DNA of 33,581 nucleotides from Desulfobulbaceae bacterium. Lineage in GTDB: Bacteria; Desulfobacterota; Desulfobulbia; Desulfobulbales; SURF-16. Below, piece by piece: positions 1 to 33,581 of this stretch. A program made the position numbers and the translations under genes. Numbering within the stretch: position 1 is the stretch's first letter; every line of letters starts with the position of its first letter. The stretch spans positions 1-33,581 of the forward strand of contig JANTFJ010000001.1 in NCBI GenBank assembly GCA_024763495.1. Reading direction: 5' to 3'. The notes under the pieces were generated by a model. That model did no database searches. It had not been told where the DNA came from and saw only the letters and a program-made list of their open reading frames with translations.

Positions 1-150
1 GAGAATAGCGAACCTACTGCAAAATCGGATAAATTGGCCCATTTTTCCGCTAATTTTCTTTAAATAGCGCTGCTATTCGCAGAAAATGACCGAAAAATGG
101 TCTCAATTCTCCAATTTTTCGCTACGGCTTCTATTCTCGGACAGCCTCCT
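1..150. repeat. Mosaic repeat, family G (possibly truncated by the window edge)
   Basis: Inverted termini gagaatag (1-8) and ctattctc (131-138), followed by ggacagcctcct. An inverted relative at 16581-16712 begins aggaggctgtccgagaat. Internal similarity is weak. Confidence 0.35.
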
Positions 151-214
151 AAGGCACTGGTAAACGCTTAGAGACTTAAATATTGCAAAGATTTACTCCC
201 TGGTGAACGGTTAC
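149..214 (+). repeat. Solo right half of a C/B-family MITE
   Basis: ctaaggcactggtaaacgcttagagacttaaatattgcaaagatttactccctggtgaacggttac matches the right halves of the copies at 12620-12685, 19293-19359 and 27055-27114. Confidence 0.7.
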
Positions 215-546
215 CAATTTCTTATCCGGTGAATCCGGGAGACTATCCAGGCACAAGACAAGGCGAAAAATCAACGACCAGACTAAAGAATAATTTACTT
301 AATCTGTTGAGATAAACATCACATCAATATCTTGAAATTGTTAATTATTGTTCTTGCCTTTGTTATTAAACCGCCTATTCCCGCTCTTTTCCTGATGCCC
401 GGAGTCTTGAACTTCCCGAAAATCCATGGTATGAAGGCTTGTTGTTTGCTATTGAGTAATTCTACTAGGATGTTGTCTGAACAATTGACATTTTTACTCA
501 AATCATGGCATTTATAAAAAAGTGTAATTGTCGACCAATATCCTGA

Positions 547-726
547 CTCGGATAAACTGGAGAAGAATTAGTAAGCGTTCACCAGCACCTCATCTTTGTC
601 TATTTGGGCCGGCTTACATATTAGTCATACGTAAGCCGGGCTGATGGCGGAAAGATTAGATGCCCTGTGAGCAGTTACAATTACAGGAGTTAACGAAGTT
701 AGGACGCTTACCCCATGAGTAGTTAC
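547..726. repeat. Mosaic of MITE pieces upstream of iorA
   Basis: gataaactggagaagaatta module (551-570); C/B left end gtaagcgttcaccagcacctcatcttt (571-610); FH right arm ending gccctgtgagcagttac (611-678); inverted FH left end ending cttaccccatgagtagttac (679-726). Confidence 0.7.
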
Positions 727-797
727 AGACACCAAACCCTTTCTGACTGAAATTATACGGCACAGTCGATTTTTTCACCAGATTACAGGAGATAAAC

Positions 798-2606
798 GTG
801 ACACAGGCTGAAACAGAAAAAAAGTGGTTATCAGGGAATGAGGCTGTTGCCAGGGGAGCCTGGGAGGCCGGGGTAACAGTGGCTGCCGGCTACCCCGGCA
901 CGCCCTCCACTGAAATCCTTGAAAACCTGTCCAAATACGACAAGGTATATTGCGAATGGGCTCCTAACGAAAAAGTTGCCCTGGAGGTAGCGCTAGGAGC
1001 ATCATTTGCCGGTGCCAGGGTGCTTGCCACCATGAAGCATGTCGGGGTAAACGTGGCGGCAGATCCGCTCTTTACCGCTTCCTATACCGGGGGGCGGGGC
1101 GGGCTGGTAATTATCACCGCCGATGACCCTGAAATGCACAGCTCCCAGAATGAGCAGGATAACCGCAATTACGCTTTTGCCGCCAAACTGCCCATGCTCG
1201 AGCCATCCGATCCCGCCGAGGTCATCCCCATGCTGGCCGAGGCCTTTGCCTTGAGTGAAAAATTCGACACCCCGGTATTTTTCCGTACTACTACCAGGGT
1301 GGCCCATGTCAAGGGACTGGTAGACACCGGAACCAGAAAAAACGGCCCGGTTGAACTCAAAATAGAAAAAATGCCTGCCAAATTCGTCATGCTGCCCGGC
1401 AATGCCAGGGTCAGACGGCAGGCCATTGCTGAACGGCAGATAAAACTTGTTGACTTTGCCGAACATTACAGCGCTAACCGGATTGAATGGGGCGACAAAA
1501 AACGGGGTATTATTACCGGCGGCATCTCTTATTTATATGTCAAGGAAGCATTTCCCGAAATTTCCATCCTGAAACTTGGATTAACATGGCCCCTGCCGGA
1601 AAAAATGATCCGTGATTTTGCTGCCGGGGTTGATGAACTGATTATCGTTGAAGAACTTGACCCATTTCTTGAGACCCATATCAAGGCCATGGGGATAAAA
1701 TGCCGGGGCAAGGAGATGATCCCGGCCATGGGTGAACTTAACTCCTTTATTGTTAAAAAATCTCTGGGCGGCGATATCGCTGACGTTTTTCCGCCAGTGG
1801 AACTACCCCCCCGACCACCCAACATGTGCGCCGGCTGCCCCCATCGCGGCCTTTTTTACTCTCTCAGCAAATTCAAGGTCTTTATCTCTGGTGACATCGG
1901 CTGTTATACCCTGGGTTTTCTACCCCCGCTCTCGGCCATGGATTCCTGTGTCTGCATGGGAGCCAGCATTGGCGTGGCTCATGGCCTTACCAAGGCCCTG
2001 GGCGAAGACTCTCAAGGTAAAACCGTGGCGGTAATCGGCGATTCCACCTTTATCCACTCCGGTATCACCGGCCTGGTTAATACGGTTTACAACAAGGGAT
2101 TTTCCACAATAATTATCCTGGATAACCGCATAACCGCCATGACCGGGCATCAGCAGAATCCCGCTTCCGGCGCGACCCTGATGGGTGAACCGGCGCACGT
2201 CATCAACTTTACGGAATTATCTCATGCCGCTGGGGTCAAACACGTCACCACAGTTAACCCGCACCATATCAATGAATGTCGTAAAGTAATCAAAGAAGAA
2301 CTGGAACGGCCCGAGACCTCGGTTATTATCAGCCAGGCTCCCTGTGTACTGCTGCCCTCGGAACGAAAAAGAAAGAAAATTCCACTTACCACAGACCTGG
2401 ATAAATGCACGGGATGTTCGGCCTGCGTCAAGCTGGGTTGCCCTGCCATCAGGTGGTATCCCTTGAGCCATGAAGAGGCAGAGAAGATGGGCAAAAAAGA
2501 AAAACAAAAAGGCTACGCTCAAATTGCCGTTGAGATGTGCGTGGGCTGCGGTCAGTGCCTGGAAGTATGTAAATTTGAGGCCATTTCCCCTCTGGAGGAT
2601 AACTAA
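798..2606 (+). CDS. iorA: Indolepyruvate:ferredoxin oxidoreductase alpha subunit (TPP-binding, two 4Fe-4S clusters)
   Basis: 602-aa ORF with GTG start shortly after GGAG. 2-oxoacid:ferredoxin oxidoreductase-like N-terminus (GYPGTPSTEI) and TPP-binding core (GDSTFIHSG). Two C-terminal CxxCxxCxxxC motifs (CTGCSACVKLGCP, CVGCGQCLEVCKF). Stop overlaps the iorB start (TAATG). Confidence 0.9.
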   Translation: MTQAETEKKWLSGNEAVARGAWEAGVTVAAGYPGTPSTEILENLSKYDKVYCEWAPNEKVALEVALGASFAGARVLATMKHVGVNVAADPLFTASYTGGRGGLVIITADDPEMHSSQNEQDNRNYAFAAKLPMLEPSDPAEVIPMLAEAFALSEKFDTPVFFRTTTRVAHVKGLVDTGTRKNGPVELKIEKMPAKFVMLPGNARVRRQAIAERQIKLVDFAEHYSANRIEWGDKKRGIITGGISYLYVKEAFPEISILKLGLTWPLPEKMIRDFAAGVDELIIVEELDPFLETHIKAMGIKCRGKEMIPAMGELNSFIVKKSLGGDIADVFPPVELPPRPPNMCAGCPHRGLFYSLSKFKVFISGDIGCYTLGFLPPLSAMDSCVCMGASIGVAHGLTKALGEDSQGKTVAVIGDSTFIHSGITGLVNTVYNKGFSTIIILDNRITAMTGHQQNPASGATLMGEPAHVINFTELSHAAGVKHVTTVNPHHINECRKVIKEELERPETSVIISQAPCVLLPSERKRKKIPLTTDLDKCTGCSACVKLGCPAIRWYPLSHEEAEKMGKKEKQKGYAQIAVEMCVGCGQCLEVCKFEAISPLEDN

Positions 2607-3193
2607 TGGAAACAAAAGGCAATATTCTCTTTTGCGGGGTTGGTGGCCAGGGCATACTTCTGGCCAGCGAAATTACTGCTTTCGCCCTGCTGGAATCAGG
2701 TATGGATGCCAAGAAAAGTGAAGTTCATGGTATGGCCCAGCGTGGCGGCTCGGTTGTCGCCCATCTACGCTATGGCAAAAAAGTCTATTCTCCCTTAATA
2801 GAACCGGGGTCAGCTGATTTTGCCATCTCATTTGAAATTATGGAAGCGGCCCGTTACCTGCCCTTTCTTCATAAAGGAAGCAAGGTAATTGTCAACACCC
2901 AACAAATTGCCCCGCCTGCAGTAGCTCTCGGCAAAATGGCTTATCCCGAAAACCTGCTTGATGAACTGAGCAATAAAGGTGTAACGGTATTTGCCATGGA
3001 TGCCTTTGCCTTAGCCCGTGAGGTGGGCGAAATCCGTACTGCCAATATAGCCTTGGTTGGTGCCCTGTCTTCTTTTCTCCCGATTGCGGAAGAAGTCTTT
3101 ATTACTGTCCTGAAAAAAAGAATACCCCGCAAACTCGAAGAAAATCTACAGGCCTTTCAACAGGGACGACAAATAACGGCTGGTGCGGCATAG
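2606..3193 (+). CDS. iorB: Indolepyruvate:ferredoxin oxidoreductase beta subunit
   Basis: 195 aa with GVGGQGILLAS loop typical of the small catalytic subunit of 2-oxoacid:ferredoxin oxidoreductases. Translationally coupled to iorA, with GGAGGA upstream. Confidence 0.85.
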   Translation: METKGNILFCGVGGQGILLASEITAFALLESGMDAKKSEVHGMAQRGGSVVAHLRYGKKVYSPLIEPGSADFAISFEIMEAARYLPFLHKGSKVIVNTQQIAPPAVALGKMAYPENLLDELSNKGVTVFAMDAFALAREVGEIRTANIALVGALSSFLPIAEEVFITVLKKRIPRKLEENLQAFQQGRQITAGAA

Positions 3194-3288
3194 AACAGGC
3201 AGCAAGGCAACGATTCACCAGGAGCTGCAAAACCTAAAAGCTCCAAAAGACAAAAATGAGGTGCCGGTGAACCTTACGGAGGAAAATT

Positions 3289-4590
3289 ATGATCTGGAAT
3301 GAAGAGTACGAAACCTTACCCAGGGAGGCGCTGGAGGCTCTGCAACTGAAAAGGCTCCAGGCCCAGGTTGAACGGGTTTATGCCTCTGTCCCCTATTATC
3401 GCGGTAAAATGGATAAAGCTGGAGTTCAGCCGGGTGACATCAAAGCCCTGACCGACATAAAAAAACTACCCTTTACCACCAAGGAAGATCTCCGCAAAAA
3501 CTACCCGTTCGGTCTCTTTACCGTGCCCCTGGAAAGGGTAGTACGTATTCACGCTTCATCCGGCACCACAGGGCAGCCAACTGTAGTAGGCTACACCAGG
3601 CGCGATATTAAAATATGGGCCGAACTCATGACTCGTTGTCTGTCTGCTGCCGGCGCCAGTCCTCAAGATATTATTCACAATGCCTATGGTTATGGCCTGT
3701 TTACCGGCGGCCTTGGCGCCCATTACGGAGCTGAAAATCTTGGGGCCACCGTTGTGCCGGTTTCAGGCGGAAATACCAAGCGGCAGATCATGATCATGCG
3801 TGACTTTAAATCAACCGTACTTCTCTGTACTCCATCATATGCCCTTAACCTGGCTGAAACCATGACGGAAATGGGGATCGACCCAAGCGAAATGGCGCTC
3901 AGGGTGGGAGTATTCGGGGCTGAACCCTGGAGCGAAAACATGCGGGAGGAAATCCAGAAAAAACTCGGAATCCAGGCCATCGACATTTATGGTCTCAGCG
4001 AAATAATCGGTCCGGGTGTGGCTATTGAATGTACTGAAGAGCAGAAAGGCCTTCATATTATGGAAGATCATTTTCTCCCTGAAATTGTTGATCGCGATAC
4101 CTTTGATCCTCTTCCTCTGGGAGAATCAGGAGAACTGGTGTTCACCACCCTTACCAAGGAGGCATTCCCGGTTATCCGCTACCGCACCAAGGATTTTTCC
4201 CGCATAATTACTGATCATTGCAGCTGCGGCCGCACTTTTTACCGGATGGAAAAAATAACCGGACGTTCTGATGACATGCTGATTATCCGGGGAGTTAATG
4301 TATTCCCCTCCCAGATTGAACATGTTTTAATGAGCATCAAGGATGTTGAGCCCCATTACCAGATTATTGTCAACCGGGAAGGATCACTTGATTCCATGGA
4401 GGTTCAGGTGGAGGTCAGTGAAGATATCTTCTCTGATGCCGTAAAAAACCTGGAAACCCTGGCAAAACAGATTCAAATAGAAATTAAAGATCTGCTTGGC
4501 GTTTCCTGTAAAATTTCACTGGTTGAGCCTAAAACCATTCAACGTAGTGAAGGCAAGGCTAAGCGGGTAATTGATAACCGGAAGATATAA
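3289..4590 (+). CDS. paaK: Phenylacetate-CoA ligase family (adenylate-forming, F390-synthetase-like)
   Basis: 433 aa with SSGTTGQPT adenylation motif, YGLSE, and [17 protein letters not shown] signature. GGAGGA RBS upstream of ATG. Confidence 0.85.
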
Positions 4591-4597
4591 AGTTACA

Positions 4598-4630
4598 GGT
4601 CATCAGCACTCCAGCACTGCTGACCTTTTT
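4598..4630 (+). terminator. Candidate intrinsic terminator/attenuator between paaK and the ACT gene
   Basis: Stem ggtcatcag (4598-4606) pairs with ctgctgacc (4617-4625): 9 bp with one mismatch and a 10-nt loop, followed by TTTTT (4626-4630). Hand-folded only. Confidence 0.4.
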
Positions 4631-4695
4631 CAAAGCAGTGCCGGAGAGTATTTTTGCCTTTGGTGATCTGTTACGATATAAAAAGGAGCTTAAAA

Positions 4696-5127
4696 ATGAA
4701 AGTAAAACAAATAGCTGTTTTTTTAGAAAACAAGTCCGGTCGCATGGCGGAAATTACCAGTGTTCTGGCCCGTAACGGGATTAACATCAGGGCAATGTCC
4801 CTGGCCGACACTGCAGATTTCGGCATCCTGCGGCTGATTGTCAATGATACCGACAACGCCAAGCAGATTTTAAAAGATAACGGCTTTACAGTCGGCATGA
4901 CTGAAGTGCTGGTTATTGAGGTTGTTGATAAGCCGGGCGGGCTTGCCAGTGTTCTGCAAACAATCAAAGAAAATGATCTTAATATTGAATACATGTATGC
5001 CTTTACCCAGAAAAGCGGTGAAACAGGCCTGATAATCTTCCGTTTTGATGAAATCGACAATGCTATTACAGCCCTGAGCAAATCCGGGGTAAGGATACTG
5101 AGCGGCGAAGAAGTTTACGCCATTTAA
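4696..5127 (+). CDS. ACT-domain (tandem ACT) small regulatory protein
   Basis: 143 aa from ATG 4696, which has AAGGAG about 8 nt upstream; the ORF-track start at 4654 has no RBS. The MKVKQIAVFLENKSGRMAEI... pattern is typical of the two-ACT proteins commonly found next to paaK in anaerobes. Confidence 0.75.
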   Translation: MKVKQIAVFLENKSGRMAEITSVLARNGINIRAMSLADTADFGILRLIVNDTDNAKQILKDNGFTVGMTEVLVIEVVDKPGGLASVLQTIKENDLNIEYMYAFTQKSGETGLIIFRFDEIDNAITALSKSGVRILSGEEVYAI

Positions 5128-5139
5128 ACCGGACAAGGA

Positions 5140-5507
5140 GATAGCGCTCGATAAAGTACACCCAGGCGGCGACACCCCCTTAACGGTAAGGAATTCAGGG
5201 GCACCGACCTCCATGTGCGTGCTTCACGCCCTGCGATAATACATTGGTATATCTCAGGGTTGAAATGCGTGCGATGATACCGGAGAGGCTAAGTTATTTG
5301 TAACTGTTCAGATGTTCCTTAGATTCGAAGTCGAAGTTTATGCCCCTGTCTTGTTATGCTATCTGTTCATTCGGAGTCTCGTTCCTCGCTTACCTGTGCC
5401 TGCGCAGCATACTGGTGTTATTCAAGCAGGCTCAAATGAGCAAAGAGATAAGCACCCTCAAAAACAGGGCAGAACTCCGACTCCGTGAGGTGTCGGTGAA
5501 CGCTTAA
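5140..5507. repeat. Mosaic: family D (sense), E fragment, and inverted C/B carrying an inserted module
   Basis: D from gatagcgctcgataaagtacaccc (5140) to about 5265. gtaactgttcagatg at 5300. Inverted C/B from gttcattcggagtctcgttcctcgcttacc (about 5367) to ggtgaacgcttaa (5507), carrying the ataagcaccctcaaaaacaggg module. Confidence 0.7.
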
Positions 5508-5537
5508 AAATATTAACCATAACTAAAGGAGATAAGA

Positions 5538-6689
5538 ATGAAAAGATTTTTCACATCTACCATGCTGGCCATTGGCGCACTCTGTATGATGCTGAGTTCT
5601 GTTCCGGCTCAGGCGAGCAGTGACACCATCAAGGTCGGTGCTATCCTGGCGGTAACCGGCGGTGCTTCATTTCTCGGGGGCCCTGAATCACGTACTATTC
5701 AGATGCAGGTAGACAAAATTAACGCTGCCGGCGGTATTCACGGTAAAAAAATTGACCTTATTATTAAAGATTCCGGCGCAAACCCGGAAAAAGCCATTTC
5801 CTTTACCAAACAGCTGATCGAAGAAGAACATGTTTTTGCTATTCTCGGACCGTCCACCAGCGGCGAGACCATGAAAATAAAAAACATCTGTGAGCAGGGT
5901 AAGACTATCCTTATTTCCTGTGGCGCCGCAGAGGTTATTGTTAATCCGGTGGCAAAATATGTCTTCAAAACTCCGCAGAAAGACAGCTTCGCAGTTAAAA
6001 AGATATATAATGACATGAATGAAAAGGACATCAGGAAAATTGCGGTTCTGGCCGGGAATACCGGCTTCGGTAAGGCAGGGAAAAAACAACTGTTGACCAT
6101 TGCCCCGGAATTCGGCATCGAGGTTGTTGCCGCTGAAGTGTATGACAAAAAAGCAACTGACCTCAGCGCTGTTGTTGCCAAGTTGATGGCCAACAAGGAC
6201 ATCCAGGCCGTTGTAAACTGGTCAATTGTTCCGGCCCAGGCCATTGTTGCCAAAAATATTCGTCAGGCAGGGTGGGATGTACCTCTATACCAGAGCCATG
6301 GCTTTGGTAACATCAAATATGTTGAAGCTGCCGGAGCTGCTGCCGAGGGTATCATATTCCCGGCCGGTCGGCTGCTGGTTGCCGACGTTCTGCCTGATAG
6401 TAATGTCCAGAAGAAAATACTACTCCAGTATAAGCATGACTATGAGAACAAATTTGATGACACCGCCAGCACCTTCGGCGGCCATGGTTATGATGCAATC
6501 ATGATCCTGGCAAAAGCTGTCGAGGAGGTTGGAGCTGATAAGGAAAAAGTACGGGATGCTATTGAAAACATGAAAAATTTTATCGGAACCGGTGGTGTTT
6601 TCAATTTCTCAGCTACGGATCATAATGGCTTGGATATCGATTCCTTTGCCATGATGACTGTTAAAGACGGCAAATTCGTCCTCTACTAA
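5538..6689 (+). CDS. livK: Periplasmic substrate-binding protein, branched-chain/aromatic amino acid ABC transporter family (type I PBP)
   Basis: 383 aa with signal peptide (MLAIGALCMMLSSVPAQASS) and Leu/Ile/Val-binding-protein-like sequence. AAGGAG RBS. Substrate cannot be inferred from sequence. Confidence 0.85.
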   Translation: MKRFFTSTMLAIGALCMMLSSVPAQASSDTIKVGAILAVTGGASFLGGPESRTIQMQVDKINAAGGIHGKKIDLIIKDSGANPEKAISFTKQLIEEEHVFAILGPSTSGETMKIKNICEQGKTILISCGAAEVIVNPVAKYVFKTPQKDSFAVKKIYNDMNEKDIRKIAVLAGNTGFGKAGKKQLLTIAPEFGIEVVAAEVYDKKATDLSAVVAKLMANKDIQAVVNWSIVPAQAIVAKNIRQAGWDVPLYQSHGFGNIKYVEAAGAAAEGIIFPAGRLLVADVLPDSNVQKKILLQYKHDYENKFDDTASTFGGHGYDAIMILAKAVEEVGADKEKVRDAIENMKNFIGTGGVFNFSATDHNGLDIDSFAMMTVKDGKFVLY

Positions 6690-6728
6690 ACAATCAATAA
6701 CCGTCAGCAAAAATTAATCAACAAACCA

Positions 6729-6755
6729 GGGGACACGAACCTTTTCCGTGTCTCC
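6729..6755 (+). terminator. Hairpin after the binding-protein gene (possible partial terminator or RNA-stability element)
   Basis: ggggacacg (6729-6737) pairs with cgtgtctcc (6747-6755): 9 bp including one G-U. The T-tract is weak (tacttt). Confidence 0.25.
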
Positions 6756-6865
6756 TACTTTAAGAAGCCGGAGAGCAGATGTGATTAATCTCATCTCACT
6801 GACTCTCTTTCGCTGTTTTCAGGAGCGCCATGACCGCAAGCAGGGACAACAGAAATTTATCCTGC

Positions 6866-6903
6866 CTGATCACGGAAAGATTCGGTGCCCTGTGAGCAGT
6901 TAC
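6866..6903 (+). repeat. Solo FH right-end fragment in the livK-livH spacer
   Basis: ctgatcacggaaagattcggtgccctgtgagcagttac closely matches the right arms at 640-678, 17730-17768 and 25795-25832. Confidence 0.7.
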
Positions 6904-6950
6904 ATTCTTACTTTAATTCTGCAATCCACGTCGCATTCTAAAATCAACAA

Positions 6951-7841
6951 ATGACCGCAGAACTGTTCAGCCAATATCTTTTTGCCGGGATAACCTATGG
7001 CATTATCTATGCCATTGTTGCCATCGGTTTTAATATTATTTACAACACCACGGGCATAATTAACTTTGCTCAGGGTGAATTTGTCATGCTGGGCGGCATG
7101 ATTGCCATCAGTCTTAATACCATTATTCCTCTGGTGCCGGCCATTGCTCTAGCCGTGGTTATAACCATGATAATCGGCGCTCTAATCGAAATTATCTTTA
7201 TCCGCTGGCTGGACAACCCCTCTGTTCTGCGGATGATCATTATAACCATTGGCCTGTCAATCCTGATCCGGGAAGTTGCCCTCCATATATGGGGCGAAGG
7301 CGTCCGATCTCTGCCTTATTTTAACGGCAATGAAATCTCCTCTATTAAAATTCTGGAAGCCCAGATTTCCCCCCAGGTTCTCTGGGTTATCGGGATTTGT
7401 GGAATCATGGTCACCCTGCTCAGTATTTTTTTCCGATTTACTTCGCTCGGTCTTGATATGCGGGCCTGTTCAGCCAACAGGCTGGCCGCTACCTTATGTG
7501 GAATAAATGCCAGAAACATGGTAACTTTTTCTTTTATGCTCAGCGCGGGAATTGGAGCCCTTGCCGGTTGCGTCATGTCACCCATCACTTATACCCAGTA
7601 CGACTGCGGCACGGGTCTGGCTATCAAGGGATTTACCGTTGCTGTACTTGGTGGTCTAGGGAACAGCATGGCAGCTGTTGCCGCCGGATTGCTGCTTGGC
7701 ATTATAGAGGCCTTTAGTATTGGAGTTGTACCCCTGGCTTTTCAAGACGCGATTTCCATCAGTATTCTCTTAATCATCCTTTTTGTCCGGCCAAATGGTT
7801 TATTTGGCTGCAATGAGACTGCCAACCTTAAGGAATTCTGA
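6951..7841 (+). CDS. livH: ABC transporter permease, LivH family
   Basis: 296 aa, polytopic and hydrophobic. The N-terminus (LFAGITYGIIYAIVAIGFNIIYNTTG) resembles LivH. Stop overlaps the livM start (ATGA). Confidence 0.85.
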   Translation: MTAELFSQYLFAGITYGIIYAIVAIGFNIIYNTTGIINFAQGEFVMLGGMIAISLNTIIPLVPAIALAVVITMIIGALIEIIFIRWLDNPSVLRMIIITIGLSILIREVALHIWGEGVRSLPYFNGNEISSIKILEAQISPQVLWVIGICGIMVTLLSIFFRFTSLGLDMRACSANRLAATLCGINARNMVTFSFMLSAGIGALAGCVMSPITYTQYDCGTGLAIKGFTVAVLGGLGNSMAAVAAGLLLGIIEAFSIGVVPLAFQDAISISILLIILFVRPNGLFGCNETANLKEF

Positions 7842-8908
7842 TGACACGGCGCAACTATATTCCCATCATGCTGTTTATTACCGCAGTAATTGGAATTCAA
7901 CTGATTACCAAGTTTACTGGAACTAATTATTATCTCACCCAGCTGACCATGACCGCCTATTACTCTCTGGTAATTATCGGTCTCTGCCTGGTCATGGGTT
8001 ATGCCGGACAAATTTCCCTGGGGCACGCCGGTTTTTTTGCCATAGGCGGTTACACCTCGGCAGCCCTTACGACCTGCAACCTGACATCCCTGTTTAAAAA
8101 TGGCAACTCACTGGTCAAATTTCTATCATCCCAGGGAATGTTAATCAAAAGTCAGGATCTTTACGGTGATCCGGTACTTTATGTTAATCCCTGGCTGGCT
8201 GCCATCCTGGCTATAATGCTCACTGTAGCGATCGCCTTCCTGATCGGTATTCCTGTATTAAAGCTGAAAGGGCATTACCTGGCTATGGCTACCTTGGGTT
8301 TTGGCATTATTATATTTCGTATTGTCCTGGCTACTGAAATTTTCGGTGAGGCTGACGGAATATCCGAGGTGCCGGGTTTTACCCTGATCCCGGGAGTGAG
8401 CGTTAACGGTAATTTCGACAACAGAATTATCAACTACTATATTGCCTGCGGTATTGTAGTTATCGGGATTATTCTGCTTCTCAACCTGATAAATTCCAGG
8501 GTAGGACGGGCCCTGCGGGCCATTCATGGCGCGGAAGATGCTGCCAACGCCATGGGAATAAATACTTCTCGATACAAATTATACACATTTGTTATAAGTG
8601 CTGTATTTGCGGCTGTAGCGGGCATATTTCTCACTCATTACAATGGCGGAATCGGCCCGTCTGAGGCAGGCATAATGAAATCAATCCGTTATGTGGCTAT
8701 TGTCGCTATTGGCGGGATGGCAAATATGTGGGGAGCGCTCACTATGGGGGTTATCCTGAATTTCATGTCTCTGCGCGGTATGTTCGGTTCCTATGATGAC
8801 GCTGTCTTTGGCGCTATTTTAATTATCATAATGCTTTTTGCGCCTGAGGGTCTTTTACGCCTGGCTATCTGGCAGAAATTTTTCAAAAAAAACGATAGCG
8901 CTCAATAA
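7841..8908 (+). CDS. livM: ABC transporter permease, LivM family
   Basis: 355 aa, polytopic, LivM-like (GYAGQISLGHAGFFAIGGY). The last four codons plus the stop (DSAQ*) lie inside a family-D repeat. Confidence 0.85.
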   Translation: MTRRNYIPIMLFITAVIGIQLITKFTGTNYYLTQLTMTAYYSLVIIGLCLVMGYAGQISLGHAGFFAIGGYTSAALTTCNLTSLFKNGNSLVKFLSSQGMLIKSQDLYGDPVLYVNPWLAAILAIMLTVAIAFLIGIPVLKLKGHYLAMATLGFGIIIFRIVLATEIFGEADGISEVPGFTLIPGVSVNGNFDNRIINYYIACGIVVIGIILLLNLINSRVGRALRAIHGAEDAANAMGINTSRYKLYTFVISAVFAAVAGIFLTHYNGGIGPSEAGIMKSIRYVAIVAIGGMANMWGALTMGVILNFMSLRGMFGSYDDAVFGAILIIIMLFAPEGLLRLAIWQKFFKKNDSAQ

Positions 8909-9125
8909 AGTACACCTGGACGGCGTCAACCCCATAACTGTAAGGGATTCAAGTACATCGCCATGTGCGTGCTTGACGCCCCGCGATAACACATCAGTAT
9001 ATCACAGGGATAAAAGGCTGGCACCCATACTACGGGCATAAACTTCGCTTACTAATGCTATGTAAGACAGACTTATCGCGTGCAGGTAAGCGCAGACTCC
9101 GGATGAAGTTCAGCTGAATAGTTAC
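8894..9125. repeat. Hybrid: family D 5' part fused to an E-family right half
   Basis: gatagcgctcaataaagtacacctgg... (D) runs to about 9010. Then ggctggcacccatactacgggcataaacttcgc...cagctgaatagttac, which matches 16330-16413. Confidence 0.7.
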
Positions 9126-9140
9126 AAAGGTATCAGACTA

Positions 9141-9905
9141 ATGGCCCTGCTGGAAATAAATAACTTAAATCGTTCATTTGGTGGTCTTAAAGCGGTCAAT
9201 AATGTCAGCTTTTCTGTCCAGCCCGACACTATAAAGGCGGTCATCGGCCCTAATGGAGCCGGAAAAACGACCCTGTTTAATCTTATTTCCGGTAACTTAC
9301 CGGCTGATAATGGTAATATTTTATTTAATTCTACTTCGATCACTGACCTCAAGCCATATCAGATTGCCGGCCTGGGGATCAGCCGAACTTTTCAAAATAT
9401 CAAACTCTTTCCCGGGATGACTGCCCTGGAAAACGTAATGATAGGCCGCCATGTCAAAAGCAAGGCTGGATTCTGGGCCGGGATGCTTAACCTGCCTGCC
9501 AGTCGGCGTGAAGAAAAATCAATCACTGAAAATTCACTGGAATTGCTGGAACTGCTGGAAATTGCTCCATTTGCTCACATTGATGTCTCAAACCTGGCCT
9601 TTGGCCAGCAAAGGGCCGTAGAATTTGCCAGGGCTCTGGCCTCTGAGCCCAAACTATTGCTGCTCGATGAACCAGCAGCCGGGCTCAATATATACGAAAC
9701 AGCTGAAATTGCCCGGCTGATAACCAAAATTCAAAAAAAAGGAATCACCATTCTTCTTGTCGAGCATGACATGTCACTGGTTATGGATATTTCCGATGAA
9801 ATTGTAGTCTTATGTTTTGGCGAAAAAATTGCTGATGATCTACCGGCAGAAATTCAACAAAACCCTGAGGTGATCCAGATTTATCTGGGTGATGATAATG
9901 CTTAA
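9141..9905 (+). CDS. livG: ABC transporter ATP-binding protein, LivG family
   Basis: 254 aa with Walker A GPNGAGKTT, Walker B LLLLDEP and H-loop VEHD. Confidence 0.9.
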   Translation: MALLEINNLNRSFGGLKAVNNVSFSVQPDTIKAVIGPNGAGKTTLFNLISGNLPADNGNILFNSTSITDLKPYQIAGLGISRTFQNIKLFPGMTALENVMIGRHVKSKAGFWAGMLNLPASRREEKSITENSLELLELLEIAPFAHIDVSNLAFGQQRAVEFARALASEPKLLLLDEPAAGLNIYETAEIARLITKIQKKGITILLVEHDMSLVMDISDEIVVLCFGEKIADDLPAEIQQNPEVIQIYLGDDNA

Positions 9906-10620
9906 AATCAGAAACCTTGAAGCCGGATACGGCAAACTTCGGGTCTTAAAACGAATATCCATGCACGTTGCCGCGGGTGAAATAGTAACCATAATCGGTG
10001 CAAACGGAGCAGGTAAAACAACCCTGCTTTATACCATTGCCGGAATGATAAAAATCATGGCCGGCGATATCAACCTTTTTGATAATACTCTTGGGAAAAT
10101 AAAAGCTGAACAAATTGTTGCTCAGGGCTGCTCTCTGGTTCCTGAAGGCCGCCAGGTTTTTTCTACAATATCGGTTCAGGAAAATCTTATCCTGGGCGGC
10201 TATGTTCAGTCTAAGAAAAAAGGTTATGACAAAAAACAAGAACTTGATAAAATTTTTGATATTTTTCCGGTACTCAAGGAAAGACAGGATCAATTAGCAG
10301 GTACTCTTTCAGGTGGCGAACAACAGATGCTGGCCATGGGCCGGGCATTAATGGCAAAACCAAAACTGATTATGATGGATGAGCCATCAACAGGTTTAGC
10401 TCCCCTGATTGTTAAAGACATCTTCCAGATAATTCATCGCCTGCGTAAGGGCGGCAATACTGTTTTACTGGTCGAACAAAATGCCCGGGCTGCTTTGGCC
10501 ATTGCTGATCGCGGTTATGTTCTCGAAACCGGGAAAATAATTCTCCAGGGGCCGGCTGATGATTTGCTGGATAATTGCGATGTTCAGAGAGCCTACCTGG
10601 GACGAGATGTAGGCAAATAA
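9898..10620 (+). CDS. livF: ABC transporter ATP-binding protein, LivF family
   Basis: Walker A GANGAGKTT, signature LSGGEQQ, Walker B IMMDEP. Start ambiguous (GTG 9889, ATG 9892, ATG 9898); 9898 gives the usual MLKIRNL N-terminus and overlaps the livG stop. Confidence 0.9.
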   Translation: MLKIRNLEAGYGKLRVLKRISMHVAAGEIVTIIGANGAGKTTLLYTIAGMIKIMAGDINLFDNTLGKIKAEQIVAQGCSLVPEGRQVFSTISVQENLILGGYVQSKKKGYDKKQELDKIFDIFPVLKERQDQLAGTLSGGEQQMLAMGRALMAKPKLIMMDEPSTGLAPLIVKDIFQIIHRLRKGGNTVLLVEQNARAALAIADRGYVLETGKIILQGPADDLLDNCDVQRAYLGRDVGK

Positions 10621-10623
10621 CTT

Positions 10624-10889
10624 GTAACTACTCATGGGGTAAGCGCCTTAACTTCGCTAACCCCGGTAATTGGTAAGCGTAGACTCCGTTCGGTGCCCTG
10701 TAACCAGTTACAAATACTGAGATTTGCAATCATTAGTCCCTTAGAAATTATTTTCGTGTTATTTATGGCAAGAAATCTAAAATTTTCTTTGAAATAAACA
10801 ATCTGCATCTACTGTTAAGGGACTTATCCAGAACCTTAATTTCTTTTCCAGTTTATCTGGGCTAGGTACTTACCCCCATGAGTAGTTAC
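10624..10889. mobile_element. Composite MITE filling the livF-paaK2 spacer
   Basis: About 22-bp terminal inverted repeats, gtaactactcatggggtaag and cttacccccatgagtagttac. Contains an FH unit (10624-10711) plus a passenger of about 155 bp that recurs inverted at about 25546-25735. No clear target duplication found. Confidence 0.7.
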
Positions 10890-10907
10890 TGATAAAGGAG
10901 ACATATA

Positions 10908-12206
10908 ATGTACTGGGAAAAAGATAAAGAATGCATGGCCCGGGACGATCTTGAACAACTGCAACTTGAAAGATTACAGGCAACATTGTACAGGGTAACT
11001 ACTAATGTCCCTTTTTATAGAAAAAAATTCAGGGAGCTGCAAATAGACCCGGATGGATTCAGCTCCCTTGAAGAACTGCAGGGACTTCCCTTTACCACCA
11101 AGGATGATCTACGAAAAAATTATCCCTACGGTCTTTTTGCCGTACCCCTCAGAGATATTGTCCGGGTTCATTCATCTTCCGGGACTACCGGCACGGCAAC
11201 GGTTGTCGGCTACACCAAAAATGATATTAAAACATGGTCAAACATGACAGCCAGGGTATTGACTGCTGCCGGAGTAGGCAAGGACGATGTAGTACAGATT
11301 GCTTTTGGTTATGGTCTGTTTACCGGCGGATTCGGACTGCATTACGGAGCTGAAAGGATCGGAGCTTCGGTCATCCCTATTTCCAGTGGAAATACAAAAC
11401 GCCAGATCCAGATCATGCAGGATTTCAAAACAACCGCCCTGGTCTGCACCCCAAGTTATGGACTTCTCCTGGCTGACACCATGCAGGAAATGGACATAAA
11501 CATTAATGCTCTCGATTTACGTTTCGGACTTTTTGGCGGTGAACCATGGTCGGAGGGAATGCGGGAAGAAATCCAGAACAAACTACATATTCAGGCCACT
11601 GACAACTATGGCTTAAGTGAAGTCATGGGTCCGGGCGTAGCCGGTGAATGCCGGGAACGCCAGGGACTACATATTAATGAAGACCATTTCTTAATTGAAA
11701 TTATTAATCCCGACTCTCTGGAGCCGGCCAAACCCGGAGAAATTGGTGAAGTTGTCATTACTACCCTGACCAAGGAAGCCTTTCCGGTTATTCGCTACCG
11801 GACAAGAGACCTGACCAGAATTATTGAAGCCCCCTGTGCCTGTGGTCGCACCCTGCGTCGAATGGAGCGGGTTCTGGGCCGCACTGATGATATGTTAATA
11901 ATCAAGGGGGTAAATGTTTATCCGATGCAGATTGAAGCAGTTCTTTTTGACATTGAAGGAACAGAGCCGCATTATCAGATAGTTGTTGAAAGAGATGGCC
12001 GCCTGGACAAAATAACCGTCATGGTTGAAGTAGTTGAAGAAATATTCTTTGACCAGATGAAAAAACAACGACAGTTAGTTGATCACATCAAGAAAAGGCT
12101 GGCAGGCGAACTTGGTATTGGCATTGAAGTAAAACTGGTAGAAGAAAAGAGCCTGGAAAGATATGAGGGTAAATCCCAGCGGGTGCTTGACAAACGCAAG
12201 TTGTAA
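10908..12206 (+). CDS. paaK: Phenylacetate-CoA ligase family, second paralog
   Basis: 432 aa, colinear with 3289-4590 (roughly half to 60% identical by eye). Same SSGTTG, YGLSE and [15 protein letters not shown] motifs. AAAGGAG RBS. Confidence 0.85.
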
Positions 12207-12214
12207 AAAAAATC

Positions 12215-12337
12215 GACAGCGCTCAACAAAATACACCCGGGGCGGCGACAAGCCCATACCTGTAAAGGGGTTCAGGAACTCCGCCATGTAGGTACTCCAT
12301 GCAATACATCGGTATATCGCAGGGTTGAAGCGCGTAC
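12215..12337 (+). mobile_element. Family D MITE, sense to paaK2
   Basis: Ends gacagcgctc and gaagcgcgtac. Flanks AAAAAATC (12207-14) and ATAAAATC (12338-45) match 7/8. Starts 8 nt after the paaK2 stop. Confidence 0.7.
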
Positions 12338-12361
12338 ATAAAATCGCTCTTCTAAATATTC

Positions 12362-12685
12362 GTAAGTGTTCGCCAGCACCTCATCTTTGCCCATTTGAGC
12401 CTGCTTGAATAGCACGAGTATGCTACGCAGGCACAAATGGTAATTACTCACGGGGTAAGCACCTTAAGTTCGCTACCACCCGTAATTGTAACTGTTTACA
12501 GGATGCCGGAGATAGTCCGGTGCCGCGTATTAGTCATACGTAAACCGGGCTGATGGCGGAAAGAGGTAAGCGCAGACTCCGTTCGGTAACCTGTGAGCAG
12601 TTACCACAAATGAACAAATCTAAGGCACTGATAAAAGCTTAGAAACTTAAATGTTGCAATGATTTGCTCCCTGATGAACGGTTAC
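12362..12685 (+). mobile_element. C/B-family MITE (outer element of a nested pair)
   Basis: TIRs gtaagtgttcgccag and ctgatgaacggttac. Flanks AAATATTC (12354-61) and AAATATTG (12686-93) match 7/8. Interrupted by the element at 12440-12604. Confidence 0.85.
12440..12604 (+). mobile_element. FH-family MITE nested inside the C/B element
   Basis: Ends gtaattactcacggggtaagc and cctgtgagcagttac. Perfect 8-bp duplication CACAAATG (12432-39 and 12605-12). Confidence 0.9.
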
Positions 12686-12813
12686 AAATATTGAAATTAC
12701 GCCTTAGAATGCGAAGTTATTTTTGAGTGAACCCTTAGATCAAATCCAACTATTCGGGAACACTTGATGAGTAGGAAAATCTTCCGCACCTGTCATCGCT
12801 CAAAAGCAAGGTG

Positions 12814-13191
12814 CTAATTATCTTCATTATCCTCTTGGTAATTGACTAATTCTATAATCGCCATGGGCGCAGCATCGCCGGTACGGTTACCAGTTCTTAT
12901 TATTCTGGTATACCCACCATTACGATCCATATAACTATCTTTAATTTCATCAAAAAGCTTAGCTACTATTCTCTTATCCTGTATATATGATAATGCCTGA
13001 CGTCGAGCATGAAGATCTCCACGCTTAGCTAAAGTTATCATTTTATCAGCTACCCGCCGCAACTCCTTTGCCTTAGGTGTAGTAGTAACAATCCGCTCAT
13101 GCTCGAACAGGGACGTAACCATATTACGAAGCATGGCCCTTTTATGTGATGTTGTACGGCCAAGTCTTTTTCCTGCTACTCTATGCCTCAT
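12814..13191 (-). CDS. rplQ: 50S ribosomal protein L17
   Basis: 125 aa, [24 protein letters not shown]... Last gene of the alpha operon. Confidence 0.95.
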
Positions 13192-13208
13192 CTTTCCTAA
13201 ACCTCGCT

Positions 13209-14282
13209 TTATTCCTGCTCTTCTGTAGACGGAACTTCAGGTGGTTCCCAATTATCAAGTTTGAGCCCCAGATTCAAATCCATTTCCGCAAGAAGTTGTT
13301 TTATTTCGTTCAAGGACTTACGACCAAAATTTTTGGTTTTAAGCATTTCAGCTTCAGTCTTCTGTACTAATTCACCAATAAACCTGATATCAGCGTTACG
13401 AAGGCAGTTTGCGGAACGAACAGAAAGTTCAAGATCTTCAACGCCCCGGTAAAGATTTTCATTAAAAGTCTCTTTCTCTACTGTATCCGGGATGACGACT
13501 TCAGGCTCAATAAGGTTCTCATCAAAATTAATAAAAATTGTCAGCTGTTCCTTCAGTATTTTAGCGGCAAAGGCCAAGGCATCTTCAGGCTTGACACTTC
13601 CATCAGTATATATTTCCAGAATTAATTTATCATAATCAGTCTGTTGTCCAACCCGGGCTTGACTGACAGTTGATTTAACCTGTTTAACTGGAGCAAAAGT
13701 TGCGTCAATAGGAATAACCCCAACCGGCAAATCATCACTTTTATGCTTCTCTGCCGGAGAATAACCTTTACCCCACTGAACCTCAAGTTCTGCAACAAAA
13801 CTACCTTCACTGCCGGTAATAGTACAAATATGCTGCTCAGGGTTCATAATCTCGACAGAAGAACCCGTAATTATATCAGCAGCAGTAACTGAACCTGGTT
13901 TTGTTTTATTAATCTGAACTATCTTTGAATCAGCACCGTTAAGTTTTAATCGTACCTCTTTAAGATTAAGGATAATTTCTGTAACATCTTCAAGAACACC
14001 TGATAATGTAGAAAATTCGTGTAAAGCATTGTCAATCTTAACCGAAGTAATTGCCGCACCCTGTATTGAAGAAATCAATATTCTCCGCAGACAATTTCCT
14101 AAAGTAGTAGCATACCCACGCTCTAATGGCTGACATACGAATTTACCATATTTTTCACTATGTTTTTCAGAATCAACCTCAACTCTCTCAGGGACGATAA
14201 GTTCTCGCCAATTGCGATAAAAAGGGGAACCTTCTTCTATTAGTGACTCCTGAGTCATATTTTCTATACTATCGTTCATCAA
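13209..14282 (-). CDS. rpoA: DNA-directed RNA polymerase alpha subunit
   Basis: N-terminal-domain motif [29 protein letters not shown] and C-terminal-domain motif [23 protein letters not shown]. True start may be the internal ATG at 14258. Confidence 0.93.
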
Positions 14283-14285
14283 ATC

Positions 14286-14915
14286 CTACTTGGAGTAAAG
14301 TTCAACAATCAACTGCTCTTGGATCGGCATGGTTATTTCCTGGCGATCAGGAAGAGACTTGACTGTAGCTTTATAATTATCTTGATCAAGTTCCAGCCAG
14401 GATGGAACACCACGGCGGGCAACAGCAGCAAGGCTTTCGTTAATTACCCCGATTTTACGACTTTTTTCCTTTAGAGTAATAACATCATTAACTGATATTT
14501 GAAAAGAAGGAATATTAACTTTTCTTCCATTGACCAGAAAATGATTATGTTTAATCATCTGTCTTGCCTGACTCCTCGAATTTAAAAATCCAAGGCGATA
14601 AAGAGTATTATCAAAGCGTCTTTCAAGCAATTGCAAAAGATTTTCGCCAGTTACACCCTTATGCATCTCAGCTCTTTCAAAATATTTCCTGAACTGGCCT
14701 TCAAGCATACCATAAATTCTTCTGACCTTCTGCTTCTCACGTAACTGAATCGCATAATCAGATACCTTACGCATTCTTGCCTGGCCATGCTGACCGGGAG
14801 CAAATGAACGTCGCTCAAAGGCACACTTGTCAGAATAACATCTGTCACCTTTAAGAAACAATTTAAGTTTTTCCCTGCGGCATTGTCTACAAACGGCTCC
14901 TCTATATCTTGCCAA
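14286..14915 (-). CDS. rpsD: 30S ribosomal protein S4
   Basis: 209 aa, [26 protein letters not shown]... TTG start with GGAGGAG RBS. Confidence 0.95.
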
Positions 14916-14973
14916 TTTGCTCCTCCATTATACACATGCAGTATATATTACATAGTACTTGATAAAAATAATT

Positions 14974-15096
14974 ACAACTATTCTGCTGCATCTCATCTTC
15001 GTCCATTTGGGCCTGCTCAAGTAGCATCAGTACATTTCGCTGCCCTGAATAAACAGATAGCAAAACTTCGTGCCTACGGTACATCTGAATAGATAC
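14974..15096. repeat. Degenerate MITE relic in the rpsK-rpsD spacer
   Basis: Decayed E-like ends acaactattctgctgca and acatctgaatagatac. The interior (catctcatcttcgtccatttgggcctgctcaagtagca) resembles C/B. No duplication detected. Confidence 0.45.
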
Positions 15097-15144
15097 AAAA
15101 CAGTAAGTCTACCAGTTTTTTTTCGTCCCTACGGAATCAAATAA

Positions 15145-15534
15145 TTAAACTCTTCTTCTTTTCGGCGGTTTACAGCCATTATGAGGCATAGGAGTGACGT
15201 CACATATACGGCTCACATCAATACCTGACGTCTGAATGGCACGAATTGCGGCCTCTCGACCCGGCCCAGGCCCCTTTACCATAACCTCAACTTTTCTCAA
15301 ACCCTGATCCATGGCTCGTTTTGAAGCATCCTCAACTGCGTTTTGAGCAGCAAAAGGAGTACTTTTTCTTGATCCCTTAAAACCAAGAGAGCCGGCACTG
15401 GACCAAGCTATAACATTACCCTGCTTATCAGAAAATGTAATAAGGGTATTATTAAATGTAGACTTAATATGAGCTATACCTTCGGGTATATTTTTCTTAA
15501 TTTTACGCTTTGTCCGCAACTTAGGTTTTGCCAT
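15145..15534 (-). CDS. rpsK: 30S ribosomal protein S11
   Basis: 129 aa; [18 protein letters not shown]...[13 protein letters not shown]. Confidence 0.95.
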
Positions 15535-15592
15535 CTTATTTTCACCCTATCACAATTTTATCGACCGATAGTCTGCCAACGATAAATCAATC

Positions 15593-15764
15593 GTAACTAT
15601 TCAGCTGCAATTCATACGGTCACGATCAGGTTGTCTCACATAGCACCGGCATGCTGTGTGCCCGTCAGATCACGAAAATCTTCAGCACCCTGCAACCACT
15701 TACAAATGCAGCGGGTTGCATACATTTAGGCGCTTACCTCATGAATAGTTACAAAAATAGTTAC
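15593..15764. repeat. Hybrid-ended MITE in the rpsM-rpsK spacer
   Basis: E-type left end gtaactattcagctgc, FH-arm-like interior, inverted FH left end gcgcttacctcatgaatagttac. The terminal 12-mer atagttacaaaa is tandemly duplicated (15745-15768). Confidence 0.6.
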
Positions 15765-15769
15765 AAAAA

Positions 15770-16138
15770 CTATTTCCTTTTTACTGCTGCACCACGACGG
15801 GGACCTTTTCTTGTCCGAGCATTGGTCTTGGTTCGCTGACCATGGCAGGGTAGACTACGACGATGTCGAATGCCTCTATAACATCCTAAATCCATCAATC
15901 TTTTAATATCCATACCAACTTCTCGCCGCCTATCACCCTCTACTGAATATTTTTCATCTATAATATTTCGTATCCGAGCAATATCCTGATCTGTAAGCTC
16001 ATCACTGCTTGTCTCATATTTAAGCTCAGCCTCTTCAAGAATCTTTCGGGAAGTAGTGCGACCGATACCATAAATGTAAGTGAGAGCAATTTCTATATGT
16101 TTATTTTTAGGCAAATCTACTCCAGCTATACGTGCCAA
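15770..16138 (-). CDS. rpsM: 30S ribosomal protein S13
   Basis: 122 aa, [26 protein letters not shown]... Confidence 0.95.
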
Positions 16139-16239
16139 GTTATTCCTCCCATAAGAATTCTAATGGCTGAGGCATCAAGTAAAAACATAAAATAAGACAC
16201 ATGGTAATTACCGTTTTCACTTGCGACCTTAATTAAAAC

Positions 16240-16413
16240 GTAACTATTCACGTAGGGGCGAAAAACTGCCCAAACCACCGACCTGTAACTGTTCAGATGT
16301 GCTTTAGCTGTGCATGATAAGGCTGGCACCCATACTACGGGCATAAACTTCGCATACTAATGCTATGTAAGACAGACTTATCGCGTGCAGATGAAGTGCA
16401 GCTGATTAGTTAC
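16240..16413 (+). mobile_element. E-family MITE
   Basis: Ends gtaactattcacgtagg and gtgcagctgattagttac. Flanks ATTAAAAC (16232-39) and ATTAAAAA (16414-21) match 7/8. Relatives at 17985-18162 and, inverted, at about 33179-33353. Confidence 0.8.
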
Positions 16414-16515
16414 ATTAAAAATTACTTTAGTGCTTTACTACAGAATATTCGTCAAAAAAACAACAAAATTAAAAAAATTTATAACTATTAAAGATAGGGG
16501 TGAAAGAAAAGCCCT

Positions 16516-16803
16516 GCTGAACGATTACTAACAGTTCAATGTGCTTTATCAATTGTCCATTCAGGCTGGCGCAACATACTAGGAGGCTGTCCGAGAATGC
16601 CCTTTTACCCCAACTCTGTGTTATTTTGAAAAAATAATGCTCGCAATATCAACTATATGGCTGTGCTTATTTTTGCAAAATGCCTTGATTTGAGAAAAAA
16701 TGTCTATTCTAAGTCAAAATCACCGGCAAAATTGAAACAACGGTGAATCCCTTACAGTTACAGAGTAGTCACAGCCTGGGGGTGTAGATTATTGAGTAAT
16801 GTC
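16516..16803. repeat. Mosaic: E fragment, family G copy, and truncated family D (sense to rpmJ)
   Basis: 16516-16580 is E-interior-like. 16581-16712 is a G copy (aggaggctgtccgagaat...ctattct). 16741-16803 read on the - strand gives gacattactcaataatctacaccc...taactgtaagggattca, which is the D 5' part, starting 2 nt after the rpmJ stop. Confidence 0.55.
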
Positions 16804-16805
16804 TT

Positions 16806-16919
16806 TCAACCCTGCCGTTGTTTATGTTTCTTTATCTTACAGGTAACGCGAATCACTCCTTTACGTTTAAACACCCGGCAATCACTGCATATTTTCTTTA
16901 CAGATGAACGTACCTTCAT
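16806..16919 (-). CDS. rpmJ: 50S ribosomal protein L36 (zinc-binding C-x2-C...C...H form)
   Basis: Found by hand below the ORF-track cutoff. Reverse complement reads [41 protein letters not shown] is present about 9 nt upstream. Position between infA and rpsM is as expected. Confidence 0.9.
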
Positions 16920-16934
16920 AATATAATCCTGATT

Positions 16935-17084
16935 ATAACTACTGACTGGGGTAAGCGCCTTAATTGCGCTAAACACCGTAATTGTAACTGGTTACAGGTG
17001 CCGTAGGCTTTAGCCCGGCTCAACATATTAATCATACGTGAGCCGAACTGATCACGGAATGATCTGGTGTCCTGTAAGCAGTTA
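16935..17084 (+). mobile_element. FH-family MITE in the infA-rpmJ spacer
   Basis: Ends ataactactgactggggtaagcgcc and gtgtcctgtaagcagttac. Perfect duplication TCCTGATT (16927-34 and 17085-92). Confidence 0.9.
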
Positions 17085-17113
17085 CTCCTGATTGACATTT
17101 TAATTTAAAGTAA

Positions 17114-17341
17114 CTACTTCCTTCCACGAGAACGAAAAGTTATTCTTCCCCTGGTCAAATCATATGGCGACAACTCAACTGTTACTTGATCGCCAGGAAG
17201 AATTTTAATAAAATGCATTCTCATTTTACCTGAGATATGAGCCAAAACTTTATGACCATTTTCAAGTTCAACTCGGAACATCGCATTAGGCAATGGTTCT
17301 ATAATTTTTCCTTCTACCTGAATGGCATCTTCTTTTGGCAT
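17114..17341 (-). CDS. infA: Translation initiation factor IF-1
   Basis: 75 aa, [51 protein letters not shown]... AAGGAAGG RBS. Confidence 0.95.
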
Positions 17342-17645
17342 ATCTTTTATTAGTCCTTCCTTTTTAAACGATTATCGTTTTTGTGATATAAATTTAATAA
17401 GGTTAAAGAGACTATCCCTTTAGTCCGTTAAATCTCGTATCAACCTTTAACTCGAACACTAAGCAAAATTAACAATTTGTAAATTAAAGAATTTTATCTT
17501 ATAACCTATTTTTACTATTTCTGCTTTTGTTTTTTTCTAACTATTCAACTTAAAGAAAAATGACGAAAAGCTGGATACATATACCTGGCGAGGATGTACG
17601 AACAAAGCTTAACTACAACAAAATCAGGCAAATTGAACCATTTAT

Positions 17646-17768
17646 GTAAATACTCATGGGGTAACGTCCTAACTTCGCTAACCCCTGTAATTGTAACTGG
17701 TTACAGGGTGCTAACCATACGTAAGCCTAACTGATCGCGGAAATATGCGGTGCCCTGTGAGCAGTTAC
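17646..17768 (+). mobile_element. FH-family MITE
   Basis: Ends gtaaatactcatggggtaacg and ggtgccctgtgagcagttac. Perfect duplication CCATTTAT (17638-45 and 17769-76). Confidence 0.9.
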
Positions 17769-17801
17769 CCATTTATTTGCTAATTTTCTTTATATTTTAT
17801 A

Positions 17802-17973
17802 GTAACTACTCACAGGGCACAGGATCCGTAGTATCGGAAACTCGCTTACCTGTTCATTCAGGAGTGCGAAGTGTAGTTGTGCCATCGAGCAGGCCTACAT
17901 GGGCGAAGAGGTAAGCACCCTGAAAAACAGGGGGCATAAACTAAGACTCCGTGTGGTTCAGCTGAATAGTTAC
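17802..17973. repeat. Hybrid-ended MITE (inverted FH arm on the left, E end on the right)
   Basis: Left end gtaactactcacagggcac, right end ggttcagctgaatagttac. Interior resembles inverted C/B and carries the gtaagcaccctgaaaaacaggg module. The flanks do not match. Confidence 0.6.
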
Positions 17974-17984
17974 TCATTTTTTAT

Positions 17985-18162
17985 GTAACTATTCAGGTAG
18001 CGGGCAAAAAACTGCCGCAACAACCGCACCGACCTGTAACTGATCAGAGGTAAGCGAACAAAGTGAGAATCCGTGTGCTTTAGCTGTGCGTAAGGCTGGC
18101 GCAGCATATTAATATGTAGACAGCCTGATCCTGCGCAGATGAAGTGCAACTGAACAGTTATC
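17985..18162 (+). mobile_element. E-family MITE next to the map stop codon
   Basis: Ends gtaactattcaggtagcggg and gtgcaactgaacagttatc. Flanks TTTTTTAT (17977-84) and ATTTTTAT (18163-70) match 7/8, but they are low complexity and therefore weak evidence. Confidence 0.65.
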
Positions 18163-18175
18163 ATTTTTATTTAAA

Positions 18176-18937
18176 TTAATCACGAGAACTCAAGACTACA
18201 GGATCGCCTTCGGTGACAGCTACTGAATGTTCAAAATGAGCGGAAGGCCTTCCATCTCTGGTAACAACGGTCCAACCATCCTTAAGTACCTTAACATCAT
18301 GAGTACCCATATTTATCATTGGTTCAATCGCCAGAACCATTCCCGGCAAAATTCTTGCAGTTCTTTTCTTACGATGATAGTTAGGTATTTCCGGTGCTTC
18401 ATGTAGATTTGATCCTATTCCATGGCCAACAAACTTTCTGACAACCGAATAACCAAATTTCTCAACATGTTTCTGCACTGCAGTAGATATATCATCTATC
18501 CGCCTTCCAACTCGAACCTGTTCAATACCTTTATAAAGAGATTCTTCAGTAACCTGTAAAAGTAATTTTACCTCATTACTGATATTGCCTACAGGTACAG
18601 TAATGGCGGAATCTCCAAAATAACCCTTAAAACATACACCAAAATCGATACTTATAATATCGCCATCATGCAATATAATTTTTCTGGAAGGAATACCATG
18701 AACAACCTGCTCATTAATCGACACGCATAAACTGCCGGGAAAACCTCGATATCCTTTAAAAGCAGGAATCGAATCACATTTACGGCAATTATCTTCTGCC
18801 CATCTATCAAGCTGCCAGGTTGATATGCCAGGTTCAATCCTTGATTCAAGCATTTTTAAGGTTCCAGCAACAATCTGATTTGCCTGAAACATAATGTCAA
18901 TTTCGGCGCTGGATTTAAGAATAATTGGCTGGGACAT
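18176..18937 (-). CDS. map: Methionine aminopeptidase, type I
   Basis: 253 aa with the conserved M24A layout (VHGIP, DIISIDFG, GHGIG, LAIEPM, HFEHS). Confidence 0.93.
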   Translation of the reverse strand: MSQPIILKSSAEIDIMFQANQIVAGTLKMLESRIEPGISTWQLDRWAEDNCRKCDSIPAFKGYRGFPGSLCVSINEQVVHGIPSRKIILHDGDIISIDFGVCFKGYFGDSAITVPVGNISNEVKLLLQVTEESLYKGIEQVRVGRRIDDISTAVQKHVEKFGYSVVRKFVGHGIGSNLHEAPEIPNYHRKKRTARILPGMVLAIEPMINMGTHDVKVLKDGWTVVTRDGRPSAHFEHSVAVTEGDPVVLSSRD

Positions 18938-19009
18938 AAAATATGTGTGCCTTACAGCTTAACTTCAACTAACCCACAAAAAGTGGAAGTGGACTTAGAA
19001 TCTTTAGGA

Positions 19010-19039
19010 CTCTTTTCAGTTCCCCCTTGAGGGGTGTAA
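19010..19039. repeat. 30-nt module K (small GC hairpin ccccttgagggg)
   Basis: ctcttttcagttcccccttgaggggtgtaa is 29/30 identical to 25646-25675, which lies inside the composite MITE at 25521-25832. Confidence 0.55.
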
Positions 19040-19184
19040 GTGCCTTGGGGTAACTCGCTGTAAATAGTTTCAAAATTACCTCTTCAGTTTCTTGTTTTTT
19101 GTTACAGCTTCTCAGGAGTAAGGCACTAATAACGAAAAATATTTCGTACAACTAAAATGAATAATTGGGGAGTATCTAATACCT

Positions 19185-19359
19185 GTAAGCGTTCACCAGC
19201 ACCTCATCTTTGCCAATTTGAGGCTGCTTGAATAGCACCTTATGCTGCGCAGGCACAAGTAAGCGAGTAACACGAGACTCCGAATGAAATATCTAAGGCA
19301 CGGGTAATCGCTTAGAGATTTAAATGTTTCAAAGATTTGCTCCCTGGTGAGCCCCTAAC
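19185..19359 (+). mobile_element. C/B-family MITE abutting the secY stop codon
   Basis: Left TIR gtaagcgttcaccag; right end is degenerate (ctggtgagcccctaac). Flanks TAATACCT (19177-84) and TACTACCT (19360-67) match 7/8. The right copy contains the secY stop. Confidence 0.8.
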
Positions 19360-19361
19360 TA

Positions 19362-20678
19362 CTACCTTCTACCCTTAATCCTTCCACTCTTCAGGAAACC
19401 ATCATAATTCTGCGATACAGTAAGAGATTCCATTTGAGATAATGTATCAATTGCAACACCGACAACAATCAATAGCGCTGTACCACCAAAATAGAAAGGA
19501 ACATTCAACTTATTGATTAATATTGTCGGAAGAACGCATACAGCACTGACGTATATAGCACCAATCACAGTAAGGCGAACCATTACCTTATCAATAAATT
19601 CTGCTGTTCGCTTTCCAGGCCTGATACCGGGAATAAAGCCTCCATGTTTTTTTAAATTCTCAGCCACATCTACTGGATTAAATGTAACGGCAGTATAAAA
19701 AAAACAGAAGAAAACAATCATTCCGACATAAAGCAGGGTATGAAGCGGACTTCCCCAACTTAGAACACTGGAAACCTGCTGAATCCAGTCAATTTTAATA
19801 AAACCGCCAATAGTTGCAGGAAACATCATAATAGATGATGCAAAGATTGGAGGAATAACCCCTGACATATTGATTTTCAATGGCAGATGAGACCTTTGTC
19901 CTCCGTACATCTGTCTGCCGACCATTCGCTTTGCATATTGAATTGGAATGCGCCGTTGAGCAGTTTCAAAGAAAATAATCAAGGCAATTACTCCGGCCAT
20001 CAATACCAGGAGAATTGGGAGAAATATTACGGTCATCTCTCCAGAACTAATGAGCTGATAAGTATTAACAATTGCTGCTGGCATCCGGGCAACAATACCT
20101 GCAAAGATTATAAGTGATATCCCATTGCCTATACCACGTTCAGTCATCTGCTCACCAAGCCACATGATAAAGGCAGTACCCGCAGTCAAGGTCAGAACAG
20201 TCATCAGGCGAAAACTCCAGCCTGGAGATATTACAATCATTTCACTACCGGTTGGAGCGGCCATACCTTCCAGGCCGATACTGATAAACAATCCCTGAAT
20301 AAGACTCAGGCCTACAGTAGCATATCGGGTATACTGGGTAATTTTACGTCTACCAGCCTCACCTTCTTTAGATAATGCTTCAAGCTGAGGAATAACAACT
20401 GTCAACAACTGAAATATAATCGATGCACTGATATAGGGCATAATGCCCAAAGCAAATATTGAAAAGTTCTCCAATGCACCGCCAGAGAACATATTAAACA
20501 TGCCGAAAATAGTTCCGGCATTTTTTTCAAAAAAAGCGGCCAGGGCTTCACCGTTTATTCCAGGAGTAGGAATTTGAACGCCGGCCCTGTAGACTGCAAG
20601 CATCAAGAGAGTAAAAATAATACGTTTCCGAAGCTCAGGAACGTTTGCTGCATTCTGCAGTCCACCCGATGTAGCCAT
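19362..20678 (-). CDS. secY: Preprotein translocase subunit SecY
   Basis: 438 aa, polytopic; [12 protein letters not shown] and [15 protein letters not shown] motifs. The stop codon lies inside the target duplication of the adjacent MITE. Confidence 0.95.
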
Positions 20679-20682
20679 CTAT

Positions 20683-21123
20683 TTATTCCTCAAAGCTGCC
20701 ACCAGCAGCTTCGATTTTTTTTCGAGCAGATTCACTCAGCTTATCTACTGCAACAGTAAATGATTTGGAAACCTCTCCATCGCCAAGTATTTTTATCTTT
20801 TGATCCTGATTTGATATTAAGCCGACAGCAACTAAAGTTTCACGATCAATCCGGCTACCGCTATCAAAACGATCAAGATCTTTTACATTAATAATAGAAT
20901 ACTCTTTCTTAAATAGATTAGTAAATCCCCGTTTTGGCAAACGACGCTGCAAAGGCATCTGTCCGCCCTCAAAACCTGGTTTAACCCCACTGCCTGAACG
21001 AGATTTATAACCATTATGACCTCGTCCCGATGTTTTTCCATGACCCGAACCTCGACCCCGTCCAAGTCTTTTTTTCTGTTTTCTAGAACCTGGATGGGGA
21101 GACAAATTGCTTAAATTAATCAT
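20683..21123 (-). CDS. rplO: 50S ribosomal protein L15
   Basis: 146 aa; Gly/Arg-rich N-terminus ([18 protein letters not shown]). Confidence 0.95.
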
Positions 21124-21305
21124 GACAATTCCTCCATACTAACCAAATGCTTAACCTTGTTAAACATTCCCCTGATTTCAGGAGTATCCTTGCGGATAAC
21201 AGTTTTATTCATTTTAGTAAGGCCCAGGCCTATTACTGTTGCACGAATTTTCTTAGTGCTGCCTATTACACTCTTTTTCAAGGTCATCTTAAGCTCATTA
21301 GCCAT
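21120..21305 (-). CDS. rpmD: 50S ribosomal protein L30
   Basis: 61 aa; 4-nt overlap with rplO; expected position. Confidence 0.9.
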
Positions 21306-21392
21306 GTCAAAACCTACTTATAAAATATAAAAAGCCACAAGCACACCTTAAAAGATGTAAAATTGCGGCAGTATGTTGTTTTCTTTTATTAA

Positions 21393-21899
21393 TCAGGCAA
21401 GAATCTCCGCTACATCCTTACCTCGTATTGAGGCGATTTCTTCAGCTGTTCTTAGTCTCCGCAAGCCATTCAAAGTAGCTTTTACTAAATTATGCGGATT
21501 ATGAGAACCAAGACATTTGGTCAATATATTCTGGACACCAGCAGCTTCAAGTACTGCCCGGACAGCACCGCCGGCAATAACTCCAGTACCTTCTGATGCG
21601 GGTTTCAGCATTACTGAACCAGCTCCATATTTCCCCTTTATCTCATGAGGAATACTGATATCTGTTATTGAAACCTGCTGCATATCCTTTCTTGCTCTCT
21701 CTACACCTTTTCTAATTGCTTCAGGTACCTGATTTGCTTTACCAAGACCATAACCGACCTGGCCATTGCCATCGCCGACAACAACAATCGCACTGAAACT
21801 GAAGCGCCTGCCACCTTTTACAACCTTTGCCACTCGGTTAATATATACAATTTTCTCGATAAATTGATCATCAATTTTATCGTTTCTGGAATCCGCCAA
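21393..21899 (-). CDS. rpsE: 30S ribosomal protein S5
   Basis: 168 aa; [24 protein letters not shown]. Confidence 0.95.
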
Positions 21900-21944
21900 G
21901 GTTTGCCCCCTGCTATATTTATTATGTCGTACAATAAAAAAAAA

Positions 21945-22310
21945 CTAAAAAACTAATCCTTGTTCTCGAGCCCCATCAGAAAGGGCCTTAATCAAACCAT
22001 GATATATATATCCACCACGATCAAAAACAACCTTTTCAATTCCCTGACTTTTAGCCTTAGCAGCTATAAGCTCACCAACACGTTTTGCCCGAGAAGTATT
22101 ATCCTTAAAATCAACAGTTAGAATTTCCTTGTTTAATGTTGATTCTGAGACAATAGTATGACCGGCAACATCATCAATTACCTGAGCATAAAGGTGTTTG
22201 TTTGTTTTAGAAACACAAAGCCTGGGACGTTCCGGGGTACCGATTATTTTTTTTCTTATTCTCTTCACCCGTTTTCGCCGGGCTATCAGCTTAGTACTTG
22301 TCTTTGCCAT
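21945..22310 (-). CDS. rplR: 50S ribosomal protein L18
   Basis: 121 aa; PRLCVSKTNKHLYAQVIDD...VFDRGGYIYHG. Confidence 0.95.
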   Translation of the reverse strand: MAKTSTKLIARRKRVKRIRKKIIGTPERPRLCVSKTNKHLYAQVIDDVAGHTIVSESTLNKEILTVDFKDNTSRAKRVGELIAAKAKSQGIEKVVFDRGGYIYHGLIKALSDGAREQGLVF

Positions 22311-22348
22311 TAGAATTTTCCCATAAGATAAATCACAAAAAATGTATT

Positions 22349-22888
22349 TTATTTGGCTGCCGTCTTACCTGCCTTGCGGACAATATGTTCGTTTTCATAC
22401 CTGATTCCCTTTCCTTTATAGGGTTCCGGTTTACGAATATTCCTTATTTGTGCTGCCGTTAAACCTAGAAGTTCTTTATTGATAGACTCAAGCATAATCA
22501 TGTTCTTCTTATCAACTGAACCACTGACACCTACCGGCAAATCAAAAATAACAGGATTGGAATAGCCGACATTGAGAGTCAGGGCGCTACCTTGAATATC
22601 AGCTTTGTAACCAACTCCCTCAACAACCAGTTTCTTTTGAAAGCCTGTTTCAGTGCCAATGATCATATTGTTGATTAATGATCTAGTCAAACCGCTGAAG
22701 GCGTTAGTTCGTTTACTTCTATCTAAGCAATTTACGGTAATATTGCCATCAGCTATTTCTATTTTCAACTCCGGTCGAACATTAATATCAAGAGTTCCTT
22801 TTTTTCCGGTCACCTTGATATTAATTCCATTTATATCAACTTTAACCCCTGATGGTACAGGAATAGGTTGTTTGCCAATTCTGGACAT
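22349..22888 (-). CDS. rplF: 50S ribosomal protein L6
   Basis: 179 aa, MSRIGKQPIPVPSGVKV... Confidence 0.95.
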   Translation of the reverse strand: MSRIGKQPIPVPSGVKVDINGINIKVTGKKGTLDINVRPELKIEIADGNITVNCLDRSKRTNAFSGLTRSLINNMIIGTETGFQKKLVVEGVGYKADIQGSALTLNVGYSNPVIFDLPVGVSGSVDKKNMIMLESINKELLGLTAAQIRNIRKPEPYKGKGIRYENEHIVRKAGKTAAK

Positions 22889-22920
22889 TATTTTCTCCGT
22901 TTCAGATACTGATCAAACGA

Positions 22921-23319
22921 TTACCATACTTCACAAAGTAATTCTCCGCCAACTTGAAGCTTACGGGCCTCAGAACCTGACATAACACCTTTTGAGGTTG
23001 ACAGGATTGAAATACCAAGACCACTCATTACTCTCGGTATTTTGCCAGCTTTGACATATACACGACAACCTGGTTTACTAACTCTACGTAAGCAGGTTAT
23101 TACCTTGTTGTGATTTTTGTCATATTTAAGATGAATTTTTAATGTTCCCTGCTTATCACCTTTAATTACAGAATAGCCTTCAATATACCCTTCCTTCTGC
23201 AAAATCTCAGCAACACCTTTCTTAAGCCGAGAGAGAGGCATATCGGTTGCAGCATACTTAACCATTCCGGCATTTCTTATCCTGGTCAACATATCAGCCA
23301 GGGGATCACTCATTGACAT
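22921..23319 (-). CDS. rpsH: 30S ribosomal protein S8
   Basis: 132 aa, MSMSDPLADMLTRIRNA... Confidence 0.95.
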   Translation of the reverse strand: MSMSDPLADMLTRIRNAGMVKYAATDMPLSRLKKGVAEILQKEGYIEGYSVIKGDKQGTLKIHLKYDKNHNKVITCLRRVSKPGCRVYVKAGKIPRVMSGLGISILSTSKGVMSGSEARKLQVGGELLCEVW

Positions 23320-23359
23320 GGTGATTAACTCCTTAAATTTTACTAATCGGTTTCAGTTT

Positions 23360-23419
23360 GTAACTACTTACCGGGTAAGCGCCTTAATTGCGCTGACCAC
23401 CGTAATTGTAACTGGTTAT
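23360..23419 (+). repeat. Short FH left-end unit in the rpsH-rpsZ spacer
   Basis: gtaactacttaccgggtaagcgccttaattgcgctgaccaccgtaattgtaactggttat ends 1 nt before the rpsZ stop codon. No duplication found. Confidence 0.6.
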
Positions 23420-23420
23420 T

Positions 23421-23606
23421 TTACCAACTGGACTTTGTGACACCTGTTAATTCACCACGAGAAGCCAAAGTTCTGAAACAAATACGGCATATTCCGAATT
23501 TTCTTATAAATGCCCTTGGTCTACCACACAATGGACAGCGATTATAGGCACGAACCTTAAACTTAGGGGCGCGCGAACTCTTTGCTCTTATAGATTTCTT
23601 AGCCAA
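23421..23606 (-). CDS. rpsZ: 30S ribosomal protein S14 type Z (zinc form)
   Basis: 61 aa from TTG at 23606 with a GGAGGAAGAGG RBS. (M)[44 protein letters not shown], with two CxxC pairs. The longer ORF-track start at 23648 lies inside rplE. Confidence 0.9.
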
Positions 23607-24165
23607 CCTCTTCCTCCTGGATCTTGTAATTCTTAAATGGCATACCAAGAACTTTCAAAAGATAACGGCCTTCTTCATCACTTTTAGCATTAGTGGTAAT
23701 AGTGATGTTAAAGCCTTTTATTTTATCAATCTTATCATAATCAACTTCCGGGAATATAATATGCTCTTTAATACCAAGAGAATAGTTACCTCGTCCATCA
23801 AACCCCTTGGGGTTTACGCCCCTGAAGTCACGTACTCGTGGCAAGGCAATATGAACAAGCTTGTTATAAAAATCATACATCCGGGTTCTACGCAAGGTTA
23901 CCCGACAGCCAATAGGCATCCCTTCGCGCAACTTAAAAGTTGCAATTGATTTCTTTGCTCTGGTTACAACAGCTTTCTGGCCGGCAATCAGGGTAAGCTC
24001 CTTTGAAGCACTTTCCACTATTTTAGGATTCTGTACTGCTTCACCTAAACCCATATTTAAGGAAATCTTTTCAATTTCTGGGATTTCCATAACATTTTTG
24101 TACCCAAATCTTTTCATAAGTTTCGGGACACATTCTTTTTGATAAAATTCTTTTATACCAGCCAT
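23599..24165 (-). CDS. rplE: 50S ribosomal protein L5
   Basis: 188 aa from ATG 24165 (GGAG about 6 nt upstream), [29 protein letters not shown]... The ORF-track start at 24177 is 4 codons upstream. Confidence 0.93.
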
Positions 24166-24193
24166 ATTTGTCTCCAAAAAAAGCCCCTTATAG

Positions 24194-24352
24194 GTAACTA
24201 CTTACAGAGGTACAACATCTTCCCGCGATCAGCCTGTATTACATAGCCACAGTATGCTGCGCCAGTCTGATCACGAAAATCTCCAGCAGCCTGTAAGCAG
24301 TTACAAATACAGAGGTTTGCACTCATTAAGCGCTCACCCCATGAGTAGTTAC
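24194..24352 (-). mobile_element. FH-family MITE (inverted) in the rplX-rplE spacer
   Basis: Ends gtaactacttacagaggtac and caccccatgagtagttac. Flanks CCTTATAG (24186-93) and ACTTATAG (24353-60) match 7/8. The right copy abuts the rplX stop codon. Confidence 0.85.
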
Positions 24353-24360
24353 ACTTATAG

Positions 24361-24699
24361 TTATGCCTTTGCTTCAATTGTTTCTCCGCATCTTTTACAG
24401 ACACGAACTTTTGAGCCATTTTCCAATATTTTTCTTGCGACCCGCACCGGCCCGGCGCACTTAGAACAAATTAACATCAAATTTGAGACATGAAGAGGAG
24501 CTTCCATATCAATGATGCCACCTTGTTGATTTTGCATATTAGGCTTGGTATGACGTTTTACCATATTGACATTTTGTACTTTGGCCTTGTAATTGTCAGG
24601 GTATACCTGAACAACCTTTCCAACACGACCTTTGTCTTTACCAGCAATTACTTCTACCTGATCGTTAAGCCTTAAATAATTTTTCCCAGCTTGCATCAA
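24361..24699 (-). CDS. rplX: 50S ribosomal protein L24 with C-terminal CxxC...CxxC extension
   Basis: 112 aa; KOW region [15 protein letters not shown]. The tail ([29 protein letters not shown]) looks like a zinc ribbon. Confidence 0.93.
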
Positions 24700-25033
24700 A
24701 AAAGCCTCTCTATCTTACAGCCCGTATATAATAGCTGCCCTGAATAAGCAATATATAAAATAAAAAATATATTTTTTCAGGTGCATAAATTACTTATTGA
24801 GCTTTCATCGTAAGTATTCGTTTTTTAGTTAAAAATATAATTATCTGTACACGGTTAGCTTAGGATCACAACTTAAATATCTTCCGTGGTTTTCTTATCC
24901 CGGCCTGGAGAGGTACTCTAATCACACAGGTCTTGAGTAAAAATAAAAAAATCAGCTAATTATTTAACATTCAATGATTTTCAAGGTTATGAGTTTTAAG
25001 GGGTGTGAGTCGTTACCAGTGAGTTATAATTAA

Positions 25034-25402
25034 CTATAAAACCTCAGGAGCCAATGAAACAATTTTCATAAAACCAAGAGATCTTAATTCTCTGGCAACA
25101 GGGCCAAATATCCGGGTTCCGACCGGTTCACCGGTTCCAGACAACACAACGGCTGAATTATCATCAAATTTTACCATTGTATCATCACTCCTTCTAACCT
25201 CTTTAGCTGTCCGGACAATTACAGCGCGATGAATCTCGCCCTTCTTAACCTTCGCGTTTGGAATTGCTTCCTTGACCGTTACAACAATAACATCTCCAAT
25301 ACTGGCATATCTTCTTTTACTTCCGCCAAGAACCTTAATACATAAAAGTTTTTTAGCGCCTGAGTTATCGGCTACATTAAGTACTGATTCGGTTTGTATC
25401 AT
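25034..25402 (-). CDS. rplN: 50S ribosomal protein L14
   Basis: 122 aa, [28 protein letters not shown]... Confidence 0.95.
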
Positions 25403-25520
25403 TTTATCACCAGCTTTACTTCAATAATTTAATATTTATTTGATAATTATTCAGCCATACAAAATATGAATATAGTGATTATGTATTACATAAAAATGCA
25501 GGCTTTACTGTAGAACTATC

Positions 25521-25832
25521 GTAACTACTCATGGGTGGTAAGCTCCTAGCCCAGATAAACTGGAAGAGAAATTAAGGCTCTGGATAAGTCCCTTAACAGT
25601 AGATGCAAGTTGTTTATTTCAAAGAAATTTTTCAATTTCTTGCCACTCTTTTCAGTACCCCCTTGAGGGGTGTAAAAAGCACCAAAATTAATTCTAAGGG
25701 ACTAATGGTTACAAATCTCTGTATTTTTAAGTGGTTACAGGTGCCGTAGATTTTTGTCATCAGCCCGGTGCTGCCAAGTAATACGTAAAACATGCTGATG
25801 GCGGTAATATGCGGTGCCCTGTGAGCAGTTAC
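25521..25832 (+). mobile_element. 312-bp composite FH MITE with passenger modules
   Basis: Ends gtaactactcatgggtggtaagc and ggtgccctgtgagcagttac. Perfect duplication GAACTATC (25513-20 and 25833-40). The interior is an inverted copy of the 10712-10866 passenger plus module K. Confidence 0.9.
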
Positions 25833-25923
25833 GAACTATCTATATATAATATCGCTGAACATTTACATATCAATTACATATATTGAAGAATTATGTCAAT
25901 CTATGAATCCCTATATAATATTT

Positions 25924-26193
25924 TTATACTGCTTTCTCGGTAATTTCCCTTAAACGCCAACGCTTATTCTTACTTAAAGGACGGCATTCTTCGATCATTA
26001 CCTTATCACCAATATTACATAAGTTATCGGGATCAGCAGCCATATACTTCAAATGACGTTTTATATATTTTCCATACAATTTGTGGCGAACAAGATTCTT
26101 AATCTGGACGACAATAGTCTTGTCCATCTTGTTACTGACGACAATTCCGAATTGAGACTTCTTCTTTTTTAACTCACCCATCAATTTTCCCAA
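25924..26193 (-). CDS. rpsQ: 30S ribosomal protein S17
   Basis: 89 aa; GIVVSNKMDKTIVVQIKNLVRHKLYGKYIKR. The start may be the ATG 12 nt downstream. Confidence 0.93.
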   Translation of the reverse strand: MGKLMGELKKKKSQFGIVVSNKMDKTIVVQIKNLVRHKLYGKYIKRHLKYMAADPDNLCNIGDKVMIEECRPLSKNKRWRLREITEKAV

Positions 26194-26232
26194 GGATATT
26201 ATTAGTTATAAAATATGTTAAAACTCTAATGA

Positions 26233-26424
26233 TTATACCTGTTGTTTTTCGTTTGCAACAGTCATCAGCCTGGCAATATCTCGTTTCATTTCCTTGAGCC
26301 TGGCGGTATTATCAAGAGGACGAATACTGTGTTGAAATTTTAATCTGTTAAACTCGTCTTTCAAGTCATCTTCTTTAGCTGAAAGCTCAGCAACAGTTAA
26401 TTTACGAAATTCTTCTGCCTTCAT
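26233..26424 (-). CDS. rpmC: 50S ribosomal protein L29
   Basis: 63 aa; [31 protein letters not shown]. Overlaps the rplP stop. Confidence 0.93.
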
Positions 26425-26837
26425 ATTGTTGCGTCCTTACTTATAACTTTTGTCTCAAAGGGCAGTTTGTTACCAGCAAGAGTCAAAGCCTTCAAGGCAA
26501 GGTTTTCCTCAACGCCTGTAAGTTCATATAAAATTCTACCCGGCTTAACTATGGCTACCCAATACTCAGGACTACCTTTTCCTTTACCCATTCTGGTTTC
26601 AGCAGGTTTTTTGGTCATTGGCTTATCAGGGAAAACCCTGATCCACATCTTTCCACCACGTTTAATTGTCCTGTTGATAGTAATACGGGCAGCTTCAATC
26701 TGTTGGCTGGTCATTTTACCGCATTGAGTTGCCTTGAGGGCATAATCACCAAAACTAATCTTTGAGCCTCGATAAGCAGCACCCTTCATCCTGCCCTTCA
26801 TTTTTTTTCTATATTTTACTTTTTTAGGACTAAGCAT
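26421..26837 (-). CDS. rplP: 50S ribosomal protein L16
   Basis: 138 aa, [36 protein letters not shown]... Confidence 0.95.
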
Positions 26838-26943
26838 ATTATTTCCTCATCATCAATATAATTAAAGATGATAAATTTATCTCTACCTATCATGATTATA
26901 CAAAATATGATTATTTATATGTCAATGCTCGTATATGAAAACC

Positions 26944-27114
26944 GTAAGCGTTCACCAGCACCTCATCTTTGCCCATTTGAGCCTGCTTGAATAGCACCAG
27001 CACCAGTATGCAGCGCAGGAACAGGTAAGCGAGGAACGAGACTCCGAATGAACAAATTGGTAAACGCTTAGAGTCTTAAATGTTGCAAAGAATTACTCCC
27101 TGGTGAACGGTTAC
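26944..27114 (+). mobile_element. C/B-family MITE, best-preserved copy
   Basis: 15-bp TIRs gtaagcgttcaccag and ctggtgaacggttac. Perfect duplication TGAAAACC (26936-43 and 27115-22). Confidence 0.92.
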
Positions 27115-27232
27115 TGAAAACCAACGAGGAAAGGTCAACTACTACATATCAAAATTAGCTTATTTTCTGTTCCCTGTATAATAAAAGAGAAACGGAATAA
27201 AAAAACTGGTCTACAGAGGTGTTAAGGGAAAA

Positions 27233-27883
27233 TTAAAGAGTCAATCTCTTTTCAGTCTCCGGAAGAACTTCACCCTTGAATATCCAGACCTTTACACCAA
27301 TGATACCATAAGTAGTCTTAGCCTCAGCAAAGCCATAATCTATATCTGCCCGGAGAGTATGCAATGGAACCCGTCCCTCACGATACCACTCACGACGGGC
27401 CATTTCTGCGCCTCCTAAACGACCAGAGCAGGAAATTTTAACACCTTTTGCACCAAACTTCAAGGCGATATTTATCGCCTTTTTCATTGCCCGACGAAAT
27501 GCTATCCGCCGAACTAACTGTAAGGCAACATTTTCGGCTACGAGCTGGGCATCGGCCTCAGGTCGTCTTACCTCCTGAATATCTATCAGGCATTTTTTAT
27601 GGGTGAATTTATCAAGATCCTGTTTCAAAGCTTCAATCTCAATACCCTTTTTCCCAATAACAATTCCGGGACGGGCAGTATGAAGTTTAATCTTTATTTT
27701 TTCACCTGTTCTAGCGATATTAATTTTTGAAATACCAGCATGAAAAAGTCTTTTCTTCAGATACTTCCTGATTTTCTGATCTTCAAGCAAATAATCAACA
27801 TAATTTTTATCAGCATACCAGGTTGACTCCCAGGTCCTGACAATATTGAGACGTAATCCTATGGGATTGACTTTCTGGCCCAA
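27233..27883 (-). CDS. rpsC: 30S ribosomal protein S3
   Basis: 216 aa; (M)[22 protein letters not shown] start 7 nt after GGAGG. Confidence 0.95.
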
Positions 27884-28078
27884 ATCATTCCTCCGTTAAG
27901 TGACTTGCACTATGTTGACTGTCTTTAATACAGCCTGACGTTATGATCATGACAACAAGATATTCAATAATGCATTATATATTCGCATTTCAATCAAATT
28001 ATTGTGCTTTGATCCCTTTTAGTGCCTTACTCCAGATCAAACACGAAGGCACTTATCCAATAAAAGCGTACTAATTTC

Positions 28079-28234
28079 GTAACTGCTCCAGAGCACCGAA
28101 TTTTTCCACCATCAGCCTGGCTTACGTATAGCTAATAGGCGACACCAGACCGATGACGAAAATCTCCGGCACCCTGTAAACAGTTACAGTTCAGTGTTTT
28201 TCACGATCATAAATTTTAAGGTGTGAGCAGTTAC
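28079..28234. mobile_element. FH-arm MITE (the same arm type at both ends)
   Basis: Ends gtaactgctccagagcaccg and ggtgtgagcagttac, with an internal ...ccctgtaaacagttac at 28187. Flanks CTAATTTC (28071-78) and CTGATTTC (28235-42) match 7/8. Confidence 0.8.
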
Positions 28235-28331
28235 CTGATTTCTTCTAGTTCAACAGATTAGTCTATCACTTCATAACTATTCAACGAGAGAATAATTTTT
28301 CTAAAATCGAACAGTTATGTAATATCAAAAA

Positions 28332-28667
28332 CTAAATATTCTCATCAAGTACTACGGTAATATGACTTGATCTTTTTAATATCTTTGTTGCCCGTCCCAT
28401 AGCTCTGGGCCTGATCCTTTTAAGCATCGGAGCCCCATCAACAAATACTTTCTTAACATACAAAGTATCTACATCAATTGAATCATTTTGACTTGCATTG
28501 GCAACTGCTGACTCAATAATTTTTCGTAAAATACGTGCCCCTTTTTTAGGCATGAATCGTAATTTATTGAGGGCCTGTTCGACGTTCTCCCCACGGACGA
28601 GGTCAGATACCAACCTCGCTTTCTGTGGTGAAATACGAATATGTCTGGCAACAGCTCTGGCTTCCAT
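28332..28667 (-). CDS. rplV: 50S ribosomal protein L22
   Basis: 111 aa, [26 protein letters not shown]... Confidence 0.95.
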
Positions 28668-28782
28668 AGCTTTTTAACTCCTGGCTTAACCGGATAAAAG
28701 TAAGAGAAGTAATAATATTATATATTTTCTCTTCTATATTTAAACTTTTATCGCTTAACGCATTTTCATTAATCGAAGATTT

Positions 28783-28936
28783 GTAACCGTTCACCGGGGC
28801 TTCTTGTTTACTTATAACTCCAGCCTGTAGGCATTCTCCAGTGTCTTAGATTAAGTTCATTGGAGGTCTCTGTGCTGCATACTGGTGCTTGTAAGCAGGC
28901 CCAGATGAACAAAAATGAGGTTCTGGTGAAACTTAC
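28783..28936 (-). mobile_element. C/B-family MITE, inverted, diverged
   Basis: Ends gtaaccgttcaccgggg and ttctggtgaaacttac. Perfect duplication GAAGATTT (28775-82 and 28937-44). Confidence 0.9.
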
Positions 28937-29039
28937 GAAGATTTCATCAGGCAGGGACGGCTGGCTGAACATCAGCTTCCCAGGCCCATCATATATCTAT
29001 TACATATAGAGCCCCTTTGCCAGTGATATCAATTATCCT

Positions 29040-29315
29040 TTATTTCGATCCCTTCCTGTCACCTGCATGACTATAAAATGTTCTGGTTGGAGCATATTCA
29101 CCCATTTTTTGTCCAACCATATTTTCAGAGACAAATACAGGGATAAATTTTCTACCGTTATGGACAGCAAAGGTAAGTCCGACCATTTCAGGTAATATAT
29201 CAGAACGCCTTGACCAGGTTTTTATAACCTTTCGTGAACCGGTTTCCCTGGCGTGATTAACCTTTTTCATTAAATGCTCGTCAACAAACGGGCCTTTTTT
29301 TACCGAACGTCCCAC
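29040..29315 (-). CDS. rpsS: 30S ribosomal protein S19
   Basis: 91 aa from GTG 29315, (M)[18 protein letters not shown]..., with GGGAGAGG just upstream. The ORF-track ATG at 29339 adds 8 atypical residues. Confidence 0.9.
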
Positions 29316-29399
29316 AATCCTCTCCCAAATAAATAACATTTTTTGATATTCAGAGCTTATCTACAGAATCGCAATTCTTTTTAAAACTGAACTATGATC

Positions 29400-29554
29400 G
29401 TAACTACTCACGGGGGGTAGGCACCTAATATTCGCTACCCCCTAATTTATAACTGTTTACAGGTGCCGGAGATTTCCGCGATCAGACTGGCACAGCATAC
29501 TGGTGCTGTGTAAGACAGACAGTTCGCGGGAAAATTCGGTGCCCGAGCAGTTAC
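29400..29554 (+). mobile_element. FH-family MITE abutting the rplB stop codon
   Basis: Ends gtaactactcacggggggtaggc and cggtgcccgagcagttac. Perfect duplication CTATGATC (29392-99 and 29555-62). The right copy contains the rplB stop. Confidence 0.92.
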
Positions 29555-30376
29555 CTATGATCTTCTCTTAACAATATCCTTATCCGAAGATTTCCTTTTT
29601 CTGGTCTTGTATCCTTTCGTCGGTACTCCCCAAGGGGTACAGGGATGACGTCCGCCAGAACTCTTACCTTCACCACCACCCATTGGATGATCGTGAGGAT
29701 TCATGGCAACACCGCGTACACTTGGCCTTTTACCTTTCCACCGATTTCGACCTGCTTTGCCGAGTTTGCGGCTTTCGTGTTCGATATTACCAATCTGGCC
29801 AATACATGCCCGGCATTTACGGTGAAACCTCCGAACTTCTCCGGAAGGAAGCTTTACCAGGACATAATTTCCTTCTTTGGCCATCAGTTGAGCTGAGACA
29901 CCTGCACTTCGTACCATCTGAGCACCTTTGCCGATTCTCATTTCAACATTATGAATAATACTTCCCAAAGGGATATTACCCATCGGCAGACAGTTACCGA
30001 TTTTAATATCAACATTTTCTCCTGCCTCAACTATATCACCGACCTTTATCCCCATAGGAGATAAAATATACCTTTTTTCGCCATCAGCGTAGAAAAGCAA
30101 TGCAATATTGGCAGAACGGTTAGGATCATATTCAATAGAGGCGATCTTGGCGGGAATATCAACTTTATCCCTTTTAAAATCAATAACTCTATATTTTCTC
30201 TTATGACCACCACCGATATGCCTGGCAGTAATTCTACCATAATTATTTCTCCCTCCAGACTTACGAAGGGACTTAACCAATTTTTTTTCAGGTTTGTTTT
30301 TTGACAATTCGGGATTGTATATAGTTACTAATGTTCTTCTTCCCGGTGATGTCGGTTTATAGGTCTTTGTTGCCAT
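29555..30376 (-). CDS. rplB: 50S ribosomal protein L2
   Basis: 273 aa; [15 protein letters not shown]...[14 protein letters not shown]. The stop codon lies inside the target duplication of the adjacent MITE. Confidence 0.95.
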
Positions 30377-30524
30377 TGCAAACCCCGATTATATTATTTG
30401 CGTAAAGCTTATCCGTGTCTTACCTTCATTAATTTTACTTTTTCCAGGAGCATAAAATTTGCTCCCAAAGACAAAATCACAAAGGATGAAGGACTCTAAT
30501 TAATAACGATCAAGTTTAAATGCA

Positions 30525-30550
30525 CGTCTTACGCTCTAGCTGAATAGTTA
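30525..30550 (+). repeat. Solo E-type right end in the rplW-rplB spacer
   Basis: acgtcttacgctctagctgaatagttac-like terminus with no detectable partner end. Confidence 0.45.
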
Positions 30551-30626
30551 CTTAAAATTCAATTATTGAATCAATGTCAAATCCTGTCAGCTTAACATTA
30601 CAAGTTCTCTAAATTGAATAATAATT

Positions 30627-30917
30627 CTAAATTTCTTCCAGAAAATCTACACTATGACCCTCAACCAGAGAGACAATAGCCTTTTTCCAATCCGATCTCC
30701 GACCAGCATAACGCCCCAGCCGTTTTTTCTTACCATGCATATTAGCAGTCCGGACTTTTATTACTTCTACATTAAACAACGCCTCAACAGCCTGTTTAAT
30801 CTCAATCTTATTAGCTCTAGGATCAACCTTAAAAACCAGATGGTTGTATTCTTCCTGAAGAGTCATGCCCTTTTCAGTCAAGCATGGTTTTTTTATTATC
30901 CCATAAATAGATTTCAT
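30627..30917 (-). CDS. rplW: 50S ribosomal protein L23
   Basis: 96 aa; IIKKPCLTEKGMTLQEEYNHLVFKVDPRANKIEIKQAVE. 4-nt overlap with rplD. Confidence 0.95.
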   Translation of the reverse strand: MKSIYGIIKKPCLTEKGMTLQEEYNHLVFKVDPRANKIEIKQAVEALFNVEVIKVRTANMHGKKKRLGRYAGRRSDWKKAIVSLVEGHSVDFLEEI

Positions 30918-31537
30918 GGCTGCAACCTCTCTTCAATTTTATCCAGACTAGGCTGAACTATAATCAATTTCTTATACAGCAGGATATCATAAACATTAAT
31001 ACCAATTACAGGAAGAACCTTATATCCCGGGACATTACGTGATGACCTTTCAAGTTTTTCGTCATGTTCCGGAACAACAATCAGGCAATTCTCAACTTTG
31101 AGATTATCCATAATATCAACAAATTTTCTGGTCTTAAATTCCTCAAGTTGAATTTCGTCAATTATGAGAATATTATCAGCTGAATTACGTGAACTCAGTG
31201 CCATACGCAATCCAATCCTTCTGACTTTCTTAGGAAGATTGAAACTGTAGTCACGGGGTTTAGGGCCAAAAACAGTTCCACCGCCCCGCCACACAGGTGA
31301 CCTTCTATTTCCCGCTCTTGCTCGTCCGGTACCTTTTTGCCGATATGGCTTTGCGCCGCTACCTCTAACTTCTGCTCTAGTCTTGGTACAGGCTGATCCC
31401 TGTCGCCGCTTAGCCAACTGCATGCGCACCACATCATGAAGCAAGTGAGAATCAACATCAACCCCAAAGATTGAATCTTGCAAATCTATCTCACCAACCT
31501 TTTCGTTACTGGTGTTATAAATATTGGTCATTGCCAT
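30914..31537 (-). CDS. rplD: 50S ribosomal protein L4
   Basis: 207 aa from ATG 31537 (GAGGGG about 8 nt upstream), [19 protein letters not shown]... The 20-codon extension in the ORF track runs into a family-D repeat. Confidence 0.92.
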
Positions 31538-31575
31538 TTTTCGGCCCCTCACAATTATGGCCTGTTTGGTATTTT

Positions 31576-31714
31576 GTAAGCGCTCGATGAACATCACCCT
31601 GCGATGTACCGATGTATTATCGCAGGCCGTGAAGCATGTACATAACAGCGTCCCTGAACCCCTTACAGTTATGGGTAGTTGTCGACGCTTGGGTGTACTT
31701 TATTGAACACTATC
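31576..31714 (-). mobile_element. Family D MITE, sense to the rplC-rplD transcript
   Basis: Ends gtaagcgctcgatgaac and ctttattgaacactatc. Flanks GGTATTTT (31568-75) and AGTATGTT (31715-22) match 6/8. Lies 38 nt upstream of the rplD ATG. Confidence 0.7.
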
Positions 31715-31882
31715 AGTATGTTAACTCACTAACACACTAAGGTGAAGAAACTATCAGACTTTTCAGGACTCTTTTATACTCCTTTCTCTACTAATCTATT
31801 TTTAAGTGAGCCCTTATATAATATATCCTGAGTTTCTTATTTTGGACTGAAATTCAAACGTAAGATACTAATGTAGAAACTA

Positions 31883-32512
31883 TTACTTTGTATAAATAGT
31901 CAGCATCCCTTGTTTTGCTCCGGGAACCCCGCCTTTAACCAGAATAACATTATCCTGTTCCCTGATATCAAGGATGATAACATTTTTTTTGGTTACATTA
32001 TTATTACCCATACGGCCAGGCATTTTTTTACCTTTGATAACCCTGCTTGGCCAGGCGCTGCAACCTATCGATCCCGGAGCCCGGTGAAACATGGAGCCAT
32101 GAGTTTTCCTACCGCCATGGAAACCATGACGCTTAATAACACCCTGGAATCCACGTCCCTTTGTTATGCCGGTAATATCAACTATATCGCCGACCTTAAA
32201 CAAATCAGTTAGAACTATCTCCTGACCAATTTCATATTGTTCAGGATCATCAACCCGGAACTCCCTGACATGGTAAAAACCACCCTTACCTGCTTTATTA
32301 AAATGGCCAAGCATAGGCTTGTTAATACGCGACTCTTTTTTTGAGGCAAATCCAACCTGAACAGCTTTATAGCCGTCATTTTCATCAGTTTTTTTCTGCA
32401 GCACTATACATGGACCGGCCTCAATGACCGTAACTCCGAATGCTGATCCTTCCTCAGAATAAAACCGGGTCATTCCAATTTTTTTCCCCAATATTCCAAT
32501 AGTCTTAGGCAT
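31883..32512 (-). CDS. rplC: 50S ribosomal protein L3
   Basis: 209 aa, MPKTIGILGKKIGMTRFYSEEG... Confidence 0.95.
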   Translation of the reverse strand: MPKTIGILGKKIGMTRFYSEEGSAFGVTVIEAGPCIVLQKKTDENDGYKAVQVGFASKKESRINKPMLGHFNKAGKGGFYHVREFRVDDPEQYEIGQEIVLTDLFKVGDIVDITGITKGRGFQGVIKRHGFHGGRKTHGSMFHRAPGSIGCSAWPSRVIKGKKMPGRMGNNNVTKKNVIILDIREQDNVILVKGGVPGAKQGMLTIYTK

Positions 32513-32603
32513 TGTTTAACCCAACCTCTGTAAATTCTTAAAAATTTCAATTCAGCTCTTTGCTCCGTCAAAAATTTAACGGAGTTCAAAGCGTTTCTTC
32601 GTG

Positions 32604-32915
32604 TTACAGCTTGATCTCTACATCAACTCCTGCTGAAAGTTCAAGTTTCATTAAGGCATCGATTGTCTGTTGAGTAGGTTCGAGAATATCCAGCATGCGA
32701 CGATGCGTTCTCATCTCAAACTGCTCCCTTGATTTTTTATCAACGTGAGGAGAACGAAGAACACAATATTTATTAATCTTAGTGGGCAACGGAATCGGTC
32801 CCGCAATAATAGCACCAGTCTGTTTAGCTGTCTCAACAATCTCTGCTGTTGACAAATCTATCTGCTTATGATCGTACCCTCTCAATTTGATACGAATTTT
32901 CTGCGTCTGAATCAT
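32604..32915 (-). CDS. rpsJ: 30S ribosomal protein S10
   Basis: 103 aa from ATG 32915 (AAGGA about 8 nt upstream), [22 protein letters not shown]... The 22-codon extension in the ORF track is repeat-derived. Confidence 0.93.
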
Positions 32916-32929
32916 GTAATTTTCCTTTT

Positions 32930-32950
32930 GTAACCGTTCACCGGGCCGAC
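32930..32950 (-). repeat. Solo C/B end fragment 15 nt upstream of the rpsJ start
   Basis: gtaaccgttcaccgggccgac matches the left end of the inverted C/B copy at 28783. Confidence 0.5.
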
Positions 32951-32959
32951 ATATTTTTT

Positions 32960-33114
32960 GTAAGCGCTCCATGAACACCAACCTGCACGGGCTTCACAAC
33001 CCCTGCAATATACCGATGTATTATCACAGGGCATGGAGTACGTATATGGCGGCATCACTGAACCCCTTATAGTTAGGGGTTGTCGCCTCCTGGATGTACT
33101 TTAGAGCGCTACCC
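32960..33114 (-). mobile_element. Family D MITE, sense to the tuf-rpsJ transcript
   Basis: Ends gtaagcgctccatgaac and ctttagagcgctaccc. Perfect duplication TATTTTTT (32952-59 and 33115-22), although the sequence is low complexity. Confidence 0.8.
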
Positions 33115-33131
33115 TATTTTTTAAAATTAAT

Positions 33132-33353
33132 GTAACTACTCATGGGGTAAGCACCTAATGATTGCAAATCTAACTATTTATAACTATCCAGCTGCACTTC
33201 ATCTGGGGGCGATAATGCTGTCTTATATAGCATTCTGCGCCAGGCTTATCACACACATCTAAAGCACACGGAGTCTCACTTCGTTCGCTTAACTCTGAAT
33301 AATTACTAAACAGTGGTTGTGACAGTTTTTCGCCCCCGACCTGAATCGGTAAT
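33132..33353. repeat. Hybrid: FH left end fused to an inverted E-family element
   Basis: gtaactactcatggggtaagcacctaatgattgcaaatc..., then ataactatccagctgcacttcatctg...cagtttttcgcccccgacctgaatcggtaat. The second part is colinear with the reverse complement of 16240-16413. Confidence 0.6.
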
Positions 33354-33484
33354 AAAAAATTATAAACATTGCCTGCAAGTGTTTACCGGCATTTCAAATA
33401 TGTTTATTTTAATCGTTAAGACATAAATCCCATATACTGGAATGTCAAAATGGACGATAATTGATACAGGCAGACACTTACGGC

Positions 33485-33581
33485 CTATTCAACAATCTCG
33501 TTGATAACGCCGGCGCCGACTGTTCTGCCGCCCTCACGAATTGCAAAACGTAAGCCTTCTTCCATGGCAATAGGGGTTATC
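33485..33581 (-). CDS. tuf: Elongation factor Tu, C-terminal 31 codons (5' part outside the window)
   Basis: Reverse complement reads [31 protein letters not shown]. Position upstream of rpsJ is as expected. Confidence 0.85.

Follow-up and report, generated by a model that had tools for sequence, protein, structure and literature searches.

The 607-nt spacer between the convergent genes paaK (phenylacetate-CoA-ligase-type, end at 12206) and rplQ (end at 12814) raises the question of whether one MITE was truly inserted into another, in which order the two arrived, and what the short block is that other copies of the outer element carry at the same point. The window, i.e., the whole stretch of 33,581 nt that was analysed, has a G+C content of 42% and originates from hydrothermal-vent metagenomes. 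Non-coding mobile DNA nested to three levels was observed in the spacer: a very small element, designated X, lies inside the MITE FH, which lies inside the MITE C/B. The account in which C/B arrived first, FH followed, and X was carried in FH as a member of a separate very small insertion family is assigned a probability of roughly 0.85.

All features of the locus are described on the forward strand. The left C/B target duplication AAATATTC (12354-12361) is followed by the left part of C/B (12362-12439, consensus positions 1-78), which begins with the tip GTAAGTGTTCGCCAG and includes the left CACAAATG at 12432-12439. FH occupies 12440-12604 (165 nt), and its ends GTAATTACTCACGGGG and CCTGTGAGCAGTTAC form an imperfect inverted repeat. 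The right FH target duplication, again CACAAATG (12605-12612), opens the right part of C/B (12605-12685, positions 71-151 by alignment to the consensus), which closes with the tip CTGATGAACGGTTAC and is followed by the right C/B target duplication AAATATTG (12686-12693, read directly). The two copies of CACAAATG match in 8 of 8 positions, for which the chance is about 1.5e-5 per fixed pair, and the two C/B flanks match in 7 of 8 (AAATATT-C/G). Compared with the 158-nt FH consensus, the FH copy at the locus has a 10-nt internal deletion and a 17-nt insert. This insert, on which the first-pass annotation had not remarked, is X in its 17-nt form (GGTAAGCGCAGACTCCG, 12565-12581), placed at FH consensus position 135 (AAAGA^TTCGG, the caret marking the insertion point), and FH copies lacking it are found at 6848-6903, 17713-17768 and 25777-25832.

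The spacer consists almost entirely of repeats: a D-type element (about 12215-12345) comes first, C/B with its FH next, and directly to the right of C/B a repeat at 12687-12743. The last is itself very high in copy number, with a summed word depth of about 2e5 (run X1) against about 62 for the unique flanks. A scan of the spacer for intrinsic terminators gave no match, nor did a search of the whole window against Rfam at gathering thresholds.

The C/B consensus was built from four 151-nt copies with perfect 8-bp flanking duplications, and it contains a single CACAAATG, at positions 71-78. The C/B copy at the locus, whose parts are 93% identical to this consensus, differs from it by one 173-nt insert, which corresponds to FH (165 nt) plus 8 nt, and removal of FH and one CACAAATG restores the C/B consensus exactly. 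Further copies were collected by a scan of genome contigs with a C/B-internal pattern, which gave 49 loci, of which 43 belong to the MAG Desulfobulbaceae bacterium bin10037. The organism of this MAG is related to that of the window but distinct from it, a shared 2.4-kb gene region being 83% identical between the two, and the C/B copy counts given here are those of this relative and not of the window's own genome. The empty site GCAGGCACAAATGAACAAATCTAAGG, with one CACAAATG, was found in 17 of its C/B copies, which read ...GCAGGCACAAATGAAC[A/G]AATCTAAGG..., in full GCAGGCACA-AATGAAC[A/G]AATCTAAGG. In addition, Logan contigs from three of four runs (X2-X4) join 12431 to 12605 with 8 ambiguous letters, at 80% likeness.

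The filled site was also covered on its right side. An 84-nt Logan contig of run X1 spans 12590-12673 at 98% likeness and contains the last 15 nt of FH, CACAAATG and C/B interior, and its depth of 60 equals that of the unique flanks. No Logan contig covered the left junction (12418-12448), and such contigs show presence, not absence. Both families duplicate their targets elsewhere, since at least 11 copies of C/B and at least 9 of FH lie between perfect 8-bp duplications, the octamers being unrelated and mostly A+T-rich. The true nested insertion of FH in C/B, with C/B first and FH second at this locus, is thereby confirmed. All three insertions have defined boundaries, and an empty site was found for each.

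The first-pass annotation had placed C/B at 12362-12685 and FH at 12440-12604 between named flanks, and direct reading agrees with it to the base. Its description of both target duplications as intact holds for FH but not quite for C/B, where one of the eight positions differs. It had predicted C/B copies without the insert, of a given sequence, and these are the 17 copies in the related MAG. It had also named the observation that would overturn its reading, namely that the duplicated CACAAATG belonged to the C/B consensus; because the consensus holds only one and the empty-site copies agree, that objection falls away. The order it gave, C/B and then FH, stands for the copy at the locus but not for the families overall, since C/B is found inside FH in the relative and the order at the locus is therefore uninformative for the families as a whole. 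Its suggestion that FH transposed recently is compatible with the perfect octamer, although its support is weak, since no date can be drawn from as few as 8 bp.

Two other origins of the nested arrangement were weighed. If the arrangement were a metagenome assembly chimera of high-copy repeats from different loci, the extreme abundance of these repeats in the runs (summed word depth about 2e5 versus about 62 for unique sequence) would be in keeping with it, as would the frequent ending of contigs inside them, both in the runs and in the related MAG, and the uncovered left FH junction. However, a chimera joins through long shared words and would not yield a complete FH bounded by an exact 8-bp duplication internal to C/B, and the right junction is present as the run X1 contig at single-copy depth. 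The structure is therefore treated as real, and assembly error is considered extremely improbable. Recombination between mosaic repeat families, which would have joined C/B and FH without transposition of FH, is likewise judged highly improbable: hybrids do exist, at window positions 558-730 and in the locus L017, but an 8-bp duplication flanking an entire element that retains its two inverted ends is not a product of recombination, the removal of FH and one CACAAATG gives the C/B consensus exactly, and 8-bp duplications accompany transposition in both families. Transposition of FH into C/B remains the preferred reading.

The ends of the C/B consensus are GTAAGCGTTCACCAG and CTGGTGAACGGTTAC, with inverted repeats starting GTAAGCG, and those of FH are GTAACTACTCATGGGG and CCCTGTGAGCAGTTAC; the inverted repeats of FH and of the E-type MITEs start GTAAC. 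Ends starting GTAAGCG and an 8-bp target duplication are the hallmarks of the IS66 family (PMC11946415). Inverted repeats starting GTAAGCG or GTAA and 8-bp duplications were found in both C/B and FH, and on these features both are classified as putative IS66-type MITEs. They resemble the IS66-family insertion sequences and their MITE derivatives in the GTAAGCG/GTAAC starts, the 8-bp duplication, the small non-coding form and the many intergenic copies, and differ from them in that no autonomous tnpA/B/C partner was seen in the 0.9 Mb of fetched loci and in their unusually high density, the spacer being almost all repeats. A search of the same 0.9 Mb for an autonomous IS66 element gave no matching ends separated by 0.7-4 kb and flanked by a duplication.

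Nested MITE insertions are common in plant genomes and have been reported in cyanobacteria. The present case is like them in that one MITE lies in another, both duplications are recognisable and a local order of events can be read, and unlike them in having three levels, the innermost a 17-nt element of a different kind, and in the reciprocal nesting of the same two families in the relative. The nesting of MITEs as such is routine, well-documented transposon stratigraphy, and here it confirms only that the periods in which two IS66-type MITE families were active overlapped in this lineage. The reverse nesting was observed in L028 (JANTGB010000040.1, reverse strand 3044-3400), where a 193-nt C/B with three X copies and the duplication CGTCGCAG lies inside an FH flanked by CTGGAGTT. 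The MITE copies are more alike between the window organism and the relative than the shared gene region is, C/B copies being 93-96% identical to the relative's consensus and one FH left half matching in 70 of 72 positions, versus 83% for the gene region.

X has fixed 8-nt ends, GGTAAGCG ... AGACTCCG, around a variable centre of 1, 7-9 or 24-27 nt, which gives length classes of 17, 23, 24, 25 and 40-43 nt with the same ends in all. It has one orientation and no inverted ends, makes no duplication, and stands directly after (G)CA and before a purine. The usual centre is a mini-hairpin with a 2-bp stem and a 3-nt loop, the loops being mostly GNA or ANA. In a set of 29 distinct forms of 25 nt, 86% of cells show pairing between columns 10 and 16 and between columns 11 and 15, as CG, GC, AU or UG. 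The covariation score is 0.686 versus 0.211 in shuffles, none of 500 shuffles scored as high, and the signal was lost when the partner columns were slid. Pairing of the outer arms was unsupported, with only 4-5 double changes and mostly single pair-breaking changes, and X folded alone as DNA by nearest-neighbour parameters gave no stable structure (about 0 kcal/mol). The 17-nt form lacks the hairpin, yet it occurs in many contexts.

The first-pass annotation had seen a short block in other C/B copies at the point where FH is inserted here, and such blocks of 23-25 nt are indeed present at 19258-19282, at 27024-27046 and, on the reverse strand, at 5372-5394. Its view of this point as a recurrent insertion or exchange site was right in spirit, but the block is an independent tiny element, X, with a target of its own. 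The first of these is a 25-nt X (AGTAAGCGAGTAACACGAGACTCCG, forward strand) and occupies site c in a C/B that spans approximately 19185-19359. The second is a 23-nt X at site c of a sister C/B (26944-27114, forward strand) with the perfect duplication TGAAAACC. The third, also 23 nt, is at site c of a truncated inverted C/B, in which a 38-nt relative of the long form then follows at site d.

Further copies were found in the window. A 17-nt X in an E-type MITE (9085-9101, forward strand) distinguishes 9014-9101 from the sister copy 16319-16412, the 72 nt upstream (9014-9085 versus 16319-16390) being 99% identical, and another 17-nt X lies in a short (88-nt) FH derivative (10672-10688, forward strand). 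The left end of an E-type MITE contains a 25-nt X (TCAGA^TGTGC) at 18049-18073 on the forward strand, and the same site is filled by a 25-nt X in a copy of opposite orientation, at 33269-33293 on the reverse strand; it is empty at 16286-16325. The long form is represented by the 42-nt GGTAAGCACCCTGAAAAACAGGGGGCATAAACTAAGACTCCG at 17910-17951 on the forward strand.

In C/B copies with 96-98% identity to the consensus, the number of X copies ranges from 0 to 4, at four fixed sites: positions 22 and 35-37 in reversed and 74 and 82 in forward orientation. All four are filled in one 223-nt copy. The target at site c is ACA^AAT, and the second central site lies 8 nt downstream. For the central sites in the relative, neither was occupied in 17 copies, site c in 15, site d in 3 and both in 6, and in 2 further copies two X copies have seemingly recombined there. 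X variants at site b sometimes share one odd flank change, and some of the X diversity therefore arose in place and not by separate insertions.

X was also found at several other positions in FH and in arrays of up to seven 25-nt units. Tandem arrays of 3-7 units were observed in L043 (87-260) and also in L024, L021, L028, L042, L045, L049 and L027. In the arrays of bin10037 the internal units end in CTCCA and the last in CTCCG, and each junction therefore recreates a CA^GG target; other arrays have C or no spacer base at the junction. X can also be inserted into itself: in two contigs a 24-nt X carries a reversed X-like insert in its loop, at the target GCA^AGC on the strand of the insert.

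Insertion into coding sequence was observed in the IS91-type transposase genes of two contigs, and its position differs between them. In L115, YLDCGILHNGF|ARVKCEDC is split by a 25-nt X, and in L094 a 23-nt X lies between positions 57 and 60 of the Pfam profile Zn_Tnp_IS91. The zinc-binding domain is thus interrupted by X, with profile positions 35-57 before it and 60-90 after it, and both insertions are frameshifts. The same X-bearing gene in L094 also has an unrelated 20-nt insertion, ACCGCGAAAAGCACACTATT (349-372), between the conserved IQSF and GD(Y/F), which occurs only once in the 0.9 Mb fetched. Outside these two genes X lies at the edges of stop-free stretches and is therefore intergenic. 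That X inserts into sequence unrelated to the MITEs is settled by the self-nesting and by these two genes.

A scan for the 23-25-nt forms placed X in at least 120 metagenome contigs, whose G+C spans 0.36 to 0.63 and whose flanks are for the most part unrelated. X is also carried by 3 predicted viral contigs. Its hosts are Desulfobulbaceae and sediment and vent metagenome contigs, and it is widespread in both habitats. In 135 distinct metagenome contexts among the matches listed, position -1 is A in 91%, position -2 is C in 76% and position +1 is A or G in 93%, with exact junctions. One 40-kb contig classed as viral (L003/L174, IMGVR_UViG_3300037247_002436) has several X copies in a palindromic repeat with GATGGC... 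ends.

X is probably a true insertion element of some kind. In favour of the alternative, that it is an ancestral part of C/B and other MITEs that was deleted in some copies, one window copy (28765-28965, reverse strand) has a partial block, AGACCTCCA, at site c; the flank change common to the site-b variants likewise points to single events followed by change in place. Against this, the same ends occur in more than 130 unrelated contexts, including another X and IS91-type coding sequence whose Pfam domain continues in the flanks, the absences are exact to the base at many sites, and the shared (G)CA^R junction is expected of targeted insertion and not of deletion. Ancestral presence with loss is therefore considered very unlikely. 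Movement of X by an IS66 transposase, as an extreme IS66 miniature, is also improbable. After its first G, X starts GTAAGCG as IS66 inverted repeats do, and most copies lie inside IS66-type MITEs, but it lacks an inverted repeat, its right end reading CGGAGTCT as the reverse complement, and leaves no 8-bp duplication, and its (G)CA^R target was not seen at the midpoints of the MITE duplications. On the first two of these grounds the candidate of an IS66 micro-MITE was rejected, and X is treated below as an insertion element separate from the MITEs that carry it.

At the C/B site where both X and FH have been inserted, the X insertion point (CACA|AATG) is the exact midpoint of the octamer duplicated by FH, a coincidence with a chance of about 3% given four X sites in 151 nt. 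C/B contains an internal palindrome (CATTTGAGCCTGC versus GCAGGCACAAATG); site c is situated in one of its arms, and a reversed X is found at the mirror position in the other. A structural hotspot shared by X and FH is possible. The preference of X for MITEs may reflect single-stranded or hairpin-prone DNA, or equally its survival only in dispensable DNA.

The hybrid at window positions 558-730 consists of the C/B left end joined to parts of FH. In its counterpart in L017 (positions 1-260, corresponding to 545-780 of the window), the left half of C/B runs as far as CACA and is followed by a 25-nt X, which leads into FH interior (GGAGATTTTTGTCATC...). The join falls exactly at X, suggesting recombination between X copies in different MITE families. 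X may thus serve as portable homology, which would explain the hybrid MITEs.

A text search of the literature with the X ends returned nothing relevant, and no description of X was found. To our knowledge, the case for mobile elements far below 50 nt in length has essentially been made once, for Nostoc. The SDR4-6 repeats of the Nostocaceae, reportedly treated by Elhai et al. in 2008, are said to be very small (~20-27 nt) dispersed repeats that are thought to be mobile, are sometimes tandem and have preferred insertion sites. The SDRs are described second-hand in PMC2884548 and PMC5861425, and according to the latter no SDR was found in cyanobacteria outside the Nostocaceae. Compared by these second-hand descriptions, X is likewise very small, dispersed, sometimes tandem and thought to be mobile, with preferred insertion sites, and the SDR-type pattern of a unit of ~21-27 nt that is dispersed, present or absent in otherwise identical sequence and sometimes tandem was found for X. 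By the same descriptions, X differs in its hosts (Desulfobulbaceae and sediment and vent bacteria), its lengths of 17-43 nt, its fixed ends and its (G)CA^R target. The Nostocaceae small dispersed repeats would then be its closest analogue, by description only, and X would belong to a barely explored kind.

The REP/REPIN-RAYT system and the gene-less IS200/IS605 derivatives share with X the lack of inverted ends and of a duplication, the fixed orientation, the short fixed neighbour sequence and a conserved hairpin. Like IS200/IS605, X was found to insert in a fixed orientation on the 3' side of a short invariant sequence, with neither a duplication nor inverted ends. REP elements form long, G+C-rich hairpins headed by GTAG, and the ends of IS200/IS605 require a pair of hairpins and roughly 100 nt. 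In contrast, the stem of X has at most 2 bp and is missing in the 17-nt form, and no RAYT or TnpA gene is linked to X in the fetched loci. Instead of an imperfect palindrome of ~20-40 nt with a GTAG head, X has support only for the 2-bp stem and 3-nt loop, and instead of subterminal hairpins at both ends and a TnpA it has one central mini-hairpin at most.

X is also similar to BOX (boxA-boxBn-boxC), BIME and the neisserial NIME/dRS3 in being a short module that varies in tandem number within a larger repeat, as in the arrays of up to 7 in FH, and in being common to several repeat families and located at hybrid junctions, as in L017. Unlike these modules, X inserts alone into unrelated sequence, including genes; we know of no such lone insertion for BOX, BIME or NIME/dRS3.

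For the locus, the following course of events explains the observations best. C/B, a 151-nt IS66-type MITE, inserted in the spacer and duplicated 8 bp (AAATATT-C/G). FH, a second IS66-type MITE, then entered the middle of C/B by ordinary cut- or copy-and-paste with an 8-bp staggered cut, duplicating CACAAATG, and this FH copy carries the 17-nt X of the separate very small family. The presumed agent of X movement is a trans-acting enzyme that recognises the short ends and the mini-hairpin and would most likely act on single-stranded DNA in an HUH-like manner (IS200/IS605, RAYT or IS91-like). HUH enzymes of these types insert without a duplication beside a short fixed sequence. The hairpin is tiny, which counts against such a mechanism, and it is absent from the 17-nt X, which fits poorly with hairpin-dependent HUH enzymes; by analogy an HUH-like single-strand mechanism is a possibility that we consider less likely than not. 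Clustering of the ORFs of the fetched loci gave no linked X enzyme, the recurrent genes being only ordinary signalling and ABC families, and no recurrent Y1 gene; only the IS91-type Y2 gene appeared, as a target of X. In the 0.9 Mb fetched, no long parent element with X ends was found beyond 43 nt with clean ends.

As a tentative proposal, to which we would give slightly less than even odds, X may represent an undescribed, widespread class of ultra-small mobile DNA (17-43 nt, bounded by fixed ends of 8 nt, in some forms with a GNA-type mini-hairpin, and inserting precisely at (G)CA^R without a duplication) that parasitises other mobile elements and itself, may drive the recombination that forms hybrid MITEs by spreading identical homologies of 17-25 nt among unrelated MITE families, and is mobilised by an enzyme of possibly new activity. 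X offers a far richer data set than the Nostoc case, with fixed ends across base compositions, a clear target rule, exact empty and filled pairs, insertions in a conserved protein domain, self-nesting and tandem growth. Phylogenetic profiling for an enzyme that travels with X, and cleavage and joining on short synthetic substrates, thereby become directly testable. In practical terms, short-read assemblies of the carrier organisms are broken by these elements, and the frameshifts that they create will be read by annotators as pseudogenes.

Related MITEs were also observed in other contigs. The metagenome contigs L066, L060, L100 and L120, with G+C of 0.54-0.63, have a G+C-rich MITE family homologous to FH, with ends GTAAGCGCTCTCAGGGG...CCCTGTGAGCGCTTAC, in which X is present or absent at the same relative site as in the FH of the window (AAAGA^TGCGGT) and at others. 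A Flavobacteriaceae bin (L019) and a Calditrichaceae bin (L034) of one study each contain a C/B copy, the two agreeing in their flanks (GGATATTA/GTTTACAG) and in the X variant at site c, and the occurrence in these two unrelated MAGs probably reflects a mis-binned Desulfobulbaceae fragment.

Follow-up and report, generated by a model that had tools for sequence, protein, structure and literature searches.

What fills the long spacers of the S10-spc-alpha ribosomal-protein cluster of this uncultured Desulfobulbaceae bacterium of the sulfate-reducer type, and would its operons still be read through them? We addressed both questions in the window (the whole stretch of DNA analysed, 33,581 nt), for which a preliminary description had proposed that the spacers are inflated by mobile repeats.

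Gene order and spacer lengths

Re-derived open reading frames and translations, together with a spacer table, placed the cluster as follows:

12814..33581, minus strand: tuf(3' end)-S10-spc-alpha cluster

From rpsJ to rplQ we found 30 intact genes and 30 junctions, all colinear on the minus strand, which bears out the canonical order described before. Element-derived DNA is present in 17 of the 30 junctions while every gene is intact, and spacers account for 6,726 nt out of 20,671 nt. Each of the 16 long spacers quoted previously (190-834 nt) was reproduced in length, on the S10 side (tuf-rpsJ 569, rplC-rplD 345, rplW-rplB 250, rplB-rpsS 239, rpsS-rplV 372 nt), in mid-cluster (rplV-rpsC 448, rpsC-rplP 395, rpsQ-rplN 521, rplN-rplX 334/337, rplX-rplE 195 nt) and on the spc/alpha side (secY-map 424, map-infA 834, infA-rpmJ 194, rpmJ-rpsM 667, rpsM-rpsK 235, rpsK-rpsD 229 nt). 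The overlaps were also found (rplD/rplW, rplP/rpmC and rpmD/rplO, -4 each; rplE/rpsZ, -8), and the rpsD/rpoA gap comes to 3 nt with one choice of start codon and to 6 nt with another. The secY-map-infA-rpmJ arrangement is without adk, as it is in all relatives.

Elements in the spacers and their relation to IS66

The inserts are MITEs of 48-324 nt, non-coding and largely palindromic, with terminal inverted repeats (TIRs) that start GTAACT or GTAAGCG and with 8-bp target-site duplications (TSDs). They are listed below without strand.

12362..12685: family B MITE shortly after rplQ, itself carrying a nested insertion; ends GTAAGTG..GGTTAC, TSD AAATATT 7/8; homology to other B copies
12440..12604: family A MITE inside the B element; TSD CACAAATG 8/8
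14976..15059: B-like fragment, rpsK-rpsD; blastn to other copies, L033, L066, L117, L124
15593..15752: family A element, rpsM-rpsK; GTAACT..AGTTAC ends, TSD not clear
16240..16413: family D composite MITE, rpmJ-rpsM; TSD ATTAAAA 7/8
16935..17085: family A MITE, infA-rpmJ; TSD TCCTGATT, in operon sense AATCAGGA, 8/8
17646..17768: family A MITE, internally deleted, map-infA; TSD CCATTTAT 8/8
17802..17973: additional GTAACT..AGTTAC element, map-infA; TSD not clear
17985..18161: family D composite MITE, map-infA; TSD about 7/8
19185..19358: family B MITE (GTAAGCGTTCACCAGC..) adjoining the secY stop codon; right end degenerate; in assembly L001 at 100%
23360..23418: solo 59-nt A2 hairpin unit, rpsZ-rpsH; not in L007, L003, L002
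24194..24352: family A MITE (A2 + A1), rplX-rplE; TSD CTTATAG 7/8
24697..25033: unclassified extra DNA, rplN-rplX spacer; 337 nt vs 71-77 in L002, L005; terminus-like motif GTAACGACTCAC
25521..25832: 312-nt A-type composite, rpsQ-rplN; TSD GAACTATC 8/8; second copy 10622-10894
26944..27114: family B MITE, rpsC-rplP; TIR 14/16 (GTAAGCGTTCACCAGC), TSD TGAAAACC 8/8
28079..28188: A1 core MITE, rplV-rpsC; near-perfect 42-45-bp hairpin, -57.7 kcal/mol
28273..28320: 48-nt mini-palindrome ATAACTATTC..GAACAGTTAT, rplV-rpsC
28780..28947: B-like degenerate element, rpsS-rplV
29400..29554: family A MITE adjoining the rplB stop codon; TSD CTATGATC 8/8
30377..30626: rplW-rplB spacer; 250 nt vs 46-110 in relatives; solo terminus GTAACTATTCAGC at ~30551, remainder unclassified
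31576..31714: family C element (GTAAGCGCTCGATGAAC..), rplC-rplD
32960..33111: family C element, tuf-rpsJ
33126..33185: A2-like unit, tuf-rpsJ
33180..33352: family D element, tuf-rpsJ; degenerate ends
33371..33484: GTAAGTG-type hairpin right after the tuf stop codon; 32-bp helix; junction only 11 nt in L005

Families A and D have the terminus GTAACTRYTCA (ISBst12 group) and an additional ~45-nt unit bearing a second copy of it, and families B and C have GTAAGCG (classic IS66). A detector combining the terminus with an 8-bp duplication returned 8 intact elements in the window vs 0 in the reversed sequence, a difference not due to chance; besides these there is one further 8/8 TSD, CTATGATC. Several copies have no recognisable TSD or decayed ends, and within-family identity is only 73-90%, indicating that the insertions span a long period or came from diverse source copies, not from one recent burst. 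The rplN-rplX and rplW-rplB spacers have no sequence in common with other copies, so that only a terminus-like motif and their length relative to other genomes point to an element origin; the former shares 128 nt with L007.

The ribosomal cluster had been implied to be special, which it is not, since the same families have also invaded an amino-acid ABC-transporter (liv-type) operon in the first 12.8 kb, where spacers of 232 and 287 nt hold them (the matching junctions in L008 are 1 nt or an overlap). They occur in ordinary intergenic DNA as well.

The 12-nt element end GTAACTRYTCAG of families A and D, together with the 8-bp duplication, matches ISDge4 of Deinococcus geothermalis, an ISBst12-group IS66 element whose activity has been shown by experiment, with an 8-bp direct repeat and reported copy-and-paste transposition (PMC12898284). 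The ISDge4 TIR (GTAACTGCTCAGCA / GTGACTACTCAGCA) also fits the free positions of the pattern. The same end and duplication were found again in MITE-like elements of many phyla, an exact 8-bp TSD being present in 42 of 128 elements of this cross-phylum class where ~0.002 were expected. ISDge4 is, however, autonomous with a single 449-aa transposase gene, belongs to another host phylum and differs from families A and D in their extra ~45-nt unit. Inverted repeats of IS66 begin GTAAGCG and are accompanied by 8-bp direct repeats (PMC11946415), which held when checked on ISCro1. Families B and C share both features with classic IS66 (ISCro1, ISPsko1), whereas the latter span about 2.5-3 kb and carry tnpA, tnpB and tnpC, and the inverted repeats are unlike past the first 8-9 nt. 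No autonomous copy with these ends and no cognate transposase was found in this one contig or in ~200 loci; the inverted ends would be bound by a DDE transposase whose gene lies in another part of the genome, and copy-and-paste insertion into AT-rich DNA, with cuts staggered by 8 bp, would leave the TSDs.

Largely palindromic elements ending GTTAC, which includes the IS608 target TTAC, could also have spread in another way, either as REP/BIME-like units mobilised by a RAYT or as IS200/IS605-type palindrome-associated elements inserting beside TTAC. Such systems work without target duplication and without terminal inverted repeats, whereas the window has exact 8-bp duplications adjoining true inverted termini, and these termini match a DDE-type IS66-family element. 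We consider this mobilisation, contradicted by the TSD result, very improbable.

The same junctions in related genomes

When the junctions were compared with related genomes, the question being whether relatives have equally long, repeat-free spacers, the outcome was the opposite: the relatives' spacers are short. In L005 (88% SecY identity) they measure 11-135 nt and sum to 1,317 nt, a fifth of the total here, so the long spacers are not ancestral. Closer relatives (L002, L003, L007; 94-99%) have intermediate spacers with different insertions. Empty vs filled sites give the TSDs CTATAAG (rplX-rplE) and AATCAGGA (infA-rpmJ), both sites being empty in L007, L003 and L002. As previously suggested, subtracting an element and one TSD copy restores ordinary spacers: 195-159-8 = 28 nt for rplX-rplE (26-27 in three relatives), 194-151-8 = 35 nt for infA-rpmJ (33-37 in relatives) and 239-155-8 = 76 nt for rplB-rpsS. 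Sister lineages acquired insertions of their own at junctions that are also occupied here; L002 and L007 each have two intact elements (TIR plus TSD), at other positions, and the terminus plus 8-bp TSD detector found no intact elements in L003, L008 or L005. TIRs, 8-bp TSDs, empty sites, the nesting of a family A element within a family B element and the independent insertions in sister lineages thus strongly uphold inflation by mobile repeats.

Long junctions might instead be old in this clade and hold, for example, internal promoters or RNA structures for autoregulation. Some are moderately long in all relatives, at classical operon boundaries (map-infA 135-228, rpsC-rplP 108-140, rpsQ-rplN 93-217), and the rpsE-rpmD spacer has a conserved native hairpin. 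Yet the inflated junctions are short in relatives, TIRs and TSDs bound the extra DNA, and there were no Rfam matches. The empty sites in L002, L003, L005 and L007 led us to reject this explanation for most of the added sequence; it is exceedingly improbable.

Repeats mis-stitched into the cluster during short-read metagenome assembly could give a similar picture, the window being a single 33.6-kb MAG contig and related contigs (L001, L007) often ending within repeats. Mis-joining would not, however, create the own local 8-bp target duplication that flanks each insertion; copies differ by 10-27% and are therefore not collapsible repeats, and in other samples and species these operons hold separate insertions. 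Moreover, a Logan assembly of SRR19843167 made with a different assembler (L001) equals window positions 21879-19193 over 2,687 nt at 100%, taking in 169 nt of the secY-map spacer, most of one element. An artefact is largely refuted, and we give it almost no credence.

Probable transcription through the elements

Intact elements fold into ~40-45-bp hairpins, longer than the 15-25 bp stems of the preliminary description; compared with shuffles, excess structure is seen in only about half of the spacers, some of which reach z-scores of -3.5 to -7.6. No sense-strand terminator-like site was found within any spacer; terminator-like and promoter-like sites equalled shuffles in number, with no enrichment, and searches for Rfam families and C-rich Rho-loading (rut-like) stretches returned none. 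A Shine-Dalgarno sequence is present ahead of every gene, and purifying selection is strong (pN/pS 0.058 and 0.071 vs relatives). Absent signals and intact Shine-Dalgarno sequences favour transcriptional tolerance over new terminators or promoters, and gene conservation together with the missing terminator motifs suggests read-through transcription and near-neutral insertions.

We assign a probability of about 0.78 to the reading that the elements are non-autonomous IS66-family derivatives between genes, transcribed through and either tolerated or cut by RNase III. The case is real and striking; the elements are of a known kind and are probably tolerated passenger DNA. Insertions would survive only downstream of one gene's stop codon and upstream of the following Shine-Dalgarno sequence; overlapping gene pairs are accordingly untouched, and each gene's ribosome-binding site is in place. 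The rplX-rplE element starts 8 nt past the rplX stop codon (and folds to a 44-bp hairpin), and at infA-rpmJ the rpmJ Shine-Dalgarno sequence lies within the TSD, which itself regenerates the ribosome-binding site. Without sense-strand U-tract terminators the operons would still be transcribed through the elements, each downstream cistron probably being translated from its own ribosome-binding site, not by coupling.

Correia elements duplicate a TA target, not 8 bp, and the termini of Correia (NEMIS, Neisseria) and ERIC/IRU (enterobacteria) elements are unrelated to those here; processing is demonstrated for Correia and ERIC and putative here. Correia and ERIC/IRU are nonetheless the likely functional analogy, being abundant hairpin-forming MITE-like repeats co-transcribed with their neighbours; RNase III cleaves the Correia stems, and ERIC elements change mRNA decay (PMC10969869). 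By analogy with Correia, the 40-45-bp hairpins are plausible RNase III substrates. The elements might even be functional punctuation in ribosomal-protein mRNAs (RNase III sites, stabilising stem-loops or outward promoters), in which case the 30 genes would have passed from expression as translationally coupled polycistrons to separate control of individual segments. Besides the long helices, low z-scores and the Correia and ERIC precedents, this draws on the shared orientation of 5/5 family C copies relative to local transcription and on the terminus AGTTACA, which resembles a -35 hexamer and is used by one promoter-like match. Against it, the same families occupy an unrelated operon and ordinary intergenic DNA, family A has no orientation bias (3 vs 4), promoter-like sites are not enriched, many copies are decayed and covariation support is weak. 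The same junctions in sister lineages carry other insertions or none, so that none shows the conservation expected of a functional site. We regard such co-option as unlikely.

[quoted passage not shown] 2008, via PMC10969869). Compared by that description only, Chunjie is likewise a MITE of related bacteria, with numerous copies between genes that vary in length and in how far they have decayed; the case summarised is one insertion in a phosphate-uptake operon, as opposed to the 17 ribosomal-cluster junctions occupied here.

Spacers of the ribosomal cluster in the window and in relatives

Few gene arrays of bacteria are as conserved or as highly expressed as S10-spc-alpha, and the usual explanation for its tight spacing is translational coupling together with autoregulation. 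ORF listing and translation place the cluster on the minus strand of the window, beginning with the 3' part of tuf (stop 33485) and rpsJ (32915-32604) and ending with rplQ (13191-12814); 30 of 30 genes are full-length. The preliminary description had proposed that the spacers are inflated by mobile repeats; using refined start codons, we reproduced the lengths of all 16 long spacers that it quoted. Of the junctions, 16 are 194-834 nt long and four are overlaps between genes; all others are 4-101 nt. A search of SecY homologues revealed that the contig falls among Desulfobulbaceae-type Thermodesulfobacteriota and supplied a graded series of relatives, among which L005 (a locus with 88% SecY identity) has short spacers throughout.

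Spacer lengths in the window and in L005
tuf-rpsJ: window 569 nt, L005 11 nt
rplC-rplD: window 345 nt, L005 19 nt
rplB-rpsS: window 239 nt, L005 15 nt
secY-map: window 424 nt, L005 12 nt
infA-rpmJ: window 194 nt, L005 21 nt
rpmJ-rpsM: window 667 nt, L005 30 nt
all spacers summed: window 6,726 nt (of 20,671 nt of cluster), L005 1,317 nt

Intermediate lengths are seen in the locus L002 (94% SecY identity), where most of the junctions inflated in the window measure 27-228 nt. In L003/L004 (96% SecY identity) and L007 (99% identical in SecY protein but about 92% in DNA, pS 0.24) the rplX-rplE and infA-rpmJ spacers are 26-27 nt and 33-37 nt, which agrees with the lengths predicted earlier for window spacers stripped of the element and of one copy of its duplication. 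Were the long spacers ancestral, relatives would share them without the repeats; they are instead short in the relatives, so the comparison favors insertion, and the long spacers are not ancestral. Altogether, 17 of the 30 junctions in the core ribosomal cluster are occupied by elements and spacer DNA is increased five-fold, with close relatives serving as empty-site controls.

We also noticed that neither the window (18938-19361) nor any fetched relative has adk between secY and map, the local order being secY-map-infA-rpmJ. Upstream of rplD (31537-31597) and rpsJ (32915-32981), element sequence provides in-frame 5' extensions encoding similar peptides (..FIERLQ.. / ..FMERLQ..), and a gene caller that prefers the longest ORF would misplace the start of either gene; in practical terms, such elements break short-read assemblies as well as producing false extensions of this kind. 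An Rfam search of the whole window, ribosomal-protein leader RNAs included, gave 0 matches at the gathering threshold and 2 chance matches at E<=1.

The first 12.8 kb of the window (798-12206) carries an iorAB-paaK-ACT-livKHMGF-paaK-type cluster for aromatic or branched-chain amino-acid uptake/degradation, syntenic with L005 and with L008, another fetched locus, and comprising an iorAB-like 2-oxoacid:ferredoxin oxidoreductase, two PaaK-like CoA ligases, an ACT protein and a Liv-type ABC transporter. The element families of the ribosomal spacers inflate spacers here too: the permease/ATPase junction is 232 nt vs 1 nt in L008, and the ATPase/ligase junction is 287 nt vs an overlap in L008. The invasion is not specific to ribosomal operons, and the extreme look of the ribosomal cluster is due mainly to its many short genes, hence many junctions.

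Element families and evidence for transposition

All-against-all blastn of the window revealed at least four families (A-D), each present in 3-10 copies within the 33.6 kb. The units are 48-324 nt long and non-coding, the ORFs across them being short chance frames only. About 47% of non-coding bases match elsewhere in the window vs 6% of coding bases, the latter being paralogous genes. Family A consists of a 110-nt palindromic core, A1 (GTAACTGCTCACAGGGCACCG...CGGCACCCTGTAAnCAGTTAC), and a 48-nt unit, A2, which has its own outer end GTAACTACTCAyGGGG; the point at which the two are fused is constant. Family D is laid out in the same way (a unit of ~45 nt and a core of ~125 nt). Family B is bounded by GTAAGCGTTCACCAGC...GAACGGTTAC and family C by GTAAGCGCTyCAA...TTGAGCGCTATC, its start also being given as GTAAGCGCTCGATGAAC. 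The long rplN-rplX and rplW-rplB spacers each carry a terminus-like motif only and have no second copy within the window, so an element origin is proposed for these two from their length alone.

Several structural details accompany the families. Copies of A and D (e.g., 24194-24352 and 16240-16413) have an unusual build, the 45-48-nt unit with its outer GTAACT terminus being attached at a fixed position to a complete palindromic core; such composites have two tandem terminus copies at one end, and the duplications flank the whole composite. Within A2 there is also an internal GTAAGCGCC motif, which suggests that insertions were layered. Unlike the other families, C is no simple palindrome, and its five copies all have the same orientation relative to local transcription, on both strands (5/5, p about 0.06):

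31576-31714, family C copy
32960-33111, family C copy
5140-5270, family C copy
8894-9020, family C copy
12215-12340, family C copy

An extra small repeat family with a CCCCCTTGAGGGG hairpin is present at 19009-19131 (secY-map) and 25645-25675 (rpsQ-rplN), and also in other Desulfobulbaceae (L002 5705-5769; L097, another fetched locus, 5682-5774).

At base level, the rplX-rplE spacer reads ...CTATAAG/T-GTAACTACTCA...AGTAGTTAC/CTATAAG..., and the empty site in L007 holds a single CTATAAG. Similarly, infA-rpmJ reads AATCAGGA/GTAACTGC...GTAGTTAT/AATCAGGA, and L007 has a single TATCAGGA. We then counted intact elements with a detector that required the terminus, inverted ends of 16 nt and flanking repeats of 8 bp.

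Intact elements by detector
Window: 8
Reversed window (control): 0
L002: 2
L007: 2
L003, L008 and L005: 0 each

In the eight intact copies, 11-14 of the 16 terminal bases are complementary. An 8-bp target-site duplication (TSD) matching at 7/8 or 8/8 positions flanks at least nine window copies, verified against single-copy empty sites in relatives; manual inspection of the copy adjacent to rplB revealed an 8/8 duplication, CTATGATC. Just 3' of rplQ, a B element of 324 nt hosts a nested A element of 165 nt, which is flanked by a duplication of its own (CACAAATG). Insertions arose independently in different lineages and show presence/absence polymorphism among the window, L007, L002 and L003: rpoA-rplQ holds an element in L002 and is a 17-nt spacer in the window, rpmJ-rpsM holds a D-type element in both L007 and the window with different duplications (GTTATATA vs ATTAAAA), and secY-map is long in both with unrelated contents. 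In size, lack of coding capacity, terminal inverted repeats (TIRs), fixed-length TSD and dispersed polymorphic copies, the window elements are MITEs by the generic definition. In L007 (8049-8237), an A-type element lies directly 3' of rpsM, and its 8-bp duplication GAAAATAG contains the rpsM stop TAG, so the insertion regenerated the stop codon.

Could the repeats be an artifact of assembly? Mis-joining cannot create target duplications, and the copies are 10-27% divergent, so that they would not have collapsed during assembly. An independent Logan assembly of SRR19843167 (L001), made with a different assembler, is 100% identical over 2,687 nt that take in most of the post-secY B element, and in other samples comparable insertions are seen at different sites.

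Probable relationship of the elements to IS66-family transposons

The GTTAC ends had prompted an IS200/IS605-type or REP-like origin, which the 8-bp duplications ruled out. REP/BIME sequences are mobilized by RAYT and are expected to have neither TIR nor TSD, whereas the window elements end in true inverted repeats and are flanked by exact duplications of 8 bp; palindrome-associated IS200/IS605 elements use a fixed tetranucleotide without duplication, whereas the duplications here are 8-bp, AT-rich and variable in sequence. Correia/NEMIS elements have a characteristic 26-bp TIR and a TA duplication; the window elements differ in both their termini and their 8-bp TSD and do not belong to that group.

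A full-text literature search for the terminus sequence retrieved ISDge4 of Deinococcus geothermalis, an IS66-family element of the ISBst12 group. ISDge4 encodes a single transposase of 449 aa, has the TIRs GTGACTACTCAGCA and GTAACTGCTCAGCA, is flanked by a direct repeat of 8 bp and is active in experiments, its transposition being termed copy-and-paste (PMC12898284). Classic IS66 inverted repeats start with GTAAGCG and are flanked by 8-bp repeats (PMC11946415), and direct inspection of ISCro1 confirmed ends of the GTAAGCG type. The A and D ends (GTAACTGCTCAC, GTAACTGTTCAG, GTAACTATTCAG) resemble the GTAACTGCTCAG-like TIR of ISDge4 and the ISBst12 group, the B (GTAAGCGTTCACCAGC) and C (GTAAGCGCTCGATGAAC) ends have the GTAAGCG start, and the window elements share the 8-bp direct repeat of the IS66 family. 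Termini and TSD together fit IS66-family MITEs at the sequence level, mainly of the ISBst12 group; families A and D would accordingly descend from ISBst12-group parents and B and C from IS66-family parents.

Scanning one genome per species with the pattern GTAACTRNTYA-N80-110-TRANYAGTTAC returned at least 118 stretches. The matches listed came from Chloroflexota, Desulfobulbaceae, Gammaproteobacteria, Bacteroidota, Firmicutes, Mariprofundales and others; among them, the interiors of cross-phylum matches were mutually unrelated, an exact 8-bp repeat abutted the ends in 42 of 128 elements (about 0.002 expected), positions left free by the pattern were conserved (pyrimidine at position 8 in 97% of termini, G at position 12 in 82%), and the free positions in 252 termini agreed with ISDge4. 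MITE-like elements with GTAACTRYTCAG ends and 8-bp duplications are found in many phyla (fetched loci L009-L126, e.g., L061, L020, L047 and L080), with unrelated interiors that are often GC-rich hairpins, sometimes 2-3 per 8 kb of MAG. These ends suggest that ISBst12-group transposases may mobilize MITEs across a very wide range of bacteria, and a common 12-nt end with an 8-bp duplication links MITE-like repeats of many phyla to this little-studied group.

No autonomous copy or cognate transposase with matching ends was present in about 200 fetched loci, the host genome being represented by one contig. Terminus pairs 0.45-6 kb apart were merely neighboring MITEs, terminus-flanked ORFs proved to be housekeeping genes, and when 759 long ORFs of 118 loci with MITEs were clustered, only kinases, ABC proteins and similar emerged. 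tblastn with the ISCro1 TnpC retrieved two unrelated IS66-family genes (in fetched loci L134 and L051), both without GTAACT ends. A metagenome scan with the A1/A2-junction 20-mer gave 83 loci, with true copies in the fetched locus L154 alone; the others were chance matches in gut contigs.

Expression, constraint and function

The cluster genes are under strong purifying selection (pN/pS 0.058 vs L007 and 0.071 vs L002). A purine-rich Shine-Dalgarno sequence is kept before every gene 3' of an inflated spacer; that of rpmJ lies within the duplication at infA-rpmJ. Terminator-like and promoter-like motifs were no more frequent than in shuffles, no sense-strand terminator-like site was found within any spacer, and the spacer RNA is neither C-rich nor G-poor (C 17.7%, G 20.4%). 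The copies of element A are oriented without bias (3 vs 4). We infer that the operons are probably read through, that downstream genes initiate independently and that the elements are near-neutral passengers.

The predicted structure of an intact unit is a hairpin of about 40-45 bp; for the 110-nt A1 the folding energy is -57.7 kcal/mol. Compared to dinucleotide shuffles, four spacers were clearly more stable (z -3.5 to -7.6) and the others ranged from z +0.6 to -2.7; the 13 copies of the A1 hairpin showed a few compensatory pairs, with poor alignment and consensus energy. Correia element hairpins are RNase III substrates (PMC10969869), and the stems described here may likewise be substrates. 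Co-option of the elements for a function in ribosomal-protein operons is possible but unlikely, because sister lineages occupy different junctions and many copies have decayed. We similarly regard as improbable a model in which the hairpin MITEs act as mRNA punctuation, RNase III or another nuclease cutting the 40-45-bp stems, so that three long polycistrons with translational coupling would be split into at least a dozen segments, each stabilized separately; if it held, ribosomal-protein stoichiometry would be balanced by a logic unlike that of model bacteria.

MITEs, intra-operon insertion (Chunjie) and hairpin processing (Correia, ERIC) are already known (PMC10969869), and the literature searched contained no report of MITEs in Desulfobulbaceae or in S10/spc operons. 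New are families A-D themselves, their proposed ISBst12/IS66-type assignment with phylum-spanning look-alikes, and the degree of invasion (17 of 30 core ribosomal junctions, five-fold spacer DNA, empty-site controls). With hairpin mobile DNA accepted among genes under such selection, the relatives make this a natural experiment asking how much untranslated structured RNA an operon tolerates and whether tight spacing is really needed.

The six junctions of the run rpsH-rplF-rplR-rpsE-rpmD-rplO-secY (window 19362-23319) are element-free in the window, L007, L003/L004 and L002, with ancestral lengths (4-89 nt) not below those of invaded junctions, and rpsJ-rplC (91-96 nt) is likewise element-free; this post hoc observation may reflect constraint. 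Within the run, the never-invaded rpsE-rpmD junction carries a native hairpin with a T-run after it (GCCGCAA...TGTGGCTTTTT), conserved apart from a variable loop in the window (21306-21392), L002 (9292-9373) and L007 (3247-3335); judging by its sequence, it is a possible attenuator or terminator-like signal inside the spc operon.

What the first reader, a model, noticed from the sequence alone, without database searches (positions are those of the whole stretch)
26936..27122. Superfamily of TIR elements with GTAA tips and 8-bp target duplications: IS66-type MITEs in at least four end-families
Seen directly: fifteen elements of 120-310 bp are bracketed by 8-bp direct repeats lying immediately outside termini that read GTAA... 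on the left and ...TTAC on the right. Eight duplications are perfect: CACAAATG 12432/12605, TCCTGATT 16927/17085, CCATTTAT 17638/17769, GAACTATC 25513/25833, TGAAAACC 26936/27115, GAAGATTT 28775/28937, CTATGATC 29392/29555 and TATTTTTT 32952/33115. Six match 7/8 (elements at 12215, 12362, 16240, 19185, 24194, 28079) and one matches 6/8 (31576). The end families are: C/B, GTAAGCGTTCACCAG...CTGGTGAACGGTTAC; FH, GTAACTACTCAYGGGG...CCCTGTGAGCAGTTAC; E, GTAACTATTCAGCTG...CAGCTGAATAGTTAC; D, GAYAGCGCTC...GAGCGCTTAC. Established knowledge, as I recall it from ISfinder and Han et al. 2001: IS66-family elements have inverted repeats starting 5'-GTAA (often GTAAGCG) and generate 8-bp duplications. Inference: these are non-autonomous IS66 derivatives mobilised in trans, since no tnpA/B/C gene lies in the window. 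Several end-families sharing only the GTAA tip, at a density of about one element per kb of this window, would be an unusually rich MITE system. The hand tally is about 5 kb, roughly 15% of the window.
Basis: partly seen in the sequence, partly recalled or inferred. Interest (0 to 1): 0.85.

Follow-up and report, generated by a model that had tools for sequence, protein, structure and literature searches.

The report
IS66-type MITEs crowding a ribosomal operon
The gaps between genes in this Desulfobulbaceae contig, including most gaps inside the ribosomal-protein operon, hold small non-coding jumping elements (MITEs) of the IS66 type that moved after closely related species diverged: a known kind of element at unusual density.

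Summary
All 15 listed elements are present; eight have perfect 8-bp flanking duplications, six match 7/8 and one 6/8. A strict scan finds 5 perfect duplications in the window and 60 in 1.2 Mb of related DNA, against 0 when the flanks are offset. Two spacers are empty in a relative with about 93% DNA identity, each with one copy of the 8-mer, so these are real insertions. The elements are 120-320 bp, non-coding and fold as hairpins. They are widespread in Desulfobulbales genomes and metagenomes.

The IS66 reading is supported directly for the C family only. Complete 2.7-3.1 kb IS66 elements (TnpB_IS66 plus DDE_Tnp_IS66) in metagenomes begin with the same 19 bases. Their hosts look planctomycetal. 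No IS66 gene was found in about 0.5 Mb of Desulfobulbales genome and operon loci. The F, H, E and D families share GTAAnnnnTCA and the 8-bp duplication, but no autonomous partner was found for them.

The ribosomal operon is about 4.8 kb longer than in a compact relative.

Unexpected extra: 17-42-nt directional mini-insertions (CAG|GTAAGCG...GACTCCG) sit inside the MITEs, with no inverted repeat and no duplication. They are unexplained.

Verdict: new members of a known kind; moderate interest.

The parts
26944..27114 (+). C-family MITE, 171 bp (the element of the finding). Left end GTAAGCGTTCACCAG, internal second right end TTGGTAAACGCTTAG (about 27058-27072), outer right end CTGGTGAACGGTTAC. 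Duplication TGAAAACC at 26936-26943 and 27115-27122.
   Evidence: folds as a long hairpin, z = -2.75
19185..19358 (+). C-family MITE with a degenerate right tip (..CTGGTGAGCCCCTAAC). Duplication TAATACCT/TACTACCT, 7/8. Absent from the secY-map spacer of relative L073.
   Evidence: The independent Logan contig L001 is 100% identical to window 19193-21879 and ends inside this element.
12362..12685 (+). C-family MITE interrupted by a nested FH element. Duplication AAATATTC/AAATATTG, 7/8.
12440..12604 (+). FH MITE, 165 bp, nested inside the C element. Duplication CACAAATG, perfect.
   Evidence: uninterrupted C copies serve as the empty site
28783..28936 (-). C-like MITE in reverse orientation, 154 bp. 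Duplication GAAGATTT, perfect.
16935..17085 (+). FH MITE, 151 bp, left tip mutated to ATAA. Duplication TCCTGATT, perfect. The IF1-L36 spacer of relative L073 is empty, with one copy of the 8-mer (which contains the L36 ribosome-binding site).
17646..17768 (+). Short FH MITE, 123 bp. Duplication CCATTTAT, perfect.
25521..25832 (+). FH MITE, 312 bp, carrying a nested unrelated repeat of about 150 bp. Duplication GAACTATC, perfect.
29400..29554 (+). FH MITE, 155 bp, abutting the L2 stop codon. Duplication CTATGATC, perfect.
   Evidence: hairpin z = -3.77
24194..24352 (-). FH MITE, 159 bp, in the L24-L5 spacer. Duplication CCTTATAG/ACTTATAG, 7/8. L073 has an empty site with CTATAAGG once; L071 and L070 are also empty, with diverged sequence there (spacers of 26-27 bp against 195 bp).
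28079..28234 (.). H-type MITE, 156 bp. Duplication CTAATTTC/CTGATTTC, 7/8.
16240..16413 (+). E-family MITE, 174 bp (GTAACTATTCA...TGATTAGTTAC). Duplication ATTAAAAC/ATTAAAAA, 7/8.
32960..33114 (+). D-family element, 155 bp: GTAAGCGCTC at one end, GAGCGCTACCC at the other (no GTAA tip). Duplication TATTTTTT, perfect.
31576..31713 (+). D-family element in the L3-L4 spacer. Duplication GGTATTTT/AGTATGTT, 6/8.
12215..12329 (-). D-family element. Duplication AAAAAATC/ATAAAATC, 7/8.
10624..10889 (.). 266-bp element with a perfect 16-nt inverted repeat (GTAACTACTCATGGGG/CCCCATGAGTAGTTAC). No clean duplication. Contains a nested repeat.
5306..5516 (-). C-like copy without a clean duplication. Carries two mini-insertions.
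8894..9125 (.). D copy fused to the right part of an E copy. The D end overlaps the last 15 nt of the permease ORF (7841-8908), including its stop codon.
15593..15753 (.). Chimeric element with an E-type left end and an F-type right end, in the S13-S11 spacer. No clean duplication.
17802..18161 (.). Two adjacent elements, 17802-17973 (H-type left end, E-type right end) and 17985-18161 (E family). No clean duplications.
571..727 (.). Chimera of a C left arm, an H right end and a reversed F arm. No duplication.
9085..9101 (+). 17-nt mini-insertion GGTAAGCGCAGACTCCG inside an E copy; three other E copies lack it. Others of this class: 5372-5394(-), 5447-5485, 10672-10688, 12565-12581, 17910-17951, 18049-18073, 19258-19282, 27024-27046, 33269-33293(-).

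Best explanation
The repeats are several related families of MITEs: non-coding deletion derivatives of insertion sequences that keep only the terminal inverted repeats. A DDE transposase made elsewhere in the genome binds the GTAA... ends. It inserts the element at a staggered 8-bp cut, which after repair leaves the 8-bp direct repeat.

The ends are those of the IS66 family (tnpA-tnpB-tnpC elements). The most likely driver is therefore one or a few IS66-family transposases acting in trans.

Insertions favour AT-rich 8-mers in intergenic DNA. In the ribosomal operon they are tolerated because they carry no consensus intrinsic terminator, and in at least two spacers the downstream gene keeps its ribosome-binding site (in one, IF1-L36, the duplicated 8-mer contains it).

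Shown: the elements, the duplications, empty sites, distribution, and identity of the C-family terminus with bona fide IS66 elements. Inferred: that an IS66 transposase of this lineage moves them, and that the F, H, E and D families use the same or a sister enzyme.
For: Real insertions:
- 8-bp duplications directly abut the tips: 5 perfect and 4 one-mismatch in the window against 0 at four offsets; 60 against 0 in 1.2 Mb.
- Empty sites in L073, a relative with 92.7% DNA identity over 7 kb. The L24-L5 spacer has CTATAAGG once where the window has CTATAAGT[159 bp]CTATAAGG. The IF1-L36 spacer has TATCAGGA once where the window has AATCAGGA[151 bp]AATCAGGA.
- Spacer lengths differ among relatives exactly where elements sit.
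- A nested insertion has its own duplication.

Distribution:
- The 18-mer FH end hit 68 or more loci. Nearly all are Desulfobulbales genomes, including Desulfosediminicola flagellatus and Desulfogranum marinum. Twenty have a perfect 8-mer duplication, all but one at 156-200 bp (one at 129 bp).

Link to IS66:
- The C left end hit 118 metagenome stretches. Most are roughly 150-bp MITEs (often 154 bp) with perfect duplications. About a dozen are IS66 elements.
- L132 and L152 are 99.9% identical over 2713 bp with different flanks. Their ORFs hit PF05717 at 1e-33 and PF03050 at 1.5e-57. Their ends are GTAAGCGTTCACCAG.. and ..GTGGTGAACGCTTAC.
- The IS66 hallmarks are an inverted repeat starting GTAAGCG and an 8-bp direct repeat (PMC11946415). 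Published IS66 end pairs read GTAAGCGTCC and GTAACCGTCC (PMC12888890).
- All family tips share GTAAnnnnTCA.

Behaviour in the operon:
- The duplicated 8-mers are 70% AT against a background of 52%.
- No terminator-like site on the transcribed (-) strand falls inside an element, and neither promoter-like nor terminator-like sites are enriched.
Against: - No IS66 gene was found in the window or in about 0.5 Mb of Desulfobulbales genome and operon loci.
- For one matching IS66 (L144), the nearest named TnpC relatives are in Planctomycetes, so the cognate enzyme in this lineage is not identified.
- The full-length IS66 copies examined show no clean 8-bp duplication: L132 5/8, L152 3/8, and none in L144, L187 or Stieleria L213.
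- The 19-base identity between the IS and the MITE was imposed by the search pattern. Beyond it the sequences diverge, so the C MITE is not a simple deletion product of these particular IS copies.
- The F, H, E and D families have no autonomous counterpart in any data seen.
- Copies within the window are only 60-90% alike.
Confidence: 0.8

Rival explanations
1. The elements are true MITEs, but a transposase of another family that also makes 8-bp duplications (ISL3, IS256, IS1595, IS6 or an undescribed one) moves them. The resemblance to IS66 ends is convergent, at least for the F, H, E and D families.
For: No IS66 gene in about 0.5 Mb of Desulfobulbales genome and operon loci. The F, H and E tips read GTAACTA/GTAACTG rather than GTAAGCG. 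No autonomous partner was found for them.
Against: Bona fide IS66 elements carry the C-family terminus base for base. Published IS66 right ends also read GTAAC... All families share GTAAnnnnTCA and chimeric copies combine ends of different families, which suggests one recognition system. As I recall from ISfinder, the other 8-bp families have ends starting GG.., not GTAA.
Confidence: 0.08
2. The elements are fossils. They spread in the past, and the transposase is now lost from this genome, so nothing moves them today.
For: Copies in the window are 60-90% alike. About half lack clean duplications or have mutated tips. No transposase was found.
Against: Eight perfect duplications are in the window. 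The complement of insertions is almost completely different from a relative at about 93% DNA identity, so movement continued after these species split. A MAG contig cannot show that a gene is absent from the genome.
Confidence: 0.1
3. The repeats are resident structured elements of the operon (REP/BIME-like units, attenuators or RNA-processing sites), not transposons, and the flanking 8-mers are coincidental.
For: They fold into stable hairpins. They sit between genes of one transcription unit. The five D copies all have the same orientation relative to transcription (from the coordinates).
Against: Offset controls give 0 against 60 duplications. Orthologous spacers in relatives are empty. The same elements occur at unrelated loci in many genomes. 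There is no Rfam match.
Confidence: 0.02

Closest known systems
IS66 family insertion sequences (tnpA-tnpB-tnpC; e.g. IS66, IS679, ISPa75)
   Same: Ends start GTAAGCG, with GTAAC.. at the other end, and insertion makes an 8-bp duplication (PMC11946415, PMC12888890). The C MITE shares its first 19 bases with complete IS66 elements found here.
   Different: The elements here are 120-320 bp and have no genes. Most families have GTAACTA or GTAACTG tips. C-type MITEs carry a second, internal right end. No cognate IS66 was seen in the host lineage.
E622, a MITE of Pseudomonas syringae (Stavrinides et al. 2012, J Bacteriol 194:509; cited in PMC6053426; recalled, paper not held)
   Same: As I recall, it is a non-autonomous element tied to an IS66-family transposon. 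This would be a precedent for IS66-derived MITEs.
   Different: E622 is a single 611-bp family at low copy number in a plant pathogen. Here there are at least four shorter families at high density in Desulfobulbales.
Correia/NEMIS elements of Neisseria and BOX elements of pneumococci
   Same: Short intergenic hairpin repeats, co-transcribed with flanking genes, with modular or mosaic subtypes. BOX has a variable number of internal boxB units, as the 25-nt tandem units do here.
   Different: Correia elements duplicate TA. BOX has no demonstrated duplication or known transposase. The ends are unrelated.
Small dispersed repeats (SDR) of Nostoc and Anabaena (Elhai et al. 2008, Genome Res 18:1484; cited in PMC3116915; recalled, paper not held)
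   Same: For the mini-insertions only: 20-30-nt dispersed units, often inside MITE-like hairpin repeats, present or absent between copies, with no duplication and no known enzyme.
   Different: Different phylum and different sequence. Here the units are directional with fixed termini (GGTAAGCG...GACTCCG), a variable middle of 1-25 nt, and a (C/G)AG context upstream.

Membership tests
MITE (miniature inverted-repeat transposable element) | Small size (well under 1 kb) and no coding capacity | tested here: met
   Of 60 elements with perfect duplications, 59 are 100-312 bp and one is 61 bp, with a mode near 150-160 bp. No ORF of 80 aa or more lies wholly within an element.
MITE (miniature inverted-repeat transposable element) | Terminal inverted repeats | tested here: met
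   10-16 of 16 terminal positions complementary. The D family is weaker, with one non-GTAA tip.
MITE (miniature inverted-repeat transposable element) | Target-site duplication of fixed length directly outside the ends | tested here: met
   8 bp; 60 perfect cases against 0 at offset flanks.
MITE (miniature inverted-repeat transposable element) | Insertion polymorphism, with empty sites holding one copy of the target | tested here: met
   The L24-L5 and IF1-L36 spacers of L073 hold one copy of the 8-mer; L24-L5 is also empty in L071 and L070, where the sequence has diverged.
MITE (miniature inverted-repeat transposable element) | An autonomous element with the same ends in the same genome | tested here: inconclusive
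   IS66 elements with the same ends exist in metagenomes, probably in other phyla. None was found in Desulfobulbales loci. The whole genome was not available.
IS66 family (as non-autonomous derivatives) | Inverted repeats starting 5'-GTAAGCG | tested here: met
   True for the C left end and the D left end. The C right end and the F, H and E ends read GTAAC.., as do the published IS66 right ends of ISPa75 and ISPsy43.
IS66 family (as non-autonomous derivatives) | 8-bp direct repeats at the insertion site | tested here: met
   the family rule is from PMC11946415.
IS66 family (as non-autonomous derivatives) | Ends shared with an element that encodes TnpB_IS66 and the DDE_Tnp_IS66 transposase | tested here: met
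   C family only: L132/L152 (2713 bp) and L144 (3111 bp); Pfam hits on the L132 ORFs and the precomputed PF03050 domain of the L144 TnpC; ends. Not met or not testable for F, H, E and D.
IS66 family (as non-autonomous derivatives) | Mobilisation by an IS66 transposase | not testable with these tools
   Needs a transposition assay or a closed genome with a matching IS.
REP/BIME elements mobilised by RAYT | No target duplication; a conserved GTAG/CTAC tetranucleotide; an associated RAYT gene | tested here: not met
   8-bp duplications are present, the tips are GTAA/TTAC, and the 20 Pfam-scanned ORFs of the window gave only metabolic, transport and ribosomal/RNA polymerase/SecY domains.
SDR-like very small mobile repeats (mini-insertions only) | Units under 50 nt, dispersed, present or absent at the same position of otherwise homologous sequences, with no duplication | tested here: met
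   72 hits against 0 for a reversed-motif control. Size classes of 17, 23, 25 and 40 nt (16, 22, 24 and 39 counted without the leading G). At least 7 sites in 4 MITE families. Precise gaps in alignments.
SDR-like very small mobile repeats (mini-insertions only) | Presence or absence at an orthologous locus in two genomes (proof of independent movement) | tested here: inconclusive
   No orthologous MITE pair was available in the fetched loci.

The most novel reading that the evidence does not exclude
The MITEs host a second, smaller tier of mobile DNA. These are directional 17-42-nt units with fixed termini (G-GTAAGCG...GACTCC-G) and no inverted repeat or duplication. They are inserted after (C/G)A at seven or more different positions in four MITE families and are sometimes amplified into 25-nt tandem arrays.

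If they move on their own, by an enzyme or a templated repair process not yet described, they would be among the smallest mobile elements known. They would be the first SDR-like system outside cyanobacteria, and one whose left terminus copies the IS66 tip.
Probability: 0.35. Interest if true: 0.75.

Novelty: new member of a known kind. Interest (0 to 1): 0.45.

Why it matters
It documents a MITE superfamily for which four full-text literature searches (two naming cable bacteria or Desulfobulbales) found no description. The superfamily is spread through Desulfobulbales, the order that contains the cable bacteria. One of its families is tied by sequence to IS66, a family whose transposition chemistry is poorly understood.

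Practical points:
- These repeats break metagenome assemblies. Many matches lie 80-100 nt from contig ends.
- They inflate intergenic DNA even inside the S10-spc-alpha operon: 20.1 kb here against 15.3 kb in a compact relative.
- They differ almost completely between species at about 93% DNA identity, so they can serve as strain or species markers.

The tolerated insertions between nearly every pair of ribosomal protein genes would allow a direct test of how hairpin repeats affect operon mRNA processing. The mini-insertions are the part most likely to lead to something new.

Tried and rejected
- Searched for an autonomous partner among the GTAA/TTAC pairs with perfect duplications out to 5-6 kb in the genome loci: none longer than 312 bp.
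- tblastn with a remembered IS66 TnpB (later validated at 82% identity to annotated tnpB) and with real TnpA, TnpB and TnpC from an Aminobacter plasmid: no hit in the window or in Desulfobulbales loci. A weak hit in L038 proved to be ClpP.
- Plasmid pB171 was not in the collection.
- Rfam gave nothing in the window. In seven viral loci it gave only a C4 antisense RNA in L093, about 1.4 kb from that locus's mini-insert-like match.
- The FH left end in viral contigs: 0 hits.
- The mini-insertion in viral contigs: hits collapse to one phage-repeat family, a few loci at about chance level (my estimate is 5-10 expected), and one Desulfobulbaceae-like contig. I did not use them as evidence.
- Rejected readings of the mini-insertions:
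  - Hammerhead ribozyme: no stem II.
  - Excision footprints: no second copy of a duplication.
  - IS200/IS605-type or IS110-type derivatives: no long element with the same ends.
- Looked for orthologous MITE pairs differing by a mini-insertion: none in the data.
- Checked IS66 copies for 8-bp duplications: none clean.
- Promoter and terminator scans showed no enrichment.
- Papers on MITEs in cable bacteria, in Desulfobulbales or in ribosomal operons: none found.

Full report
**Setting.** The window is a whole 33,581-bp contig. Bases 798-12206 carry plus-strand genes: indolepyruvate ferredoxin oxidoreductase, two phenylacetate-CoA ligase paralogues, an ACT protein and a branched-chain amino-acid ABC transporter. 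Bases 12805-32915 carry the S10-spc-alpha ribosomal protein operon on the minus strand. The SecY protein is 88% identical to proteins named Desulfobulbaceae bacterium.

**Observation.** The element of the finding is as described: TGAAAACC | GTAAGCGTTCACCAG ... CTGGTGAACGGTTAC | TGAAAACC at 26936-27122.
- All eight perfect duplications are real. One right copy is shifted by one base, and one D-family element lacks a TTAC tip.
- The six 7/8 cases and the 6/8 case were reproduced.
- I scanned for GTAA...TTAC pairs 60-450 bp apart with at least 10/16 terminal complementarity. This gives 5 perfect and 4 one-mismatch 8-mers directly outside the tips. None appear when the compared 8-mers are moved 8-20 nt outwards.
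- Self-comparison shows 4.4 kb of repeated intergenic DNA, 13% of the window.

**They are insertions.** I fetched the same operon from relatives:
- L073: SecY 99% identical, DNA 92.7% identical over 7 kb.
- L071 and L072: SecY 96%.
- L070: SecY 94%.
- L074: SecY 88%.

Spacer lengths differ exactly where the elements sit. L24-L5 is 195 bp here against 25-27 bp in the relatives. IF1-L36 is 188 bp against 15-31 bp. S11-S4 is 229 bp against 12-94 bp.

In L073 the L24-L5 spacer reads CTATAAGG once, where the window has CTATAAGT[159-bp element]CTATAAGG. The IF1-L36 spacer reads TATCAGGA once, where the window has AATCAGGA[151 bp]AATCAGGA. Where the window and L073 both have long spacers, the inserted elements differ. 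The complement has therefore turned over since two species of about 93% identity split.

From S10 to L17 the operon spans 20.1 kb here and 15.3 kb in L074.

An independent Logan assembly of the same organism is identical over 2,687 bp and stops inside the C element at 19185. This argues against a chimeric contig.

**Distribution.** Almost all are in Desulfobulbales. They include one Desulfobulbaceae MAG with dozens of copies, often 80-100 nt from contig ends. Others are Desulfocapsa, Desulfopila, Desulfogranum marinum DSM 2058, the complete genome of Desulfosediminicola flagellatus, and Desulfurivibrionaceae. About 17 chance hits would be expected over the whole collection (my estimate), and at least three of the listed hits look like that. 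Twenty matches have a perfect 8-mer duplication directly before a GTAAC-type tip, all but one at 156-200 bp (one at 129 bp). Over all 1.2 Mb fetched there are 60 elements with perfect duplications against 0 in three offset controls, and none is longer than 312 bp. The duplicated 8-mers are 70% AT against a background of 52%, with G or C favoured at positions 1 and 8.

**Link to IS66.** The family is defined by inverted repeats that start GTAAGCG and by 8-bp direct repeats (PMC11946415). Published ends include GTAAGCGTCCGG.. and GTAACCGTCCGG.. (PMC12888890). That is the same G/C difference as between the two C ends here.

The metagenome scan with the first 19 bases of the C MITE returned 118 stretches.
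- Most are roughly 150-bp MITEs (often 154 bp), commonly with perfect duplications and a recurring architecture. A left end and an internal right end enclose about 107 bp, followed by about 30 nt and a second right end.
- About a dozen are full insertion sequences. L132 and L152 are 99.9% identical over 2,713 bp with unrelated flanks. They start GTAAGCGTTCACCAGCACC and end ..GTGGTGAACGCTTAC. They encode a 115-aa TnpA-like protein, a TnpB (PF05717, 1e-33) and a 580-aa transposase (PF03050, 1.5e-57, with weaker, sub-threshold matches to the IS66 zinc-finger and C-terminal domains).
- L144 is a second type of 3,111 bp.

So the C terminus is a genuine IS66 terminus.

Limits of this evidence:
- The 19-base identity was imposed by the pattern, and the sequences diverge after it.
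- The closest named relatives of the L144 transposase are planctomycetes.
- A Stieleria copy has related but not identical ends.
- None of the full-length copies shows a clean duplication.
- No IS66 gene occurs in the window or in about 0.5 Mb of Desulfobulbales genome and operon loci.
- The F, H, E and D tips align with the C tips as GTAAnnnnTCA, and chimeric copies combine ends of different families. This suggests related enzymes but does not prove it.

**Effect on the operon.** No terminator-like site on the transcribed (-) strand falls inside an element, and neither promoter-like nor terminator-like sites are enriched. Elements fold into long hairpins (z = -2.8 and -3.8). Rfam has no match. 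In the two best-resolved cases the downstream gene keeps its ribosome-binding site; in IF1-L36 the duplicated 8-mer contains it, and in L24-L5 the site lies downstream of the insertion. These points fit tolerated, read-through insertions. Function was not tested.

**Mini-insertions.** Copies of one MITE family differ by precise short blocks:
- GGTAAGCGCAGACTCCG (17 nt) in one E copy and not in three others.
- 23-25-nt versions (GGTAAGCGA-N5-7-GAGACTCCG) in C and E copies.
- 39-42-nt versions with an internal hairpin.

In about 1 Mb (window, genome and operon loci, and the first 80 metagenome loci) there are 72 such units (65 distinct contexts) against 0 for a reversed-motif control, in discrete sizes. 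They are preceded by (C/G)AG in about 85% of cases and inserted after an A that belongs to the host copy. Over the wider 1.2-Mb set, 63 of 68 lie in repeated DNA, at seven or more different positions in four families. Tandem 25-nt arrays occur. They have no inverted repeat and no duplication. No long element shares their ends. No orthologous pair was available to prove independent movement. Ten lie in the window. They recall the small dispersed repeats of Nostoc (Elhai et al. 2008, recalled; cited in PMC3116915). I leave them unexplained.

**Verdict.** These are previously undescribed MITE families of IS66 type. They moved after the window's species split from a relative at about 93% DNA identity, and they are unusually dense in an essential operon. 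The kind of element is known, so the novelty is moderate. The mini-insertions deserve a separate look.

Noticed in passing
window 5372-5394(-), 5447-5485, 9085-9101, 10672-10688, 12565-12581, 17910-17951, 18049-18073, 19258-19282, 27024-27046, 33269-33293(-); also L035, L051, L057 (tandem arrays): Directional 17-42-nt mini-insertions G-GTAAGCG...GACTCC-G inside MITEs, preceded by (C/G)AG. They are present or absent between copies of one family and have no inverted repeat or duplication. Tandem 25-nt arrays occur in some loci. No mechanism was found.
   Followed up: partly
L132 (complement of about 552-3264), L152, L144, L187, L207; also L099, L101, L107, L110, L116, L133: Complete IS66-family elements of 2713 and 3111 bp with ends GTAAGCGTTCACCAG, from freshwater and other metagenomes. 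For the 3111-bp type the nearest named relatives are in Planctomycetes. None shows a clean 8-bp duplication.
   Followed up: partly
window 26944-27114; L096-L174 generally: C-type MITEs carry three end copies: a left end, an internal right end about 107 bp in, and an outer right end about 45 bp further. The duplication flanks the whole unit. FH elements are similarly built from a 48-nt F arm plus an H element with its own better inverted repeat.
   Followed up: partly
window 1-148, 16575-16710; 10700-10866, 25545-25700, 18969-19129: Further repeat families without GTAA tips (one containing GGAGGCTGTCCGAGAAT, one containing CTTTTCAGTNCCCCCTTGAGGGGTGTAA). They are shared with other Desulfobulbales loci and are sometimes nested inside the MITEs. 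The contig starts inside one of them.
   Followed up: no
window 8894-8908: A D-family element overlaps the last 15 nt of the branched-chain permease ORF (7841-8908), including its stop codon.
   Followed up: no
window 5140, 8894, 12215 (minus orientation in plus-strand operons); 31576, 32960 (plus orientation in the minus-strand operon): All five D copies have the same orientation relative to transcription. With five copies this is only suggestive (about p = 0.06).
   Followed up: no
window 3289-4590 and 10908-12206: Two phenylacetate-CoA ligase paralogues, about 72% identical in DNA, 7.6 kb apart. They account for the only long non-MITE repeat in the window.
   Followed up: no
window 23360-23418: A roughly 60-nt half element (the F arm alone, bounded by GTAAC.. 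and ..GGTTAT) inserted in the S14-S8 spacer. It is absent from L073, L071 and L070 and has no clear 8-bp duplication.
   Followed up: partly

Follow-up and report, generated by a model that had tools for sequence, protein, structure and literature searches.

A 155-bp MITE with IS66-type ends flush with the rplB stop codon in a Desulfobulbaceae ribosomal-protein operon

The right half of the window, as the whole 33,581-nt stretch of DNA analyzed here is called, is occupied by an S10-spc-alpha ribosomal-protein cluster on the minus strand. In this cluster, rplB was placed at 29555..30376 (minus strand) by its open reading frame, which encodes an L2 protein of 273 aa ending in ...DKDIVKRRS, with homologues 89-98% identical and the Pfam domains Ribosomal_L2_N and Ribosomal_L2_C. 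Since the ORF is placed there, its TAG stop occupies 29555-29557, with the last Ser codon (TCA) at 29558-29560 and bases 2-3 of the last Arg codon (AGA) at 29561-29562, all on the minus strand. The next gene, rpsS (S19, 91 aa), was found as an ORF at 29040..29315 on the same strand with a GTG start at 29315, and S19 of the relatives also has 91 aa and a GTG start. A Shine-Dalgarno-like GGGAGAGG precedes rpsS at 29319..29326 (minus strand), intact and 66 nt downstream of the insertion described below; the same GGGAGA...GTG arrangement is present in a relative (L002). The spacer between the rplB stop and rpsS is now 239 nt long, compared with 76 nt in the native reconstruction.

This spacer contains a non-coding element of 155 bp, of the "FH" type, at 29400..29554, with GTAACT... 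inverted ends. The element starts with GTAACTACTC and finishes with GAGCAGTTAC, the terminal inverted repeat being 10 nt long and 90% complementary; its F end, GTAACTACTCACGGGG, is located at 29400, and its H end, ...GGTGCCCGAGCAGTTAC, at 29554, where it touches the rplB stop. The octamer CTATGATC directly abuts the element on both sides, at 29392-29399 and 29555-29562, with 8/8 identity, and by chance alone a perfect 8-mer match placed exactly at these two boundaries has a probability of about 1.5 × 10−5. A perfect duplication around this element had been reported in the preliminary description, and all its coordinates were correct. The rplB-proximal copy, which reads GATCATAG (GA-TCA-TAG) on the coding strand, had been read as the end of Arg, Ser and the stop of ...VKRRS*, and this agrees with the placement of the rplB ORF. 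The distal copy, described as an orphan stop-containing 8-mer, is indeed present at 29392..29399 and is now part of the rplB-rpsS spacer.

With 155 bp and no transposase gene, the element is well within the size of a MITE (under about 300 bp) and, lacking the gene, is non-autonomous. Within 29400-29554, no ORF was found apart from the tail of a 42-aa shadow frame that reads into the element. RNA folding of the whole unit gave −60.3 kcal/mol (z = −4.2), and the terminal helix of the element RNA begins at the first base past TAG. Neither a promoter-like nor a terminator-like site was found on the coding strand of the element, the sole terminator-like hit being on the plus strand inside rpsS (29276-29293). 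Searches with Rfam across 28000-31000 gave no match at E up to 1, and no plasmid-borne relatives of the element were matched by blastn.

The native end of rplB was examined in relatives. The closest L2 proteins in a large protein collection are 98, 96, 92 and 89% identical, all of them from Desulfobulbaceae. The 21 closest homologues inspected end in ...VK(K/R)RS, ...VRKRS or ...VRRRS or else differ in one terminal residue, the exceptions being two proteins that stop at ...VKKR and one with an added K. At the DNA level, rplB ends in ...TC(A/G)TAG, and the protein in ...(K/R)RS, in 7/7 relatives' loci (L2 89-98% identical), and the element is absent from the rplB-rpsS junction in all seven. In the three closest relatives (L001, L002 and L003; L2 98% and 96% identical), the last 24 nt of rplB are identical to those of the window and GATATTGTTAAGAGAAGATCATAG is followed by TCC.. 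or TCT... with no element, which is the empty site, continuing with T, that had been predicted from the window. L004 and L005 present ...CGGTCGTAG and then a spacer of 56 nt, while L006 and L007 present ...AGGTCATAG and then a spacer of 15 nt.

When 29400-29562 is removed from the window, ...AGAAGATCATAG is directly followed by TTCAGTTTT... (TTCAG... after the junction), and the 3' end of the resulting 76-nt spacer, ATTTGGGAGAGGATTGTG, matches that of L002, ATTTGGGAGATAATTGTG. In addition, 29555 is exactly the position at which BLAST homology of L001 with the window sets in. From the ends of the relatives' genes, the match of the reconstructed spacer and this starting point, it follows that the C-terminus is native and the 8-mer derives from the host. 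The same 8 bases end rplB in element-free relatives, so the element did integrate within the final codons of an essential gene, as first proposed. Orthologous L2 ends are the same as that of the window, and an element-derived L2 C-terminus was ruled out by the 21 homologues and the seven loci.

The element belongs to a family with many dispersed copies, and with filled and empty sites between relatives, as in other MITEs. The 16-nt F end has 20 matches in the window with up to 3 mismatches, versus 0.17 expected. Units of 80-450 bp with the form GTAA...TTAC and 8 flanking bases repeated with at most 1 mismatch were scanned with shuffled sequences as the null, giving 10 units in the window (6 perfect) versus 0.08 (0 perfect) after shuffling. 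GTDB representative genomes scanned with the 20-nt H end gave at least 64 loci; among the H-end matches listed, most came from one Desulfobulbaceae bin, and the others from Desulfocapsaceae, Desulfurivibrionaceae, Desulfopila and the complete genome of Desulfosediminicola flagellatus. Metagenome contigs scanned with the F end gave 7 loci. Altogether, 39 complete elements with 8-bp duplications were found in 442 kb (window and related loci), with a canonical length of 156-160 bp, and a matching 8-mer plus an F end was found for 24/72 H-end sites. The duplication has a fixed length of 8 bp and a sequence that differs in every copy, which means that the 8-mer is not element sequence. On alignment with these other copies, the boundaries of the rplB element were not shifted, and the 8-bp duplication proved to be the rule of the family.

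Many spacers within 12800-33000 of the window are inflated, measuring 180-830 nt (for instance, rplV-rpsC 448, rpsS-rplV 372, rplC-rplD 345 and map-infA 834 nt), compared with 15-135 nt in L002 and L006, and GTAA-type termini are present in most of the inflated spacers of the ribosomal cluster. An F half derived from an FH element (GTAACTACTTACCGGGTAAGCGCC...GTAACTGGTTA) is found at 23360-23420, a few bases from the rpsN (S14) stop at 23421-23423; this copy is truncated or rearranged and shows no recognizable duplication. At 17104-17123, the 3' end and stop of infA read ...GGAAGGAAGTAG|TTAC, and the opposite strand mimics a terminus (GTAACTACTTCC), a match of 10 nt that is probably due to chance.

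The element ends GTAACTACTCA(C/T)GG, GTAACTGCTCA and GTAACTGCTCACAGG match the inverted repeats of ISDge4. This element from Deinococcus geothermalis, a member of the ISBst12 group of the IS66 family, has the repeats GTGACTACTCAGCA / GTAACTGCTCAGCA and an 8-bp direct repeat (PMC12898284). The start GTAACT(A/G)CTCA shares 11 identical nt with GTAACTGCTCAGCA and is one base off GTGACTACTCAGCA, and both elements show a direct target duplication of 8 bp, whereas the rplB element differs in having only 155 bp and no transposase gene. Two other end types in the window, GTAAGCGTTCACC and GTAACCGTTCACC, are similar to the canonical ends of IS66, GTAAGCGTCCGG and GTAACCGTCCGG (PMC12888890). An 8-bp duplication with GTAA ends is an IS66-family signature, and the element has both the 8-bp direct repeats and inverted repeats that start with GTAA like those of the family members. 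No end pair 0.9-3.5 kb apart with matching flanks, as expected for an autonomous element, was found in the 442 kb of loci and the window, so family membership rests on the ends and on the length of the duplication. The mobilizing transposase would be of IS66 type, as judged only by the similarity of the ends.

A logo built from the 20 nt that flank each of 67 H ends gave the target preference of the family. Positions 2-7 of the duplication are 70-94% A/T against a background of 52%, while positions 1 and 8 are only 40-51% A/T and the two bases beyond the duplication reach 90-94%. The target is therefore roughly a 12-bp quasi-palindrome, WW|S-WWWWWW-S|WW, and the rplB site, AA|GATCATAG|TT, fits it. 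A symmetrized weight matrix was trained on 51 sites not at stops and applied to the 73 viable windows of the native spacer, that is, those in which an insertion would spare rplB, rpsS and the rpsS ribosome-binding site. The rplB window scored 4.9 bits, ranking 7th of the 73, with 4% of the weighted probability, and all stop-overlapping windows together accounted for about 8% of the target-weighted probability in the native rplB-rpsS spacer. The position at rplB is thus favored but not extraordinary.

Very probably, then, a non-autonomous MITE of the IS66 family, similar to the ISBst12 group, entered GATCATAG, its position being the outcome of target preference and purifying selection. The target would consist of the last five coding bases of rplB plus the TAG stop. 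From the way in which DDE transposases work with staggered cuts, the two nicks would have been made 8 bp apart, one past the first base of the Arg-272 codon and one directly after TAG, and fill-in repair of the gaps would have put one GATCATAG copy on each side of the element. The rplB-side copy preserves the reading frame, the last residue and the stop, the distal copy is inert spacer DNA, and the ribosome-binding site and start of rpsS, at least 66 nt past the insertion, are not touched. Both essential genes thus remain intact, and the only change is 163 extra, strongly self-pairing nt in the polycistronic mRNA, presumably with no effect on fitness. Purifying selection would clear insertions that break genes or translation signals, and the survivors in compact operons would be found at or just past stops.

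In the preliminary description, the rebuilding of the 3' end of the ORF by the duplication was taken as the only reason why the insertion was tolerated. This is true, and the stop is indeed regenerated by the duplication, but the rebuilding is automatic with staggered cuts and applies to every insertion with a target window that ends at the stop or beyond it. Since such cuts always leave the target complete on either side of the element, the event is formally equivalent to an insertion right 3' of the stop, the extra copy being downstream.

The frequency of stops within duplications was determined for 148 GTAA-type termini with a flank of at least 500 nt, all taken from other genomes of the Desulfobulbales and none from the window; in 41 of them, an ORF of at least 150 aa ended 0-99 nt away. 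The stop was inside the duplication in 11 of the 41 (distances 2, 2, 2, 2, 3, 4, 4, 4, 6, 7 and 7), versus 11% expected from uniform and 13% from target-weighted placement. This excess of about 2-2.5-fold (P = 0.004-0.013, post hoc, with a null restricted to positions downstream of a stop) is suggestive for the related genomes, the test having been devised after seeing part of the data and with crude ORF-based gene calls. It hints that the modelled target preference and simple selection are perhaps not the whole story. By side, stops overlapped the duplication in 8/24 H ends, from six different genomes, and in 1/10 cases with an F end alone, while complete elements with clean duplications gave 5/33, near the null. 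Four further ORFs stop at the element's own G|TAA. A global null over all "viable" windows (P about 1 × 10−5) was set aside, since the gene caller overstates non-coding space.

Several individual gene ends were also inspected. At L019 3112-3311 (coaD), the element entered just ahead of a native ATGA stop/start overlap and split it, and its tip gives the last codon and the stop so that the protein length is the same; the duplicated 8-mer, GATAAAGG, keeps the purine-rich bases before the downstream ATG. The ATGA of an amidohydrolase-like gene at L038 4909-5067 is split in the same way, with the duplicated 8-mer CATCTCTC and again no change in protein length. At L050 3667-3856, an insertion cost a gene for a penicillin-binding protein (about 690 codons; 692 from stop to stop) its last six codons (NPLKWK), and the gene now ends at the GTAA tip. 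At the H end in L021 (5587-5606), a 622-codon ORF runs 54 nt into the element, and its last 18 codons are element-encoded. An apparent element-supplied stop in L042 was dropped, as the 144-aa ORF looks like an antisense shadow frame. Within the window, at secY (19177-19367), an element at 19185-19359 has canonical IS66-type ends (GTAAGCGTTCACC...) and the duplication TAATACCT / TACTACCT, 7/8 identical, which contains the stop (CTA, 19362-19364) at a distance of 2 nt. The terminus of this element on the side of secY is degenerate (...GAGCCCCTAAC).

A bias of the MITE family towards gene 3' ends, whether through the target choice of the transposase or through an evolved "stop-compatible" design, would also explain the position at rplB, although we consider it doubtful. 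On this view, the W-rich target is similar to the surroundings of stop codons, and either GTAA tip provides a TAA in frame if the cut is displaced inward by one frame. The stops found inside 11 of 41 duplications instead of the expected 11-13% speak for such a bias, together with the four ORFs ending in G|TAA, the ATGA junctions of L019 and L038 split without loss, the spread of the eight H-side cases over six genomes and the second case in the window at secY. However, the hypothesis was built and tested on overlapping data with a crude gene caller, and neither the F side (1/10) nor the complete elements (5/33) follow the excess. With about 12 insertions into spacers of about 50-120 nt in the window, about one stop-overlapping case, or one to two, is expected by chance with no bias. 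Moreover, survivors could accumulate near stops simply through selection against hits on promoters, ribosome-binding sites or terminators farther downstream.

In its broadest form, the proposal would be that the IS66/ISBst12-type MITEs of the Desulfobulbales are systematically adapted to gene 3' ends, with a W-rich 12-bp target that matches stop contexts; this seems unlikely at present. If it were true, the duplication would preserve the stop or the downstream ribosome-binding site, the invariant GTAA tip would act as a portable in-frame stop for cuts within the last codons, and dense colonization of essential, tightly packed operons would become possible.

The insertion itself was traced in environmental samples. 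The rplB-rpsS region is present in six hydrothermal-vent metagenome runs, and Logan contigs of four of these runs, from two studies, were compared with 28900-30500. The left junction is crossed without mismatch in X1 (28900-29429), X2 (29302-29429), X3 (29202-29407) and X4 (29053-29415), and the right junction in X2 (29480-29938), so that both junctions are found among several samples. Neither an empty allele nor a joint skipping the 163 bp was found in the contigs of the four runs, a kind of data that cannot prove absence, and no contig of these runs extends across the whole element. Linkage of the two junctions would be sufficiently supported by the identical 8-mer and the conserved gene order. 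The summed word depth on the element in the metagenome contigs is 35-200x that of the flanks, as would be expected of a family with many copies.

Regarding the age of the insertion, the rplB copy is 76% identical to the cross-genome consensus in the alignment, and its H-side inverted repeat is short of the family consensus by a deletion of 3 nt; for both reasons, the insertion is not very recent. From sequence comparison, it is younger than the separation from a lineage whose rplB DNA is about 8% different. In L001, an element of the same family is found at 2566-2760, 10 nt past the rplC stop, a position where the window has none, and this separate insertion implies that the family has been active independently in sister lineages. 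It is very improbable that the rplB insertion is ancestral and that the relatives are revertants after precise excision: the copy is not young, given its consensus identity and its 3-nt deletion, and it is fixed in the four runs examined, but 7/7 relatives lack the element, their spacers differ in sequence and in length (15, 56 and 135 nt) and bear no footprint, a single insertion is a far more parsimonious account than precise excision several times over, and the rplC-side element of L001 points to independent recent activity in each lineage.

Finally, that the repeat is a coincidence, a part of the element or an assembly chimera is scarcely credible. In its favor, the window probably comes from a metagenome bin, repeats of the family break assemblies, with many matches at contig ends, and the L001 contig stops 98 nt past the rplB stop. 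Against it, the 8-mer differs per copy and would rarely match by chance, the junctions occur in separate contigs of several runs, the rplB-rpsS order is conserved and the same 8-mer stands at both junctions.

Insertion of an IS66-family MITE into the last bases of rplB, positioned by target preference and selection, is thus the preferred reading. The event is real, neat and mechanistically ordinary, and its position is striking yet explicable. It illustrates how deep a transposon can enter an essential gene harmlessly, with a nick that would lie in codon 272 and an L2 protein that is unchanged. The general point, seldom stated, is that, with an n-bp duplication, a gene offers its final n bases, the stop among them, as a "free" target. 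Together with tip-supplied stops and split ATGA junctions, the rplB case helps to explain how MITEs come to fill nearly every spacer of the ribosomal operon. The case also bears on annotation, as elements that border directly on stops are to be expected in these genomes, in gene calling as well as in repeat masking. If the modest stop enrichment were genome-wide, it would offer a handle on the target choice of the IS66 family, which is poorly characterized.

With respect to known systems, the element resembles the REPs of E. coli in having a stable stem-loop that starts a few nt from the stop, within the limit of about 15 nt. REPs at that distance reportedly lower upstream expression with ribosome stalling, a finding attributed to Liang, Rudd and Deutscher (Mol Cell, 2015), and by analogy it may be asked whether the stop-flush hairpin at rplB would lower L2 synthesis in the same manner. 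The mobilization of REPs is of the RAYT/IS200 type and produces no 8-bp duplication.

Bacterial MITEs such as Correia/NEMIS, ERIC, RUP, YPAL and MITEAba12 are co-transcribed with neighbor genes, and sometimes they fuse to the 3' ends of ORFs or supply the stop codon (PMC2229807; PMC6382973). The present family is similar to them in its small size, inverted termini, target duplication, many copies and strongly folding transcript. In most classical MITE families, the duplication is TA or 2-9 bp long and the origin lies in other IS families, whereas the elements described here are distinguished by the 8-bp duplication, the GTAA tips and a very high density in ribosomal-protein operons. MITEs that abut or fuse with gene 3' ends are therefore already known in bacteria, and the element at the rplB stop is another case.

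What the first reader, a model, noticed from the sequence alone, without database searches (positions are those of the whole stretch)
31576..31714. Family D is always in sense orientation to the local transcript and sits close behind stop codons
All six D copies or fragments point the same way relative to transcription, even though the genes are on opposite strands. Copies at 5140, 8894 and 12215 are + in the + operon. Copies at 16741-16803, 31576-31714 and 32960-33114 are - in the - operon. By contrast, C/B and FH occur in both orientations within the - operon (26944 versus 28783; 29400 versus 24194). Four D copies begin 0-13 nt from the preceding stop codon (ACT gene, livM, paaK2, rpmJ). D contains a conserved stem, ccctgcgata / tatcgcaggg, around the loop atacatYgg. 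In the 32960 copy the two changed stem positions read as G-U and U-G in the sense RNA but would be A-C mismatches on the other strand. Six of six has a chance probability of about 0.03, so it is suggestive only. Possible causes are RNA-level selection (a 3' stabiliser, processing site or attenuator), orientation-specific toxicity, or a biased insertion mechanism.
Basis: partly seen in the sequence, partly recalled or inferred. Interest (0 to 1): 0.6.

Follow-up and report, generated by a model that had tools for sequence, protein, structure and literature searches.

The report
Small jumping-DNA repeat, same-way orientation unproven
Family D is an ordinary small non-coding jumping element (an IS66-type MITE) that recently invaded the gaps between genes of one hydrothermal-vent Desulfobulbaceae bacterium; its six copies here do all point along the genes, but six copies are too few to prove a rule, and its hairpin shows no sign of being kept for the messenger RNA.

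Summary
The window, which is a whole contig, has exactly six family-D copies: 5140+, 8894+, 12215+, 16741- (a fragment), 31576- and 32960-. All are co-oriented with the neighbouring genes. Four start 0-12 nt from, or on, the upstream stop codon.

D is a MITE. It has imperfect terminal inverted repeats (GATAGCGCTC... / ...GAGCGCTTAC, whose reverse complement is the IS66-type tip GTAAGCG) and 8-bp A-rich target duplications. Close relatives (SecY 94-99% identical) have empty sites. The source metagenome holds roughly 150-300 copy-equivalents.

The RNA reading is not supported:
- The hairpin has no compensatory changes.
- Four stem changes are wobbles only on the antisense strand, against two on the sense strand.
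- The antisense strand folds more stably in 4 of 5 copies.
- Two of the six copies lack the hairpin.
- No U-tract follows it.

Other MITE families in the window have mixed orientation. Six of six for one family among four is therefore about p = 0.12. Closeness to stop codons follows from short ancestral spacers (19-72 nt) and A-run targets.

The decisive genome-wide census could not be run.

The parts
5140..5277 (+). D copy between the ACT-domain gene and livK, starting 12 nt after the ACT stop. The hairpin lies at 5229-5259. The right end is degenerate, with no clean terminal repeat.
   Evidence: nhmmer E = 3.7e-43; alignment; the relative L013 has a 72-nt spacer without D.
8894..9012 (+). 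D copy inserted in the last codons of livM. Its left end supplies DSAQ and the stop codon. The hairpin lies at 8979-9009. The right end is cut off by another MITE that starts at 9014.
   Evidence: nhmmer E = 2e-38; in L013 livM ends ...KKIL* and is followed by a 19-nt spacer to livG.
12207..12345 (+). D copy (12215-12337) with its 8-bp target duplications AAAAAATC (12207-12214) and ATAAAATC (12338-12345). The left duplication abuts the paaK2 stop codon. The 5' arm of the hairpin has been deleted.
16741..16803 (-). Fragment holding the left 63 nt of D, 2 nt after the rpmJ stop. It has no hairpin.
   Evidence: nhmmer E = 4e-13. It is absent from the 99%-SecY relative L010 and from L008, whose rpmJ-rpsM spacer is 58 nt.
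31568..31722 (-). Full long-form D copy (31576-31714) between rplC and rplD. Its flanking octamers are AACATACT (31715-31722) and AAAATACC (31568-31575), read on the D strand. The hairpin lies at 31597-31626. The right tip reads GTAAGCGCTCGATGAACA on the + strand.
   Evidence: The empty site in L007 aligns exactly up to the CTTAC end, with target AAAATAAT.
32952..33122 (-). Full long-form D copy (32960-33114) in the tuf-rpsJ leader, with a perfect 8-bp duplication AAAAAATA on both sides. The hairpin lies at 33001-33031.

Best explanation
**What D is.** Family D is a non-autonomous transposon (MITE) of the IS66 type, 120-155 bp long. Its left end is GATAGCGCTCAATAAAGTACACC. Its right end is ...GAGCGCTTAC, whose reverse complement is GTAAGCGCTC.

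**How it moves (inferred).** It is most likely moved in trans by an IS66-family transposase. It inserts with an 8-bp duplication, here into A-rich octamers of the form AAAAAAWN.

**When it spread.** It expanded recently in one hydrothermal-vent Desulfobulbaceae lineage.

**The hairpin.** The conserved hairpin is part of the element's own palindromic build. It is not a host RNA signal.

**Closeness to stop codons.** This has three ordinary causes. The ancestral spacers were only 19-72 nt long. A-runs are common at and just after stop codons. Insertions nearer the next gene's ribosome-binding site are removed by selection.

**Orientation.** That all six copies in this contig point along transcription is most likely a small-sample outcome, possibly helped by mild selection on orientation. 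It is not evidence for a function of the sense RNA.

**Shown:** repeat family, ends, duplications, empty sites in relatives, copy number, lack of covariation.
**Inferred:** the IS66 transposase as the mover, survivorship, and chance as the cause of six of six.
For: **Family and ends**
- There are six homologous copies and no others.
- The two ends match at about 15 of 23 positions as an inverted repeat.
- The right tip GTAAGCGCTC matches the published IS66 tip GTAAGCGTCCGG... (PMC12888890).

**Target duplications**
- 8 of 8 (AAAAAATA) at copy 32960.
- 7 of 8 at copy 12215.
- 6 of 8 at copy 31576.

**Empty sites in relatives**
- About 70 kb of close relatives carry no D: L007, L008-L010, L011 and L013.
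- The orthologous sites are empty and the spacers short.

**Distribution and copy number**
- Pattern scans of GTDB genomes, JGI metagenomes and IMG/VR returned only chance hits or none.
- In run X1, summed depth on D is 8,000-17,500 against a unique depth of 54, which is about 150-300 copy-equivalents.

**No support for a sense-RNA hairpin**
- No covariation in the hairpin.
- Stem changes favour the antisense strand four to two.
- In the metagenome, about 33 copy-equivalents carry antisense-only wobbles against about 11 with sense-only wobbles.
- Antisense minimum free energy is lower in 4 of 5 copies.
- No terminator-like site lies on the sense strand of D.

**Orientation of other families**
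- C/B is 3 sense to 4 antisense, FH is 2 to 3, and E is mixed.
Against: - Six of six, with 5 of 5 in unambiguous spacers, is still nominally p = 0.03-0.06. I could not enlarge the sample, so a real bias is not excluded.
- Four of six copies have the same (left) end within 12 nt of a stop codon. This is more regular than simple survivorship predicts.
- The left tip is consistently GATAGCG rather than the canonical GTAAGCG. The ends are therefore asymmetric, and an orientation-aware mechanism is conceivable.
- No autonomous IS66 copy with matching ends was seen, because the genome was unavailable.
Confidence: 0.55

Rival explanations
1. The orientation bias is real and comes from purifying selection. 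D inserts in both orientations. Inside operons the antisense orientation is harmful and is lost, for example because the reverse complement of the asymmetric left module carries a weak stem followed by ACTTTATTGA, or some other polar signal. Only sense copies survive between co-transcribed genes.
For: - All five copies in co-directional spacers are sense.
- Terminator-like matches fall on the antisense strand of D's left end in two copies: 8926-8912 (-) and 33073-33093 (+).
- Orientation-dependent effects of co-transcribed MITEs on mRNA are documented for ERIC elements in Yersinia (PMC2229807).
Against: - The terminator-like hits are weak: 5-7 pairs and 5 T in 8 bases. Their number matches what shuffled sequence gives.
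- Other IS66-type MITE families in the same operons sit in both orientations.
- Base composition is nearly symmetric, with C/G about 1.
- The sample is only six copies.
Confidence: 0.22
2. Insertion is polar with respect to an asymmetric target. D's left end joins 3' of an A-run on the same strand. A-runs are about three times commoner on the mRNA-sense strand, often at or just after stop codons and in Lys-rich C-termini. This target rule alone would give both the sense orientation and the closeness to stop codons.
For: - Four of four readable target octamers are A-rich on D's own strand: AAAAAATC, AAAAAATA, AAAATACC and AAAAAAAC.
- Runs of six or more A occur 63 times on the sense strand against 22 times on the antisense strand in the window. 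The skew is similar in most relatives.
- D's two tips differ, GATAGCG against GTAAGCG.
Against: - If D is sense for any reason, A-rich targets on its strand are already expected with probability about 0.75 to the fourth power, or 0.3. The polarity is therefore not independent evidence.
- Consensus flanks of other D left ends in the metagenome show no A-run (table 7). They are low-agreement consensus sequences.
- From general knowledge, DDE transposases usually show symmetric target preferences and random orientation.
Confidence: 0.13
3. The D hairpin works in the sense transcript as a 3' stabiliser, processing site or attenuator, and selection for that RNA keeps D in sense orientation behind genes.
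For: - All six copies are in sense orientation and four lie just behind stop codons.
- The two stem changes in copy 32960 are G-U wobbles in the sense RNA.
- REP, ERIC and Correia elements provide precedents (PMC2229807, PMC3184786).
Against: - There are no compensatory pairs in the hairpin.
- Copies 8894 and 31576 carry four changes that break the sense hairpin but are wobbles on the antisense strand. Metagenome copies show the same trend.
- Two of the six copies have lost the hairpin.
- The hairpin is a near-perfect palindrome and would form in either orientation.
- No U-tract follows it.
- The antisense fold is more stable in 4 of 5 copies.
- Two copies lie next to the start of the downstream gene, not behind a stop codon.
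Confidence: 0.05

Closest known systems
IS66-family insertion sequences and their MITE derivatives
   Same: - The terminal inverted repeat starts GTAAGCG at D's right end. Compare ISPsk01, whose repeat is GTAAGCGTCCGG... (PMC12888890).
- It makes 8-bp target duplications.
- It co-occurs with other GTAA-tipped MITE families (C/B, FH, E) in the same spacers.
   Different: - D has no transposase genes and is only 120-155 bp.
- The left tip is consistently GATAGCG, with TA swapped to AT.
- A conserved 13-bp subterminal hairpin is present.
- Targets are A-rich.
- The cognate autonomous element was not seen.
ERIC/IRU elements of enterobacteria, as studied in Yersinia by De Gregorio et al. 2005 and reviewed in PMC2229807
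   Same: - Both are MITEs of about 130 bp with terminal repeats, lying between co-transcribed genes.
- Both fold into stem-loops.
- For ERIC, orientation is known to matter for the stability of the neighbouring mRNA.
   Different: - There is no sequence similarity.
- ERIC duplicates TA, not 8 bp.
- For D there are no expression data and no strand-specific conservation.
REP/BIME and Correia (NEMIS) elements
   Same: They are abundant intergenic palindromic repeats that are co-transcribed with genes. Their hairpins can stabilise or process mRNA.
   Different: - REPs are 20-40 bp and are moved by RAYT (Y1) transposases.
- Correia elements have 26-bp terminal repeats, TA duplications and RNase III sites.
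- D has IS66-type ends and 8-bp duplications, and Rfam has no match for it.

Membership tests
IS66-type MITE | Terminal inverted repeats starting GTAAGCG | tested here: met
   The right end reads GTAAGCGCTC(C/G)ATGAACA on the opposite strand in the two complete copies. The left end is the variant GATAGCGCTC. The two ends match at about 15 of 23 positions. The published IS66 repeat is GTAAGCGTCCGG....
IS66-type MITE | 8-bp target-site duplication | tested here: met
   AAAAAATA on both sides, 8 of 8, at copy 32960. AAAAAATC and ATAAAATC, 7 of 8, at copy 12215. AACATACT and AAAATACC, 6 of 8, at copy 31576. The other three copies are truncated or decayed.
IS66-type MITE | Insertion polymorphism, meaning empty orthologous sites in relatives | tested here: met
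   Relatives L007, L008, L010, L011 and L013 lack D at all sites examined. The right junction of copy 31576 aligns exactly with the L007 empty site.
IS66-type MITE | Many dispersed non-coding copies | tested here: met
   Six copies lie in 33.6 kb. Run X1 holds about 150-300 copy-equivalents. Frameshifts between copies exclude a conserved ORF.
IS66-type MITE | A cognate autonomous IS66 element (tnpA-tnpB-tnpC) with matching ends in the same genome | not testable with these tools
The source genome is not in the searchable collections.
Structured cis-RNA element acting in the sense transcript (REP/ERIC-like stabiliser or processing site) | Base pairing kept by compensatory or strand-specific (G-U) changes on the transcribed strand | tested here: not met
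   - None of the 12 hairpin pairs changes on both sides.
- The covariation term is +2.3.
- Wobble-only changes favour the antisense strand four to two, and about 33 to 11 copy-equivalents in the metagenome.
Structured cis-RNA element acting in the sense transcript (REP/ERIC-like stabiliser or processing site) | Consistent orientation relative to transcription, genome-wide | tested here: inconclusive
   Six of six in the window, which is about p = 0.12 family-wise given the mixed orientation of the other families. No further copies with gene context could be retrieved.
Structured cis-RNA element acting in the sense transcript (REP/ERIC-like stabiliser or processing site) | Transcript ends or cleavage at the element | not testable with these tools
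   No RNA run holds this organism.
Intrinsic (Rho-independent) terminator | GC-rich hairpin immediately followed by a U-tract on the transcribed strand | tested here: not met
   On the sense strand the hairpin is followed by TTGAAGCGC or TGATGTTCA. The scan reports no terminator-like site on the sense strand of any D copy.

The most novel reading that the evidence does not exclude
Family D might be oriented along transcription genome-wide, by one of two routes. In the first, integration is coupled to an asymmetric A-run target or to transcription itself. That would be new for a transposon with IS66-type inverted-repeat ends. In the second, strong selection acts on the asymmetric left module inside operons. 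Either way D would be a natural marker of transcript direction and of the tolerated insertion window just behind stop codons.
Probability: 0.2. Interest if true: 0.55.

Novelty: new member of a known kind. Interest (0 to 1): 0.25.

Why it matters
If the orientation rule held genome-wide, it would show that an IS66-type MITE either senses target polarity or is strongly filtered by operon transcription. It would also give a handle on how essential operons, here the S10/spc ribosomal operons, tolerate massive MITE invasion.

As it stands, the finding documents a new, lineage-restricted IS66-type MITE family. It also supplies a cautionary example: one copy's G-U pairs and six co-oriented copies looked like RNA-level selection but do not survive checking.

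Tried and rejected

2. **Pattern scans for D.**
   - GTDB genome contigs: no hits for the two-module pattern, and three chance hits for the hairpin pattern.
   - JGI metagenome contigs: two chance hits that lie in coding sequence.
   - IMG/VR: none.
   - Plasmids by blastn: none.
   - So the source genome is not in these collections and D is lineage-restricted.

3. **Reaching D copies through spurious ORFs.** I searched with a profile of antisense-frame D peptides. It found only two NCBI ORFs, P0001 and P0002. Neither has a retrievable locus. P0002 is a chimera of C/B, D and FH repeats.

4. **Earlier notes by sequence:** nothing.

5. **RNA-seq runs for 3'-end mapping:** none.

7. **Empty alleles inside the vent population.** At 97% likeness or more, no contig skips a D copy in runs from 2017 or 2022. 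At 90% or more, none skips copies 31576 or 32960.

8. **Mutational strand asymmetry as a proxy for transcription direction.** C>T exceeds G>A on D's antisense strand in one segment and on its sense strand in another. This is inconclusive, confounded by base composition and subfamily structure.

9. **Other orientation-specific features.**
   - Stop codons: both orientations give early stops in two of three frames.
   - Rho-site-like composition: C/G is about 1.
   - Sigma-70-like promoter hits on D are weak (9 of 12) and are not shared between copies.

10. **Rfam:** no match in the window.

Full report
**Observation**

The window is a whole 33,581-base contig; the protein index lists its longest contig as 33,581. 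It comes from a Desulfobulbaceae bacterium found in hydrothermal-vent metagenomes.

Genes on the + strand run from 798 to 12206: an iorA-like oxidoreductase, paaK1, an ACT-domain gene, livK, livH, livM, livG, livF and paaK2. From 12814 to the end, the alpha, spc and S10 ribosomal operons and tuf lie on the - strand.

An alignment and an nhmmer profile search confirm six family-D copies and no others:
- 5140 (+)
- 8894 (+)
- 12215 (+)
- 16741-16803 (-), left 63 nt only
- 31576-31714 (-)
- 32960-33114 (-)

Every copy points the same way as its neighbouring genes. Five lie between co-directional genes. D12215 lies in the convergent paaK2/rplQ spacer.

Four copies start close to the upstream stop codon. 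The gap is 12 nt after the ACT gene, 8 nt after paaK2 and 2 nt after rpmJ. At livM the stop codon lies inside D. The other two copies lie 38 and 44 nt upstream of the rplD and rpsJ start codons, far from the preceding stops.

**What D is**

- **Ends.** The left end reads GATAGCGCTCAATAAAGTACACC. The complete copies end ...TTCAT(C/G)GAGCGCTTAC. The reverse complement of that end, GTAAGCGCTC(C/G)ATGAACA, carries the GTAAGCG tip of IS66-family inverted repeats, such as ISPsk01 GTAAGCGTCCGG... (PMC12888890).
- **Target duplications.** The flanking octamers match 8 of 8 at copy 32960 (AAAAAATA), 7 of 8 at copy 12215 (AAAAAATC / ATAAAATC) and 6 of 8 at copy 31576 (AACATACT / AAAATACC).
- **Relatives lack D.** I fetched close relatives through SecY and LivM homologues. 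They are L010 (SecY 99% identical), L008 and L009 (96%), L007 (94%), and L011 and L013 (LivM 86-87%; L013 is fully syntenic). None carries D in about 70 kb.
- **Empty sites with short spacers.** Their orthologous spacers are short: livM-livG 19 nt, ACT-livK 72 nt, rpmJ-rpsM 58 nt and rplC-rplD 121 nt. The L007 empty site aligns exactly up to D31576's CTTAC end, at the octamer AAAATAAT.
- **D8894 is inside livM.** It went into the last two codons of livM. The ancestral end ...KKIL* became ...KKNDSAQ*, with the stop supplied by D.
- **Copy number.** In the best metagenome run, the unique parts of the contig have depth 54. D's left end sums to about 8,000 and its hairpin to 10,000-17,500, which is about 150-300 copy-equivalents.
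- **Distribution.** Strict pattern scans of 185,579 GTDB genomes, JGI metagenomes and IMG/VR found no D copy.

D is therefore a recently expanded, lineage-restricted IS66-type MITE. It lives alongside the GTAA-tipped families C/B, FH and E already noted for this contig.

**The hairpin and the RNA reading**

- The hairpin is CCCTGCGAT-A-ATAC [ATYG] GTAT-ATCGCAGGG: 13 pairs, one bulge and a 4-nt loop.
- On the five alignable copies, RNAalifold gives an unfavourable covariation term of +2.3 kcal/mol.
- In the hairpin helix, 7 of 12 pairs never vary, one varies on one side, none varies on both sides, and four depart only by broken pairs.
- For the whole predicted fold, three double changes are seen against 1.4 expected; 69 of 500 shuffles do as well.
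- Copy by copy:
  - D32960 has two changes that are G-U wobbles in the sense RNA.
  - D8894 has three changes, and D31576 one, that break the sense hairpin and are wobbles only on the antisense strand.
  - D5140 and D31576 each have one mismatch on both strands.
  - D12215 has lost the 5' arm, and D16741 has no hairpin.
- Among the metagenome copies, stem transitions that are wobbles on the antisense strand occur at four sites, about 33 copy-equivalents. Those that are wobbles on the sense strand occur at two sites, about 11 copy-equivalents. These are not independent events.
- The antisense strand has the lower minimum free energy in 4 of 5 copies.
- No U-tract follows the hairpin, and no terminator-like site lies on D's sense strand.
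- A near-perfect palindrome forms in either orientation, so it cannot explain an orientation preference.

**Orientation statistics**

Six of six is p = 0.031 two-sided. Counting only the five unambiguous copies gives 0.0625.

The other families in the same window are mixed relative to transcription: C/B three sense to four antisense, FH two to three, and E mixed. Picking the one uniform family out of four gives a family-wise probability of about 0.12.

I could not enlarge the sample:
- The D-derived ORFs found in NCBI records had no retrievable loci.
- Logan contigs break inside the repeats and cannot be fetched by DNA.
- No RNA runs exist.

**Why close to stop codons**

The ancestral spacers were 19-72 nt long, so any surviving insertion lies near a stop codon. 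The part next to the following gene holds its ribosome-binding site.

The readable targets are A-runs: AAAAAATC abutting the paaK2 TAA, AAAAAAAC in the Lys-Lys-Asn codons of livM, AAAAAATA, and AAAATAAT.

Runs of six or more A are three times commoner on the sense strand than on the antisense strand (63 against 22). If D's asymmetric ends read that polarity, both the sense orientation and the closeness to stop codons would follow without any RNA function. The polarity evidence is not independent of the orientation itself, so I rank this as a rival at about 0.13.

Purifying selection against antisense copies inside operons is the other live rival, at about 0.22. Its only sequence support is a weak stem followed by ACTTTATTGA on the antisense strand of D's left end in two copies, at chance frequency.

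**Comparison with known elements**

The closest known relatives are the IS66-family elements and their MITE derivatives. D meets the tip, 8-bp duplication, insertion-polymorphism and multicopy criteria. The cognate autonomous element was not testable.

REP and Correia hairpins are further precedents (PMC3184786). D shares no sequence with these and matches no Rfam family.

**Verdict**

D is a new member of a known kind, an IS66-type MITE. The sense-RNA hairpin reading is not supported. The orientation regularity remains a weak, untested lead that a genome-wide census would settle quickly.

Noticed in passing
window 32960-32990: The 30-nt right tip of D (GTAAGCGCTCCATGAACACCAACCTGCACG) has a summed contig depth of about 99,500 in run X1, against 54 for unique sequence. 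That is about 1,800 copy-equivalents, 6-12 times more than the body of D. The tip must be shared with a much larger element family or with the autonomous IS. In the window only the two long-form D copies carry it.
   Followed up: partly
window 8886-8908, compared with L013 4140-4196: D8894 replaced the last two codons of livM. The syntenic relative ends ...KKIL* and has a 19-nt spacer to livG. Here the protein ends ...KKNDSAQ*, with the stop codon supplied by the repeat.
   Followed up: yes
window 16139-16805, compared with L010 7046-7688 and L008 6747-6806: The rpmJ-rpsM spacer is 58 nt in a 96%-SecY relative. It is about 640-670 nt both here and in a 99%-SecY relative, but the first 75-125 nt after the rpmJ stop differ. 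The D fragment is here and unrelated sequence is there. Repeat content turns over between near-identical strains.
   Followed up: partly
all D copies, antisense strand, e.g. window 31524-31706 (+): The D consensus has a fully open antisense reading frame (...YTDVLSQGVKHVHGGVPESLTVMGLSPPGCTLLSAI). At least two 'hypothetical proteins' in NCBI records are translations of D and neighbouring MITEs: P0001 (104 aa) and P0002 (69 aa, a C/B-D-FH chimera). They are likely spurious gene calls.
   Followed up: partly
window, all intergenic regions: Intergenic DNA makes up 9,972 of 33,581 bases (30%). Of that, 4,497 bases match another intergenic stretch of the same contig. Syntenic relatives have spacers of tens of bases.
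   Followed up: partly
window 8912-8926 (-) and 33073-33093 (+): A weak terminator-like motif lies on the antisense strand of D's left end in two copies: a short stem followed by ACTTTATTGA or ATGTACTTTA. The overall counts match shuffled sequence.
   Followed up: no
window 4600-17200 and 30900-33500 in runs X1-X4: Contigs from samples taken in 2017 and 2022 match the window without any D-less allele. The six insertions seem fixed in this vent population over five years.
   Followed up: partly
window 6903 joined to 8894, elsewhere in the metagenome: One X1 contig joins the ...CAGTTAC tip of another MITE directly to a D left end. D therefore also sits immediately against other MITEs elsewhere in the genome (table 5).
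   Followed up: no
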